NCBI GenBank assembly: GCA_012974305.1
Contig: JAAXQN010000022.1
Coordinates: forward strand, 1 to 48,411
Length of the DNA stretch: 48,411 nt
Reading direction: 5' to 3'
Origin: Candidatus Methylomirabilis sp.
GTDB taxonomy: Bacteria; Methylomirabilota; Methylomirabilia; Methylomirabilales; CSP1-5
Part shown: one piece after another, positions 1 through 48,411 of the stretch
Numbering within the stretch: the first letter of the stretch is position 1
Layout of the letters: every line of letters starts with the position of its first letter
Translations under genes and position numbers: made by a program
Notes under the pieces: generated by a model
Database searches by the model: none
What the model was told of the DNA's origin: nothing
What the model saw: only the letters and a program-made list of their open reading frames with translations

Positions 1-2
1 GA

Positions 3-128
3 TGGGGGTTAATCATCCTGATCGTGGCTGGACTTGCCCTCTTAAGCAAGGATCACCCCTGGGCCAGGCGACGGCTCGAGCAGATAAAGGCCCGGTTGAA
101 ACGTAGGAAAAGGAAACAAGGGGAATGA
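3..128 (+). CDS. 3' end of small membrane protein, PGPGW-family-like (5' truncated by window)
   Basis: Hand translation: WGLIILIVAGLALLSKDHPWARRRLEQIKARLKRRKRKQGE*. Hydrophobic helix, 'GLALLS..PWARR' and basic tail resemble PGPGW proteins. Confidence 0.6.
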   Translation, partial: WGLIILIVAGLALLSKDHPWARRRLEQIKARLKRRKRKQGE

Positions 129-142
129 GGAATTCGGTGTGA

Positions 143-2116
143 CTAGCCACCGATCAGCATCAGGCCAATGCCGACGGCAAATACGAGGATGGAGAGGCCG
201 AGTTTTGCCAGATAGACGTAGCAGCGGTGAACGGTCTTATTGTACGAGAGGTTGTTCATTTCCACATACGGGGTCGGCGCCCTGCGGTACCAGCCCTCGA
301 TGACGACTTCCTTTCCGATAATTCCGGGTGTCCGAAAGATGCCGAACAGAAACTCGATGATTCTCAGGGGTTGTCGGTAATCAAGGAAAATAAAGCCGGT
401 CTCGTCTTGAAGCACCAGGTCTGCCGAGTAGACCAGGCCGGGGATGCCTCGCCCGATGATTTTCCCGCTCAGGGTGACGGGGACGGATCTGATGGCAGAC
501 ACTTTGACCTTCTTCAAGAGTGTCGCCACGGAGGCGTCGACGAAGGGTCCCCCTGGATAGGCAAAGACGGTCCGAATCAACGACCCGATCCCGACAGCGG
601 CGATAACCAGACCATACGCCTTGCCAATCCATGAGACATCCTGAAAGACCTTTGGACCGACAAGAGTGAGTGCGGCGAATGGCAACACGAACGGGAAGGT
701 CATCATCAAGAGGTCTACGAAGAACTCGTCCCAGTAACTCTCTGGCTTCTTCACACTGAAAGTCACAAAGGGTTTCTTTTGGTAATGCCAGGAAAGGTCT
801 CCCAGGGCCTGAATCCGCTTCGCTGGCAAGGGATGGGTGGAAGCAAGCTCGTAGAAGCGGGCCCAGGGGTTCCAGAGGTCCCACTGCATGGCGCCGACGA
901 CATTCTCCTGGCTGAACGTCGTTCCGCCGCCGCCGGTGGCCAAGTGAAGGGCAGCCTGGGGATCAAAGATTCCGAGGGCCCTCACCGCCCTCATGGGTGA
1001 GCGCTCTTTCTCCTTTGCCTCTTCGCGACGGGCGGCCGCCAATCCGTAGGCGATCTTCACCAGTGCCCGTGACAAGGCGTTGGGATCCTGAGTGAGGCGT
1101 CCCGCAAACTGGTCGGCGTAGTACTCGCGGGCTCTGGAAAGGAAGAGGACGACGTACTCAGAGATCACGTAGAGGACGAAGCACCCGACGGCGATCAGGG
1201 GTAAGGGATTGCCCCTGCCGCTCGGTCTTGCGGTGATGAGGACTCTGTACAGGTAATAGAGCAGGATCGGGGCCAAGGAGGCCATGGTCATGACCAGCAT
1301 GTCCCAATGAAGGACGTGCCCCATCTCATGGGCGGCCACGGCCTGAAGCTCGTCCTCATCCAGCATCTCGATGAGGCCCGAGGTGAAGATCAGGCGGGCA
1401 TCGCCAGGGTAACGGCCGTAGGTGAACGCGTTCGGGTTGCCGTCGTGGATAATACCCACTCTGGGGAAGGGGATTTCCTTGACCTGGCAGATCTTGTCAA
1501 TGAAGGCCGCGAGATGGGGGGGAAGCTCCTCTGGTGAGACCCAGCGGGTGGATTGGAGGTACCTCAGGAACAGGTCCATGATGAAAGGGGAGACGACGTA
1601 CTGGATAACGATGACAGCGATGGCTAAGAGGACGGCAAGCTCGAGCGCTGCACCAAAGGCCTCCACCGCCAGGAGAAGGACGAGGAAGACCATCCCATAG
1701 AGGGAGAGAAGGACCGCGGTGGATCGAAAGGCAAGATTAGGCAGCCGGGGTAACGGTGTGGAAGGCGGAGCAGCGGAAGGCTCAGCCCGTGTTGTTGACC
1801 TCGTAGAGAAGCCGGCGCCCCGGTCCACAGAGACCGCCAATTTCGTCGAAGCGACCTGGTCCAGCCTTGCCCTCTCTGCGGCGTCTAACCACAGGCCCCT
1901 GCAGTTTGCGCAGCGATCGACGAGGAGATCGGGTGATCCCAATCCCCCCTTCTCGAGAGGAATATGACAACGGGGGCAGCGAATTCGAGAAGGCAAAGAG
2001 GAAAGGAGCGGCTCATCGAGCAGGGGTTTGAGTTGCCGGGGGTGTTTGGAGAAGAAGAGTAGTTCACCCCTGTCGTACCAGGTCCCCTTACACGTGGGAC
2101 AGAAATCCACCAACAC
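143..2116 (-). CDS. HtpX-like M48 zinc metalloprotease with N-terminal TFIIB-type Zn-ribbons and C-terminal extension
   Basis: NAFTYG, HEMGH, SRAREYYAD and STHP M48 motifs; N-terminal CPTC..WYDRGE and CPRC..VDRCANC..WLD; several TM helices. Confidence 0.85.
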   Translation of the reverse strand: MLVDFCPTCKGTWYDRGELLFFSKHPRQLKPLLDEPLLSSLPSRIRCPRCHIPLEKGGLGSPDLLVDRCANCRGLWLDAAERARLDQVASTKLAVSVDRGAGFSTRSTTRAEPSAAPPSTPLPRLPNLAFRSTAVLLSLYGMVFLVLLLAVEAFGAALELAVLLAIAVIVIQYVVSPFIMDLFLRYLQSTRWVSPEELPPHLAAFIDKICQVKEIPFPRVGIIHDGNPNAFTYGRYPGDARLIFTSGLIEMLDEDELQAVAAHEMGHVLHWDMLVMTMASLAPILLYYLYRVLITARPSGRGNPLPLIAVGCFVLYVISEYVVLFLSRAREYYADQFAGRLTQDPNALSRALVKIAYGLAAARREEAKEKERSPMRAVRALGIFDPQAALHLATGGGGTTFSQENVVGAMQWDLWNPWARFYELASTHPLPAKRIQALGDLSWHYQKKPFVTFSVKKPESYWDEFFVDLLMMTFPFVLPFAALTLVGPKVFQDVSWIGKAYGLVIAAVGIGSLIRTVFAYPGGPFVDASVATLLKKVKVSAIRSVPVTLSGKIIGRGIPGLVYSADLVLQDETGFIFLDYRQPLRIIEFLFGIFRTPGIIGKEVVIEGWYRRAPTPYVEMNNLSYNKTVHRCYVYLAKLGLSILVFAVGIGLMLIGG

Positions 2117-2299
2117 GCCCTGGGCAAGAGGGGGAATGGTATCTGTTTGAGGGTTTGCAACTTTTATACCTACCTTCGATCAGGGGATGCTCTCGGCCTT
2201 CGGACTTGAGCGCCTCGGCCCTCTGGGGTACCATGCCTATATAATAGGTTAAAGGTCATTTGGGACTCTGTTGATGTACTGTGGCGTGGGGGAGGAAAG

Positions 2300-3001
2300 A
2301 TGGACTTCAGGACGCAGGGAGCCAAGTTGCAAAGCCTGCTAGACCTTCGATCGCCGCCGGTGGCACTGGCGTTCAGATCGGTGCCGCCGCCGAATGTCCA
2401 TCGGATCAGTGAACCCGCGCCGGCGGGATGTGGCTACTGGAAGCTGGCCGCCGACGGTCAGGTTTTTTTTACGGAAGCCTCGGACCACTACAACTGTCCA
2501 ATCGGAGCCCACACCCACGGTGTTGATCTGCCGGCCGAGGCCGCACGGGAGCTTGAGTCGCTCGTGGCGACGATGGTCCAGGTCGAATACATCACCACGG
2601 AGGATTTGCCCAAAATTCCACGACGCACCGCGGCGTTCGGCGTCGCCGTCTATGCCCCGTTGACAGCAGCACCGGTTGACCCGGACGTGGTCCTCGTGCG
2701 GGGGAATCCTAAGCAGATGATGCTGGTAGCGGAAGCTGCACAGGCTGCAGGGATCGGCCGCGAGATGGCGGCCAAACTTCGGCCGACCTGCGCCATCGTC
2801 CCGGAGGCGGCCGAGGCGGGACAAGCCAGCCTAAGTCTTGGATGCATCGGCAACCGGGTCTACACGGGGCTGGGCGATGATGAACTGTACTGCGCCATTC
2901 CGGCTTCCCAGATTGCTGCCGTCGTGAGAAAACTCGAGACCATTATTACCGCAAACCGCGAACTGGAAATTTTCCACCATCAACGTAAGTCCGGATCCTA
3001 G
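2300..3001 (+). CDS. DUF169-family protein
   Basis: RBS GGAGG; motifs PVAL, GCGYW, CPIGA, DPDVVLV, SLGCIGNR typical of DUF169. Confidence 0.75.
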   Translation: MDFRTQGAKLQSLLDLRSPPVALAFRSVPPPNVHRISEPAPAGCGYWKLAADGQVFFTEASDHYNCPIGAHTHGVDLPAEAARELESLVATMVQVEYITTEDLPKIPRRTAAFGVAVYAPLTAAPVDPDVVLVRGNPKQMMLVAEAAQAAGIGREMAAKLRPTCAIVPEAAEAGQASLSLGCIGNRVYTGLGDDELYCAIPASQIAAVVRKLETIITANRELEIFHHQRKSGS

Positions 3002-3081
3002 TGCCGTTCCAACTATTTATGCCAACTTTCTCGCTGCACTCGATCACGACCCTTGCAACAAGGCAGGCTGCTCAAATTCGG

Positions 3082-3120
3082 CCCCTCGATCTTCCTCGGG
3101 GTGGTGAGCCTGTCGAACCA
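3082..3120. repeat. REP-like palindrome (TCGA..CTCGGGG / TGAGCCTGTCGAACCA type)
   Basis: CCCCTCGATCTTCCTCGGGGTGGTGAGCCTGTCGAACCA; related to the palindrome at about 3937-4011. Confidence 0.55.
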
Positions 3121-3241
3121 CTTATCAAGTTGCAACGGCACGAGTGTCGTCACTGGATGCGAACATTCCTCCGCGCCCGAAGCCGAAAGAGAAGCGTGGC
3201 GCAGCCTCGGAAACACCGGTATGCCATGATGAGGTGCCGGG

Positions 3242-3895
3242 ATGATTATCGTGGCGTTGCCTGACATTCACGATGACGTGGGACGTCTTGGTACAGTTGC
3301 TGAAGATCTCTCTGCGGCCGACCTCGTCCTCTTGGTGGGGGATCTCACGAATTTCGGTCGGCAGGCCGCTGCAGAACGCATCGTCCGGGCGGTGCGAAAA
3401 TATAACAGCCGCATTCTCGCGGTTCCGGGGAATTGTGATTATCCAGAGGTGGATGCGTACCTCACGCGTGAAGGGATCAACCTGCATCGCAAGAGCACAC
3501 TCATCGACGGGATAGCCTTTCTCGGTGTGGGGGGATCGCTTCCTTGTCCAGGGAGGACCCCGAATGAGTATTCGGACCGGGACTTCGAGGCCTTTCTCGC
3601 GGAGGCAGCATCTGACCTCAGGCCCGATGCACCCGTAATCCTCATATCCCATCAACCCCCTCGGAACACGGTGAATGACCTCGTGGGCATTGGAAGGCAT
3701 GTCGGCAGTGAATCCGTCCGGGCCTTCATTGAAACGGTACAACCACTGCTTTGCTTTACGGGACACATCCACGAAGGAAGAGGGATGGATTCCATCGGAC
3801 GAACGAAGGTGATCAATCCGGGCCCCTTGTGGACCGGAAACTATGCCTATGCGAAGGTCAGCGGGAATAATGCAGAGGTCGAGGTACGGCCCTAG
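3242..3895 (+). CDS. Calcineurin-like metallophosphoesterase
   Basis: DIH, GDLT, PGNCD, SHQPP, GHIHE motifs. Confidence 0.9.
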   Translation: MIIVALPDIHDDVGRLGTVAEDLSAADLVLLVGDLTNFGRQAAAERIVRAVRKYNSRILAVPGNCDYPEVDAYLTREGINLHRKSTLIDGIAFLGVGGSLPCPGRTPNEYSDRDFEAFLAEAASDLRPDAPVILISHQPPRNTVNDLVGIGRHVGSESVRAFIETVQPLLCFTGHIHEGRGMDSIGRTKVINPGPLWTGNYAYAKVSGNNAEVEVRP

Positions 3896-4086
3896 CCCGG
3901 ATTATTCACATAGAAGTAAATAATCTGCCCTCCGGGCTTCGACTCCGCCCCGCGTGTGCGGGGCGTCGCTCAGGGCTAGCGTTGAGCGGGCCGCGCAAGC
4001 GGCCTGTCGAAACCTGCCGGTGCGGCCGAGCCCGCACCTGCAGGCGCATTATTCACGAAGACCCCGGTTCGTGAATAATGCGGGCT
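3894..4086. repeat. MITE/REP-like composite with 16-bp terminal inverted repeats and nested hairpins
   Basis: AGCCCGGATTATTCAC (3894-3909) vs GTGAATAATGCGGGCT (4071-4086), 15/16 match; perfect 15-bp stem 4045-4059/4068-4082; internal CTTCGAC..GCTCAGG..TGAGC..GTCGAA palindrome. Confidence 0.7.
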
Positions 4087-4120
4087 GGGCTGCGTGAGGG
4101 GGTGGAGGGAAGACCCCTTG

Positions 4121-4942
4121 ATGTTTCAGGTGGGAATCAACAGTTTGACGTGCGAATCGGACGGGATCGTTGATGGTCTGCGAAGGATCGCGCGACATGG
4201 CTTTCGGCATGTGGAGATGTGGTGTAACTATGCCCATCTGGATCCCAGGCTGGGTGAGGATGTGACCATGGTCGGACAGATTCTGGAGGAGGAAGGACTT
4301 CGAGCGGTTTCGCTCCATGCCCCGTTCGAGTTCAGGGGGGAGAGATTGTCGGGAGAAACTCTCTGGGAGGCATGGGAGGGGCTCATGGCCCACGTCCTAG
4401 AGACCGCCCAGCATTTGAAAGTGGGGTTCGTCGTCGTACATCCTGTTCTTGTGTGGAGTTCCTTGGATCCGACCCAGGGTGGGCGCGAGATCGTTGCCTG
4501 CCAGGAGCACTCCCTGGGGAGAGTCGCTCGCCTGGCCGCAGGGCAAGGGATCAGGATTGCCTTGGAAAACCTTGGCAGGAAGACCGTCCCGGACCTGGCC
4601 CACCCAATAGCGTTGGTGGAGCTGGCTCACCGTCTTGGGGGGGACAATGTTGGTGTGTGCTTCGACACCGGGCACTGCCTGGTGAGCGGCCTCGACCCAC
4701 TGCGGGAGATGGATCATTGTGCCTCACAGGTGTATTCTTTTCACATACACGAGAATGACGGTGTGGAAGATCTCCACTGGGTCCCTGGAAAGGGACCCAT
4801 CGATTGGCCTCGGTTTCTTGATAAGCTCCGAACACTGAGGTACGAAGGGTCCGTCATTCTCGAGGTATGGGGTGGCAAGGATTCAGAGGATGTGATGCAG
4901 GACGCCAAGGCCTTTGTGAAGCGACACAACCTGCGTTCGTAA
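4121..4942 (+). CDS. Sugar phosphate isomerase/epimerase (xylose-isomerase-like TIM barrel)
   Basis: SLHAP, IALEN, CFDTGH, HIHEND, DLHWVPGKG, ILEV motifs; ATG after GGAGGG RBS. Confidence 0.85.
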   Translation: MFQVGINSLTCESDGIVDGLRRIARHGFRHVEMWCNYAHLDPRLGEDVTMVGQILEEEGLRAVSLHAPFEFRGERLSGETLWEAWEGLMAHVLETAQHLKVGFVVVHPVLVWSSLDPTQGGREIVACQEHSLGRVARLAAGQGIRIALENLGRKTVPDLAHPIALVELAHRLGGDNVGVCFDTGHCLVSGLDPLREMDHCASQVYSFHIHENDGVEDLHWVPGKGPIDWPRFLDKLRTLRYEGSVILEVWGGKDSEDVMQDAKAFVKRHNLRS

Positions 4943-4967
4943 AGAATTGAGGAGGTGCTGGGGAGTG

Positions 4968-5372
4968 ATGAGGAAGGGTGCCGAACGGCGGCTTCGGCCC
5001 CTAACGAAATACCTGTTGATCCAGGTACCCGGGTGGATTGTAGTAGCGGTGGCGCTGTCGTTGATTCGGCGATGGGTCGACCTTCCCGTCTGGGCCGCCA
5101 TCGGTGTGTTCCTCCTTTGGGTCATCAAGGACCTGGTCATGTTCCCGTTTGTCCGCCCGGCCTTTGAGGCTGGTGGAAAGAGCGGAGTCGATCGCCTCAT
5201 TGGGGCGCAAGGCATCGTTGAGGAGCGTCTGGCACCGTCGGGTTACATCCGCGTGCGTGGCGAGCTGTGGCGGGCCGAGGCACTCGAGACTGATGAGCCG
5301 ATTCATCAGGGGAGTCGGGTGAGGGTGCGGGCAGTCCGAGGCCTCACGCTCATCATTCAACCCGAAAAGTGA
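4968..5372 (+). CDS. NfeD-family membrane protein (short form, OB-fold C-terminus)
   Basis: Two TM helices then LIGAQGIV..GYIRVRGELWRA..GSRVRV..GLTLII. Confidence 0.85.
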   Translation: MRKGAERRLRPLTKYLLIQVPGWIVVAVALSLIRRWVDLPVWAAIGVFLLWVIKDLVMFPFVRPAFEAGGKSGVDRLIGAQGIVEERLAPSGYIRVRGELWRAEALETDEPIHQGSRVRVRAVRGLTLIIQPEK

Positions 5373-5454
5373 TAGGAGGTGTTGCAAGGCGGGGATCGCC
5401 ACGAACCGGCGAAGGATCAATTGATCATTCGATAAGAGACATAGGGGGAGGACC

Positions 5455-5985
5455 ATGTGGCAAGGGCGGCGCGTTGTGACCATATTTGGTAGCTCGCGTC
5501 CGGTTTCGGGCAGCTCTGCCTATGCCCGGGCTGAGAAGCTCGGCCTGGGTATCGCACGACACGGGTGGGTCCTGTGTAATGGGGGGTATGGGGGGACGAT
5601 GGCCGCTGCAGCCATGGGTGCGCGGCGTGGCGGCGGGGAGACGATTGGCATCACCTGTGCCTTATACAACGGAACCCCCAATCCGTACCTGACCTACCAC
5701 GAGGAAGCTCCCGATCTGTTGGCGCGGCTCGGCCGGTTGGTGGACCTCGGTGACGCCTACCTTATTCTACCAGGGGGGTCCGGCACGTTGCTCGAGTTCG
5801 CCCTGGTTCTCGAGTTCCTGCACAAGCGGCTCATGCCGCCGAAACCGGTGTTGCTTTTTGGCAACTACTGGCGCTCTATCCTCACTGCGGTTCGGCGCGA
5901 GGGTGGGGGCTCTGACACCGAGGCCCAGGTCGTAAGGACGCCGGAGGCGGTGTTGCAAGCGTTGGTAGGTGCGTGGGGCGCGTGA
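5455..5985 (+). CDS. LOG-family (lysine-decarboxylase-like) nucleotide phosphoribohydrolase
   Basis: IFGSS, NGGYGGTM, LPGGSGTLLE motifs; GGGGAGG RBS. Confidence 0.85.
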   Translation: MWQGRRVVTIFGSSRPVSGSSAYARAEKLGLGIARHGWVLCNGGYGGTMAAAAMGARRGGGETIGITCALYNGTPNPYLTYHEEAPDLLARLGRLVDLGDAYLILPGGSGTLLEFALVLEFLHKRLMPPKPVLLFGNYWRSILTAVRREGGGSDTEAQVVRTPEAVLQALVGAWGA

Positions 5986-6020
5986 TGAAAGAAGGAAAGC
6001 AGGAGGGAAGGTCTTCTGAC

Positions 6021-6293
6021 ATGGATCCACATCAAGAAGCTGAGCTGGATCTCGCTCTTCCAAGAGGAAGAAAATTTCGGATCGGGATAGGGCTGATGGT
6101 TATAAGTATGAGCGCCGTCTTATTTTATTTGGTGATTCCGTTCTTGCCAGTCTCATCCGATACCATGGTGCGCATGTTGGTCGGCGGATGGATCGTGAGT
6201 TGGGGTTTATTCTTCGTCGGGACGCTCCTGGCGGGAAAGAAAGGGTATCCCTACCTCAAACGGATCATCCGAAAGCGGTTTCAAAAAAGATAG
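6021..6293 (+). CDS. Small two-TM membrane protein (transporter-suffix-domain-like); start may be 5985
   Basis: Two hydrophobic helices, 'IPFLP', 'GTLLAGK' and basic tail. Confidence 0.6.
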   Translation: MDPHQEAELDLALPRGRKFRIGIGLMVISMSAVLFYLVIPFLPVSSDTMVRMLVGGWIVSWGLFFVGTLLAGKKGYPYLKRIIRKRFQKR

Positions 6294-6311
6294 AGCTCGG
6301 GCGAGCCAGCC

Positions 6312-6340
6312 TTGTCACCCCTCGAGTGCGATGGTATCAT
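6312..6340 (+). promoter_or_regulatory. Putative sigma-70 promoter
   Basis: TTGTCA-17 nt-TATCAT with TG at the extended -10 position, 30 nt before the M48 ATG. Confidence 0.5.
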
Positions 6341-6370
6341 CCGTCGGTGCATTCCGCGGGAGGAGCAGCG

Positions 6371-7210
6371 ATGTGGCAGCAGTGGCAGCACAAGGTTGTG
6401 GGAATCGTCCTTCCGCTGCTCTTCGTTCTGGCATCCTGTGTCACCGCCCCCTCCGGGCGCACTCAGCTCATTCTCATCTCGCCGGAACAGGAAAGCCAGC
6501 TGGGGGTCGATGCTTTTCAGCAGGTCCTCTCGAAAGAGGAGATCACTCACGATCCTAAGCTCCAGGGGGCGGTGGACCGGATCGGGTGGCGGATTGCGAG
6601 GGCGGCCAACCTGACCGATGCCGAATGGGAGTTCGTGGTGATCGACGATCCTGAGACGGTCAATGCATTTGCGCTTCCGGGAGGTAAAGTCGGGGTCTAT
6701 ATCGGCATCTTCCCTGTCGCCAGGACCGAGGGAGGGCTGGCGGCTGTTATGTCCCACGAGGTGGCCCATGTGATGGCACGGCACGGGGCAGAGCGCCTCA
6801 GCCAAGGGCTCTTGGCCCAGCTGGGGGCGGTAGCCATCCAGGCCGGAATGTCTGGAAGCGATCCTGGCGTTGTGCGGGGTGTCATGACCGCCTATGGCCT
6901 CGGAGCAACCGTCGGCGTTCTTCTCCCCTATAGCCGCCTTCAGGAATCAGAGGCGGACCGGATTGGGGTGATCCTGATGGCGAAAGCGGGCTACGATCCC
7001 AAGGAAGCGGTACACGTGTGGGAGCGGATGGCACGGGAGGACGGACGTCGCCCGCCCGAGTTCCTCTCGACTCACCCAGATCCCGAAAGTCGTATTCAGG
7101 ATCTCAAGGCGTTGATGCCAAACGCCCTGAGACACTACCGGCCCTTGCCGGATCAGGTCAACGACAGCACCCGCCTCCTCCCCGGCGTGAGGGGTCAGGA
7201 TACCTGGTAA
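6371..7210 (+). CDS. M48 family metallopeptidase lipoprotein (LoiP/Oma1-like)
   Basis: Lipobox LASC; NAFALPGG, HEVAH, YSRLQESEAD, FLSTHP; RBS GGAGGAG. Confidence 0.9.
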   Translation: MWQQWQHKVVGIVLPLLFVLASCVTAPSGRTQLILISPEQESQLGVDAFQQVLSKEEITHDPKLQGAVDRIGWRIARAANLTDAEWEFVVIDDPETVNAFALPGGKVGVYIGIFPVARTEGGLAAVMSHEVAHVMARHGAERLSQGLLAQLGAVAIQAGMSGSDPGVVRGVMTAYGLGATVGVLLPYSRLQESEADRIGVILMAKAGYDPKEAVHVWERMAREDGRRPPEFLSTHPDPESRIQDLKALMPNALRHYRPLPDQVNDSTRLLPGVRGQDTW

Positions 7211-7213
7211 ACC

Positions 7214-7972
7214 ATGGTTATGTTTCCAGAGAAGGGTACAGTCTTTTTTCCCGATTCTTTGATGATCGGAACCCCGGCAGATTTGGGGCTTGCCTATGAA
7301 GAGGTCTTCTTTGAGACCGAGGATAGGATCAAACTTCACGGGTGGTACGTCCCGCATGAAAGCAGTCGTGTTGCCCTGCTCTGGTTTCACGGCAATGCAG
7401 GGAATATCAGCTACCGGCTGGAAAATCTCGCACTTTTGCATAAACTGGTCGGGGTGAATATTTTCATCTTCGATTATCGAGAGTACGGAAGGAGCGAAGG
7501 GGAGATCTCCAAGGCCGGCACGTTCAGTGATGCCTTTGCTGCCTTCGGGTATTTATGCGGCCGGGCCGAGTTGGACCCGAACCGCATCGTCCTCTTCGGT
7601 CGATCGTTGGGCACAGCCCTCGCAACCGCCGTGGCGGCCGAGCGCGACTGTCTCGGCGTCATTCTGGAATCGACCTTTACATCCACCGATGATGTAATGC
7701 GTATGTACTTTCAATTCCTTCCCCCCCTGCCAGCCGGCACGGTCAAATACGATACCCTCTCGTTGATCGGAAAAGTGAAAGCACCCACGATGGTCATCCA
7801 CGGGGAGTATGACGAAATGATCCCGCTGTGGATGGGGGAACGGGTGTACGAGGCGGCCAGAGAGCCAAAAGAGTTCTACCTTATCCGCGGATCAGCGCAC
7901 AACGACACGTACATAGCGGGAGGGGAGGAGTACTTCACCAAGCTGAAAGACTTCATCGACCGTCTCCGTTGA
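7214..7972 (+). CDS. Alpha/beta hydrolase (Bem46/ABHD13-like)
   Basis: FHGNAGN, DYREYGRSEG, GRSLG nucleophile, HGEYDE, AHND. Confidence 0.9.
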   Translation: MVMFPEKGTVFFPDSLMIGTPADLGLAYEEVFFETEDRIKLHGWYVPHESSRVALLWFHGNAGNISYRLENLALLHKLVGVNIFIFDYREYGRSEGEISKAGTFSDAFAAFGYLCGRAELDPNRIVLFGRSLGTALATAVAAERDCLGVILESTFTSTDDVMRMYFQFLPPLPAGTVKYDTLSLIGKVKAPTMVIHGEYDEMIPLWMGERVYEAAREPKEFYLIRGSAHNDTYIAGGEEYFTKLKDFIDRLR

Positions 7973-7979
7973 GGGGGTC

Positions 7980-8205
7980 TTGGGATTACGAGGAAAGGCC
8001 GGAACCATTTATACGATTGGCTCCAGCACCCGAGCGTTCTCGGAATTTCTTGAACTTCTCCGGATGTATGAGATTGCGACGCTTGTCGATGTGAGAATTA
8101 GCCCATATAGCAAGGGGTTCTCGAATTTTTGTTAAACAATCACTTTAGGAATTTTTACCCTTCCAAAGCGTTGGATATGTGTACCTCGGGAAGGAACTCG
8201 GCGGC
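7980..8205 (+). pseudogene. DUF488-family pseudogene (frameshift, nonsense codon, 3' loss)
   Basis: From TTG 7980: ..TIYTIGSSTRAFSEFLELLRMYEIATLVDVRISPYSKGFSNFC* (TAA 8133-8135). Shifted frame continues VKQSL*EFLPFQSVGYVYLGKELGG. Both parts match the DUF488 N-terminus. Confidence 0.7.
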
Positions 8206-8235
8206 GCCGACAACCCACCCCTTCCTCGCTCTTGG

Positions 8236-8303
8236 CGACATCGGACATCGGCCGTCGCGTACCGGACGTTGGACGTTGGACCTTGAACTTTGGACGTTGG
8301 ACC
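8236..8303. repeat. Tandem heptamer array (GGACGTT)n
   Basis: GGACGTT GGACGTT GGACCTT GAACTTT GGACGTT GGACC (8264-8303), plus CGACATC GGACATC upstream. Confidence 0.75.
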
Positions 8304-8304
8304 C

Positions 8305-9276
8305 ATGAAAAGAGTCATCATCGATACGGATCCCGGGATTGACGATGCGCTTGCCCTTTTCCTGGCTTTAAGATCGCCAGAGATGCGGGTGGAGGCGATC
8401 ACCACCGTGGCGGGCAACGCCTCGGTTGAGAACTGCACCCGAAACGCCTTCCGCGTCCTAGAGCTCCTGAACCCGGAACCCCGCCCAATAGTCGCCCAAG
8501 GTGCGGCCCGTCCTCTCGAGCGTGAACACCGGGGTGCCGAGGAGGTGCATGGCAGCGACGGGCTTGGGGAGCTGTCCCGCTATCAGAATCCGGACGGCAG
8601 CCCTCGATATCCCGAGCCACGGGAAGGTCCGGCACCGACGCATGCAGCCGACCTGATTCTCGAGCTCATCGGTCGTTACCCGGGTGAAATGAGCCTGATC
8701 ACCCTCGGCCCGCTCACCAACGTTGCCCAAGCCCTGCTCAGGGATCGCGACACCATGGGAAAGGTTCAGCAGGTGATCTGTATGGGCGGTGCCGTTCTTG
8801 TCCCGGGGAACACCTCGCCGACCGCAGAGTTCAACATCGCCACCGACCCTGAGGCAGCCCGGATTGTGTTTACTTCCGGGCTCCCGCTGACGCTCATCCC
8901 CCTCGATGTGACGGAGCGTGTCCGCATCTCGGAAGAAGCGCTCAGAACCTGGGTGGAACCCCTCGCCGATCCCCCTGCCCAGTTCCTGCTGGACTGCACC
9001 GCGCAGGTCATTGCCTTTTCTGGAAAATTTGAGGGATTTCCCGGAATCATCCTCCACGATCCCCTGACCGTGGGCGTGGTGATTGACCGATCACTGGTAA
9101 AGACCCAGCCCCTGTATGTCCAGGTGGAGACACGGGGCGAGATCACTGCGGGGATGACGGTGGCGGATCGCCGCCCCTTCCGGGCAGAGGGAAGACCCAA
9201 CGTGGAGGTGGCCTTCGAGGTGGAGGCGGACCGCTTCCTCACTCTGTTCATGGAACGTTTATGCCGGCGGTCGTAG
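8305..9276 (+). CDS. Inosine/uridine-preferring nucleoside hydrolase
   Basis: IIDTDPGIDDA, VHGSDGLG, LGPLTN, MGGA, AEFN, LHDP. Confidence 0.93.
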   Translation: MKRVIIDTDPGIDDALALFLALRSPEMRVEAITTVAGNASVENCTRNAFRVLELLNPEPRPIVAQGAARPLEREHRGAEEVHGSDGLGELSRYQNPDGSPRYPEPREGPAPTHAADLILELIGRYPGEMSLITLGPLTNVAQALLRDRDTMGKVQQVICMGGAVLVPGNTSPTAEFNIATDPEAARIVFTSGLPLTLIPLDVTERVRISEEALRTWVEPLADPPAQFLLDCTAQVIAFSGKFEGFPGIILHDPLTVGVVIDRSLVKTQPLYVQVETRGEITAGMTVADRRPFRAEGRPNVEVAFEVEADRFLTLFMERLCRRS

Positions 9277-10178
9277 TCGTCGGATCGGCCAACGTGGACT
9301 TTACCGTCCAGGTGGATCGAGCGCCCAAGCCGGGGGAAACGATCTTTGGCCGGAACCTCTTGATATCCTTTGGAGGTAAAGGGGCGAATCAGGCTGTGGC
9401 TGCTCGTCGGGCTGGGGCTGTGGTGGCCTTTGTCGGCAAGGTGGGGCAGGACCAGCATGGCGAGCAGATCCGTACACATCTCGAGACGGTAGGAATCGGG
9501 GAAGCCGGACTCATCTCGGATGCCAGTTGCGCCACCGGTGTGGCCTTTATCCTGGTCGAGCCGGACGGCCGGAATCAGATTGTGGTGGCCTCCGGGTGCA
9601 ACTATCGCCTGACGCCAGCAGAGATTGAAGCCCGCGATCACCTGCTGACCGGAGAGATTCTTCTCCTGCAGCTGGAGACCCCTGTCGAAACGGTCTTCTC
9701 GGCCCTCCGACGAGCAAAGGAAAAAGGAATGCGAACCATCCTGAACCCTGCTCCCGCCACCCATCTCCCACAAGAGGTTTTCCCCTTGGTGGACCTTTTG
9801 ACCCCCAATGAAACGGAGGCCTCCACCCTGACCGGTATCGCTGTGGAGGATCGAAGCGGGGCAGAGGAAGCGGGCGCAAAACTTCTCGCGATGGGCTGTG
9901 GGGGAGTGATCATCACGCTGGGGGCAGACGGCGCCTTGTGGATGAGTAAAGACGGGGCGCAACACTTTCCCGGCTTTTCCGTCCAACCGGTTGATTCCAC
10001 AGCCGCCGGCGACGCCTTTAACGGAGCGCTTGCGGCTGCGTTGGCCGAGGGCAGTGTGCTGGAAGAGGCAATCCCTTTTGCGAACGCCGCTGGCGCAGTG
10101 GCCACAACTCGCCGAGGGGCCCAAGAGTCGCTTCCCGACCGGGCGGCAATTTTGGCCCTCGTTTCGTCCGTGAAGTGA
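9261..10178 (+). CDS. rbsK: Ribokinase (PfkB family)
   Basis: GSANVD, GGKGANQAVA, LLQLE, NPAPA, PNETEA, DSTAAGDAF; overlaps the nucleoside hydrolase stop. Confidence 0.92.
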   Translation: MPAVVVVGSANVDFTVQVDRAPKPGETIFGRNLLISFGGKGANQAVAARRAGAVVAFVGKVGQDQHGEQIRTHLETVGIGEAGLISDASCATGVAFILVEPDGRNQIVVASGCNYRLTPAEIEARDHLLTGEILLLQLETPVETVFSALRRAKEKGMRTILNPAPATHLPQEVFPLVDLLTPNETEASTLTGIAVEDRSGAEEAGAKLLAMGCGGVIITLGADGALWMSKDGAQHFPGFSVQPVDSTAAGDAFNGALAAALAEGSVLEEAIPFANAAGAVATTRRGAQESLPDRAAILALVSSVK

Positions 10179-10179
10179 G

Positions 10180-11082
10180 ATGGTCCAGGCCTTCGAGCGG
10201 TATCGAGAGATCATTCCCGACTTTCCTGCTTTTCTCAAAGCGTTGGAGATACGGCAGCCGACCCACCTTCGGATCAATTCGTTCCGGGTCAAGCGGGAAG
10301 AGTTTCAGCACGCCATGGCAGAGCGGGGCTACCGGCTCGCCTCGGTCGAAGGGATTCCAGACGCGTTCCGATGGGAGAGCACATCAGGCCCCGGGAGCAC
10401 CCTCGAGTACTTCCGAGGCTGCTACCATGTCCAGGGCCTCACATCAATGTTCCCAGCCCTAATTCTTGATCCGCAGCCGGGGGACCGGCTGCTCGACATG
10501 TGCGCGGCGCCCGGGGGAAAGGCAACCCATCTCGCCCAGCTGACGCAGAACCGGGCCCTGATCGTCGCCAACGACGTGACCCATCACCGGATTGGTATTC
10601 TCCGCTCGCACAGCGACCGCCTCGGGATCACCAGTATTGTGGTGACCCGGTATCAGGGGCAAAGCTTTCCGATGCGGATGCAGTTCGACCGGATTCTGCT
10701 CGATCCGCCGTGCTCGGCGGAGGGGACGTATCGGACAGGCAAGCGGCCGCCGTTAACCGAAGACCCACAGGTCAGTTACCGCCTGCAGCGGCTCCAACAG
10801 ATGCTTCTGAACCGCGCCTTGGAGCTGCTCCGGCCCGGAGGAACGCTCGTCTATTCGACCTGTACCTATGCCCCGGAGGAGAATGAAGCGGTACTCCATC
10901 AGGTGGTAGAGGCAGGTCAGGCCGAGATCGTCCCGATCGATGTTCCGTTTCCTTATGCGCCGGGTCTCGAGGTATGGGATGGGCACGGGTTTCATCCCTC
11001 CCTCAAACAGGCCGCCCGGTTCTATCCGCACCTGCTCGATTCATGGGGGTTCTTCATTGCTTGTCTCCGTAAACCAGGCTGA
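10180..11082 (+). CDS. RsmB/RsmF/NOP2-family RNA m5C methyltransferase (catalytic domain only)
   Basis: LDMCAAPGGK, ANDV, FDRILLDPPCS, YSTCT..EENE. Confidence 0.92.
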   Translation: MVQAFERYREIIPDFPAFLKALEIRQPTHLRINSFRVKREEFQHAMAERGYRLASVEGIPDAFRWESTSGPGSTLEYFRGCYHVQGLTSMFPALILDPQPGDRLLDMCAAPGGKATHLAQLTQNRALIVANDVTHHRIGILRSHSDRLGITSIVVTRYQGQSFPMRMQFDRILLDPPCSAEGTYRTGKRPPLTEDPQVSYRLQRLQQMLLNRALELLRPGGTLVYSTCTYAPEENEAVLHQVVEAGQAEIVPIDVPFPYAPGLEVWDGHGFHPSLKQAARFYPHLLDSWGFFIACLRKPG

Positions 11083-11542
11083 GCGGGAACGGATTTTCGA
11101 ATACTGGGGTGGGCGATTTGGCGTGCCCTCGCCCGCGTTGGCCGAGCTGCGGTTTCTGGTCCGTGGGAGGAATGTATGGGCAGTGGCGGACCTTGACGGT
11201 CTGGACGGCGCCCTTGCCTCTTTCAAAGTCGAGGCGGCTGGGTTGCCCTTTCTCCGAAGGCAGAAACATATGTGGAAGCCGACGACGTCCGCGCTGCTAT
11301 TCCTCGACGCCGCCGTCACCAAAAATGTCGTGGATCTAACCGAGGAGCAACTTCAGCCCTTTTTGCGGGGTGAGATGCTACCAGGACCTTTCGTAGTGGA
11401 CGGAGGCTATGTCGCGGTGCGCTGCGAAGAGAAAATGCTGGGGTGCGCCCTATATGGGAAGGCCGGACTCAAGTCCCAGCTGCCACGAGCCTGGGTGGCA
11501 GTGCTGCTGGGCGGCAAGGCCGAGATGGCAGAGGAGCAGTGA
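11057..11542 (+). CDS. Stand-alone RsmF C-terminal/NIP7-PUA-like RNA-binding protein
   Basis: TTG start after GGGGGT, overlapping the methyltransferase; AGLPFLR..KPTTSAL..KNVVDL..FLRGE..GYVAV..LGCA..LKSQLP pattern. Confidence 0.65.
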   Translation: MLVSVNQAERERIFEYWGGRFGVPSPALAELRFLVRGRNVWAVADLDGLDGALASFKVEAAGLPFLRRQKHMWKPTTSALLFLDAAVTKNVVDLTEEQLQPFLRGEMLPGPFVVDGGYVAVRCEEKMLGCALYGKAGLKSQLPRAWVAVLLGGKAEMAEEQ

Positions 11543-11736
11543 TGGAGCAGAGGCCCGAGCGTGACTTCAGCCAGTGTCCCAAATGCGGGGGGACCGAGGT
11601 GGAACGGACAGAGGTGACCCGGGGCTATTATTCGGCGCATGCCAAGTTCGACCCCGAGGTCCTCATTCGCTTTACCGACATTTGTGCCAGCTGCGGGACC
11701 GTGATCTACGAGCACGTCGAGGAAGCCGACGCGTAG
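11542..11736 (+). CDS. Small Zn-ribbon protein (CPKC..CASC)
   Basis: RBS GAGGAG; start overlaps upstream TGA; two CxxC pairs in 64 aa. Confidence 0.65.
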   Translation: MEQRPERDFSQCPKCGGTEVERTEVTRGYYSAHAKFDPEVLIRFTDICASCGTVIYEHVEEADA

Positions 11737-11754
11737 TTCTTCCTGCCAGGGTGC

Positions 11755-11819
11755 ATAGGGGATTTGCCTAGGCAGAATATAGGACTTTCCCCTAGCCAAA
11801 GCATAGAGCTTTCTCCGAT
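11755..11819. promoter_or_regulatory. Three 17-bp semi-palindromic boxes at 24-bp period (putative NarL/LuxR-type sites)
   Basis: ATAGGGGATTTGCCTAG (11755), ATAGGACTTTCCCCTAG (11779), ATAGAGCTTTCTCCGAT (11803), upstream of the MscS gene. Confidence 0.45.
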
Positions 11820-11980
11820 ACAAAAAACGGGTCCGCCCCTGATTTTCAAGAGGCAGCTTTCTCGGTACGGTTATCACACGAAAAAGCATCCTCGGGGTTT
11901 CTTGATTTGTCATCCTTTTTTCGAACGAGATGACGGCGTTGACTGTTTGTGGTTACCCCCAACGAAGGAGGCGAAAAGGT

Positions 11981-13843
11981 ATGAGTTCCATCACGCGGAG
12001 TAGAACCCTCATTACGGCTGTGTGTCGTTCAATGGCTATAGCTTCAGGTCTTGTGTTAACTGCGCTTGTGTTGGCAGGCAGCGCCGTAGCCCAGCAGGAG
12101 CCCACGCTGAAGGAGGTCATCGGGGGAAAAGAGAAGCAAGAACAGGTCACTGAAAAGCCAGAGCAGAAACCGGAGCAGAAGGCAGCGCAGCAGAAAGCAC
12201 CACAGCCTGTGGGTCCCGCCGACGACTTCAACAGGGGCATTCCCCGCAGCAGTGTTGCGGGATTCATGGCGGCGACGCGCGATCGGGACTACGAAACCGC
12301 CGCACAGTATCTGGATCTCCGGAGATTGCCGAGAGGGCTGCACAAGAGCGACGGGCCGGCGCTGGCGCGTGAACTCAAAATCACCTTTGATCGAACCATC
12401 TGGATCGACCTCGACGCCCTGAGTAATGACCCTAAGGGACATGCCGACGATAATCTTCCCCCCTACCGCGATTGGGTAGGACGTATCAAGACAGAGAAGA
12501 AGACCTACGATATTCTGCTGCAGCGGGTTCGCCGTGAGGACGGGGTACGCATCTGGAAGTTTTCCTCGGCAACGGTCGCCCAAATACCTCGACTGTATGA
12601 CCAGGTCGGGTACGGAGTCGTTGGCACCATCGTGCCACAGGTATTGCTCGACTTCGAGATCTTCGGGCTCAAGGCCTGGTGGTGGGTTGCCCTGTTGGTC
12701 GTGGGCGTTCTGGCGTATCTCGCCGCACTGACCATCACGAAGGTCGTCGTCCTTTTCCTCCGTGGCAGGATGCCCAAACTGATCACTCCTCTCGAACGCA
12801 TCTTCACGGGCCCCGGCCGCCTTCTGCTGTTTATCCTTATTGTGAGGACTGCCACCAACCTTCTCGGGCCGACGCCGGTGGTTCGCGCAATAATGTCGGC
12901 ACAGACGATCCCAATCATCGCGGTTGCATGGGGCGTCATGCGCTTTCTCGATCTCTTCAACGTCGGCCTGGCCGAACGGCTACGGCGAAGGGAGCGGGGC
13001 GATCTCATTGTCCTGCTACATCCGCTGGGCAACGGCGTCAAGGCCGGGGTCATTCTCATCGCCGTCATCGTGTGGTTCAACAATGTCGGCTTCAACATAA
13101 CGACACTGATGGCAGGGCTCGGCATCGGCGGCCTCGCGGTGGCCTTGGCTGCGCAGAAGCCGCTCGAGAACCTGATCGGCGGCATCACGCTGTACACGTC
13201 CCGGCCGATACGCGTGGGAGACTTCTGTCGGTTTGGCGACAAAATCGGGACGGTCGAAGAGGTCGGGCTTCGCGCGACCAAGGTACGGACGCTCGACCGC
13301 ACTCTCGTCAACATCCCCAACGGCGAGTTCGTGAACCTCCATCTCGACAACTTCTCGAAACGTGAAAAAGTTTGGTACCATCCCCGGATCAGGCTGCGGT
13401 ACGAGACGACTCCCGATCAAGTCCGGTACATTCTGGTCGAGATCCGCAAGGTGCTCTACGCCCATCCCAAGGTCCTTGCCGACCCGGCCCGCATACGCTT
13501 TGCGGGGTTCGGAGAATACTCGCTTGACCTGGATATTTTTGCCTACGTTGACGTGACCGACTACGGCCAGTACCTGGAGATCGCCGAGGATCTCAACCTG
13601 CGGATCATGGAGATTATGGCCAAGGCGGGTTCAAGCTTTGCCGTCCCTGCGCAGCGGATGTACGTGGAGCGAGGCAAGGGACTCGATGAGAAGCTGGCCA
13701 AAGCGGCCGAGGCACACGTCAAGGAGTGGAGAGAGCAGAGGGCACTGTACCTTCCGAGCTTCCCGGAGGAGGCGATCGGGCAGCTCGCGGGCTCTTTGGA
13801 TTATCCGCCTACAGGCTCTCCTACTGCGGAAGCCCGTACCTGA
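11981..13843 (+). CDS. MscS-family mechanosensitive channel with large periplasmic N-terminal domain
   Basis: Signal/TM helix; AGLGIGGLAVALAAQ, PIRVGD, GTVEEVGLRATKVRT, IPN motifs. Confidence 0.92.
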   Translation: MSSITRSRTLITAVCRSMAIASGLVLTALVLAGSAVAQQEPTLKEVIGGKEKQEQVTEKPEQKPEQKAAQQKAPQPVGPADDFNRGIPRSSVAGFMAATRDRDYETAAQYLDLRRLPRGLHKSDGPALARELKITFDRTIWIDLDALSNDPKGHADDNLPPYRDWVGRIKTEKKTYDILLQRVRREDGVRIWKFSSATVAQIPRLYDQVGYGVVGTIVPQVLLDFEIFGLKAWWWVALLVVGVLAYLAALTITKVVVLFLRGRMPKLITPLERIFTGPGRLLLFILIVRTATNLLGPTPVVRAIMSAQTIPIIAVAWGVMRFLDLFNVGLAERLRRRERGDLIVLLHPLGNGVKAGVILIAVIVWFNNVGFNITTLMAGLGIGGLAVALAAQKPLENLIGGITLYTSRPIRVGDFCRFGDKIGTVEEVGLRATKVRTLDRTLVNIPNGEFVNLHLDNFSKREKVWYHPRIRLRYETTPDQVRYILVEIRKVLYAHPKVLADPARIRFAGFGEYSLDLDIFAYVDVTDYGQYLEIAEDLNLRIMEIMAKAGSSFAVPAQRMYVERGKGLDEKLAKAAEAHVKEWREQRALYLPSFPEEAIGQLAGSLDYPPTGSPTAEART

Positions 13844-13930
13844 GAAGGCGTGGGGCGAGCGGGAATCTTTGGTGGCGAACGGAAAGAAGTCCAGAGGAGG
13901 AGTGATGCGATTAGGCTTTGGGGCAGAAAC

Positions 13931-15013
13931 ATGAATAGGTTGAGAATTATCACGGCGGTGTTCGTGTGCTTAGGATTACTTCTGGCCAGCGCGGTACGTG
14001 CAGAAACTCCGGTCCCTGTAGACAGAACGCTGATCGTGGGCACGAAAGAGGCACCGCCGTTTGCGATGAAAAATGCCGATGGTACATGGACAGGTATCAG
14101 TATCGAGCTGTGGCAAGCAATCGCCAAAGACCTGCAGCTCAGGTACGAATTGCGTGAATTCGACCTGCAGGGCTTGCTCAGTGGCGTCGAGGATGGCTCG
14201 CTTGACGCGGCGGTGGCGGCGGTGACGATTACAGCGAAACGCGAGAAAGTGATGGATTTCACCCATCCCTTCTATACCACAGGACTTGGCATCGCCATAT
14301 CCAGACGGGCGGGGGGCACCTGGTTTAGTGTAGTGCAGCATATCCTCTCAGGACGGTTTTTAGGAATGGTTGCGATGCTGGTGTTCATGTTGTTTGTCGT
14401 TGGCGTGCTGGTGTGGCTGAGTGAGCGGGAAAAGAACCCCCAGCAGTTTGGCGGCGGCCTCAAAGGGATCTGGTCGGGTTTCTGGTGGGCGGCAGTGACC
14501 ATGACCACCGTCGGGTACGGGGATAAAGCCCCTATGACGGTTGCCGGGCGTATACTGGCTCTCGTCTGGATGTTCACCGCGCTGGTCATCCTGGCAGGCT
14601 TCGTTGCGGCCTTTACCAGTGCACTTACTGTGAGTGAACTGGAGCTGTCCTTGCTTGGCCCCGAAGATCTTGTGAATGCCCGTGTCGGGACCCTGGCCGA
14701 GTCCTCGAGTGCCACCTATCTGAAAGAGAACCGCATCCTCCATCTTCTTTACCCAACGCTCCGCGAGGGGCTCCAGGCCGTCGCCACAGGGGAAATTGAT
14801 GCGGTGGTGTATGACATGCCGCTCCTCCGGTATGTTATCACCACCGAACTCCCAGGTGTGCTCGAGGTGCTCCCTCACATCCTCGAGCCCCAGGAGTATA
14901 GCATTGCCCTCGCGGACGGCAGCCCTCTCCGAGAACCAATCAACCAAGTCCTTCTGGAAAAGACGCACCAGCGGGCTTGGAAAGACCTGCTCTTTCGTTA
15001 CTTGGGCAATTAG
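13931..15013 (+). CDS. Solute-binding-protein family 3 / K+ channel pore fusion (GluR0-like ligand-gated channel)
   Basis: Signal peptide; APPFAM..GISIEL..ITAKRE..DFT S1 segment; FWWAAVTMTTVGYGD selectivity filter; S2 segment after TM2. Confidence 0.88.
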   Translation: MNRLRIITAVFVCLGLLLASAVRAETPVPVDRTLIVGTKEAPPFAMKNADGTWTGISIELWQAIAKDLQLRYELREFDLQGLLSGVEDGSLDAAVAAVTITAKREKVMDFTHPFYTTGLGIAISRRAGGTWFSVVQHILSGRFLGMVAMLVFMLFVVGVLVWLSEREKNPQQFGGGLKGIWSGFWWAAVTMTTVGYGDKAPMTVAGRILALVWMFTALVILAGFVAAFTSALTVSELELSLLGPEDLVNARVGTLAESSSATYLKENRILHLLYPTLREGLQAVATGEIDAVVYDMPLLRYVITTELPGVLEVLPHILEPQEYSIALADGSPLREPINQVLLEKTHQRAWKDLLFRYLGN

Positions 15014-15020
15014 GAGCACA

Positions 15021-15063
15021 GCCGCCCAAGAGGATTCGAACCTCTGACCTACGGATTCGTAGT
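15021..15063 (-). pseudogene. 3' half of tRNA-Arg(ACG); att-site-like fragment
   Basis: Minus strand: CTACGAA anticodon loop, TCCGT, AGGTC variable loop, AGAGG-TTCGAAT-CCTCT T-arm, TGGGCGG acceptor 3' strand. No D-arm or 5' acceptor strand upstream. Confidence 0.8.
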
Positions 15064-15123
15064 TCGCGGCGCGACACAATAGATTTAAGAGGAAGGGGCA
15101 TTTCGGATTTGAATGGTAGGTGA

Positions 15124-15960
15124 CTAATAGGGTAGCCCCGCGGGATTCCCGCGGCCCGAGTTCACGCTTCCGGGGCCTGAGTTCTGGCTCCCAGGGCCCG
15201 AATTCTGGCTCCCGGAGCTCGAGTCCTTGTGCGGGTAAAACTTGTCTCCCAGAAGAGAATCGTAGCGGCTTGCCCGCCTCCCTATGGCGAAGGTGATCGT
15301 CCTCGTCTGATCAGTGTAAAAGTGGCGGGGCCGTGCACCGATCGGATCAGCGTAACCCTGCCACCCGAGATCGCCACCAATAAATGTTCCCCCGCTTGGT
15401 GAAGGTGAGGCGGCCGGTTGTCCCTGATCCCCTTCCTGATTGGCATCGTCTCCTGTGTTCTTATCTTTATCTTTGTCCTTGTCTTTATCTTTGTTTTTCT
15501 TTTTGCCCTTGTCCTTATCGTCGTCCTTATCATCAGCCCAAGCATGCTTGACCAGGCCTAATCTGTCCCACCAAGTTTCCTCCAGGCGATCAGCGTCAAA
15601 GGCAAGCATGGTCCGACCTTGTGGCGGGGCTTGTGCCGTCAGGTCGGTGATCTCGAAGGTGTATCCGATTTTTGCAGAGTTCGAGGGAATCAGGTAGCCC
15701 CCAGCGTACAACTCGTCCAGCGAGCTCGCGTAACGGCGATTGTCCAGATAGAAAAGGCCCTGGGCCGTCGGCCACTGGGTCATGACGGCCACTGCGGCTG
15801 TCTCCTGTGCACTCATGATCATCGTTGTGTAATACGGCACCCCGATCGCCACGATCACTGCCAAAACAGCGATAGCGATCAGGAGTTCGATGAGCGTGAA
15901 TCCGGAAAAAGAGCGCCAGATCGACCTCAGCGCCTTTGGCCGGCCAGGAGGGGTCGCCAC
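15124..15960 (-). CDS. Type IV pilin/pseudopilin-like protein with low-complexity insertions (start GTG 15960; ATG 16029 alternative)
   Basis: Class III signal G|FTLIELLIAIAVLAVIVAIGVP; ETAAV..AQ..Y..SLDEL; KD-rich insert; C-terminal SGPGSQN-type repeats. Confidence 0.8.
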   Translation of the reverse strand: MATPPGRPKALRSIWRSFSGFTLIELLIAIAVLAVIVAIGVPYYTTMIMSAQETAAVAVMTQWPTAQGLFYLDNRRYASSLDELYAGGYLIPSNSAKIGYTFEITDLTAQAPPQGRTMLAFDADRLEETWWDRLGLVKHAWADDKDDDKDKGKKKNKDKDKDKDKDKNTGDDANQEGDQGQPAASPSPSGGTFIGGDLGWQGYADPIGARPRHFYTDQTRTITFAIGRRASRYDSLLGDKFYPHKDSSSGSQNSGPGSQNSGPGSVNSGRGNPAGLPY

Positions 15961-15967
15961 ACCCTTC

Positions 15968-16618
15968 TCAGTGTATGGGGGTGACGAGACCCTCACCACT
16001 TCCGATGAGAGCTTCCGCAGCGGGTCCATGTGACGAGCTTCCTTTCTGATACCCGATAGTAAGATGCTCCTCCGCCTCCTCGAGACCGCGGAGGGCTTCC
16101 TTCAGCCGGTTTCGAACTTCCTCTGGGATAGATTCCTCCTGGGCCTTTTTCAACGTTTCCTGGGCCTGCCGAAGCAGCGAAAGCGATTCGGAACTGCGCT
16201 GATCCAACTGCTCTCCCAGGGCATTCACCGCCCCTGCGAACTCTTGCCAGCGATCTGTCCGCCGAAGCCTGATCCGCTGGGAATATTCCCCCGCGGCAAT
16301 TGCTCTGATGACCTGATCTATTCGGTATATGGGACCGGCGATGCGGTGTGACGTAAAGATCGTGTGGAAGCCAACGAGGATTCCCACCAGCGCGATCCCC
16401 GGCCACACCCGGAAATGAAGCTCCAGAATCTGGTCGGCGACCCAGGCCTGTTTGTCAAACGGGACCGCCCCCGTCAGCTCCTGTTGCATTGGGAAGAAAA
16501 TGAGGAAGCCCAGAGCCGCGGAATAGAGGAGGACAAAAAACGAGACCCGCAAAGCCAGTCCGATCTGAAACCGGGGCATGACCAAAAACCGCCTGCGCCG
16601 AAAAGATGGGTACGTCAT
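15968..16618 (-). CDS. Two-TM HAMP-domain membrane protein without output domain
   Basis: RBS GGAGGAAAGG before ATG 16618; RRRRFLV..FQ, two TMs, SHRIAGPIYR..IAAGEY..IRLRRTD..AVN HAMP. Confidence 0.8.
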   Translation of the reverse strand: MTYPSFRRRRFLVMPRFQIGLALRVSFFVLLYSAALGFLIFFPMQQELTGAVPFDKQAWVADQILELHFRVWPGIALVGILVGFHTIFTSHRIAGPIYRIDQVIRAIAAGEYSQRIRLRRTDRWQEFAGAVNALGEQLDQRSSESLSLLRQAQETLKKAQEESIPEEVRNRLKEALRGLEEAEEHLTIGYQKGSSSHGPAAEALIGSGEGLVTPIH

Positions 16619-16736
16619 GACCTTTCCTCCCCACGGGGTTTTAGATCCCGCATGCTTTAAATCCAGGCAATTAGGCCATTTATGTCTGTGTAGCCCCGAC
16701 CACTTATCGCAGGTAACCGTGAATTGGGAGTATTCT

Positions 16737-16752
16737 AGCAAGGGGCGTGCCA
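16737..16752 (-). promoter_or_regulatory. Sigma-54 (-24/-12) promoter for the HAMP-pilin operon
   Basis: TGGCACG-CCCC-TTGCT on the minus strand, exact match to TGGCACG-N4-TTGCW. Confidence 0.75.
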
Positions 16753-16924
16753 CGGACTATTTTGGCGGAACCTATTGAAATCAAAGAGATCCTAGGGAGA
16801 TCTATTGTACGATTTTTGAGAGGGTACCGGGAAGGTGGTGGGCGAGACAGACCGCCGCGAACCGACTCCACAATATGCAATCAGACGCGGACAGCTGACC
16901 GCTCATAGCCAACAGCTGTTCTTA

Positions 16925-16974
16925 ACGGTCATCGGTCGTCGGACTTCGGCGAGCTTAGTCGAGCCGTCATCGGT
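16925..16974. repeat. Heptamer array (TCGGTCR)n interrupted by a 24-nt REP-like insert
   Basis: ACGGTCA TCGGTCG TCGG[ACTTCGGCGAGCTTAGTCGAGCCG]TCA TCGGT. Confidence 0.65.
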
Positions 16975-17943
16975 TTACGGGATGAGAAGGACCTTGCCGG
17001 TCGTCTTCCTCCCCTCGAGCTGGCGGTGGGCCTCGGCCGCTTCCGCCAAGGGGAATGTCGCGCCGATCCGAAGTTTCAGGGTGCCCTTGGAAATTCGATT
17101 CAGGATGTCGGTCGCGCGCTCGAGCAGCTCTTCGCGTGTCCGGGTGTAGTGGGCGAGCGTTGGGCGGGTGAGAAAGAGGGAACCTTTGGCGCTGAGCTGG
17201 TTCACGTCGAAGGGTGGGACGGGGCCGCTCGACTGACCATAGAGGACCAGGTAGCCCCGTGGTGCCAGACAGTTCAGACTCTTCTCAAAGGTATCCTTGG
17301 CGACCGAGTCGTATACCACCTGCAAACCCTGGCCGTTGGTGAGGCGCTTGATTTCGGCCTCGAAGTCCTGCTCGGTGTAACGGATCGCCACCTCGGCCCC
17401 TGCTTCGCGCGCAAGGCGAGCCTTTTCCTCGGTCGAAACCGTCCCGAAGACCCGCGCTCCCGCCTGTTTCGTCATCTGGCAGAGGAGCAGCCCCACGCCA
17501 CCCGCCGCTGCGTGGACCAGACAACTATCACCTTTTTTGAGGGGATACGTGGAGTGTATCAGGTAGTGTGCCGTCATTCCCTGGAGCATCGCGGCCGCGG
17601 CCGAACGGGTGTCCATATCGGGGGGGAGTGTTACAAGACGTTCTGAGGGGACGATTGCGTATTCCGCGTAGGAACCGGGAACGCCGGTGTAGGCGACACG
17701 ATCGCCTACTCGGACCTCTATGACATCTGGACCCACCGCCTCAACCACTCCGGCCCCCTCGACCCCCATGAGGCGGGGGAGGGGAGCGGGATAGAGACCG
17801 GTCCGCTGATACACGTCGATGAAGTTCAGGCCGATCGCCTCGATCTTCACCAGGGCCTGTCCCGGTCCCGGCTGAGGGGTGGGGAGGTCCTCGAGGGTGA
17901 GAACCTCCGACCCACCATACTTATGCACGCGAATCGCTTTCAT
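16975..17943 (-). CDS. qor: NADPH:quinone oxidoreductase (zeta-crystallin/MDR family)
   Basis: GLNFIDVYQRTGLY, GVEGAG, LQGMTAHYL, HAAAGGVG, KGSLFLTRP, RKTTGK. Confidence 0.9.
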   Translation of the reverse strand: MKAIRVHKYGGSEVLTLEDLPTPQPGPGQALVKIEAIGLNFIDVYQRTGLYPAPLPRLMGVEGAGVVEAVGPDVIEVRVGDRVAYTGVPGSYAEYAIVPSERLVTLPPDMDTRSAAAAMLQGMTAHYLIHSTYPLKKGDSCLVHAAAGGVGLLLCQMTKQAGARVFGTVSTEEKARLAREAGAEVAIRYTEQDFEAEIKRLTNGQGLQVVYDSVAKDTFEKSLNCLAPRGYLVLYGQSSGPVPPFDVNQLSAKGSLFLTRPTLAHYTRTREELLERATDILNRISKGTLKLRIGATFPLAEAAEAHRQLEGRKTTGKVLLIP

Positions 17944-18045
17944 GTTTGCTTTCTCCCATTCCTCAAGCTCTCACGCGTCCGCTCTGGGCAGAGAGATGTG
18001 GCCCGTATGCCCAAAGCGGACGGCGAGAGATGCATAAGAAACGAT

Positions 18046-18294
18046 CTACATCTTCTCCTTCTTTAAAATTTCGAGGGCCGCTTCCAGCTTCTCGACAGCA
18101 TCATCGTGCTCGCCGGCCTTATGGAGCTTTATACCTTGTTCGCAAAGCTTCTTCACCTCTTCGTTCTTCTTGATCTTGAGCAGCTCTTGACACTGGGCGT
18201 AGAGGTTCGGGCAGTCGAAGGCCGAGACAGGGCCGACCCCAAGTACGAGGGTAAAGGCAAAGGCCAGACAGAACACGGAGGCACTTCTTTTCAT
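18046..18294 (-). CDS. Small secreted Cys-containing helical hypothetical protein
   Basis: RBS AAGGAGGT; Sec signal peptide ending VSA; amphipathic helical mature part. Confidence 0.75.
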   Translation of the reverse strand: MKRSASVFCLAFAFTLVLGVGPVSAFDCPNLYAQCQELLKIKKNEEVKKLCEQGIKLHKAGEHDDAVEKLEAALEILKKEKM

Positions 18295-18370
18295 GCTGGT
18301 TCACCTCCTTTCCGGGGGAGCTTTTCACTCCTTATTAACGTTCGACTACGGGTGATTGTTTCCCTTTTCC

Positions 18371-18616
18371 TTAGTCATGGCAGCGGATTTTCAAATAGAC
18401 CTGGTCGATCCAATCGCGGAGCCCCTCAGAAACATACCCCCCTTCGGGGTCCGAATTTTCCAGCAGAGCGGGTGAGAGAATAAAAGGACCCCTTCCGTCG
18501 ATCTCGGCCTCGAACAGGCCGAGATGATGGGAACGAATCAGAATCGCCCCCACAGGAAGTCCCTCCAACTGAAAGGCGAGTTGAAGACGCTGTGTCAATC
18601 GCTCGTAATTCTCCAT
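18371..18616 (-). CDS. Hypothetical protein (81 aa)
   Basis: Co-oriented ORF filling the gap between metX and the secreted protein; no recognised motif. Confidence 0.5.
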   Translation of the reverse strand: MENYERLTQRLQLAFQLEGLPVGAILIRSHHLGLFEAEIDGRGPFILSPALLENSDPEGGYVSEGLRDWIDQVYLKIRCHD

Positions 18617-18676
18617 AGCCTTGAACTGCTTGAGTCGGCGAGCCCTAGTGAGAGCCGGATGGCTGTCGGAGCTCGG

Positions 18677-19813
18677 TCATGCGCTCTCCAAGAATTCCCG
18701 CAGGACTTGTGCAGCCTTGTGAATCTCCAGTATCCCGGCCAGATGCCCGCCGTCACTTTCCAGTTCGAAGGCGGTGGCCGTCACGCCCGCCTGTTGCAGG
18801 GTGTTGAGCAGTTTTTGGGATTGGTAGGGCGGAAGAAATACATCAGAAGAGCAGGGGATCAATAAGACCTTGGCTCGGATCCGTGCGAGCGCCTCTTCAA
18901 AGGAATTGAACCCTATGCCGGCCCGGTACAAGGCAGTGGCCTTCGCCAGGTAGATATAGGAGTTGGCATCGGTTTGTGCCGCCCGTTCTCTGGCCACTTT
19001 GTCGATCTCTGTCTCGATCAGGAATCGGTTCTCCAGCGACGCTGAGGGGCTGCTCCCTTGATCGGCCGGGGCTCGGCCCAGCGTTCGGTCCGCCCAGGGT
19101 TGACTGAGCGCAATCATCGTCAGAGCCGTGAAGGCCACGGTGAGACCTTCCACGGGCTCCGCCTTCCCGTAGTAGTCACCGTTCTGCCAGTTTGGATCGA
19201 GTCGGATTGCCATTTCGGCAACGCGTCCCGGCATTATAATTACCCAAGGGTGAAGCTCGCCGGCACTGATGACCAGGATAGCCCGCTTCACCATGTCGGG
19301 GTAGGCGAGGGCCCACTCGAGAGCCTGAAAGCCGCCCATCGAAGGGCCGGCCACGGCGTGAAGCCGCTCGATGCCTAACGAGCGGATTAAAGCGTGCTGG
19401 ACGTTGATGAAGTCCCGGATGGTGACGATCGGCAAGGACATCCCGTACGGTCTGCCCGTTTCGGGATTAATAGAGGCAGGCCCTGTCGTGACCACTCGTG
19501 GGTCTTTCACGTTGATGTTGCATAGCGTGTCAGAGCTGATAATGAAATACCGATCGGTATCGAAAGGCTTATTGGGGCCGATGACAGCATCCCAGTACCC
19601 GGGGAGCTTTTCGATTTCGGTATAGCGCCCTGCGGCATGTGACGTGCCGGAAAAGGAATGACAGATCAAGATGGCGTTATCTTTGGCCGGGGAAAGTCTG
19701 CCATAGGTCTCGTAGCCGACCCGGATCTGCTTCAGCGTCGCCCCACTCAAAAGTTCCAGGCGATCCAGTTCAAAAATATGCTTGTTGACAATCATGAGAT
19801 CGGGCCCAGGCAC
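18677..19813 (-). CDS. metX: MetX-family homoserine O-acyltransferase (alpha/beta hydrolase)
   Basis: GYETYG, NAILICHSFSG, GYWD.VIGP, GPSMGG, DANSY, GGHL motifs; exact start uncertain. Confidence 0.75.
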   Translation of the reverse strand: MPGPDLMIVNKHIFELDRLELLSGATLKQIRVGYETYGRLSPAKDNAILICHSFSGTSHAAGRYTEIEKLPGYWDAVIGPNKPFDTDRYFIISSDTLCNINVKDPRVVTTGPASINPETGRPYGMSLPIVTIRDFINVQHALIRSLGIERLHAVAGPSMGGFQALEWALAYPDMVKRAILVISAGELHPWVIIMPGRVAEMAIRLDPNWQNGDYYGKAEPVEGLTVAFTALTMIALSQPWADRTLGRAPADQGSSPSASLENRFLIETEIDKVARERAAQTDANSYIYLAKATALYRAGIGFNSFEEALARIRAKVLLIPCSSDVFLPPYQSQKLLNTLQQAGVTATAFELESDGGHLAGILEIHKAAQVLREFLESA

Positions 19814-19922
19814 GGGGTTGTACAGATGTCCTCCTAGTTTACGTCTGCAGTGATGATTGTCAACGAGAGCGATTCGCGAGTGCGTGAAGGGAAAGGGTCG
19901 TGGGTAGAGGGAAACAGGGGAC

Positions 19923-20975
19923 TCAGGGAGTCACTTCGATCTCGCCAGCACCCGCCACAATCTCACCGATGCTTGCAGCGGCGAGCGTCTTGGCGTCTTG
20001 TAGGCGCTTGACGAGTTGGGCACTTTTCTCTTTGGGGACAGCGATCAAGAGGCCGCCCGAGGTCTGTGCATCGCAGAGGATCAGTTGCGCTTCCTCGGTA
20101 ATCTCCCGTGCCCATGTGACCTTTCCCTCCAAGGCCTGGTGATTCCGTTTGGTCCCGCCGGGACAGATTCCATCCTTCACCAGATTCCAGGCATCGGGGA
20201 GCACTGGGATCGCGTTGAGAGAAATGCGGGCACCGACACCGCTGCCAGCCGTCATCTCATTCAGGTGTCCAAGGAGGCCAAAGCCCGTAATGTCCGTGCA
20301 CGCATCCACTCCCACCTCAACCATCGCCTCGGCGGCAGCCTTGTTTAACATGGTCATGATGTGCACAGTCTGTTGCATGGTGTCTTGAGAGACCTGCTCC
20401 CGCTTGATCCCGGTGGTGATGATCCCGAGCCCTAGCGGCTTGGTCAGGACCAGGTCATCCCCAACCCGGGCTCCGGCATTGGTGAGTATCTTCTTCGGGT
20501 GCACGAGGCCGGTCACCACTAATCCGTACTTGGGTTCCGGATCATCGATGCTGTGCCCTCCGATAATGGAGGCCCCGGCCTCCTTGACCTTGTCGGCTCC
20601 GCCCTGAAGGATCGCAGTTAACACGTCAAGGGAAAGCTTTCCGACCGGGAAACCGACCAGATTGAGGGCAAAGATCGGCTGGGCCCCCATGGCGTACATG
20701 TCGCTGAGGGAGTTGGCTGCGGCCACTGCCCCGCAGGCATACGGATCGTCCACGACCGGAGTGATATAGTCGACAGACTGCACCACGGCCAGATCGTCAG
20801 TGAGCTGGTAGACCGCGGCATCGTCAGCGGTCTCCGGGCCCACGAGGATCCGCGGGTCACTGAAGGTGGGTAATTGACTCAGCACCTGAGCCAGGTCCGT
20901 CGGACTGATTTTGCAGGCTCAACCCGCGCCGTGAGACAGGGTTGTCAGCCGGATCTTTTCCCGGAGATCGGTCAT
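19923..20975 (-). CDS. selD: Selenide, water dikinase (selenophosphate synthetase), selenoprotein with Sec19
   Basis: Upstream of the tracked ORF the frame reads ATG(20975) MTDLREKIRLTTLSHGAG-UGA(20919-20921)-ACKISP.., with RBS GGAGGA. Body has DDAAVY, ANSLSD.YAMG, GGHS, TDITGFGLLGH, DAQTSGGLL. Confidence 0.95.
20886..20921 (-). promoter_or_regulatory. Putative bacterial SECIS hairpin
   Basis: mRNA UGAGCC-UGCAAAAUCA-GUCC-GAC-GGAC-CU-GGCUCA: UGAGCC/GGCUCA lower stem, GUCC/GGAC upper stem, G-starting apical loop. Confidence 0.6.
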
Positions 20976-20994
20976 CGGTTTCCTCCAGTTGAGG

Positions 20995-21510
20995 CTACTT
21001 GAGCTTTTCCGCTAGGGCACGGTCCTTGGCCGCAACTTCCTGCGCAAGTGACTTCTTAAACGTATTAAGTTGTTTATTAAGTTTTCCATCATAAATACTT
21101 AATATCTCAGCAGAATAAATTCCGGCGTTCTTTGCACCCGCTTTGCCCACTGCCATGGTAGCTACGGGGACCCCCCCGGGCATTTGGGCCGTGGAGAGCA
21201 GCGCATCCAGGCCGTGCAGCGGGCTCGATTCAATGGGGACTCCAATGACCGGCAACGTGGTCTCGGCCGCGATAATGCCGGCTAGGTGCGCTGCGCCACC
21301 CGCCCCCGCAATGATCACTTTGAGCCCTCGTGCCTGGGCGGTCCGTGAATACTCGATCGCCTGAGCGGGGGCCCGGTGGCACGAGATCACGCGCACCTCG
21401 TGGGGAATGCCAAAATACTTCAATGCCTTTGCGGCCTCCTCCATGATGGGGAAGTCTGAGTCACTCCCCATCACGATTCCAACCAAAGGCTTTTTGCGTT
21501 CACGACTCAT
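20995..21510 (-). CDS. purE: N5-carboxyaminoimidazole ribonucleotide mutase
   Basis: [40 protein letters not shown]. Confidence 0.96.
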
Positions 21511-21525
21511 GGTCTACCGTCTCCC

Positions 21526-21593
21526 GTTCATGGTTCAGGGTTCAGCGTTTTCTGAACTATGAACCATAAACCCTGAACCTTCAACCCTGAACT
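21526..21593. repeat. Inverted heptamer arrays (GTTCANN)3 / (NTGAACY)6
   Basis: GTTCATG GTTCAGG GTTCAGC .. CTGAACT ATGAACC ATAAACC CTGAACC TTCAACC CTGAACT in the purD-purE spacer. Confidence 0.75.
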
Positions 21594-22872
21594 AGCCCGT
21601 CAACCGGTCAAGCGCCTTCTTTCCAATGTCGTTCCGATAGTGGACGCCCTCCCAGTATATCTTCTTGACGCCCTCGTACGCGTTGGCAATAGCCTCTGGG
21701 ATGTCCTTCCCGAGCCCGGTGACATTGAGGACCCGGCCACCGTCCGTGACCACCTTGCCGTTTCTCAGCGTGGTCCCGGCGTGAAAGATGACCACCCCGG
21801 GCACACCCGCTGCCTCATCCAGGCCCGAGATCGCTTTCCCCTTTTCATAGTTGCCGGGGTAGCCTCCCGAGGCCATGACCACACACACGGCAGGCTCAGG
21901 CCTCCATTCAAGTGTGACCTCGTGAAGGCGGTCGTCAATCACCGCCTCGAGCACTGGAATCAAATCTGAAGCCATGCGGGCCACCAGGGGTTGCGCCTCC
22001 GGATCACCAAAGCGGCCGTTGAACTCCAAGGTCTTGGGTTTCCCATCTTTGATCATCAACCCGGCATACAAGACCCCCTTGTAGGGGTGGCCTTCTGCCG
22101 CCATCCCCCGGACGGCCGGGATCATAACTCGTTCCATGATCTCTCGGTCAATCGCTTCAGTGACTACGGGCGCAGGAGAATACGCCCCCATTCCCCCGGT
22201 ATTGGGGCCCTGGTCGTTGTCGAAGATCGGCTTGTGATCCTGAGAGGAGGCCATGGGCAGGACTGTTTTGCCATCGGTAAAAGCGAGGAAGGAGGCCTCT
22301 TCACCGGTGAGGCATTCCTCGATGACCACGCGGTCTCCGGCGTCGCCAAAGACTCGCTCCTCCATAATGGTGCTGATCGCCTGGTGAGCCTCTTCGAGGG
22401 TCTGACAGACTATGGCCCCCTTGCCAGCGGCCAGACCGTCGGCCTTGACCACGATGGGGGCCCCCATCTTCTCCAGATAGTCCCTGGCCTGGCGGGCATC
22501 ATCGAAGATTTCGTATTCGGCCGTGGGGATCCCGTATTTTCGCATCAGATTCTTGGCAAAGATCTTACTCCCCTCAATCCTGGCTGCGTCCCGGCGCGCT
22601 CCAAAGATCCGCAGCCCCCGCGCCTCGAATTCATCCACAATGCCCAGGGTCAGGGGGACCTCTGGGCCGACGAGGGTGAGGTCGATCTTTTCATTGACGG
22701 CGAACTCCACGAGATCGGCGATGTCGGTGGCTCCAATACTAATGCAGGTAGCGATCTGGGCCATCCCCGCGTTGCCGGGGGCAGCATAGAGGAGGGGCTT
22801 TCGAGGACTCTGGGCAAGCTTCCATAGAAGAGAGTGTTCCCTTCCCCCTTGTCCAACCGCCAGGATCTTCAT
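21592..22872 (-). CDS. purD: Phosphoribosylamine-glycine ligase
   Basis: GGREH, APGNAG, VGPEVPL, KADGLAAGKG, QDHK, NTGGMGAYSP, RFGDPE. Confidence 0.97.
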   Translation of the reverse strand: MKILAVGQGGREHSLLWKLAQSPRKPLLYAAPGNAGMAQIATCISIGATDIADLVEFAVNEKIDLTLVGPEVPLTLGIVDEFEARGLRIFGARRDAARIEGSKIFAKNLMRKYGIPTAEYEIFDDARQARDYLEKMGAPIVVKADGLAAGKGAIVCQTLEEAHQAISTIMEERVFGDAGDRVVIEECLTGEEASFLAFTDGKTVLPMASSQDHKPIFDNDQGPNTGGMGAYSPAPVVTEAIDREIMERVMIPAVRGMAAEGHPYKGVLYAGLMIKDGKPKTLEFNGRFGDPEAQPLVARMASDLIPVLEAVIDDRLHEVTLEWRPEPAVCVVMASGGYPGNYEKGKAISGLDEAAGVPGVVIFHAGTTLRNGKVVTDGGRVLNVTGLGKDIPEAIANAYEGVKKIYWEGVHYRNDIGKKALDRLTG

Positions 22873-22894
22873 GTGTAGCCTCCTCGAAAAATGA

Positions 22895-23035
22895 TGACCG
22901 ACGACCGATGACCGTCAAGGGCCAAGGATTTGCCGTTCTCAGTTCGCGGTTCACTGTGCGCAGATAAGAATTGACAGCTCGTTGACCGATGATTGTTTGA
23001 CGACTACCGTTTTTTCGGTCGTCGGTCATCGGTGA
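22895..23035. repeat. Inverted heptamer arrays (YGACCGA)3 .. (TCGGTCR)3
   Basis: TGACCGA CGACCGA TGACCGT (22895-22915) and TCGGTCG TCGGTCA TCGGTGA (23015-23035), with GTTCNNN units between. Confidence 0.75.
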
Positions 23036-23043
23036 TCGCCTTT

Positions 23044-24633
23044 TTAGTGGCGGAAGTGCCGCATGCCGGCAAAGACCATGGCCATGTCGTGCTCGTCAGC
23101 CGCCTGGATGGCCTCGGCATCCCGCATCGAGCCCCCTGGTTGAATAATGGCAGTGGCGCCCGCCTCGGCGACGACATCGACTCCGTCCCGAAAGGGAAAG
23201 AAAGCATCAGATGCCACCACCGTGCCCTTGAGGGAAGACTGTGCTTTCATGATGGCCACCCGGCAAGCATCCACCCGGCTCATCTGCCCGGCCCCGATCC
23301 CGACGGTCGCGTTGGCGGTGGTGAAGACAACGGCGTTCGACCTGACATGTTTTGCGATCTTCCAGGCGAAGGTCAGCGCCTCCCACTCCGCCGGGGCTGG
23401 CTTTCGTTTGGTCACGACACTCAAGGCGGTCTTATCCAGGTCCGCGCGGTCTCGTTCCTGAAGGAGAAGCCCCCCGGAGATCCGTCGTAGGTCCCAGGGG
23501 TCGGGTAGGGCCTGCCACTCGGCCGCCGGGATCTGCATCACCCGGAGATTCTCTCGAGTTCGCAATATCTCCTTGGCCCTCTCGGTGTAGTCCGGGGCAA
23601 TGACCGCTTCAACGAAGGTAGAAGCAAGCTCCGTCGCCATCGCATCGTCCACAGTGCGGTTGAGTCCCACGACCCCGCCGTAGGCCGAGACGGGATCCGT
23701 ACTGTGGGCCTGACGATAGGCTTCGACCAATGGCTCGCCGATGCCGACGCCGCACGGGGTGTTGTGCTTGATGATGCACGCCGCCGGGACGGCGAACTCC
23801 AGGACGAGGTATAAGGCGCTATCGAGATCCAACAGATTGGTGTACGAGAGTGCCTTTCCTTGCAATTGCTGGGCGTTGGCCATGCAGGGCCCCTTGACCT
23901 GTAGCTCTCGGTACAGCGCTGCCTGTTGATGTGGATTCTCGCCGTACCGGAGAGACTGGACCTTTGCGAATGCTCGTGCCAGGAAGGGCGGAAAAGACTG
24001 GGGCCACTCTGCCGTTAGGGAGGCGTCGGTACAGCTCACCGTGCTCAAGAAGCTTCCAATGACTCCTTCGTACCGGCTGGTGAGCTGAAATGCCGCTTGT
24101 GCGAGCCGCAGACGAGTTGTCAGAGAGATCCCGCCGGATTGTTTTAACTCGTCCAAGATTTGGGAGTACTGTTGAGGTTCGGTGAGGATGGCCACCCACT
24201 CAAAGTTCTTGGCAGCCGAGCGAATGAGGGTCGGTCCGCCGATATCGATCTGCTCGATAGCACGGGCCAGGTCCGATGCGTCCTCGGCGATCGTCGCCTC
24301 GAAAGGATACAGATTGATAGCGACGAGGTCGATGGGGGAGATGTGTTGCTGTTCGAGCTGGCGCTGGTGCTCCGGATCAGCGCGGCTGGCCAGAATGGCT
24401 CCGTGAATGGCTGGATGGAGGGTTTTCACGCGACCTTCCAGCATCTCTGGAACGCCGGTCACGTCTGCTACCTCAGTGACGGTCACTCCCGCCCCTCGCA
24501 GATACTCGGCCGTCTTCCCTGTGGAGATCAGCTCGACGCCGAGTTCCGTTAATCCTTTGGCGAACTCGACAATTCCTGTCTTGTCCGAGACACTCAAGAG
24601 AGCCCGTCGGATCCGGATGCGTCCTTTTTCCAT
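23044..24633 (-). CDS. purH: Bifunctional AICAR formyltransferase / IMP cyclohydrolase
   Basis: [51 protein letters not shown]. Confidence 0.97.
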
Positions 24634-24793
24634 CCTCTGTCCGTCGCCCCCGGGCAGCTCGCCGGGTTTGTTGCCCGACTGGTGAGGCGGCGCTCCTTAT
24701 ATGGTTCCCGGTGTACTCGAGTTGCCTGCAGACTTCGGTGGCGCGTGAGAAGAACCGCGTGTTCCGTTGGCAAGAGCGAAAAATCGACGCAAT

Positions 24794-25462
24794 TTAGGGA
24801 TGAATATACCTCCATCCCTCCTTGATCGGGCGCTCCGAATCACTCCCTTTACAAAAGACACGCCGTCCTCTGACCTCGAGCCGACCCTCGGCATAGAGCT
24901 GGATCGCGCGCGGATAAATCTGATGTTCGTACTTTAAAATCCGGGCGGAGAGTGTGTCCTCGGTGTCGTCGTCGAAGACGGGAACAATGGCCTGAATGAT
25001 AATTGGCCCGGTGTCGACCCCCTCATCGGCAAAGTGGACGGTGCAGCCAGAGAACTTCACGCCGTGGTGAAGGGACTTGCCTTGAACGTGGAGTCCCGGA
25101 AAGGAGGGAAGAAGGGCTGGGTGGATATTCATGATGCGATGGCGAAAACGGTGGATAAAGCCGGCGCTCAGGACGCGCATGTAGCCGGCCAGGCAGACCA
25201 ACCCCACCTGGTGCTCGGTGAGAACAGCGGCCATCGCCTCATTAAAAGCTTCGCGGGATGCGTGCGCTTTGGGATCGACAAAAGCGGGTGCGATGCGGTG
25301 GCGTCGGGCGCGCTCGAGAGCATAGGCGTCTTTGACATCACTGACCACGACGACCACGGCCGCGTCGAGCTTTCCCGCCTCGTTGGCATCGATGATTGCC
25401 TGGAGGTTCGAGCCTCGGCCCGACACGAGCACGCCGACGCGCAGCTTATCCTTTGTCGCCAT
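24794..25462 (-). CDS. purN: Phosphoribosylglycinamide formyltransferase
   Basis: SGRGSNLQA, LAGYMR, NIHPALLPSFPG, GCTVHF, DTGPII. Confidence 0.97.
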   Translation of the reverse strand: MATKDKLRVGVLVSGRGSNLQAIIDANEAGKLDAAVVVVVSDVKDAYALERARRHRIAPAFVDPKAHASREAFNEAMAAVLTEHQVGLVCLAGYMRVLSAGFIHRFRHRIMNIHPALLPSFPGLHVQGKSLHHGVKFSGCTVHFADEGVDTGPIIIQAIVPVFDDDTEDTLSARILKYEHQIYPRAIQLYAEGRLEVRGRRVFCKGSDSERPIKEGWRYIHP

Positions 25463-25847
25463 CGCACCTCCTGTTGCCTGAATCTAACAAAGCCGGTCTC
25501 GCCCCGGCAAGGGATTTTCCCTGCATCGGACCCCCGTCGTTTCGTTGTACACACACGGACTGCTCACAGTGATCTCAGGGGTCGGATACGGTTTTTCGCG
25601 GGGTATCTCCCTGACATATATTATGTGCCCCATGAAGTAGTACCAGGGGGGGGATTTTTCTAAAGTATTTTATAATGCTAATCACTATAACCTCTTGTGA
25701 AATAATGACAAAATTGCATAATGGTAGGATGCCGGTGGCACAGCGCTTCAGGTGATATCGGTCCGCACCATGTGGCGGGGGGAAGGCAGGTCTGAGTCTA
25801 TTAGGGAAGGGCAGGGTTGTCAATCCCTCAGGGATGATAAAAATCTC

Positions 25848-25877
25848 TTGACATGGGGGTATGGGGGATGGTAGAAA
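25848..25877 (+). promoter_or_regulatory. Putative sigma-70 promoter of the sulfur cluster
   Basis: TTGACA (25848)-18 nt-TAGAAA, preceded by TGG, about 50 nt upstream of the Rrf2 ATG. Confidence 0.5.
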
Positions 25878-25883
25878 GACGAC

Positions 25884-25908
25884 AATATCGATAGACAATG
25901 TCGACATA
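25884..25908. promoter_or_regulatory. Putative Rrf2 operator (autoregulatory)
   Basis: 25-bp imperfect palindrome AATATCGATAGACAATGTCGACATA between the -10 and the RBS; GA..TC spacing as in IscR-type boxes. Confidence 0.5.
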
Positions 25909-25925
25909 AGACGGAGTGAGGAATA

Positions 25926-26384
25926 ATGAAGGTTTCGACGAAAGGCGATTACGCGACAAGGGCGTTGCAGGAACTTTCCATGCACTACAAGCACTACAAC
26001 AAAGGCCTGCTCCAGATCGAGGAGATTGCCGAGCGACAAGACATCCCGGTCAGGTATCTTGAGCAACTGCTACTGATCCTCAAGCGGGCAGGGTACTTGG
26101 AAAGTAAGCGAGGCGTCAATGGGGGGTACTCCCTTGCGAAACCCCCCCATCAGATTACCCTGGGGGAGATCATACGGCTGATGGAAGGTCCCCCGGCCCC
26201 CATCTATTGCGTCGATCCTCTATCGCGTGACAAGTGTTCCGTGGAAAAGGGCTGCGGCTTCCAAAGCGTATGGGGGGAAGTCAGGGACGCCATTTCTGAC
26301 ATCCTGGATAACATTACTTTTGAGGAAATTTGCCGTCGGGCGCAGTTGAAGATTACACCGAAGATTATGAGCTATCAAATCTAA
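25926..26384 (+). CDS. Rrf2-family regulator (IscR/CymR-like)
   Basis: STKGDY, YLEQLL, SKRGVNGGY wHTH; three clustered Cys; C-terminal MSYQI. Confidence 0.93.
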   Translation: MKVSTKGDYATRALQELSMHYKHYNKGLLQIEEIAERQDIPVRYLEQLLLILKRAGYLESKRGVNGGYSLAKPPHQITLGEIIRLMEGPPAPIYCVDPLSRDKCSVEKGCGFQSVWGEVRDAISDILDNITFEEICRRAQLKITPKIMSYQI

Positions 26385-26389
26385 ATCGA

Positions 26390-26524
26390 TGACCGACGAC
26401 CGATGACAGGAAAACCAATGACCGACTATCGACCACCGACGGCCGCTAGTCAACACCCGACAGCCAAAAGGTCTTTCCGTTTCTTGCGGTGCTCGGATAA
26501 CGGTCATCGGATAACGGTGGACGG
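26390..26524. repeat. Inverted heptamer arrays (YGACCGA .. WCGGNNN)
   Basis: TGACCGA CGACCGA TGACAGG .. TGACCGA CTATCGA CCACCGA .. TCGGATA ACGGTCA TCGGATA ACGGTGG in the Rrf2-cysK spacer. Confidence 0.7.
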
Positions 26525-27454
26525 ATGATGGGAGCACGGATTCCTCGTCTCGCAAAGAATGCGCTAGATCTCATTGGGAACACGCCTATGGTGGAGCTTC
26601 ACAAGGTCTCTCCTCGGAATGGCGCGACCGTTTTGGGAAAGATGGAATCGCTCAATCCGGCCGGGAGTGTCAAGGATCGCATCTCTTGGGCCATGGTTGA
26701 GGAAGCGGAACGGGAGGGGAAACTCAGGCCCGGAGCGACCATTGTCGAACCGACCTCCGGAAACACGGGGATCGGGCTCGCCATGGTGGCGGCAGTGAAG
26801 GGATACCGGCTGATTCTGACCATGCCCGACGATATGAGTCTCGAGCGCAGGACGCTGCTCCAACGGTTCGGGGCGGAGGTGATCTTGACGCCGGCGATTG
26901 AAGGGATGACCGGCGCCGTGTTTGCGGCCGAGGAGCTTTGCCGGGAAGATCCCAACAACTTTATGCCCCAACAATTTAACAACCCGGCGAATCCAGAGAT
27001 TCACCGCCAGACGACCGCTCAGGAGATCCTGGAGGTGACCGAGGGTCGGATTGACGCGCTCGTGGCCGCGGTCGGTACCGGAGGGACCATCACCGGGGTG
27101 GGAGAAATTCTCAAGTCCAAAATCCCAGGTGTCAGGGTCATTGCGGTCGAGCCGGCCAAATCGCCGGTCCTCCAGGGAGGGAAGGCCCGACCTCACGGGA
27201 TTCAGGGCATTGGAGCGAGCTTTATCCCCGGGGTCCTCAATATGGAGGTCCTGGATGAGATTATCGCGGTGACCGACGAGGACGCCTTCAAGATGACGGC
27301 GCGTCTGACCCGGGAAGAGGGGCTCTTGGTCGGGGTCTCGGCCGGGGCCAACGTCTTTGCCGCCGTTCAGGTTGCCCGGCAACTCGAAAAGGGGAAGATC
27401 GTTGTGACCATTATGTGTGATACCGGGGAACGGTATCTCAGTGTGCCATTCTAG
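26525..27454 (+). CDS. cysK: Cysteine synthase A (O-acetylserine sulfhydrylase)
   Basis: IGNTP, NPAGSVKDR, EPTSGNTG, GTGGT, HGIQGIG, DTGERYLS. Confidence 0.93.
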   Translation: MMGARIPRLAKNALDLIGNTPMVELHKVSPRNGATVLGKMESLNPAGSVKDRISWAMVEEAEREGKLRPGATIVEPTSGNTGIGLAMVAAVKGYRLILTMPDDMSLERRTLLQRFGAEVILTPAIEGMTGAVFAAEELCREDPNNFMPQQFNNPANPEIHRQTTAQEILEVTEGRIDALVAAVGTGGTITGVGEILKSKIPGVRVIAVEPAKSPVLQGGKARPHGIQGIGASFIPGVLNMEVLDEIIAVTDEDAFKMTARLTREEGLLVGVSAGANVFAAVQVARQLEKGKIVVTIMCDTGERYLSVPF

Positions 27455-27473
27455 AAGGAAAGGAGTTTGATGC

Positions 27474-28565
27474 ATGACGGTCAAGATCTACATCCCGACG
27501 CCGTTTCGAGCGATTACTCGCAACCAGGCCACGGTGGAGGTCGAAGGGGAGACTATCCAGCACCTCATCGAGGCCCTCGAAGCGGAGTATCCCGGCATCC
27601 GGGAGCGGGTTTTTGATGAGGCAGGAGAGATTCATCGGCATATCAATATCTATGTGAACGAAATCGCCGTCGAGAACCTCAAGGGCAAAGATACGGCATT
27701 GGTGGAGGGGGACGAGGTGTCCCTGATCCCGGCCATTGCCGGAGGGGCGATTCCCTTTACCGAGGAGCAAATCAAGCGGTACAGCCGTCACATCATCCTG
27801 CCCGAGGTAGGTGGGAAGGGACAACGGAAACTCCTCAACAGTAGCGCCCTCTTGGTTGGGGCCGGTGGTCTGGGCTGTCCTGCTGCCCTCTATCTAGCCG
27901 CTGCGGGTGTGGGCCGGCTCGGGATCGTCGATTTCGATCTGGTGGATCTCAGCAACCTCCAGCGACAGATCCTTCACCACACCCATGACCTGGGGCGACC
28001 CAAGGTCCTTTCGGCGGTGGACAGCATCGGGGATATCAATCCCGATGTCAAGGTCGAGCCCCATCAGGCCCAGCTCTCGTCGGAGAATGTGAAAGAGATC
28101 ATCGCCGGCTACGACGTAATCGTCAACGGCTGTGACAACTTTCCCACCCGATACCTGTTGAATGATGCCTGTTACTTTCTGAAGAAGCCGATGGTGGATG
28201 GCAGCATTTTCCGCTTTGAAGGGCAGGTCACGGTCTTCTCACCGGGGAAAGGGTGTTACCGCTGTCTGTATCCTGCGCCGCCCCCGCCCGGGCTCGTCCC
28301 GAGTTGTGCAGAGGCTGGGGTCCTCGGAGTCCTCTGCGGGATCATTGGCAGCCTCCAGGCGCTCGAGGCGATCAAGCTCATCCTCGGCGGGGGAGACCCC
28401 CTCGTTAATCGCCTGCTCTTTTTCGATGCGATGACGTTGGAGTTCCGTCAAGTCAAGATCCGGCGGGATCCAGAGTGTCCGGTCTGCGGCGATCATCCCA
28501 CGATCACGGACCTGATTGACTACCACGAATTCTGCGGCGTCCCGCAGGGGCAGGTGGTGAGCTAG
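27474..28565 (+). CDS. moeB: MoaD/ThiS ubiquitin-like domain fused to MoeB-type E1 adenylyltransferase
   Basis: Residues 1-91 are a Ubl (IYIPTP, NIYVN, PAIAGG). Then RYSRH, GAGGLG, SNLQRQ, DNFPTRY, CYRC, PSCAEAG, CPVC; no C-terminal rhodanese domain. Confidence 0.9.
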   Translation: MTVKIYIPTPFRAITRNQATVEVEGETIQHLIEALEAEYPGIRERVFDEAGEIHRHINIYVNEIAVENLKGKDTALVEGDEVSLIPAIAGGAIPFTEEQIKRYSRHIILPEVGGKGQRKLLNSSALLVGAGGLGCPAALYLAAAGVGRLGIVDFDLVDLSNLQRQILHHTHDLGRPKVLSAVDSIGDINPDVKVEPHQAQLSSENVKEIIAGYDVIVNGCDNFPTRYLLNDACYFLKKPMVDGSIFRFEGQVTVFSPGKGCYRCLYPAPPPPGLVPSCAEAGVLGVLCGIIGSLQALEAIKLILGGGDPLVNRLLFFDAMTLEFRQVKIRRDPECPVCGDHPTITDLIDYHEFCGVPQGQVVS

Positions 28566-28570
28566 GAATA

Positions 28571-28591
28571 GTTCACAGTTCAGAGTTCATG
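28571..28591. repeat. Heptamer array (GTTCANN)3
   Basis: GTTCACA GTTCAGA GTTCATG just after the moeB stop. Confidence 0.6.
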
Positions 28592-28688
28592 GTCGAAGGA
28601 TGATGGATGCAGAAGATAAAGAAGGCAGCCGGTGGATTCTCATCCTCTCTGGAAATGACAGGACTAAGGCAATGAGGAGATCAGCTTA

Positions 28689-29645
28689 ATGCGAAGGAAA
28701 CTTGTGACGCGTGCACCTTACCTCAGCGGGATTTTTGCCTTACTACTCGCTACTTCCGTGGCGTGTAGCCGGCAGGAGGCCAAGAAATCAGGATTCCCGA
28801 ACGGCCAATTGCTGGTGGAAACCCAAGAGGTGGAGCGTCACCTAGGCGACCCTGATCTTCGCCTGGTGGACCTTCGGGCGCAAGGACCTCACGGCTACGA
28901 AGAGTATGCCTTTGGGCATATCCCTGGGGCGGTTTATCTGAACTGGCAGGACATCGACGATCTGAAAAGTAATCAGAAAGGCCTGCCGATGGATCAGGCC
29001 AAGGCGGAGGCTCTGTTCAGTCGGTTGGGGATTGACGAAAACACGGGGGTCATCGCGTACGACGACTCGGGCGGGCTCTTTGCAGCACGCCTCTTCTTTG
29101 TCCTCGAATTCTTTGGGCACACCAAGGTTGCCATTCTCAACGGGGGATTTTCGAAGTGGATGAACGAAGACCGGGATCTCGGCGACGAGGATCCGAAGAT
29201 CACGCCTAAAAAATTCGTGGCCCGGTCAAACCCCAACCTGATCGCTACCGCTGAGTGGGTGAAAGACAACCTCAAGAATCCGACAGTCTGTATGGTGGAT
29301 GCCCGAAGTCCACTGGAATTCCAGGGGAAACGGACCGACCCGGGGAGAATCAAGGATTCCGACATCAAGCGGGGAGGCCGAGTCCCTGGGGCAGTGCTCA
29401 TCGATTGGGTCGATACGATCAACCGCGAGGACCATACTTTTAAGAGCACCGCAGAACTCAGAGAAATCTTTGAAGAAGCTGGGGCGACGAAGGACCGGGA
29501 GATTGTGACCTATTGCCGGACGGGGGTGCGAGCAGCTCACAACTACTTCGTAGCCAGACTGCTCGGGTACGAGAAGGTGCGTAATTACGACGGATCCTGG
29601 ATTGATTGGGGAAATCGGTCAGGGGTTCCAGTGGAGAAGTCATAA
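28689..29645 (+). CDS. Double-domain rhodanese/sulfurtransferase, predicted lipoprotein
   Basis: Signal with lipobox SVAC; GHIPGA, LNGG, DARS, active loop YCRTGVR, YDGSWIDW. Confidence 0.88.
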   Translation: MRRKLVTRAPYLSGIFALLLATSVACSRQEAKKSGFPNGQLLVETQEVERHLGDPDLRLVDLRAQGPHGYEEYAFGHIPGAVYLNWQDIDDLKSNQKGLPMDQAKAEALFSRLGIDENTGVIAYDDSGGLFAARLFFVLEFFGHTKVAILNGGFSKWMNEDRDLGDEDPKITPKKFVARSNPNLIATAEWVKDNLKNPTVCMVDARSPLEFQGKRTDPGRIKDSDIKRGGRVPGAVLIDWVDTINREDHTFKSTAELREIFEEAGATKDREIVTYCRTGVRAAHNYFVARLLGYEKVRNYDGSWIDWGNRSGVPVEKS

Positions 29646-29684
29646 GACCGGTGCGGGCGGCCGCATGAGAACACAGGGAGAGCA

Positions 29685-29978
29685 ATGAGCGTTCAGATTC
29701 ACGTTCCCCAGATCTTCCGAAAGCACACCGGTGGCGCAAAGACGGTGGTCGTCGAGGGTCAAACGCTCCGCGAGGTGCTGGATAGCCTCGACAAGGCATA
29801 TCCGGGCCTTCGGGACCGGTTGCTGGACGGTAAAGGGATTCACCGGTTTGTCAACATTTACCGCAACGACGAGGATATCCGATTCCTCGAGTCTCTGGAT
29901 ACCGAAGTGCGAGAGGGGGATAGCATCTCGATTCTTCCTGCGGTTGCGGGAGGAGGTCACTTTGGCGCCCAAGGATAA
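29685..29978 (+). CDS. cysO: CysO-like ubiquitin-like sulfur carrier (MoaD family) with 7-residue tail after Gly-Gly
   Basis: IHVPQIFRKHTGG, YPGL, FVNIY.NDEDIRFL..LDT, LPAVAGG-GHFGAQG; directly upstream of cysM and mec. Confidence 0.8.
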   Translation: MSVQIHVPQIFRKHTGGAKTVVVEGQTLREVLDSLDKAYPGLRDRLLDGKGIHRFVNIYRNDEDIRFLESLDTEVREGDSISILPAVAGGGHFGAQG

Positions 29979-30003
29979 GGTGATCCGCGGCGGCGAGGAA
30001 GCC

Positions 30004-30948
30004 ATGAGGCCACGGATCGCGAGCGACATCGTTGACGCGATTGGAAATACTCCCCTGGTTGAGGTTTCCCGGGTGAGTCCAAAGCCGTCGGTCCGGATCT
30101 TCTGTAAGCTCGAGTTCTACAATCCGACGGGGAGCCTGAAGGACCGGATTGCCAAGTATATGATCGAACAGGCAGAGCAGCGAGGGGATCTGACCCCGGG
30201 CCAAACCATCATCGAGCCGACGAGCGGCAATACCGGCATCTCCCTAGCGTTGATCGGCCGGCGGAAGGGTTATACGGTCAAGGTCGTCGTTCCAGAGAAC
30301 ATTACCGTCGAGCGGCGGCAACTGCTGGAGCTGTACGGTGCAGAAATCATTTACTCCGACGCCCGCCGGGGAACCAACGGGGCCATCGAAATGGCAAAGA
30401 AGCTGGCTGCCGAGAACCCGGACTGGCATATGCCATACCAGTACGGCAATCAGGCCAATGTCCAGGCGCATTACGAGACCACCGGTACGGAGATCCTCGA
30501 GGCGCTACCCGACGTCGATGTTTTTGTGGCGGGACTCGGGACCGGCGGCACTCTCATGGGCGTTGGCCGGCGGCTGAAGGAGGTAAACTCCAAAACCCAG
30601 GTGATCGCCGTCGAGCCGCATCCAGGCGATCTTGTACAGGGACTCCGGAGCTTGGAAGAGGGGTTCATTCCGCCTATCTTGGATATGAGTCTGCTGGATG
30701 GAAAGATCATTGTCGATTCTCGCTGTGCGTTCGCCCTCACCCGGGATCTTACGTTCAAGGAGGGAATCTTTGCCGGGGTCTCTTCGGGTGCCGTGCTCCA
30801 CTGTGCCATCCGAACGGCGCACAAAATGGAGCAGGGAAATATTGTGTGCCTGCTTGCTGATGGTGGTTGGAAGTATGTCAGCCTTGGTGTGTGGGCCAAA
30901 GAGCTCCCGGACCTTGGGGAGGATGTCTACAGTCATATCTGGTGGTAG
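30004..30948 (+). CDS. cysM: CysM-like (thiocarboxylate-dependent) cysteine synthase; alternative TTG start 29962
   Basis: IGNTPL, NPTGSLKDR, EPTSGNTG, YQYGN, GLGTGGT, GLRSL.EGFIPP, ADGGWKY, C-terminal WW; flanked by CysO and a JAB protease. Confidence 0.82.
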   Translation: MRPRIASDIVDAIGNTPLVEVSRVSPKPSVRIFCKLEFYNPTGSLKDRIAKYMIEQAEQRGDLTPGQTIIEPTSGNTGISLALIGRRKGYTVKVVVPENITVERRQLLELYGAEIIYSDARRGTNGAIEMAKKLAAENPDWHMPYQYGNQANVQAHYETTGTEILEALPDVDVFVAGLGTGGTLMGVGRRLKEVNSKTQVIAVEPHPGDLVQGLRSLEEGFIPPILDMSLLDGKIIVDSRCAFALTRDLTFKEGIFAGVSSGAVLHCAIRTAHKMEQGNIVCLLADGGWKYVSLGVWAKELPDLGEDVYSHIWW

Positions 30949-30983
30949 TCGTAAGCGACGAGTGCTGAGAGTCGAGAGCGGAG

Positions 30984-31385
30984 ATGTTCAAGCTCGAAAA
31001 GCGATTCGCCACGGAGATCATCGATCACGCACGGGCTGAGGCGCCGAACGAGTGTTGCGGTCTTCTGGCTGGGGAAAACGGCACGATCCTTCAACTGTAC
31101 CGATGTGATAGTGCCGAGAAGAGCGCGTACCGATACTACCTCGACCCGAAGGATCAGCTCCGGGTGATGCGAGAGCTCGATGAAAAGGGGTGGGAGCTGC
31201 TTGGAATCTACCACTCCCACACCCACACGGAGGCCTATCCGTCAAAAACGGATGTGGAACTTGCTTTCTATCCCGACGCGCTATACTTCATCGTTTCCCT
31301 CGAGAAACCGAGCGAACCGGTGATTCGGGTTTTTCGAATTAATGATGGGAACATCACAGAGGAGGACGTGATGATCGGGCAGTGA
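30984..31385 (+). CDS. mec: JAB/JAMM (M67, Mec+-like) metallopeptidase
   Basis: PNECCGLL and GIYHSHTHTEAYPSKTD (E..HxHx7Sx2D). Confidence 0.88.
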   Translation: MFKLEKRFATEIIDHARAEAPNECCGLLAGENGTILQLYRCDSAEKSAYRYYLDPKDQLRVMRELDEKGWELLGIYHSHTHTEAYPSKTDVELAFYPDALYFIVSLEKPSEPVIRVFRINDGNITEEDVMIGQ

Positions 31386-31407
31386 AGGGGGGTTTTTTAT
31401 ATGGAGA

Positions 31408-31432
31408 AAACCCGAGTAATTCAATCGGGATT
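31408..31432. promoter_or_regulatory. Putative second Rrf2 operator
   Basis: 25-bp palindrome AAACCCGAGTAATTCAATCGGGATT, resembling the IscR type-1 box, in an AT-rich spacer. Confidence 0.6.
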
Positions 31433-31484
31433 ATCGTCTTGGTGAATCAAGAAACTTTACCAATTAGAAAGGGGAGGGGCAATC

Positions 31485-32327
31485 ATGGCGACTTATGCAC
31501 ATCCTGAGGTACTGGTGGAAACCCAGTGGGTTGCAGACAACCTGAAGGACCCCAAAATCCGGCTGGTGGAAGTCGATGTCGACACGGCCGCCTATGGTGA
31601 GGGGCACATCCCCGGCGCCGTGGGCTGGAACTGGAAGAGCGACCTGGAAGAGACCCTGGAACGGGATATCGCCCACCAAGTGACCCTGGACAAGCTGCTC
31701 GGCAGGTCGGGGATTGCCAACGACACGACCGTGATCTTATACGGGGATAACAATAACTGGTTTGCTACGTATGCGTTCTGGCTCCTGAAATATTACGGCC
31801 ATGCGGCCGCCCGGCTCATGAACGGGGGACGGGCGAAATGGATTGCCGAGGGGCGGCCCATGACGAAGGAGACCCCAAAGCACCCGGCCACGACCTACAA
31901 GACGCAGGGGCCGGACAAGAGTATCCGGGTGGTGCGGGAGGAGGTGATCGCGTCGGTGGGGAAGGCAGGCCTGGGCTTGGTGGATGTGCGCTCGCCGAAA
32001 GAATTTAGCGGTGAGATCCTGGCCCCCGAGAACCTGCCGCAGGAGGGGGCGCAGCGGGGGGGCCACATTCCGGGCGCGGCGAACATCCCCTGGAGCCAGG
32101 CGGTCAGGGAAGACGGCACCTTTAAGAGTGTAGAGGATCTCAAACAGCTGTACCAGGGGAAGGGGATCGTTCCGGACAAGGAAATCATAGCCTACTGCCG
32201 GATCGGTGAGCGCTCCTCGCACACCTGGTTTGTGCTGAAGTATCTGTTGGGCTACCCCAAGGTGGTGAATTACGACGGGTCGTGGACCGAGTACGGCAGC
32301 CTGGTCCATGTCCCCATCGAGAGATAG
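31485..32327 (+). CDS. Thiosulfate sulfurtransferase (CysA2/SseA-type double rhodanese)
   Basis: YAHPEVLV, GHIPGA, YGDNNNWFA, DVRSPKEF, active loop YCRIGERS, YDGSWTE. Confidence 0.93.
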   Translation: MATYAHPEVLVETQWVADNLKDPKIRLVEVDVDTAAYGEGHIPGAVGWNWKSDLEETLERDIAHQVTLDKLLGRSGIANDTTVILYGDNNNWFATYAFWLLKYYGHAAARLMNGGRAKWIAEGRPMTKETPKHPATTYKTQGPDKSIRVVREEVIASVGKAGLGLVDVRSPKEFSGEILAPENLPQEGAQRGGHIPGAANIPWSQAVREDGTFKSVEDLKQLYQGKGIVPDKEIIAYCRIGERSSHTWFVLKYLLGYPKVVNYDGSWTEYGSLVHVPIER

Positions 32328-32338
32328 GGAGTGGAGAA

Positions 32339-33007
32339 GTGACACAGCCCCAGTCGGATGAACCTTTTCTGAGGATTGGCCCGGCGGAAGCCAAGGCATT
32401 GATAGAGAAAGGGGTCCAGTTAGTGGATGTCCGGGAACCCCAAGAGTACGCCGAGATGCGGATCGCGGGCTCGGTTCTCTTTCCTATGGGCACGCTCCTC
32501 AAGGCCCCGCGAGACATTCTGAAGGAGGGGCCGGTTCTGCTTGTGTGTTCAGAAGGGCTTCGGAGTGCAGTTGCCTGTGAGGCGGCAGCGGCGATTGGGG
32601 TTGAGGAGGTCTATAACCTCGAAGGGGGGCTGCAGCGCTGGCAGGAGGAAGGGTACACGCTGGAGACAGGTGAAGTGAGTGAGCCGGTGATCGCTGAGAC
32701 ACCGGCCGTGCCCCGACCGCCGGCGCAGGATCTTCTCGTCTCCGGCGAGCGCCTCGCACGGGTCCATCGCTTCCGGTATCAGAAGGCCGTAGCATGCGCC
32801 TTGGGCACTATTGAGCTCGTCGTGGAGGAAAGCGTGGGCGAAATGGAGGAGCCATCGAAGCGCTGCGTGGCGAGACCTGATCACCCGGAGCGTGTCCCGA
32901 GACCAGATCTCACGGTTTACGGTGAGAGTGTTGAGGATGTCCTGCGAGTCCTGATTGAAAAACTCAGGGGGCGGCGCCCTCAGGAGATCTTTTTACCCAC
33001 GGGGTAA
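32339..33007 (+). CDS. Single rhodanese domain plus unknown C-terminal domain
   Basis: VDVREPQEY..RIAGS, active loop CSEGLRS, NLEGG..W; then a Pro-rich linker and about 85 aa without recognised motif. Confidence 0.8.
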   Translation: MTQPQSDEPFLRIGPAEAKALIEKGVQLVDVREPQEYAEMRIAGSVLFPMGTLLKAPRDILKEGPVLLVCSEGLRSAVACEAAAAIGVEEVYNLEGGLQRWQEEGYTLETGEVSEPVIAETPAVPRPPAQDLLVSGERLARVHRFRYQKAVACALGTIELVVEESVGEMEEPSKRCVARPDHPERVPRPDLTVYGESVEDVLRVLIEKLRGRRPQEIFLPTG

Positions 33008-33065
33008 CGCCACCGTCATCGGCGCCCCCGAGGAATTTTGGCTTTGCTCAAGGAAGGATGATCTC

Positions 33066-33830
33066 GTGATTGTTTCGGTACCGGCAATTGCCTTCGTAGG
33101 ATTAGCGTCGGGCTGGGTCATGGGGATTTCTGCCGCGGCGTGGGGGGCTTTGAGCGTCCCATTGCTGATTCTCATCGGAGTCGAGCCCTTGGTCGCGATC
33201 AATGCGTCTCTGGCGGCATCCATCTTACTCAGTCTGTTCGGCGGCGTGACCCATTGGCGCTATGACCGATCACGGGTAGTTCCTCTCCTCCCGCTGGTGT
33301 TCGGAGGTGTGGGAGGCGCATTCCTGGGGAGTTTACTGAGCCCTGCGCTCCCAACACAAACCCTTCGGATTTTGATTGGCTTTACAACTCTGAGTATCGG
33401 TATTCTGACGCTTTTCAGGAAAAATGGGAACGGGTCGCAAAACAATTTTGAAGCCGTGAAATGGAACGACAGGAGGGCGATCCTTTTCGGAATCGGGGTA
33501 GTGGCCGGATTATCCGCCGGTGCGTTCGGCTCGGGTTGGGGGACGATCGGTGTTGTATTGCTGATGTGGACAGGCATTCCCCCCCACACCGTGGTGGGCT
33601 CATCACTGCTAGCTCGGTCATTGGTGGCCTCAGCCGCGGCCGGCTCGTATACTCTTCAGGCAGGAAATTTCCCCCTGGGGGTCTTTCTACCGCTTCTGAT
33701 TGCAGGGGGCTTGGGGGTATATCTCGGGGTCCGGACGGCCAATCGGGTTTCGGTGGCCGGGATGCGAGTGCTCCTCGGCGGTGTGGTCACGATGGTGGGG
33801 ATCCTGATCGTGGTCGGAACTATGTGGTAA
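33066..33830 (+). CDS. TauE/SafE-family sulfite/sulfur-compound exporter
   Basis: About 8 TM helices in two Gly-rich repeats (G..SG..G....GAL.VP; GL.AGAFG.G.G..; VGSSL). Confidence 0.82.
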   Translation: MIVSVPAIAFVGLASGWVMGISAAAWGALSVPLLILIGVEPLVAINASLAASILLSLFGGVTHWRYDRSRVVPLLPLVFGGVGGAFLGSLLSPALPTQTLRILIGFTTLSIGILTLFRKNGNGSQNNFEAVKWNDRRAILFGIGVVAGLSAGAFGSGWGTIGVVLLMWTGIPPHTVVGSSLLARSLVASAAAGSYTLQAGNFPLGVFLPLLIAGGLGVYLGVRTANRVSVAGMRVLLGGVVTMVGILIVVGTMW

Positions 33831-33893
33831 GGACTGTTCACCTAACTGTCACCCTTAAACGGACATGCGAACGTCCGGAAGGGAGGATGGGGA

Positions 33894-35687
33894 ATGCAGC
33901 AGTTGGAAAATCGGGACGCCAAAAAGGCGACCATCACGATAGAGGGTAAGCCGCTGGCCATTCGTCCCTCCTATGCCCAGCAGGAGGAGATCGATACCTT
34001 TGACGAATTCGTGCAGCGTTTCTGGCAAAAACAGATATCGGAGGTGGAGTTCCAGCGCTTCCGCCTCCAGCACGGGGTCTATGGTCAACGCCAAGAGGGG
34101 GTCCAGATGGTTCGCATCAAGATCCCCTGGGGCGGGCTGAGCGCCGAACAACTGGAGGCGTTAGCCGACCTCGCGCAACGGACCCCTCGTCGTATCGGTC
34201 ACGTCACGACGCGTCAGAACGTCCAGTTTCACTTTGTCAAGCTGGCTGAGGCTACCGAGTTCTTGGGCGCCCTGGAAAAGGTGGGATTGACGACGCGGGA
34301 AGCCTGCGGGAACACGGTTCGGAATGTCACCGCAGGAGCCTGCTCTGGCGTCTGCCCGCGCGAGGTGTTCGACGTGACGCCTTATGCCGAGGCCGTGGCG
34401 CGCTTCCTCCTACGCAACCCGATGAACCAGAATCTTCCCCGCAAATTCAAGATCGCCTTTTCGGGGTGCCCGGACGATGAGGGGATCACGGCAATCCATG
34501 ATATCGGCGGACGGGCCGTTCTCCATCAGGAGAATGGGGTAAGCCACCGGGGCTTTCGGTTGATCGTGGCTGGGGGACTCGGCCCGGTGCCACACCATGC
34601 CCAAGTCCTCGAAGAGTTCACTCCAGCGGACGAGCTGCTGGCGACGGTGGGCGCCATTGTCAGGGTGTTTGACCGATTTGGGAACCGAGAGAACCGGAGC
34701 AGGGCCCGGATGAAGTTCGTGCTGCAAGAATTCGGTCTGGAAAAGTTCCGGAACCTGGTTTTTAAAGAGCGGACTGGTCTCAAGTCAACCATGGGCGGAA
34801 AGTTCCCCCCAATTGTCATCCGGGAAGAAGGTCCCCCGGCCCCAAGATCCACCCCAGTGTCCATCTCGGGTCTGGAAGACCCCGCCTACGAGTTGTGGCG
34901 GCGTAGCAACGTCCGGCCCCAAAAGCAGCCTGGCTACGTAATGGTCACGGTTCGTTTGGAGCTCGGCGACTTCACGCCGCTGCAGCTTCGGCTCCTGGCC
35001 TTCTGTGCTCGTGAGTTTGGTGACAGCACTGTGAGGACCACAAACCAACAGAACTTCCTCCTTCGGTGGATTCCGGAGGAGGCCCTGGTGCCGATGTACC
35101 GAGTCCTTCGTCGTGCAGATCTGGCCCGGTCCGGTGCCGATCGACTTATGGATGTTACGGCCTGTCCCGGTGCAGACACCTGCCAGCTCGGGATTACGTC
35201 TTCCCGGGGGCTCGCGTTGGCCATAGGTCGGATGGTGGAGGAGAAGCACCCGGATCTGGCAGAGGAAGTGGGTGGACGGATTAAGATCTCGGGCTGCCCG
35301 AACTCCTGCGGTCAGCATCACATCGCGACCATCGGATTTTATGGCGGTTCGAAGAAATTCGGCGGGCGTCAGGCTCCGACCTATCAGATGCTCCTTGGAG
35401 GCGTGTGGGGAGATAGCACCGCCCGATTCAGCCAGCCCGCGCTACGGCTCCCAGCGAAGAACATTCCCAATGCCATCGACAGGCTCCTGGAGATTTATAA
35501 GGCGAACCGGACAAACGGCGAGAGCCTCTTCCCATTTCTGGAGCGTTTCGGACCGAAGCAGGTGGTGCAAAACCTGGCGGAGTTCACCGCGATACCCAGC
35601 TATGAAGAAGCCCCGGACGGGTTCCAGGATTGGGGCGAGGAGAAGGCCTTCGAGCTCAAGACTGGGGTTGGTGAGTGCGCGGTGTGA
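33894..35687 (+). CDS. Ferredoxin-type siroheme sulfite/nitrite reductase (probably assimilatory sulfite reductase)
   Basis: MVRIKIPWG, HVTTRQNVQ, ACGNTVRN, LPRKFKIAFSGC, CPGADTC..SGCPNSC cluster ligands; sulfate-assimilation context. Confidence 0.9.
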   Translation: MQQLENRDAKKATITIEGKPLAIRPSYAQQEEIDTFDEFVQRFWQKQISEVEFQRFRLQHGVYGQRQEGVQMVRIKIPWGGLSAEQLEALADLAQRTPRRIGHVTTRQNVQFHFVKLAEATEFLGALEKVGLTTREACGNTVRNVTAGACSGVCPREVFDVTPYAEAVARFLLRNPMNQNLPRKFKIAFSGCPDDEGITAIHDIGGRAVLHQENGVSHRGFRLIVAGGLGPVPHHAQVLEEFTPADELLATVGAIVRVFDRFGNRENRSRARMKFVLQEFGLEKFRNLVFKERTGLKSTMGGKFPPIVIREEGPPAPRSTPVSISGLEDPAYELWRRSNVRPQKQPGYVMVTVRLELGDFTPLQLRLLAFCAREFGDSTVRTTNQQNFLLRWIPEEALVPMYRVLRRADLARSGADRLMDVTACPGADTCQLGITSSRGLALAIGRMVEEKHPDLAEEVGGRIKISGCPNSCGQHHIATIGFYGGSKKFGGRQAPTYQMLLGGVWGDSTARFSQPALRLPAKNIPNAIDRLLEIYKANRTNGESLFPFLERFGPKQVVQNLAEFTAIPSYEEAPDGFQDWGEEKAFELKTGVGECAV

Positions 35688-35700
35688 GGAAGGTCGATTG

Positions 35701-36627
35701 ATGGGACTGAAGGGTCTGACAGTGGCGGTCACCGGAAGCAGGCGAGCCTCGGAACTCGCCCAGCTCATCACGAACTCCGGCGGAGTTCCGTATGTGGCTC
35801 CAACGGTGGGGATCGAAGTCCAGGAGGACGTGGACCGTCAAACAGAAGAGTTGGTCCGTAGGATCGTCGACGGAGAATTTGATTATGCGATCTTCATGAC
35901 GGGCCCCGGCGTATATCGATTGATGTCGACAGCGCAGCAGCTCGGTTTGGAGCGTGAGGTAGTTGATGTGTTGAACCGCACGAGTGTCGTCGCCAGGAGC
36001 CAGAAACCACAGAAGGTATTAGAAAAGTCCGGGGTCAGGGTGACCATGGTGCCATCCGACAATACGTCGGAAGGCATTGCCGCCGAGATGGCCAAACTCG
36101 ACGTCAGCGGCAAAGGCATCGCCGTGCTCTGGCATGGGGATTCCCATCCGATGCTGCGTGAGGTCCTGGAAAGAAGAGGAGCCAAGGTCTTTGAGGCGAT
36201 GGCATACACATATTCGTTGGACCTGGGAAAACGGGGTGCTGATCTCTTAGAGGCTGTGGGGTTTAAGTATATCCCCCCCGGCGAAGGCAAGATGCTTGAG
36301 CTTATCAACGATCTGGTGAGGGGCATGATTCATATCATCACGTTTACCAGTCCCCCATCGGCCAGAAACCTCTTTCGGTTTGCAGAAGCCCACGGGCGAG
36401 ACATCGATCTTCGGAGGTCCCTGAACGAGAAGGTTATCGTTGTTGCCGTCGGACCGCCCACGCGGAGGAGCATTGAGGAGGACGAAGTTCAAGTCGATGT
36501 CATGCCGGATGTCTACAAGTTGGGACCCATGGTGAAGGCTACGGTTGATTATCTGGCGCAAGACCACTCACACCCGCGAAAAGGGGCTCTGGCCAGGATT
36601 CAACCTGAGTCAATTGCGGGTGGATAA
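35701..36627 (+). CDS. hemD: Uroporphyrinogen-III synthase
   Basis: LKGLTVAVT..RR, IFMTGPG, VVARS.KP, TFTSPP, AVGPPT, LGPMV. Confidence 0.8.
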   Translation: MGLKGLTVAVTGSRRASELAQLITNSGGVPYVAPTVGIEVQEDVDRQTEELVRRIVDGEFDYAIFMTGPGVYRLMSTAQQLGLEREVVDVLNRTSVVARSQKPQKVLEKSGVRVTMVPSDNTSEGIAAEMAKLDVSGKGIAVLWHGDSHPMLREVLERRGAKVFEAMAYTYSLDLGKRGADLLEAVGFKYIPPGEGKMLELINDLVRGMIHIITFTSPPSARNLFRFAEAHGRDIDLRRSLNEKVIVVAVGPPTRRSIEEDEVQVDVMPDVYKLGPMVKATVDYLAQDHSHPRKGALARIQPESIAGG

Positions 36628-36676
36628 CCGAGCGGCCAGGAATCGGTCTGTAAACAAAGCCGAAAGGGGGGGACAC

Positions 36677-37426
36677 ATGGAGACGAAGAATCGACTGGAT
36701 GAGGTAGCGGTGGAAGAACTGGCGACTCGCTTTGAGGGGAAAGGTCCCGAGGTGGTCATCCAGTGGGCCCTTGAGCACTTTCACCCCCGCATCGTCCTGG
36801 CGTCCAGCCTGCAGGCGGAAGACATGGTCATTTTGGACATCGCCTGGAGGATAAATCCCGACGTCCGGGTCTTTACCCTCGATACTGGCCGGCTCCATGA
36901 AGAGACCTACGCCAGTATGGAGCGGGTCCGGGAAAAGTACGGCATTGCCATCGAGAGTTTTTTTCCGAGCCGGGAGGCGGTGGAGGCCCTGGAGCGCGAG
37001 AAGGGATTTTATTCCTTCCGGCAGAGCGTGGAGGAACGGAAGTTTTGCTGCGGGATACGCAAGGTGGAGCCGCTGGCACGCGCCCTCAAGGATCGCGATG
37101 CGTGGATCACCGGGCTTCGACGAGAACAGGCGGTGACCCGGACCGTGCTCCGGAAGGTTGAGTTTGATCACAGTCATGGAATCATTAAGGTCAATCCTTT
37201 GGCTGACTGTTCGGAAGGCTACGTCTGGGACTACATTCGGACCCATGGTGTCCCATACAACGCACTGCACGACTTAGGATATCCGAGCATTGGGTGTGCC
37301 CCGTGCACGCGTGCGATCAAGCAGGGGGAGGATGTCCGGGCCGGACGGTGGTGGTGGGAAAATCCAGAGAGTAAGGAATGTGGTCTGCACGTCACACCGG
37401 TGGAGACGGGCCAGTCCACTGCGTGA
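36677..37426 (+). CDS. cysH: APS/PAPS reductase, 4Fe-4S APS-reductase type
   Basis: [42 protein letters not shown]. Confidence 0.95.
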
Positions 37427-37442
37427 GGGGGCAAGGAGTCGC

Positions 37443-38612
37443 ATGAGTATTATTACACCGCATGGAGGGGAACTGGTTGACCGGCTAATCCCGCCGGAGG
37501 AGCGACAGGAGGCACGACGCCGGGCGAGAGACTTAACGCCGGTGCACCTGAATCGGCGACAGATCTCGGATCTGGAGTTGATCGGGATCGGGGCTATGAG
37601 TCCGCTCGACGGGTTCATGGGTCAGGCCGACTACAAGCGAGTAGTGGACGAGGCGCGTCTGGCAAGCGGGCTCCCCTGGTCCATCCCCGTTACGTTAGCC
37701 GTGCGGGAGACCGAGGCCGCCTCCGCTCGAGTGGGCGAAGAGATCTCCTTGGTGGACGACCATGGGGATCTTCTGGGCTTGCTAGAGCTTCGAGAGAAAC
37801 TCTCTTATGATAAAAAGCGCGAGGCCCAGGAGGTATACCGAACTACCGAAGAGGCCCATCCGGGAGTCCGCGTACTCTATGCCCAGGGCGATGTGCTCTT
37901 GGCCGGACCAATTCGACTCTTGGAGCCTCCTGACGATCAGGAGTACGGCCCCTACCACCTGACCCCCGCAGAGACCCGGCAGGCGTTCAACAACCAGGGT
38001 TGGCGAACCGTCGTGGGCTTCCAGACGCGAAACCCCGTCCACCGGGCCCACGAATACATCCAGAAGTGTGCTCTGGAGGTCGTGGATGGCCTCCTCCTGC
38101 ATCCATTAGTTGGTGAGACGAAGCAGGATGACATTCCCGCGGAAACCCGGCTGCGCTGTTACGAGGTGCTTTTGGAAGGGTATTATCCCAAAGATCGTGT
38201 CATCCTGGCGGTCCTTCCGGCGGCCATGCGCTATGCCGGCCCGCGAGAAGCTATTTTCCATGCGTTGATTCGGAAAAATTACGGGTGTACCCATTTCATC
38301 GTCGGCCGAGATCATGCCGGCGTGGGGAATTATTACGGCACCTTTGACGCCCATCTGATCTTTCGGGACTTCGCCCAGGAGGAGCTGGGGATTACTCCCC
38401 TCTTTTTTGACCATGCCTTTTATTGTCGAAGTTGCCAGGGAATGGCCACCACCAAGACCTGTCCGCACGGTCCTCAGGAGCGAGTAAGCCTTTCGGGGAC
38501 CAAGGTCCGAGAGATGTTGCACCGGATCGAACTTCCCCCTTCCGAATACACGCGGCAAGAAGTGGCGGAAGTGCTGCTCCAATGGGCCAATACGGATCAG
38601 TACCGTATCTGA
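37443..38612 (+). CDS. sat: Sulfate adenylyltransferase (ATP sulfurylase)
   Basis: [48 protein letters not shown]. Confidence 0.96.
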
Positions 38613-38708
38613 CCTTCGACTTTCCCGCCTCCTGACAGCCTCGAGGGACCTGCGTTTGTTGCGAGGAAATGTCGGGGAATTCGGGAAGGATATTAAGGAG
38701 AAGCAGCG

Positions 38709-39701
38709 ATGATTGGATCAATGGTCACGTTTCTTGCTGGCGTCGTCGCCCGTCTCAATTGCTCGAAGCTTGCGCGGCGGGGGAGCGAAATGCTCCAGCG
38801 ACTTGCCGAGCGAATAGATCACTCCGGGCAGGGAAGAGGGCGTCTTCACGCGGGGAACGGTTGGGGTGTGCCCTTGAGGAGAGGTGGACGGGTCTCTCTG
38901 GTCGGGGCAGGGCCAGGCGAACCGGGTCTCCTGACCCTCAAAGGAAAGCTTTGCCTCGAAGAAGCGGACGTGGTCGTCTACGATTATTTGGTGAACGAAT
39001 CTCTCCTGACGAACTGCCGCCCCGAGGCAGACCGAATCCATGTTGGGAAGCCGGGGTCGTACCAGAGGCTGTCCCAGGAGGAGATTAATCGCCTCTTGAT
39101 CGAGCGGGCCAGGGAAGGCAAGGTGGTCGTCCGTCTCAAAGGGGGGGACCCATTTATCTTTAGCCGCGGAGGGGAGGAGGCGGAAGCACTTGCCGAGGCA
39201 GGGATTCACTTCGAGGTCGTGCCGGGAGTTACCTCGGCTATCGCCGTCCCAAGTTATGCCGGGATTCCCCTCACACACCGAGACTTGGCTTCCACGGTGG
39301 CGTTTGTGACCGGGAACGAAAACCTGACGAAGGAGACCTCAGGAATCGACTGGAAAGCCGTCGCCGGGATGGGGACCATAGTCTTTCTCATGGGAGTCAG
39401 TCGGCTGTCCCTGATTGTGGCGAGGCTCGTTGAGGAAGGGCGCGACCCAGAGACTCCCGTCGCGGTGATACAGTGGGGGACCTTGCCCCGGCAAAAGACC
39501 GTCACGGGCACGCTGCGAGACATTCGAGAAAGGGTGAGGGGGATGCGGTCACCCGGTATCATCGTCGTCGGAGAGGTGGTAAGGGTTCGAAACCGCCTCA
39601 GATGGTTTGAGGAAGGCATGTTCGTTCGCGAGACTGCAGCGACCCAAACGCAGAGACGCGAGGCGGTCCTCAGCAAGCTGATCCAACCGGAGTCTGCCTA
39701 G
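38709..39701 (+). CDS. cobA: Uroporphyrinogen-III C-methyltransferase (true start probably downstream)
   Basis: LVGAGPG, VYDYLV, RLKGGDPF, VPGVTS, GIPLTHR, IIVVGEV; the first ~55 aa look non-conserved. Confidence 0.92.
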   Translation: MIGSMVTFLAGVVARLNCSKLARRGSEMLQRLAERIDHSGQGRGRLHAGNGWGVPLRRGGRVSLVGAGPGEPGLLTLKGKLCLEEADVVVYDYLVNESLLTNCRPEADRIHVGKPGSYQRLSQEEINRLLIERAREGKVVVRLKGGDPFIFSRGGEEAEALAEAGIHFEVVPGVTSAIAVPSYAGIPLTHRDLASTVAFVTGNENLTKETSGIDWKAVAGMGTIVFLMGVSRLSLIVARLVEEGRDPETPVAVIQWGTLPRQKTVTGTLRDIRERVRGMRSPGIIVVGEVVRVRNRLRWFEEGMFVRETAATQTQRREAVLSKLIQPESA

Positions 39702-39762
39702 GCTTGTGAGGTCGAAAAATTTTCGGTACAATGCATCTGCGTTTTCCAACGCGGAGGCAGCT

Positions 39763-40002
39763 TTGGCGCGAAGACGAGTACATCTCACTTTTCCCGGAAA
39801 GCTCATGAACGAACCACTGTTGTGGAAGATGAGTCAGCAGTTCGATCTCGTCTTCAACATCCGTCGGGCGGACTTCACCGAGGGGATTGGGTGGCTTATG
39901 GCGGAGTTGGAGGGAGATGAAAAGGGGCTGCAGAGCGGTATACGATGGCTGGAAGAACAGGGCGTCCATGTGGACCCGATCGAGCAGGACGTCGTCCAGT
40001 GA
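39763..40002 (+). CDS. Stand-alone NIL-domain protein
   Basis: TTG after GGAGG; VHLTFP..EPLLW..F.LVFNIRRA..GWLMAELEG..L..GV.V. Confidence 0.8.
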   Translation: MARRRVHLTFPGKLMNEPLLWKMSQQFDLVFNIRRADFTEGIGWLMAELEGDEKGLQSGIRWLEEQGVHVDPIEQDVVQ

Positions 40003-40010
40003 GATTTCGC

Positions 40011-40040
40011 TTGACAGCATCGGCCCCTTTTGGTGATATT
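40011..40040 (+). promoter_or_regulatory. Putative sigma-70 promoter of the riboswitch-led operon
   Basis: TTGACA (40011)-18 nt-GATATT with TG extension, 25 nt before the aptamer. Confidence 0.55.
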
Positions 40041-40064
40041 AGTGGTTAATTGAATAGAATTTCA

Positions 40065-40190
40065 CTTCTCATCGAGAGCGGCTGAGGGACTGGCCCGACG
40101 AAGCCGCGGCAACGGCCCGCCGTCATGGACGGCGGGAGACGTGCTAACTCCTGCACCTCGATCTTGCGTGTCGGGGTGAGAGATGAGAGG
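40065..40190 (+). ncRNA. SAM-I (S-box) riboswitch aptamer
   Basis: CTCATCGAGAG..GAGGGACTGGCCCGACGAAGCC.CGGCAAC..GTGCTAACTCC..AGATGAG; P1 CTTCTCATC/GATGAGAGG. Confidence 0.95.
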
Positions 40191-40211
40191 GTGGATGCGC
40201 AGTGGTTATGC

Positions 40212-40244
40212 AACCCCTTCTCATACGGAGAAGGGGTTTTTTTT
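40212..40244 (+). terminator. Riboswitch-controlled intrinsic terminator
   Basis: AACCCCTTCTC/GAGAAGGGGTT stem plus T-run; the 5' arm CCCTTCTCAT can instead pair with P1 3' strand ATGAGAGGG (antiterminator). Confidence 0.9.
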
Positions 40245-40259
40245 GGGATTGTAAGGGGT

Positions 40260-40493
40260 ATGGCGACACGGCGTCTCTCTCTGACGTTTCCTTCGGATTT
40301 GATTAAGGAACCGGTCATCTACCGGGTTTCGAAGGAGTGCAACCTGGTTCCCAACATTCGAAAGGCCCGGATCACCGATACCACTGGTGAGGTGATTTTG
40401 GACTTTCAGGGACGAGAGGAAGACCTCGAGAGAGGGATAACCTACCTCGTTGACCGCGGCATTACGGTTGAGGAAGTTCAGGAGGAACGATAA
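40260..40493 (+). CDS. Stand-alone NIL-domain protein
   Basis: LSLTFP..IKEPVIY..NLVPNIRKA.I..GEVILDF.G..L..GI.V. Confidence 0.82.
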   Translation: MATRRLSLTFPSDLIKEPVIYRVSKECNLVPNIRKARITDTTGEVILDFQGREEDLERGITYLVDRGITVEEVQEER

Positions 40494-40536
40494 CGGCGCT
40501 GGATATGTCCGCCAGGTCCATGCGCAGGAGGGTTCG

Positions 40537-41817
40537 ATGGCGAAAATCAAGGGGCTACGGTGCCGTGAGTGCGGCCGTCCCTATCCGGCCAAGCCGCTAC
40601 ATGTCTGTGAGTTCTGCTTTGGGCCGTTGGAAGTTGACTACGATTACGCCAGTCTGGAGAAGGTAGTCAACCGCAAGCGGATCGAGGCCGGCCCACCGAC
40701 TATGTGGAGGTATCGCGATTTGCTTCCGATCGAGCAGGAGGTGCCAGTCGGAGAGCACTGCGGCATGACCCCCTTGATCCGGGCAAGACACCTCGAAAAA
40801 GCCCTTGGGGCACAGGAAGTCTACATCAAAAACGATGCGGTCTGCCACCCGTCCCTCTCTTTTAAGGACCGTGTCGTCTCGGTCGCCGTGACCAAGGCGA
40901 TGGAATTTGGTTTTGACGTCGTTTCATGCGCCTCGACCGGGAACCTCGCCAACTCTGTTGCTGCCCATGCGGCGGAAGCGGGTCTCAAGAGTTTTATCTT
41001 TGTCCCGGCCGGCCTGGAGCAGGGAAAGATCGTTGGGACATTGATTTACAGTCCCATTTTGGTGGAAGTCGATGGGAACTACGATGAAGTCAACCGGCTG
41101 TGCAGCGAGATAGCCGACAAATATGGTTGGGCTTTCGTGAACATCAATATCCGGCCGTATTACGCAGAGGGTTCCAAAACCTTCGGCTATGAGATTGCCG
41201 AGCAACTGGGCTGGCATGCTCCGCGACACATCATTGTCCCTTCCGCCGGTGGTTCGCTAGTCACGAAGATTTGGAAAGGGCTGAAGGAGTTTTGCCAGTT
41301 GGGACTGATCCCGGAGTGTCATACCCGGATGCACGTGGCACAGGCGGCTGGGTGCAATCCGATCGTGGCGGCTATTCGCAACGGGTGTGACACCATCCGG
41401 CCCGTCCGCCCTGACACGATTTGTAAGTCGTTAGCCATTGGCAACCCCGCGGATGGATACTATGCCTTCAAGGCAGTCGAGGAGAGCACCGGGTATGCGG
41501 CCGATGCCAGCGACGAAGAGATCGTCGATGGGATGAAGCTTCTCGCCGAGACCGAGGGAATCTTTACGGAGACCGCGGGCGGGGTCACGGTGGCTGCGGC
41601 CAAGCGATTGATCGATACGGGGGTTATTCCCCGTGACGAGAGCATTGTGCTTTCCATCACTGGAAACGGCCTCAAGACGCAGGAAGTGGTCTTTAACGCC
41701 CTCAGGCCCACCGTTTCCGTCAAGCCGTCGTTGAAATCCTTCGATGAGGCGATCGCGGAACGGCCAGATCTCGAGGCAGATTTCATTTCTCAGGCCCCAA
41801 CCAACATTCAGGGATAA
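40537..41817 (+). CDS. Threonine-synthase-like PLP enzyme (candidate O-phosphohomoserine sulfhydrylase)
   Basis: N-terminal CREC..CEFC, MWRY..LLP, SFKDR (PLP Lys), CASTGN, EGSKT, SLAIGNP, ITGNGLK; RBS AGGAGG. Confidence 0.88.
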   Translation: MAKIKGLRCRECGRPYPAKPLHVCEFCFGPLEVDYDYASLEKVVNRKRIEAGPPTMWRYRDLLPIEQEVPVGEHCGMTPLIRARHLEKALGAQEVYIKNDAVCHPSLSFKDRVVSVAVTKAMEFGFDVVSCASTGNLANSVAAHAAEAGLKSFIFVPAGLEQGKIVGTLIYSPILVEVDGNYDEVNRLCSEIADKYGWAFVNINIRPYYAEGSKTFGYEIAEQLGWHAPRHIIVPSAGGSLVTKIWKGLKEFCQLGLIPECHTRMHVAQAAGCNPIVAAIRNGCDTIRPVRPDTICKSLAIGNPADGYYAFKAVEESTGYAADASDEEIVDGMKLLAETEGIFTETAGGVTVAAAKRLIDTGVIPRDESIVLSITGNGLKTQEVVFNALRPTVSVKPSLKSFDEAIAERPDLEADFISQAPTNIQG

Positions 41818-41832
41818 CGTGTGGAGGAAACC

Positions 41833-42108
41833 ATGAGCGTCCTCGTCCGCATTCCGACACCGCTCCGAAGCCTGACGAAGGGCCAGGCTGAGGTTCAGGA
41901 AGAGGGGAGCTCTGTTCAGGAGCTCATAGAAAACCTGGAGGACAAGTACAAGGGATTAAAAGAGCGGCTTTGTGATGGGCAGGATATCCGCCGGTTCATT
42001 AATATTTATGTAAACGACGAGGATATCCGCTTCCTTCAAGGAACCGAGACACCGCTTAAGCCTGGAGATCAAATTTCTATCGTCCCAGCCATTGCTGGGG
42101 GGAGGTAA
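41833..42108 (+). CDS. MoaD/ThiS-family ubiquitin-like sulfur carrier ending GG-R
   Basis: RIPTPLR.LT.G, RRFINIYVNDEDIRFL, PAIAGGR*; RBS GGAGGA. Confidence 0.92.
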   Translation: MSVLVRIPTPLRSLTKGQAEVQEEGSSVQELIENLEDKYKGLKERLCDGQDIRRFINIYVNDEDIRFLQGTETPLKPGDQISIVPAIAGGR

Positions 42109-42222
42109 TCCCCCAAGCTGCCTCGCATATAATCCCTGACCCACCATAAGATGGGACGCCCTCCCGGGTGCCATACAGCCTGGAAGGGCGTTTTGCTTTC
42201 AAAAAGCGTAATTGTAACTGAC

Positions 42223-42238
42223 CGGCACACGGGTTGCA
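42223..42238 (+). promoter_or_regulatory. Putative sigma-54 promoter
   Basis: CGGCACA-CGGG-TTGCA with GG-N10-GC spacing. Confidence 0.55.
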
Positions 42239-42432
42239 TCTGAAGGCCGAGGGCAAACTCGTCGTTGTGGGCGGCGAGTGTCAAGAGGCGTGTAAAGATA
42301 ATCGAATTTCTGCCGATATACCTTATCAGAGCTAGGAACGTGGTTGCCGTCTCTGATATGGACCTGCCTCACGTGCAGCCATTGAACAGTTCATCGGGGA
42401 GAGGGAGCCGATATATGGCTTGCGGAGGAGAC

Positions 42433-42606
42433 ATGACGGAGAATGAAAACGGTTTTGACATCCATCGGTGTGACGGCTGCGGTGGGGCTTTGACAAAACG
42501 CGAGCAGCTCTACGGTTTGTGCAGCAAGTGCGAGAATACTGTACCGTCCATATCAAAGAATCCGCGGAAGACACGGAAACAGAGCAAGGAGCGGCGCTCA
42601 GCGTAG
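42433..42606 (+). CDS. 57-aa Zn-ribbon microprotein with basic tail
   Basis: RBS GGAGGAG close to the ATG; CDGC-x12-CSKC; K/R-rich C-terminus. Confidence 0.55.
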   Translation: MTENENGFDIHRCDGCGGALTKREQLYGLCSKCENTVPSISKNPRKTRKQSKERRSA

Positions 42607-42954
42607 CATAAGCGTTGTCAGTAGCGCAAGACCCACGCGCATGGTGCATTGATACAATCATGGGCCTCGATGGCCCTTTTTTTATGTCCTCGCGACCGTG
42701 CATGCCATCCTACACTGCCGACCTGCCGACAAAAAAGTCCCACGCCTTCCAAGGTTTCCCGACGGAGGATGTCGGGAGACGGTTGTCAGAAAGTGACCTG
42801 CCGTGTTAGACTTGGGCCTCCCGACGGGTGGTTTCTTTCTAAGTGGGGGGAAAGGTGTGTTTGTTTCGGGCCCCACGGAGGATAGCCCACTTTCGAGATT
42901 CCGACGCCGCCACGCGACGGCGGATCCTTACCGACACGCACCTGGGGGGAAGTG

Positions 42955-43752
42955 ATGCGCATCGTTGTGTGTCTCAAGCAGATCATCGATCCCGAGCTTC
43001 CCAGCAGTCAATTTAAAATTGATCCAGGGTCAAAGCGACAGCAACCAAATGGTCACCCGCTCGTCATCAGCCCTTACGATGAAAATGCCCTTGAGCTCGC
43101 GCTGCAGCTCAGAGACCAAACTGCTGGCCATGTGACAGTGCTCAGCGTCGGGCAGTCTTCGGCAGTCAGCGCCCTCCGCAAAGGGGTGGCCATGGGTGCG
43201 GACGAGGCTGCCTTGATCAGCGATCCTGCCCTTGAGGGATCCGATGCCTTTGGGATTGCTGCCGCATTGGCCCAAGGGATTCAGAAGCTAGGGCCACCAG
43301 ATCTGGTCCTCTGTGGTTGCGAGTCCGGAGACTGGGCCGACAGGATCATTGGCCCCATTCTGGCGGAAGCGCTTGGAATCCCCTGTGTTACCTATGTTGC
43401 CAGGGCGGAAAAACATAACGGTCATGTGCGAGCCCAGCGGGTGGTGGAGGAGGGTTACGAGATTTGGGAGGTTACGCCACCTCTGTTGCTCACCATCCTC
43501 AGTCACGAATCGAATGTCCCCAGATATCCGAAGGTCAAGGACATCATGACTGCCTCCCGGAGGCCAATCTCGACATGGTCTCTCAGTGATATTGGTCTCG
43601 ATACGGGACATGTCGGGAACGCGGTCACCCGAGTTGAGATCCAGGAGCTTACCCTGCCGACCCGAGAGTCTCGCTGTGAGTTCCTCGAGGGAGAGCCAGG
43701 GGGGCAAGTCGCGTCGTTGATCACGAAACTCCGAGAGAAAAAGGTGATTTGA
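42955..43752 (+). CDS. etfB: Electron transfer flavoprotein beta subunit
   Basis: IVVCLKQI, PYDENALE, AMGAD, DLVLCG, PRYP. Confidence 0.92.
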   Translation: MRIVVCLKQIIDPELPSSQFKIDPGSKRQQPNGHPLVISPYDENALELALQLRDQTAGHVTVLSVGQSSAVSALRKGVAMGADEAALISDPALEGSDAFGIAAALAQGIQKLGPPDLVLCGCESGDWADRIIGPILAEALGIPCVTYVARAEKHNGHVRAQRVVEEGYEIWEVTPPLLLTILSHESNVPRYPKVKDIMTASRRPISTWSLSDIGLDTGHVGNAVTRVEIQELTLPTRESRCEFLEGEPGGQVASLITKLREKKVI

Positions 43753-43755
43753 GCC

Positions 43756-44736
43756 ATGGGCGGAATCTTTGTGTTTGCCAAAGTGGAGAATGGAGTTCCC
43801 TCCCGTTCAACCCTCGAACTCTTGGGCGGTGCCCAAAAAATCGCTGCGGGGCTGGAGGAGCCTGTCACTGCCGGCCTTCTGGGCCAGGGTGATGCGGCTC
43901 TCTTGTACGCCTATGGGGTGGAAACTGTCTATCGGGTCGATCATCCCCTGCTGAAAGAATACCAGGCTGATTTACATTTGCTGGCCTTGGAACGGATCGG
44001 CCGGACGGCTGAACCCCGGGTCATCCTCCTGCCTGGAGATTCCTTGGGTCGAGACCTCGCCGGTCGCCTGGCCTTCCGCCTCCAGACAGGAATTGTCACA
44101 GAAGTAATAGACATCGACGTGCACCCTTCAGAAAAAAGTCTGCGCTTTACTCGCCAGGCCTATGGAGGCAAGGCCATAGCCGCTATCGTTCCGAAGGCCT
44201 TTCCCGTGGTCGCAACACTGAAGCCCCGGACCTTTGATCCGGCTGCCCGAGCGGGCGACAGGACAGGAACAGAGATCCCGGTAGAGGCTCCCCTCGACGG
44301 TGCGCAGGCAGGAACCCGGTTGGTGGAACGTGTCCAGGAGGAGACCACAGGTGTGAAACTCGAGGATGCCCAGGTGGTGATCTCTGGTGGCCGGGGGCTC
44401 GGAGGCCCCGAGGGATTCGACTTGTTGGTGGAGCTTGCCCGTGTTCTCAAGGGAGCGGTGGGGTCGTCACGGGCTGCCACCGATGCCGGATGGGTTCCCT
44501 CCTCAATGCAGGTGGGGCAGACAGGAAAGACGGTCAGCCCGGACCTGTATATTGCTGTTGGGATTTCTGGGGCTACCCAACATGTGGCCGGGATCAGTGG
44601 CGCCAAGACCATTGTCGCCATCAACACAGATCCAGAGGCCTCTATCTTTAAGGTTGCTCACCTCGGAATCGTGGGTGACTACAAGGCAATCCTTCCTCCC
44701 TTGATTGCCAGGTGCCGCGAACTCGTGGGGGGATAA
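43756..44736 (+). CDS. etfA: Electron transfer flavoprotein alpha subunit
   Basis: SGGRGLG, GSSRAA.DAGW, QVGQTGK, GISGATQH, AINTD. Confidence 0.95.
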   Translation: MGGIFVFAKVENGVPSRSTLELLGGAQKIAAGLEEPVTAGLLGQGDAALLYAYGVETVYRVDHPLLKEYQADLHLLALERIGRTAEPRVILLPGDSLGRDLAGRLAFRLQTGIVTEVIDIDVHPSEKSLRFTRQAYGGKAIAAIVPKAFPVVATLKPRTFDPAARAGDRTGTEIPVEAPLDGAQAGTRLVERVQEETTGVKLEDAQVVISGGRGLGGPEGFDLLVELARVLKGAVGSSRAATDAGWVPSSMQVGQTGKTVSPDLYIAVGISGATQHVAGISGAKTIVAINTDPEASIFKVAHLGIVGDYKAILPPLIARCRELVGG

Positions 44737-44739
44737 GGC

Positions 44740-46713
44740 GTGGACCAGGTGCCGTCCAGAGAAATCTACTGGAACATTTCAGAGCACCTGTTCCTCTATA
44801 TCCTCTTCCTGCCTTTTCTCGCCATCTTTCTGTACGGTTGCTACAGAGCCTGGGGCGCCCTCCTGCTCGGCAAGGGAGAGGTGCGGCTCGGTGAGCTGAA
44901 AGCGCGCCTCAAAGCGCTCACCAACCAGGGCTTCTTGCAGCGGCGGATCGCCCAGGAGAAATACGCTGGCCTCATGCATCTCACCCTCTCCTGGGGATTT
45001 CTCGTCCTCTTCATCGCCACCACCTTGGTTGCTTTCCAGGATTACTTTGGCCTCCCGGTCCTCCAGGGTCCCTTCTATCTCTACTTCATGTCACTCACGG
45101 TAGACGTCTTCGGCGTCGCGGCTGTCCTTGGAACGCTGATGGCTATCATCCGGCGATTCGTTCGCCCTCCAGCCCGCCTGATAGAGCCCCGGGGACCTGA
45201 TCGTTTCGGCTGGCTCCTTATTCTTTTCTTGGGTGTCCTGTTGACCGGATTCCTTGTGGAAGGGCTCCGGATCGCGGCAACCGGCGACGCATGGGGTCCC
45301 TGGTCGCCCGGAGGGTGGGTTTCGGCGCTTCTCTTCCGCGGTGTCGGGGCGGGGTATGCGGAAGCGTTTCATCAGGTCCTTTGGTGGGTGCACGCTGCAC
45401 TCTCCTTTGGCTTCATCGCTGCCATTCCGTATACGGGTGTGTTTCATCTGTTGACGGCCCCGGTCAACGTCTTTCTCCGTAACCCGCAGCCCTCAGGCGT
45501 GCTCAGCCCATTGGCGGTGGAGGAAGAACGGCTGGGGGCCTCGACCATCAGGGACTTCACGAAGAAGGCCCTTTTGGATCTGTACGCTTGCACCGAGTGC
45601 GGGCGATGCCAAGACGCCTGTCCCGCTTGGACCACTGGGAAACCCCTGACCCCCAAAGGGGTGATCCTCGATCTTCGGGACCATTTGACGAAGGTTCACC
45701 GCAACGAGGAGACCCGGCAAATGGTCGGCGAGGTGATCGCCGAGGATGTCATCTGGGCCTGCACCACGTGCGGGGCGTGTCATGAAGCCTGTCCCGTCTA
45801 TATCGAGCCCATTCCCAAGATTCTGGACATGCGCCGTCACCTCGTGATGGAAGAGGCGAGGTTTCCAGAGCAGATGCAGGAGGTACTCAGGAGCCTGGAG
45901 ACTCGTGGGCATCCGTATAAAGGGGTGAGTGCCGGCCGGGCCGATTGGGCCAAGGGACTCCGGATCCCCGAGGCGGCGAAGCTCAAGGAAGTAGATCTCC
46001 TGTACTGGGTCGGCTGCGCGGGCGCTTTTGATGAACGCGGCCAACAGGTAAGTCAGGCCATGGCGCAGGTGCTGGAAGCGGCTGGGGTGGAGTTCGCTAT
46101 CCTGGGCAATGAAGAGCGCTGCACGGGAGATCCGGCCAGGCGGATCGGTAATGAGTATCTTTTTCAACTCCTGGCCCAGGAAAACATTACGACCTTGAAC
46201 CGGTACCAAGTGAAAAAAATTGTGACCGCCTGTCCACACTGCTTCAACACGCTGAAGCACGAGTATCCCCAGTTTGGTGGGGAGTTCGAGGTTGTCCATC
46301 ACAGCCAATTTTTGGCCCAGCTCCTGCGGGATGGGCACTTGGATCTCCGCAAGCGATTCAGCGGAACCGTGAGCTTTCATGATCCCTGCTACCTTGGGCG
46401 TCACAATGGAATTTATGATGATCCCCGGTCAGTGATTGGTCACTTTCCGGGCTTTCACCAGGTCGAGATGCCCAGGTGTCGCGAGAAGGGGTTCTGCTGT
46501 GGTGCCGGCGGCGGACTGATGTGGACCGAGGAGCGGATTGGCAAACGGATGAACCTCGAGAGAACGGATGAGTTTTTAACGACCGGAGCATCTGTCGTGG
46601 CCACTGCCTGCCCCTTCTGCCTGACAATGATGACCGACGGAATCACCGTACGCGGGAAGAGTCAGGCGGTGAAAGCCTACGATTTGGCTGAGCTGGTGGC
46701 CCGCGCACTATGA
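44740..46713 (+). CDS. Membrane Fe-S oxidoreductase with CCG domains (FadF/HdrD-like; putative ETF:quinone oxidoreductase)
   Basis: N-terminal TMs with His residues; [24 protein letters not shown]; [30 protein letters not shown]. Confidence 0.9.
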
Positions 46714-46715
46714 CG

Positions 46716-46810
46716 GTTCAGAGTTGAGAGTTCAGGGTTCAGAGCCACCAACTCGACATTAAGCGGCGTTCATCCCTGAACCCTGAACCATGAAGGCTGA
46801 ACCGTGAACT
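46716..46810. repeat. Inverted heptamer arrays (GTTCAGN)4 / (NTGAACY)5
   Basis: GTTCAGA GTTGAGA GTTCAGG GTTCAGA .. CTGAACC CTGAACC ATGAAGG CTGAACC GTGAACT. Confidence 0.75.
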
Positions 46811-46828
46811 CCCACCCGAGGTGGGGCA

Positions 46829-47746
46829 ATGCGTGTCGTGTCTTTGTTGCCCAGTGCGACAGAGATTGTATATCTGTTGGGGGTGGGAGATCAGCTCACG
46901 GGGGTGAGCCATGAGTGCGACTTCCCTGTCGCTGCCCTCGACAAGCGAAAGATCATCAGACCTGCTTTTGAAGGTTTTGGGCTCAGTAGCCAAGAGATCG
47001 ATGGACGTGTCCGGGATGCGCTGGAGCGGGGAGAAAGGATCTATCGAATCGATTTTGAGGCGCTACAAGCGGCTGATCCTGACCTTATCCTGACCCAGGA
47101 GCTTTGCGACGTCTGTGCCGCCCCCTACCAAGATGTGCTGGAGGCGGTAACGAAACTTTCGCGGAAACCGGAGGTCCTTTCGCTGGATCCTAAGTCTCTC
47201 GGAGATGTGCTCAAAGATGTCGAACGGGTAGGGGAGGCCACCGGGCGCCTCAGGGAGGCGGAGGACGTTGTCAGGTCATTACAGAAAAGAGTCGAAACTG
47301 TTGTGACCCGGACTGCGAAGACAACCCCTCGGCCCACAGTCGTGTGCCTGGAGTGGCTAGACCCGCTGATGGCCTCTGGACACTGGATCCCCGAGATGGT
47401 AGACCTGGCCGGGGGGAAGGAGCCGCTGGGAAATCTGGGCACTCCTGCCCGACGAATTGCGTGGGAACACGTCCTCGCCTCTGTCCCCGAGATCCTCGTC
47501 CTCATGCCTTGCGGGTTTGCTGTGGATCGGGTCCTTGAGGAGATCCATCTCCTCACGAGGCTTCCAGGCTGGGACGGTCTGCCGGCCGTTCAGAAGGGAA
47601 GGGTGATTGCCGTGGACGGCCATGCTTATTACAGCCGATCGGGACCACGTCTGGTGGATGGTCTAGAGATCCTGGCTCATCTTGTGCATCCGGAACTCTT
47701 CCCGGGCCCGGTTCCGGAGGAGATTGCGAAAGTCGTTGATCACTGA
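46829..47746 (+). CDS. BtuF-like cobalamin-binding protein without signal peptide
   Basis: RVVSLLPSATEI, GVSHECD, TQELCDVCA, EWLDP, GHW.PEM, SRSGPRLVDG.E. Confidence 0.82.
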   Translation: MRVVSLLPSATEIVYLLGVGDQLTGVSHECDFPVAALDKRKIIRPAFEGFGLSSQEIDGRVRDALERGERIYRIDFEALQAADPDLILTQELCDVCAAPYQDVLEAVTKLSRKPEVLSLDPKSLGDVLKDVERVGEATGRLREAEDVVRSLQKRVETVVTRTAKTTPRPTVVCLEWLDPLMASGHWIPEMVDLAGGKEPLGNLGTPARRIAWEHVLASVPEILVLMPCGFAVDRVLEEIHLLTRLPGWDGLPAVQKGRVIAVDGHAYYSRSGPRLVDGLEILAHLVHPELFPGPVPEEIAKVVDH

Positions 47747-47803
47747 CTGTCACCCCCAGGTGCGGACATCGCAGATTGATATGGTCGAGAATGAGATCCG
47801 ACA

Positions 47804-48411
47804 ATGCCTAAGGATAAATTAAAGCAGATCGAGGGGGCGGCAAAGACGTGGGAGGAGGAGACACTCCATCCCGCGTTGGAGAAGTCACCCGAGCGAGCGC
47901 AGGAGTTCAACACGGTCTCTGGACATCCTGTGCGAAGGCTTTACACGCCTTGCGATCTCCGCGATTTCGACTATGTCCAGGATCTCGGTTTCTCGGGCCT
48001 GTATCCGTTCACCCGCGGCGTCTATCCCACGATGTATCGCGGCAGGGTCTGGACGATGCGGATGTTCGCTGGCTATGGCACCGCCGAGGAGACGAATCAA
48101 CGATTCAAGTATCTCTTGGAACAGGCACAGACAGGTCTGTCGGTGGCCTTTGATCTGCCGACGCTGATGGGGTATGACTCCGACCATCCGATGTCACGAG
48201 GAGAGGTGGGGAAGTGCGGGGTGGCGATTGACTCGCTGGCAGACATGGAGACGCTCTTCGAGGGCATTCCTCTGGGAGACGTGACCACCTCGATGACCAT
48301 CAACTCGCCTGCAGCGATTCTCTGGGCAATGTATATCGCTGTCTGCGAGAAACAGGGTGTACCTTATGACCGTATCGGTGGAACGACCCAGAATGATATT
48401 CTCAAAGAATT
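47804..48411 (+). CDS. Adenosylcobalamin-dependent acyl-CoA mutase large subunit (MCM/ICM family), 3' truncated
   Basis: Hand translation (absent from the ORF track): [71 protein letters not shown]. Confidence 0.93.

Follow-up and report, generated by a model that had tools for sequence, protein, structure and literature searches.

Within a 48,411-nucleotide window from a Methylomirabilota (NC10) genome, positions 27474 to 42108, together with the neighboring CysK gene, form a sulfur-assimilation supercluster (Table 1). The source genome is a metagenome-assembled genome (MAG) of 282 contigs that is 94% complete. Sulfate reduction, classical CysK, a CysO/CysM/JAB route to cysteine, and a homocysteine route of the MetM/MetO type behind a SAM riboswitch are combined here.

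Table 1. Genes and RNA feature of the supercluster (positions in the window)
Feature	Position	Strand	Supporting match
CysK, classical O-acetylserine sulfhydrylase	26525..27454	+	Pfam PALP
Ubl1-E1 fusion	27474..28565	+	Pfam ThiS 7-91 and ThiF 103-337
RhdA, two-domain rhodanese	28689..29645	+	Pfam Rhodanese, two stretches
CysO-like carrier (Ubl2)	29685..29978	+	Pfam ThiS 6-90
CysM, O-phosphoserine-sulfhydrylase-like, predicted carrier-thiocarboxylate user	30004..30948	+	Pfam PALP
JAB/JAMM metalloprotease, Mec-like, 133 aa	30984..31385	+	Pfam Prok-JAB, 93.5 bits
RhdB, two-domain rhodanese	31485..32327	+	Pfam Rhodanese, two stretches
RhdC, one rhodanese domain; start codon uncertain	32282..33007	+	Pfam Rhodanese 34-123
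TauE/SafE-family membrane protein; start codon uncertain	32955..33830	+	Pfam TauE, 123.2 bits
Sulfite reductase, siroheme/4Fe-4S type	33894..35687	+	Pfam NIR_SIR and NIR_SIR_ferr, two stretches each
HemD-like uroporphyrinogen-III synthase, siroheme supply	35701..36627	+	Pfam HEM4
CysH, PAPS/APS reductase	36677..37426	+	Pfam PAPS_reduct
Sat, ATP sulfurylase	37443..38612	+	Pfam ATP-sulfurylase and PUA_2
CobA-like uroporphyrin-III methyltransferase; start codon uncertain	38709..39701	+	Pfam TP_methylase
NIL1, small NIL-domain protein	39706..40002	+	Pfam NIL, 59.1 bits
SAM riboswitch ahead of NIL2, ThrC-like and Ubl3	40066..40189	+	Rfam RF00162
NIL2, small NIL-domain protein	40260..40493	+	Pfam NIL, 56.1 bits
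ThrC-like PLP enzyme, candidate MetM-type homocysteine synthase	40537..41817	+	Pfam PALP
Ubl3, MetO-like carrier	41821..42108	+	Pfam ThiS 9-94

The Pfam matches bear out a first-pass annotation that had listed one E1, one JAB peptidase, three rhodaneses, a full Sat-CysH-sulfite reductase route and three fold-type-II PLP enzymes (CysK, CysM and the ThrC-like protein). CysK adjoins the fusion gene on its upstream side, just outside the start which that annotation gave the cluster; CysE is encoded elsewhere in the genome. CysK scores 438.3 bits against the NCBIfam cysK equivalog (cut-off, 350.95), and among solved structures it is closest to classical cysteine synthases (E 1e-107). The closest solved chains to CysM (3dki, 3dwg and 3dwi; E 1e-92 over residues 8-313) carry the title cysteine synthase B, O-phosphoserine sulfhydrylase. 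The ThrC-like enzyme has an N-terminal Cys-rich ribbon and matches NCBIfam thrC (TIGR00260, 281 bits); tblastn located three more ThrC paralogues elsewhere in the genome, and a genome search for a PF01053 enzyme found no real one. The riboswitch scores 82.9 bits over the full model, 1-108 (gathering score, 44.4). For NIL2 we chose an ATG downstream of the riboswitch as the start, and the likely start of Ubl3 is the ATG at 41833. RhdA has a hydrophobic N terminus that appears lipoprotein-like. The rhodanese portion of model PRK08762 (rhodanese-MoeB) is matched by RhdC, in whose C-terminal ~115 residues no Pfam family was found. The E...HxHx7Sx2D motif of the JAB protein is readable in its translation, as HSHTHTEAYPSKTD with E-CC-G upstream.

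None of the three ubiquitin-like proteins (Ubls) ends in a free Gly-Gly, as the first-pass annotation had noted and as both the translations and the DNA itself confirm. Ubl1 reads LIPAIAGG (residues 90-91) and continues without a stop, in frame at the DNA level, into AIPFTEEQIKRYSRH; its domain occupies 27474-27746 with the Gly-Gly codons at 27741-27746, and the MoeB-type adenylyltransferase follows directly at 27747-28562. The CysO-like carrier ends AVAGG-GHFGAQG-TAA (Gly-Gly codons 29949-29954; seven-residue tail 29955-29975), and Ubl3 ends AIAGG-R-TAA (Gly-Gly codons 42097-42102; a single extra Arg codon, 42103-42105). The ThiS profile stops at residue 90 in the former and at residue 94 in the latter. 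Genome-wide, six of six sulfur-type carriers are masked, including a MoaD ending GG-GHV beside MoaE, a ThiS ending GG-MGRIR beside ThiG and a TtuB-like carrier ending GG-STDEV beside TtuA.

One potential explanation is that errors (assembly, frameshift or stop-codon) produced both the tails and the fusion, a worry that a 282-contig MAG naturally raises. However, 41 of the 60 relatives searched have the fusion in a single frame over residues 1-357 or more, masking extends to 18/18 CysO orthologues and 24/30 Ubl3 orthologues, and the same features turn up in dozens of separate assemblies, two single-contig genomes among them, and in other phyla. This conservation refutes the error reading, to which we give practically no weight; the tails and the fusion are genuine. 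The search for orthologues with a free Gly-Gly was split, with none among the 18 CysO proteins but 6 of the 30 for Ubl3. In other phyla, 12 of 38 stand-alone carriers end in a free Gly-Gly; in these, as in the Ubl3 cases, a JAB is present. Masked carrier ends are, as far as the sequences compared indicate, common in related bacteria and not unique to this one.

By tblastn, the genome encodes one MoeB-type E1 and one Mec-type JAB, with no second copy of the latter at E<=1e-5. The earlier claim of a single E1 and a single JAB thus holds for these two types but not beyond them: two more divergent E1-like genes and other JAB-like genes are present, and even the narrower count may be incomplete since the MAG is 94% complete.

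Comparison of the fusion gene across genomes indicated a widely kept architecture. The best 120 matches of a database search all carry ThiS and ThiF domains. Residues 1-91 match the solved CysO chain 3dwg_C (E 1e-16), residue 96 aligns with residue 5 of the solved MoeB 1jw9_B, and Pfam detects no rhodanese domain on the MoeB-type E1 part. Gly-Gly is kept at the junction in 30/30 loci read, and G90 and G91 are invariant in 60/60 aligned fused homologues. Among 80 loci from many phyla, 18 are fused, all of which have xAGG and then a linker of 9-31 residues; within the source order, 10 residues separate Gly-Gly from RYSRH in 111/119 homologues. A structure model places both domains with confidence and falls below a pLDDT of 50 at residues 89-91. 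In other phyla, 14/18 fused loci have a JAB gene no more than 2.5 kb away, compared with 1/17 unfused E1-rhodanese loci and 3/20 plain-E1 loci without a Ubl. The remaining four fused genomes encode a Prok-JAB elsewhere; such genome-wide co-occurrence is weak evidence, because Prok-JAB was also matched in 6/14 control genomes.

The N-terminal Ubl could nevertheless be a permanent, uncleaved part of the E1 with a docking, regulatory or decoy function, such as occupying the carrier site or recruiting JAB or client enzymes, so that only stand-alone carriers are trimmed and used. Iyer et al. 2006 argued that Ubl domains fused to ThiF differ in role from ThiS. A stand-alone CysO adjoins the fusion both here and in five Chloroflexota loci (L097, L098, L100, L102 and L106), a recurrent redundancy that may point to a separate function of the fused domain. 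The near absence of a linker in the source order could hinder protease access, and in seven relatives (G015 and six genomes of f5) the E1 is unfused and Ubl1 absent, so that Ubl1 is dispensable. Against permanence, the Gly-Gly is invariant (60/60 and 18/18), the fused domain shares its conserved positions with free carriers, JAB is tightly linked, and a carrier without a free carboxylate cannot be adenylated. We therefore consider a permanent Ubl unlikely, although it is the alternative that we take most seriously.

Loci lacking any other CysO-type carrier for CysM argue in the same direction. In family f7, fusion and CysM occur together in 18/18 genomes, with a CysO match above 50% identity in none. 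Three-gene operons (CysM-like, JAB and ThiS-ThiF-Rhodanese) contain no other Ubl in 6/7 loci, and the complete genome G036 has only five ThiS-family matches, none of them a stand-alone CysO. Because these cases offer no alternative carrier, the client of Ubl1, for which the first-pass annotation had seen no evident candidate, is likely CysM, with Ubl1 redundant with CysO in the source genome.

Reading cleavages, sulfur transfers and substrates from the sequences, domain families, conservation, neighborhoods and riboswitch, we infer the following pathway. Sulfate would be reduced to sulfide by Sat, CysH and sulfite reductase, with siroheme from the HemD-like and CobA-like gene products, and classical CysK would consume sulfide directly. 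The single MoeB-type E1 would load sulfur, as a C-terminal thiocarboxylate, onto the CysO-type carriers, from sulfide or from persulfide on a separately encoded rhodanese. CysM would then convert O-phosphoserine to carrier-Cys and the MetM-like ThrC homolog O-phosphohomoserine to carrier-homocysteine, after which the JAB metalloprotease would cut the bond behind Gly-Gly and free the amino acid. Since a Gly-Gly-specific amidase would be required in any case, selection on where the stop codon falls after Gly-Gly may be weak. Carriers could in this way gain tails (R; GHFGAQG) or run into the next gene, presumably the origin of the E1 fusion here and, in relatives, of fusions to CysM, MoaE, ThiG or a NIL domain. 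Before the E1 adenylates the carrier, the same JAB would strip whatever follows Gly-Gly, so that the Ubl1-E1 polyprotein would yield one CysO-type carrier and one E1; the same pair probably serves the masked MoaD, ThiS and TtuB-like carriers as well. The proposal that JAB is both common maturase and product-releasing amidase, cutting the fusion after Gly-Gly, is thus favored by comparative evidence (invariant Gly-Gly, JAB linkage and sole-carrier loci). We put the probability of the whole scheme, neutral tails included, at roughly 0.6.

The first-pass annotation had gone further and proposed an adaptive gate, with JAB as a regulated, zymogen-like checkpoint that sets which carrier joins the thiocarboxylate network and when. 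The masking of six of six sulfur-type carriers and the lack of a free end in all 18 CysO orthologues are consistent with such a gate, as is an Ubl3 tail of exactly one residue in 13/13 genomes of the genus, all masked. This constant length could mean constraint, contrary to neutral drift. However, neither tail sequence nor tail length is conserved more widely: CysO orthologues carry 1-31 unrelated residues or an in-frame CysM (in G012, G005, G010 and G007), and Ubl3 tails include R, K, T, A, S, Y, N, RP, RR, RI, SCV and longer ones. The free ends in Ubl3 orthologues and in JAB-containing genomes of other phyla, and the unfused E1 of seven relatives, also speak against a gate. Pfam detects no regulatory domain on the JAB protein, and the methionine branch is under a SAM riboswitch of its own. 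A gate therefore seems improbable, more so than a permanent Ubl. Given the free variation of the tails and the free Gly-Gly of some orthologues, we read the masking as apparently tolerated drift.

The Ubls, E1 and JAB might instead form mainly a SAMP-like or TtuB-like protein-conjugation system, with precursor processing and deconjugation. Ubl1 (60.7) and CysO (61.0) narrowly exceed the NCBIfam SAMP1 equivalog cut-off of 60, and the E1 and JAB match the UbaA and desampylase models, but both of the latter fall below their cut-offs (353 versus 450 and 90.5 versus 130). Moreover, every Ubl has a PLP sulfur-incorporating enzyme as its neighbor within a sulfate-reduction cluster that includes a SAM riboswitch, and the CysM-type enzyme resembles a solved carrier-dependent one. 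Conjugation as the main function is very improbable; it may be a side role.

Trimming by a protease is itself not new, and the cluster fits this known scheme. E1 adenylation of a carrier requires a free carboxylate, and among Ubl-enzyme fusions JAMM trimming is documented for MoaD-MoaE. Published work provides further precedents: residues after Gly-Gly are removed from QbsE by a JAMM protease, with the same proposed for CxnE (PMC5925218); MetO is matured by Mec, and MetM is a ThrC homolog (GapMind preprint, 10.1101/2024.10.14.618325); and fused ThiS/MoaD were predicted to be freed by JAB (PMC1779556). In S. albulus, a SAM riboswitch lies upstream of metM (PMC12172450), much as one precedes the ThrC-like gene here, with NIL2 between. 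Ubl-ThiF fusions were likewise noted already in 2006. The new element is modest: a widespread, uncharacterized and, as we infer, CysO-type Ubl-E1 polyprotein with an invariant Gly-Gly.

From position 26525 to 42108 the window, which is contig C248 of a 2.82-Mb genome in 282 contigs (rated 94% complete), carries an unbroken row of genes on the plus strand, as judged from ORF translations and from Pfam and NCBIfam matches. Three of these genes encode ubiquitin-like (Ubl) sulfur carriers, whose C-termini we read again in the DNA. The Ubl1 domain of the Ubl1-E1 fusion runs from AIAGG in frame into AIPFTEEQIKRYSRH, the CysO-like carrier ends AVAGG-GHFGAQG-TAA, with seven residues past the Gly-Gly (GG), and Ubl3 ends AIAGG-R-TAA. 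The first-pass annotation had claimed that none of the three has a free GG, and the DNA bears this out. We call a carrier masked when residues or a fused protein follow its GG, and free when the GG is followed by a stop codon.

Coordinates of the gene row in the window, in order, and of features discussed on other contigs or loci
Feature	Contig or locus	Position	Strand
CysK	C248	26525-27454	+
Ubl1-E1 (ThiS-ThiF) fusion	C248	27474-28565	+
Rhodanese RhdA	C248	28689-29645	+
CysO-like carrier (Ubl2)	C248	29685-29978	+
CysM	C248	30004-30948	+
Prok-JAB protease	C248	30984-31385	+
Rhodanese RhdB	C248	31485-32327	+
Rhodanese RhdC	C248	32282-33007	+
RhdC, C-terminal part	C248	32660-33004	+
TauE-family membrane protein	C248		+
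Sulfite reductase	C248		+
HemD-like protein	C248		+
PAPS/APS reductase	C248		+
ATP sulfurylase	C248		+
CobA-like methyltransferase	C248		+
NIL1, small NIL-domain protein	C248	39706-40002	+
SAM riboswitch RF00162	C248	40066-40189	+
NIL2, small NIL-domain protein	C248	40260-40493	+
ThrC-like protein	C248	40537-41817	+
Ubl3, MetO-like carrier	C248	41821-42108	+
Seventh ThiS-family protein	C6	~10172-11363	-
Weak JAB-like ORF, then short E1-like ORF	C198	~11746-13564	+
Sulf_transp permease and two TusA genes, genome G036	L048	5375-6948	

The three carriers are paralogs with pairwise identities of 44 to 50%. Ubl1 matches both a solved CysO chain (E, 1e-16) and Pfam ThiS, and it lies N-terminal to the Rossmann domain of the E1; ThiS and ThiF are the only Pfam domains of the fusion. 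Practically no linker separates the two parts, since the alignment with solved MoeB starts at query residue 96 and MoeB residue 5. The C-terminal rhodanese of MoeZ is absent from the window E1, which scores 374.6 bits with the MoeZ model NF005902 (cut-off, 647). Could a separate E1 arise from an internal start? The junction DNA (27700-27820), read by eye, contains no in-frame ATG, GTG, or TTG, and we rejected this possibility. In an AlphaFold2 model of the fusion built from a 60-sequence alignment (mean pLDDT, 85; pTM, 0.69), the Ubl and the E1 are each predicted with confidence, whereas pLDDT drops below 50 for residues 89-91 and for residues 102-107. These low values are compatible with an exposed junction in the model, short of proof.

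The JAB gene starts 36 nt past CysM, and its product matches Prok-JAB with 93.5 bits and has a complete JAMM motif (HxHx7Sx2D). The best solved relatives of CysM (3dki, 3dwg, and 3dwi; E, 1e-92 over residues 8-313) are named O-phosphoserine sulfhydrylase; its score with the NCBIfam cysKM model is 342.6 bits, slightly below the cut-off of 344.15. The ThrC-like protein matches PALP and thrC models, and Ubl3 starts 4 to 16 nt past its stop codon. About 115 residues at the C-terminus of RhdC match no Pfam family; in two related genomes (G019 and G016; loci L051 and L052), this part stands alone as a small ORF flanked by RhdB and CysM.

How many carriers, E1 enzymes, and JAB proteases does this genome encode? 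A search with PF02597 returned seven ThiS-family proteins above the cut-off, three of them in the window. Three more, on contigs C93, C208, and C259, are MoaD, which ends PPVSGG-GHV and adjoins MoaE; ThiS, which ends AMAGG-MGRIR and adjoins ThiG; and a small TtuB-like Ubl, which ends AISGG-STDEV and lies ahead of a TtuA-type thiouridine synthetase. The MoaD tail has three residues ending in V in each of four genomes read (GHV, TNV, TDV, and IYV). The seventh protein, on contig C6, ends KIRGG-stop and adjoins a divergent E1-like gene (ThiF, 69 bits), and its neighboring ORFs have no Pfam match. This pair seems to belong to another Ubl system, one not concerned with sulfur; with it set apart, every one of the six sulfur-type carriers in the genome is masked.

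With PF00899, the window E1 scores 291 bits and two divergent E1-like genes reach 69 and 63 bits; tblastn with the window E1 over the genome finds only itself. By these sequence searches, it is the only MoeB/ThiF-type enzyme of this 94%-complete genome. No second copy of the window JAB was found by tblastn in the same genome; weaker JAB-like genes lie on contigs C185, C198, C3, and C22. The one on C198 is followed by a short E1-like ORF (ThiF, 63.5 bits), and the pair is possibly a conjugation or defense-type module. In the order as a whole, 52 of 61 genomes, including all 25 of high quality, have a strong Prok-JAB match (E ≤ 1e-10), and in 49 of the 52 it is the only one.

We then consider the fusion in 60 related genomes of the same order. 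It occurs in a single open frame (residues 1-357 or more) in 41 relatives and is split by contig ends in 5 (G001, G007, G009, G018, and G031). In seven (G015, G039, G041, G043, G045, G049, and G051), the E1 starts at about residue 90 and has no Ubl1, two (G017 and G028) have only a 62%-identical E1 paralog, and the search was empty in the remaining five (G014, G029, G047, G055, and G059). The junction GG is kept in all 30 fused loci read. Five genomes of family f4 (G017, G021, G028, G031, and G034) carry a second E1 paralog, ∼62% identical to the window E1 over residues 95-357; its open frame is long and contains a single in-frame TGA, for which selenocysteine or two adjacent genes are possible explanations.

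The tails of the stand-alone carriers recur as well. CysO orthologs (identity, 57% or more) were found in 18 genomes and are masked in every one, by tails of 1 to 31 residues with no common sequence. In four genomes of the same genus (G012, G005, G010, and G007; loci L206, L207, L209, and L211), the CysO frame continues into CysM, from carrier to client; in the window the two are kept apart by a TAA and 25 nt. Ubl3 orthologs are present in 51 of 61 genomes, and of the 30 whose ends were read, 18 extend past the GG by a single residue (R, K, T, A, S, Y, or N), 6 extend by 2 to 22 residues, and 6 are free (G021, G040, G042, G046, G048, and G054). Within the genus the Ubl3 tail is exactly one residue in 13 of 13. 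For the whole ThiS family, we read the ends of 30 matches in five relatives; 4 are free and 26 are masked, either by extra residues or because E1, MoaE, or ThiG is fused on. MoaD-MoaE, ThiS-ThiG, and CysO-CysM fusions all occur in relatives. Two unpublished genomes enter these counts: G007 (among the 4 CysO-CysM fusions, 18 CysO orthologs, 13 genus Ubl3 tails, and 5 split fusions) and G021 (among the 6 free Ubl3 carriers, 18 CysO orthologs, and 41 one-frame fusions). Sequencing or assembly error, which would reduce the tails and the fusion to artifacts, is ruled out by this recurrence.

Residues 1-140 of the fusion match 4,316 database proteins at E ≤ 0.001, of which the best 120 all have the ThiS plus ThiF architecture; the closest are named Candidatus Methylomirabilis, NC10, or Methylomirabilales. 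The junction glycines G90 and G91 do not vary among 60 aligned homologs. A scan of one genome per species yielded 80 loci, annotated by BLAST and HMM, of which 18 contain Ubl-E1 fusions. Their hosts are Chloroflexota, Dehalococcoidia, Moorellaceae, heliobacteria, Acidobacteriota, Armatimonadota, Gemmatimonadota, and a Hadesarchaeon. The xAGG motif is kept in 18 of 18, followed by a low-complexity linker of 9 to 31 residues to the RYSRH motif. Seven fused loci are compact operons of a CysM-like gene, JAB, and a ThiS-ThiF-rhodanese triple fusion, and six of these seven have no other Ubl in the locus.

A JAB gene lies within 2.5 kb of 14 of the 18 fusions, compared with 1 of 17 unfused E1-rhodanese loci, 21 of 25 plain-E1 loci with a Ubl, and 3 of 20 plain-E1 loci without one; the genomes of the four remaining fused loci encode a JAB elsewhere. 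An HMM built from the JAB matches found no further JAB genes over the 80 loci (39 before and 39 after). These loci contain 38 stand-alone carriers, 26 of them masked and 12 free; most carriers of this class are thus masked, and the Methylomirabilis genome is not peculiar in this respect. Five of the masked carriers, all MetO-like and from other phyla, are fused past the GG to a NIL domain (L112, L113, L129, L157, and L169), and a Pfam check of L112 placed ThiS at residues 5-91 and NIL at 100-163.

Why are the carriers masked? A JAMM amidase would be required in any case, to free cysteine or homocysteine from its carrier, and the same bond specificity would strip whatever sits past the GG. The earlier proposal that masking serves as a gate is not supported. 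Relaxed selection on the stop codon appears to fit the sequences better than a regulatory gate, because the tails vary freely in sequence and length, carrier frames run on time and again into the next gene, whatever it is (E1, CysM, MoaE, ThiG, or NIL), orthologs with a free GG exist, and some relatives have an unfused E1. The sole observation that could speak for constraint is the constant one-residue Ubl3 tail in the genus. The other part of that interpretation, in which one JAB matures the carriers and the Ubl-E1 is a polyprotein, fares better and is likely by comparison, given the invariant GG and the linkage to JAB, so that the interpretation as a whole is partly supported. A stronger version is that every sulfur carrier of this lineage, whether it serves cysteine, homocysteine, thiamine, molybdopterin, or tRNA 2-thiouridine, strictly depends on one JAMM protease for its maturation and that the E1 is a self-priming polyprotein, with one carrier per E1 passed onto its own active site after cleavage. 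We give this version roughly one chance in four.

Ubl1 had been described as having no evident client enzyme, a claim that the relatives do not support. In family f7, all 18 genomes have the fusion and all 18 have CysM, and no CysO match above 50% identity was found in any of them; two (G042 and G048) carry on another contig a further Ubl3-like gene, 48 to 49% identical to CysO. In the complete genome G036, the only five ThiS-family matches are MoaD-like, ThiS-like, a small Ubl, Ubl3, and the fusion. Between its fusion and CysM, a Sulf_transp (YeeE/YedE-type) permease and two TusA genes replace RhdA and CysO, which suggests delivery of thiosulfate or persulfide by TusA in place of a rhodanese. 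Judged from gene content, the fused Ubl would be the obvious partner of CysM in G036 and in the three-gene operons, active only once released. In the Methylomirabilis genome, Ubl1 and CysO would then be redundant. The fusion seemed to occur without CysM or CysO in G008 and G013; a third apparent case, G004, is a contig break, with the last 84 CysM residues at the end of the JAB contig. CysK as a private client of Ubl1, an idea raised by the conserved adjacency of CysK and the fusion, retains some probability. Three points led us to set it aside: CysK belongs to the classical O-acetylserine sulfhydrylases, CysE is present, and the adjacency is also found in G015, where the E1 has no Ubl1.

A full-length SAM riboswitch (82.9 bits) lies directly ahead of NIL2, ThrC-like, and Ubl3. 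Its position between NIL1 and NIL2 places the two NIL genes in different transcription units and subjects ThrC-like and Ubl3 to control by SAM. Relatives retain the ThrC-like/Ubl3 pair, and three further ThrC paralogs in the genome could supply threonine synthase. A PF01053 search of the same genome gave three weak partial matches (best, 35.1 bits), none in the window, and no convincing enzyme. On this gene arrangement, the branch fits the MetM/MetO route to homocysteine via O-phosphohomoserine, and the "threonine synthase" behind the riboswitch is probably a homocysteine synthase. The two small NIL-domain proteins stand beside ThrC-like and Ubl3 throughout the order. We take their domain to resemble the C-terminal domain of MetN, and by that analogy methionine sensing would be a guess at their role here.

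CysO, CysM, Mec+, and MoeZ form the actinobacterial protein-thiocarboxylate cysteine pathway. The window resembles it in having a CysO-type carrier beside an O-phosphoserine sulfhydrylase-like CysM, an adjacent JAMM gene, and one E1 across pathways; an E1 common to MoaD and CysO has been described (PMC3227635). Unlike that pathway, the carriers here are encoded with residues past the GG and the entire sulfate-reduction route is in the same cluster; unlike MoeZ, the E1 has an N-terminal carrier domain in place of a C-terminal rhodanese, and the rhodaneses are separate genes. In the MetM/MetO/Mec/MoeZ homocysteine route (Hasebe et al. 2024, as relayed by the GapMind preprint and by PMC12172450), Mec matures MetO and MoeZ activates it (10.1101/2024.10.14.618325), and metM of S. 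albulus has a SAM riboswitch (PMC12172450). The window likewise has a ThrC homolog adjoining a small ThiS-family carrier, an upstream SAM riboswitch, and a Mec-type JAB; it differs in that two NIL-domain genes join the pair and the E1 is a Ubl fusion.

Masked carriers trimmed by JAMM proteases also have precedents. In Wolinella, HcyS-Ala is trimmed by HcyD in a cluster with sulfate-assimilation genes and an E1 that lacks a rhodanese, and the client is an O-acetylhomoserine sulfhydrylase (PF01053). The window shares the extra residues past the GG, the JAB, the rhodanese-less E1, and the sulfate-assimilation setting; its homocysteine client would be ThrC-like instead of a PF01053 sulfhydrylase. 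QbsE-CF is trimmed by QbsD, and the same has been proposed for CxnE-decapeptide and CxnF (PMC5925218). As with QbsE, CxnE, and HcyS, the residues past the GG would need removal before adenylation and a JAMM gene is in the cluster, whereas those are single carriers of one pathway and here three masked carriers share a cluster and six a genome.

Linear Ubl-enzyme fusions that are cut past the GG, by a JAMM protease or otherwise, are known from MoaD-MoaE of Deinococcus (PMC8832034), from moaX (PMC4326299), and from SAMP1-MoaE with HvJAMM1 (PMC4443979). In these, as here, the Ubl GG runs in frame into a partner enzyme and release is needed for function, but the partner in the window is the activating enzyme rather than a client. 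Iyer, Burroughs and Aravind (2006) described a Ubl fused to the N-terminus of ThiF, in one case beside a cysteine synthase, predicted that JAB frees fused carriers, and listed an operon type (4e) with ThiS/MoaD, JAB, and E1 together with Sat, PAPS reductase, and sulfite reductase; their fused family is described as distinct from ThiS, lies mostly in thiamine operons, and is given a non-carrier role (PMC1779556). The present fusion shares the Ubl on the E1 N-terminus and differs, by description rather than by sequence, in its CysO-like domain, invariant GG, and cysteine/sulfate cluster; ThiS and ThiG of this genome lie on another contig. Models of the SAMP system place the window proteins below equivalog level (UbaA, 353.3 versus a cut-off of 450; desampylase, 90.5 versus 130), and the SAMP1 model scores 60.7, 61.0, and 55.2 for the three carriers (cut-off, 60).

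Eukaryotic polyubiquitin and ubiquitin-ribosomal protein precursors belong to conjugation systems and are cut by other protease families. The likeness to them, a Ubl made with a C-terminal extension or fusion and freed by a GG-specific protease, is an analogy only; an archaeal ubiquitin precursor is processed by Rpn11, which is of the JAMM type (PMC6043591).

JAMM trimming of masked carriers, carrier-enzyme fusions, and the Ubl-ThiF architecture are thus already known, and the CysO-type Ubl-E1 fusion is widespread; it is no surprise to a specialist. A full-text search, with most subscription journals outside its coverage and supplements not included, returned no paper on this fusion or its cleavage, and database labels for the architecture, which spans many phyla, read plainly "MoeB" or "adenylyltransferase/sulfurtransferase." If JAB cuts the Ubl-E1, this would be, within the literature searched, the first demonstration of a sulfur carrier synthesized in one polyprotein together with the E1 that activates it. 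The processing of precursors at Gly-Gly, commonly presented as a trait of eukaryotic ubiquitin, would then be routine in bacterial sulfur metabolism. Annotators should take a carrier that has a tail, or that is joined to E1, CysM, or NIL, as a functional precursor, and the absence of a PF01053 enzyme alone does not make this genome a methionine auxotroph. If the JAMM protease is indeed the obligatory maturase, bacteria would have in this system an equivalent of the processing of ubiquitin precursors, with all thiocarboxylate chemistry tied to one protease, which could be a real control point or a vulnerability.

Follow-up and report, generated by a model that had tools for sequence, protein, structure and literature searches.

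A SAM-I riboswitch operon in Candidatus Methylomirabilis that probably encodes a thiocarboxylate route to homocysteine

Introduction

In Candidatus Methylomirabilis sp., a SAM-I riboswitch is followed by three genes (NIL2, metM and metO), which very probably form a SAM-repressed operon for the synthesis of homocysteine by a thiocarboxylate route. The window, i.e., the whole stretch of DNA that was analysed, comprises positions 1 to 48,411 (48,411 nucleotides) of contig JAAXQN010000022.1 from assembly GCA_012974305.1, and the riboswitch elements, the operon and the sulfur genes described below all lie on its forward strand. The operon can be regarded as a further instance of the MetM/MetO route because a canonical thrC is present separately in the genome, the enzyme belongs to the metM clade, enzymes of the MetY, MetZ and MetB type were not found in the genome, and genes for the required helper enzymes are at hand.

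The MetM/MetO route, together with MoeZ and Mec, was reportedly described by Hasebe et al. in 2024 for Streptomyces albulus. A route of this kind in Streptomyces had been mentioned in the first-pass annotation of this DNA, and two sources describe it for S. albulus: GapMind 2026, according to which the thiocarboxylate route turns O-phosphohomoserine into homocysteine and MetM “is often misannotated” as threonine synthase, and PMC12172450, according to which the S. albulus metM gene has a SAM riboswitch upstream.

In the route proposed here, a JAB (Mec-like) protease would trim the Arg that follows the Gly–Gly of MetO, and the trimmed MetO would be adenylated and thiocarboxylated by an E1 enzyme, with rhodaneses helping. 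MetM would then act on O-phosphohomoserine, the product of ThrB, and put the sulfur of the carrier in place of the phosphate, giving homocysteine, which would be methylated to methionine by MetH or MetE.

Riboswitch, Promoter and Expression Platform

The first-pass annotation had claimed a promoter, a complete SAM-I aptamer and a terminator/antiterminator upstream of the operon, and all of these are present. The SAM-I (S-box) aptamer (40066–40189) matches the Rfam model RF00162 with 82.9 bits (gathering score 44.4, E 3.6e-18) over model positions 1–108 of 108, i.e., at full length. It is the sole Rfam match in the window and the single match to RF00162 in the whole 2.82-Mb assembly, for which scoring covered 150 of the 275 first-look candidates. 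Upstream of the aptamer, the sigma-70-like promoter (40011–40040) comprises TTGACA at 40011, 18 nt, and GATATT ending at 40040, thereby agreeing with the consensus at 10 of 12 positions; taken on its own this match is weak evidence, since three such sites occur in the 3.1 kb scanned, compared with 1.5 ± 1.1 in shuffled sequences.

In the expression platform (40180–40245), an antiterminator alternates with an intrinsic terminator. The terminator hairpin (40212–40238) has a stem of 11 bp followed by seven T residues (the U-run), and the antiterminator is formed by pairing of the 3′ strand of helix P1 (40184–40192) with positions 40215–40224: in a fold that omitted the 3′ arm of the terminator, pairing was seen between the terminator 5′ arm (CCCUUCUCAU) and the P1 3′ strand (AUGAGAGGG). 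Terminator-like sites occur in the region at chance level (4 vs 3.3 expected), and the support for the terminator comes from its placement (23 nt past the aptamer) and its pairing, not from the site count. The same terminator/antiterminator layout recurs in nine related non-actinobacterial leaders. An expression platform competing with P1 is present, and termination is predicted to depend on SAM. When SAM is plentiful, the aptamer would keep P1 closed, the terminator would form and transcription would halt ahead of NIL2; with little SAM, the P1 3′ strand would pair with the 5′ arm of the terminator and the operon would be transcribed.

Genes of the Operon and the Neighbouring Sulfur Cluster

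The NIL, ThrC-like and MoaD (GG-R) genes of the first-pass annotation were all recovered with Pfam and TIGR profiles, and the elements lie where it had placed them, apart from the start of the carrier gene. The first gene under the riboswitch, NIL2 (40260–40493), encodes a stand-alone NIL-domain protein of 77 aa (Pfam NIL, E 1e-15). The second (40537–41817) encodes the MetM-like candidate homocysteine synthase, a PLP enzyme of the ThrC family of 426 aa (PALP, E 1.5e-65; TIGR00260 thrC, 281 bits), the N-terminus of which has a CxxC...CxxC zinc ribbon. The third (41833–42108) encodes the MetO-like sulfur carrier of 91 aa, which has a ThiS/MoaD fold (ThiS, E 3.5e-19) and the C-terminus AIAGG-R. 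It begins 15 nt past the metM stop codon, most likely at ATG 41833, where GGAGG precedes the codon by 6 nt, and not at GTG 41821. Contigs from RNA libraries of several sediment metatranscriptome runs span riboswitch/terminator–NIL2, NIL2–metM and metM–metO; as evidence for expression these are weak, because the contigs have neither strand nor level and may derive partly from DNA.

Immediately ahead of the promoter of the riboswitch is NIL1 (39763–40002; Pfam NIL, E 4e-16), which encodes a second stand-alone NIL protein, has a TTG start codon with GGAGG 5 nt upstream, and is the last gene of a sulfate-assimilation operon. The sulfate-assimilation genes (33894–39701), assigned by profile matches to sulfite reductase, a HemD-like protein, PAPS/APS reductase, ATP sulfurylase and uroporphyrinogen methyltransferase, feed the MetM/MetO system. 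The Mec-like JAB/JAMM metalloprotease (30984–31385; Prok-JAB, E 1e-26; HSHTH...S..D motif in the translation) lies in the window about 9 kb upstream of the riboswitch operon and would be the trimmer of the residue after the carrier GG. Profile matches also identify a fusion of a ThiS domain with an E1 of the MoeB/ThiF type (27474–28565), in which the carrier domain ends with AIAGG and passes straight into the E1, and an adjoining tandem-rhodanese sulfurtransferase (28689–29645). The E1 would be the adenylating enzyme for the carriers (a MoeZ-like role) and the tandem rhodanese the sulfur donor. The window contains helper enzymes for the roles of both MoeZ and Mec, and we infer that they act on MetO. 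The E1 and the JAB protease are, however, located 9–13 kb upstream, beside cysK and a cysM-like gene, and their primary clients may instead belong to a cysteine branch of the CysO/CysM type.

Synteny across Related Loci

Synteny was analysed in 200 related loci, 171 of which had enough flanking sequence for the MetO-like gene to be counted. A MetO-like gene is present no more than 600 nt downstream in 143 of these 171 loci and farther off in 8; none was found in the other 20. The SAM-I element was detected upstream with nhmmer in 126 of the 200 loci (11 loci are without the flank), and an Rfam rescan of 47 loci (38 positive, 9 negative) agreed with nhmmer throughout.

Identity of the MetM-like Enzyme

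Four genes of the ThrC family are present in the genome. One of these is a canonical thrC (ThrC1), which adjoins hom (homoserine dehydrogenase) on another contig; a second thrC had been looked for, and the gene under the riboswitch is not the only one. With phmmer, the metM-type proteins of Streptomyces reach 412–419 bits against the window protein and 160–211 bits against the three other paralogues, whereas Streptomyces canonical ThrC scores 426–441 bits against ThrC1 and 182–194 bits against the window protein. The window protein is 48–50% identical to the Streptomyces metM type and 36% identical to ThrC1. The Streptomyces sequences were reached via a degenerate DNA pattern; the protein homologue search gave close relatives, none of them from Streptomyces. 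All named database relatives from that search are labelled “threonine synthase”, just as the first-pass annotation had predicted for this gene. The window protein also passes the thrC cut-off of TIGR00260, a model which does not separate the two clades.

In a tree of 57 rows, 40 MetM-like rows group together (SH-aLRT 100, stem length 1.16) and canonical ThrC constitutes another group. These 40 rows include the window protein and five Streptomyces/Kitasatospora rows, i.e., riboswitch-linked metM-type genes of four Streptomyces genomes and one Kitasatospora genome. A topology in which the window protein was forced together with canonical ThrC was rejected by the AU test (delta lnL 121, p-AU 1.7e-53), the groups for which were named once the tree had been viewed; the support for the tree consists of the SH-aLRT values of a quick tree and this test. 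A phylogeny against true ThrC had been set beforehand as a check, and its outcome (the window protein with the Streptomyces metM type) is in line with the first-pass annotation. The Schiff-base lysine motif, SFKDR, is kept in the window enzyme, and fixed differences between MetM-like and canonical sequences are found beside the PLP lysine: SFKDR-VV vs SFKDR-GM, and STGN-LA vs STGN-TS, respectively. The window enzyme is not the threonine synthase of this genome. On these comparisons it appears to be orthologous to the Streptomyces MetM type and not to canonical ThrC; orthology to MetM of S. albulus (UniProt A0A059WBP2) is by proxy, the link being made through other Streptomyces genomes that share the riboswitch–metM–metO layout.

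Homocysteine Synthesis in the Genome and the Order

The genome has genes on either side of the proposed step: ThrB (homoserine kinase, 271.6 bits) to make O-phosphohomoserine, and MetH (1704 bits), as well as a MetE-like locus, to use homocysteine. The check for metY, metZ and metB suggested in the first-pass annotation gave no match to PF01053 above 35 bits in the genome, and neither HcyBio/DUF39 nor MetA was found there. A MetX-like gene (18677–19813) was considered as a source of O-acetylhomoserine and rejected, because it matches “E22 family MetX-like putative esterase” (462.5, cut-off 450) and scores below the MetX models. A MetM-like gene is present in 14 of 15 relatives from the order, and a PF01053 enzyme in one of the 15. 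As the genome is a metagenome-assembled genome that is 94% complete, the relatives support, but do not prove, that other routes are absent; with that support, the lineage is one without a recognisable alternative route to homocysteine.

Alternative Readings of the Enzyme

It is improbable that the ThrC-like enzyme sulfhydrylates O-phosphohomoserine with free sulfide, while the carrier serves elsewhere or as a back-up source of sulfur. Such an enzyme would suit the 20 of 171 adequately flanked loci without an adjacent carrier, and PMC12172450 reports that a cyanobacterial homologue given Na2S yielded only an unidentified peak; however, the carrier gene is adjacent in 143 of the same 171 loci and shares the riboswitch, and in GapMind 2026 the S. 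albulus enzyme is named “MetO-thiocarboxylate-dependent”.

Still harder to credit, with very little probability left to it, is the reading of the protein as an additional threonine synthase under SAM control, or as an enzyme with another ThrC-type activity such as a deaminase. The genome already has its canonical thrC beside hom, the window enzyme belongs to a separate clade with fixed differences beside the PLP lysine, and its gene is linked to that of a carrier; these features argue against threonine synthesis despite the score above the TIGR00260 cut-off and the uniform database name. The same can be said of the riboswitch, the sole SAM riboswitch match in the genome (150 of 275 candidates scored) being located at this gene, and of the lineage, in which no other homocysteine route was found. 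A deaminase has in its favour that the cyanobacterial homologue moonlights as a threonine deaminase, again according to PMC12172450. The thiocarboxylate route to homocysteine stays the best explanation of the operon, and the reading in the first-pass annotation was in essence correct.

NIL Proteins

NIL1 and NIL2 score 59.1 and 57.8 bits, respectively, against Pfam PF09383, for which the cut-off is 24, and the N-terminus of NIL2 aligns with those of its homologues. The two are paralogues from different clades: NIL2 is in a clade of 9 rows (SH-aLRT 97) and NIL1 in a separate clade of 7 rows (SH-aLRT 99). Their position on either side of the riboswitch is particular to this lineage. NIL is found in or adjoining the operon in 46 of the 98 non-actinobacterial loci and in none of the 102 actinobacterial loci, and it is a part not described for the published MetM/MetO route. 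The first-pass annotation assigned no role to the NIL protein. None of the papers listed in a literature search combined “NIL domain” with “sulfur carrier”, and a search of the ESM Atlas returned only clusters named “NIL domain-containing protein”.

Possibly, although the suggestion is a tentative one and somewhat more doubtful than not, NIL1 and NIL2 would bind methionine or homocysteine and regulate the carrier or the E1, adding feedback at the level of the protein to the control by SAM at the level of RNA. The only PDB match of the NIL profile is to the C2 domain of MetN, a methionine importer (3dhx, E 6e-9). The near-invariant Asn of NIL (N32 of NIL2) aligns with N295 of Escherichia coli MetN, and in the MetN variant N295A, according to PMC6233128, L-methionine binding falls to undetectable levels; the comparison of the methionine site covers this one residue. 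NIL is fused directly behind the carrier GG in 10 of the 200 loci, and the longer database proteins from the NIL-profile search (n = 43) include 31 of the form ThiS + NIL and 2 of the form NIL + ThiF E1. Among the 72 adequately flanked non-actinobacterial loci, NIL is commoner without the riboswitch (28 of 46) than with it (10 of 26), these being raw counts uncorrected for relatedness. On the other hand, a NIL domain with no assigned function is also part of the NIL/ferredoxin protein in the DUF39 route to homocysteine, according to PMC5764234. The characterised Streptomyces system works without NIL, so that NIL is dispensable for the chemistry. Three further candidate fusions, P0125 and P0160 (NIL + PALP) and P0127 (HEM4 + NIL), look like read-through or frameshift calls across neighbouring genes and were not counted.

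A narrower version of this suggestion, which is on present comparisons rather unlikely, is that NIL would be a methionine sensor on the carrier limb of the pathway, gating trimming by the JAB protease and sulfur loading by the E1, either as a free protein or fused immediately behind the carrier GG or ahead of the E1. If this were so, methionine would throttle homocysteine synthesis at the carrier, and SAM would do so at the RNA; the sensor would be duplicated here, with the expression of NIL1 tied to that of the sulfate-assimilation genes and the expression of NIL2 confined to low SAM.

Significance

The core pathway is already known, and the gain is incremental. The Methylomirabilales, which are nitrite-dependent methane oxidisers, would have no recognisable route to homocysteine other than MetM/MetO, which was published in 2024 for Streptomyces. 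Since the enzyme is annotated as “threonine synthase”, metabolic reconstructions would wrongly predict methionine auxotrophy in these organisms. NIL appears as a recurrent third partner in the pathway, and its fusions to the carrier and the E1 lead to testable hypotheses of feedback control for a prokaryotic ubiquitin-like sulfur-carrier system.

Comparison with Known Systems

In Mycobacterium tuberculosis, CysO, CysM, Mec and MoeZ carry out thiocarboxylate-dependent synthesis of cysteine. The logic is alike: an O-phospho amino acid on a PLP enzyme is attacked by the thiocarboxylate of a ubiquitin-like carrier, and the carrier is also acted on by a JAMM protease. In the window, the JAB protease and the E1 are found together with a cysM-like gene. 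Unlike CysM, which acts on O-phosphoserine, the enzyme under the riboswitch has the ThrC fold and a predicted C4 (gamma) substrate. Wolinella reportedly has a protein-thiocarboxylate methionine pathway comprising HcyS, HcyD, HcyF and MetY. It resembles the present system in the extra carrier residue beyond GG, which a JAB protease removes there and would remove here, and in the linkage to sulfate assimilation, whereas it uses MetY (PF01053) and O-acetylhomoserine, and this genome has no PF01053 match above 35 bits.

The only solved relative of the operon NIL proteins is the C2 (NIL) domain of MetN, with conservation of the Asn required for binding of L-Met; in contrast to this tail of an ABC ATPase, the operon NIL proteins stand alone (77–79 aa) or are fused to the carrier or E1. 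PMC5764234 mentions a “protein thiocarboxylate pathway” and has NIL attached to homocysteine synthesis in the route of DUF39 with NIL/ferredoxin (MA1821/MA1822). The present system is like the latter in this attachment and unlike it in that no DUF39/HcyBio was found in the genome, NIL is without a ferredoxin domain, and the route is via homoserine.

The closest likeness is to MetM/MetO of S. albulus, as far as the accessible accounts describe it: an enzyme homologous to ThrC with an N-terminal four-Cys ribbon, an adjacent GG carrier of the ThiS/MoaD type, a SAM-I riboswitch upstream, a JAB/Mec-type protease and an E1, and a separate canonical thrC in the genome. The window enzyme is also in the same clade as the Streptomyces metM-type genes. 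The differences are in the surroundings of this shared core. Two NIL genes flank the riboswitch, unlike in actinobacterial loci (0 of 102). An intrinsic terminator ends the riboswitch here, whereas the two Streptomyces leaders that were folded have no terminator and a start codon within about 25 nt. The carrier has the tail GG-R, compared with GG or GG-C in actinobacteria. The E1 is without a fused rhodanese and has an N-terminal carrier domain, and the operon is embedded in a 16-kb cluster for sulfate assimilation and cysteine.

The window enzyme and threonine synthases

The window encodes a 426-residue PLP enzyme of the ThrC family (40537–41817, + strand; Pfam PALP, E 1.5e-65) with an N-terminal CxxC...CxxC ribbon. 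It scores 281 bits with the threonine synthase model TIGR00260 and 284.9 bits with NF006050, slightly below the cut-off of 303, and, as the first-pass annotation had expected of a gene that would be called thrC, every named database relative is labelled “threonine synthase”. The enzyme is not the threonine synthase of this genome. There are four ThrC-family genes above the thrC cut-off in the genome, and the highest scorer (ThrC1; 333.6 bits, 359 aa) lies directly after the gene for homoserine dehydrogenase (Pfam Homoserine_dh, E 9e-69), which is the canonical thrC arrangement; this is the second thrC for which a search had been proposed. The third paralogue (617 aa, L003:1303-3156, contig C205) joins a zinc ribbon and ThrC fold to a LeuA allosteric (dimerisation) domain at its C-terminus (Pfam E 7e-28). 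The fourth (407 aa, L004:1024-2247, – strand, contig C92) also has a zinc ribbon, but its lysine motif is a variant one (TGSLKDRS), and it sits on a long tree branch with other uncharacterised paralogues.

Relatives were sought in genome contigs with a degenerate DNA pattern for the clade-specific motif P-S-x-S-F-K-D-R-V-V, and all 120 stretches retrieved encode a relative of the window enzyme, many of them in Streptomyces. For comparison, metM-type genes of other Streptomyces genomes stood in for the characterised S. albulus sequence. In each of five Streptomyces/Kitasatospora genomes, two genes and no more exceed the thrC cut-off. The first kind (about 325 bits) matches ThrC1 at 426–441 bits and the window enzyme at 182–194 bits; the second (about 270 bits) matches the window enzyme at 412–419 bits and the other paralogues at 160–211 bits. 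Identity to the window enzyme is 48–50% for the Streptomyces proteins, 57% for a Cyanobium homologue and 36% for ThrC1. In a tree of 57 rows (IQ-TREE quick search, LG+C20), 40 MetM-like rows form one group (SH-aLRT 100, stem 1.16) that includes the window enzyme, and eight canonical ThrC rows form a separate group (support 93); constraining the window protein to group with canonical ThrC lowers the log-likelihood by 121 units (p-AU 1.7e-53), the groups having been named after the tree was seen. Positions fixed differently in the two clades are concentrated around the cofactor: SFKDR-VV in MetM-like proteins versus SFKDR-GM in canonical ThrC, STGN-LA versus STGN-TS, N204/R206/Y209 versus S/N/R, and G307 versus W. 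The four zinc-ribbon cysteines are retained in 40, 40, 40 and 37 of the 40 MetM-like members. Judged by sequence, the window enzyme is to be grouped with the Streptomyces metM-type genes.

Homocysteine supply

ThrB (271.6 bits) and MetH (1704 bits) are present in the genome. The search for metY/metZ/metB-type genes gave no Cys/Met-metabolism PLP enzyme (PF01053) above 35 bits, and neither MetA nor DUF39/HcyBio was found there. Because this MAG is incomplete, 40 genomes of relatives, each at least 85% complete, were surveyed. Of the 15 genomes from the same order, one encodes a PF01053 enzyme (E ≤ 1e-30) and 14 a MetM-like gene (E ≤ 1e-110); a closed single-contig genome among the 15 carries the MetM-like gene without a PF01053 enzyme. 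Both are common in the sister family f6 (21/24 and 20/24, respectively, tallies that take in G039, a genome flagged as unpublished). MetM/MetO appears to be the sole homocysteine route of this lineage.

A MetE-like locus is also present (C4:2939-4890, – strand; L248, L249); its match is broken into adjacent pieces covering model positions 405–753, 107–342 and 2–73, so that a cobalamin-independent methionine synthase may here be split or frameshifted. Within the window, a MetX-like alpha/beta hydrolase (18677–19813, –; “E22 family MetX-like putative esterase”, 462.5 bits) adjoins the gene for selenide, water dikinase, SelD (19923–20885, –).

The riboswitch-controlled operon

The first-pass annotation had described a promoter, a complete SAM-I aptamer and a terminator/antiterminator ahead of genes for NIL, ThrC-like and MoaD-type proteins, and these elements are present in that order. 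The aptamer (40066–40189, +) is full-length (Rfam RF00162, 82.9 bits versus a gathering score of 44.4, E 3.6e-18); nothing else in the 48-kb window matches Rfam, and no other RF00162 element was found in the 2.82-Mb, 94%-complete assembly among the 150 of 275 first-look candidates scored. The promoter-like site (TTGACA at 40011, the –35 box with which the described region begins, then 18 nt and GATATT, +) has 10 of 12 consensus matches and is weak on its own, as such sites are barely more numerous in the region than in shuffles. The terminator hairpin (40212–40238, +), 23 nt 3′ of the aptamer, has an 11-bp stem followed by seven T. In a fold omitting the terminator 3′ arm, base pairs form between the terminator 5′ arm (CCCUUCUCAU) and the 3′ strand of P1 (AUGAGAGGG); this alternative pairing is the classical S-box antiterminator/terminator arrangement.

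NIL2 (40260–40493, +; Pfam NIL, E 1e-15) is the first gene after the riboswitch, followed by the enzyme and a ThiS/MoaD-type carrier with the tail AIAGG-R (+). The carrier likely spans 41833–42108, since its ATG has GGAGG 6 nt upstream and corresponds to the invariant first Met across 47 aligned homologues. RNA-library contigs aligned to 39700–42200 span NIL1 to riboswitch (39728–40194), riboswitch and terminator to NIL2 (40044–40267, 40110–40370), NIL2 to enzyme (40324–40965) and enzyme to carrier (41519–41945). Because such contigs carry no information on strand or expression level and could include DNA, they hint only weakly that the region is transcribed and at times read through.

The operon closes a single + strand sulfur cluster (25.9–42.1 kb): Rrf2/CymR-like regulator, cysK, carrier-domain/E1 fusion, tandem rhodanese, cysM-like gene, JAB/JAMM protease (HSHTH...S..D motif), two more rhodaneses, TauE, sulfite reductase, HemD-like, PAPS/APS reductase, ATP sulfurylase, uroporphyrinogen methyltransferase, NIL1, riboswitch, NIL2, enzyme and carrier. 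NIL1 (+, likely start TTG 39763) is the final gene of the sulfate-assimilation operon, directly upstream of the promoter. The Rrf2-family regulator (25926–26384, +), just 5′ of cysK, scores 98.6 bits as CymR-like, below the model cut-off. The MoeB/ThiF-type E1 (27474–28565, +) begins with a ThiS/MoaD-like carrier domain whose ...AIAGG continues directly into the E1 sequence, so the domain would need excision before use, presumably by the JAB protease; lying between cysK and the cysM-like gene, the fusion looks like part of a CysO-type cysteine branch. Between the operon and the ETF genes, a 113-aa ORF (42265–42606, +; CxxC...CxxC) has no Pfam or NCBIfam match and may not be a gene.

NIL proteins

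With an HMM built from the operon NIL proteins, NIL was found in 46 of 200 related loci (Actinomycetota 0/102, others 46/98; the flanks of some loci scored negative are short). Loci with two NIL genes are limited to six from Methylomirabilota and the one in the window, NIL1 and NIL2 being distinct conserved clades (support 99 and 97). Ten loci (Myxococcota, Thermodesulfobacteriota and one unclassified bacterium) encode a carrier to which NIL is joined 4–8 residues past the GG, giving proteins of 171–175 aa (in that of L048, Pfam ThiS 5–91 and NIL 96–163), and 31 of 43 longer database proteins matching the NIL profile are ThiS+NIL fusions. Two of the 43 (P0156 and P0159, 350–353 aa, one from a 2.1-Mb contig) are clean fusions with NIL N-terminal to a ThiF/MoeB E1; three other apparent fusions look like gene-call read-throughs. 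In the window E1, the carrier domain occupies the slot held by NIL in P0156 and P0159.

Among solved structures, the NIL profile has relatives only in MetN C2 domains. The Asn that is nearly invariant in these NIL proteins (N32 in NIL2) corresponds to N295 of E. coli MetN (position counted from the alignment), where, according to PMC6233128, N295A abolished detectable L-Met binding. Given the fusions, the MetN C2 likeness and the shared Asn, NIL would probably be a sensor of a methionine-type ligand that is linked to the carrier/E1 step. A literature search, one of its queries poor, gave no paper in which NIL is connected with a sulfur carrier; NIL is an undescribed accessory of the MetM/MetO route, duplicated here. 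It would be more consequential only if, as a protein, it gated the carrier in response to methionine.

Relation to the known MetM/MetO pathway

Of 200 related loci (80 collected separately, 120 from the motif scan), 171 have enough flank to show a downstream MetO-like gene; it is no more than 600 nt away in 143, farther off in 8, and was not found in 20. By nhmmer, a SAM-I element is upstream in 126/200 (11 loci have no flank): Actinomycetota 93/94, Planctomycetota 12/12, Methylomirabilota 6/18 and Rokuibacteriota 0/15. Rfam agreed at all 47 rescanned loci (38 positive, 9 negative), and placed the aptamer directly upstream in all 15 actinobacterial loci tested, 12 of them Streptomyces. Carrier tails vary: most actinobacterial carriers end in plain GG and several from Streptomyces in GG-C, the window carrier and many from Rokuibacteriota end in GG-R, and tails elsewhere are longer. 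A metM-metO-NIL operon also lies on contigs labelled as the archaea Nitrosotalea and Nitrosocosmicus (L041, L042), the L041 enzyme being sister to a Rokuibacteriota enzyme; these could reflect mis-binning or gene transfer.

The MetM/MetO pathway is already known, and the Streptomyces route named in the first-pass annotation exists: GapMind 2026 credits the route from O-phosphohomoserine to homocysteine to Hasebe et al. 2024, and states that MetO maturation needs Mec and that MetM is often misannotated as threonine synthase, and PMC12172450 reports a SAM riboswitch upstream of S. albulus metM and homologues in cyanobacteria. The proposal that the enzyme would join O-phosphohomoserine to a carrier thiocarboxylate, with homocysteine released by the protease, is supported at the level of sequence.

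The leaders differ between lineages. Nine non-actinobacterial leaders besides that of the window were folded (six from Methylomirabilota and one each from Brocadia, Latescibacterota and a deltaproteobacterium), and in every one the aptamer is followed by a terminator hairpin and U-run, with CCCCUUCUC...GAGAAGGGG-type stem arms in eight and a different stem sequence in the Brocadia leader (L056). In contrast to the window leader, no terminator hairpin was found in two folded Streptomyces leaders (L101:674-860, L104:3073-3260), where the metM start codon lies at most about 25 nt 3′ of the aptamer; these two features suggest that control of metM in Streptomyces is translational rather than transcriptional. 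The window operon is most likely an additional member of the known MetM/MetO pathway.
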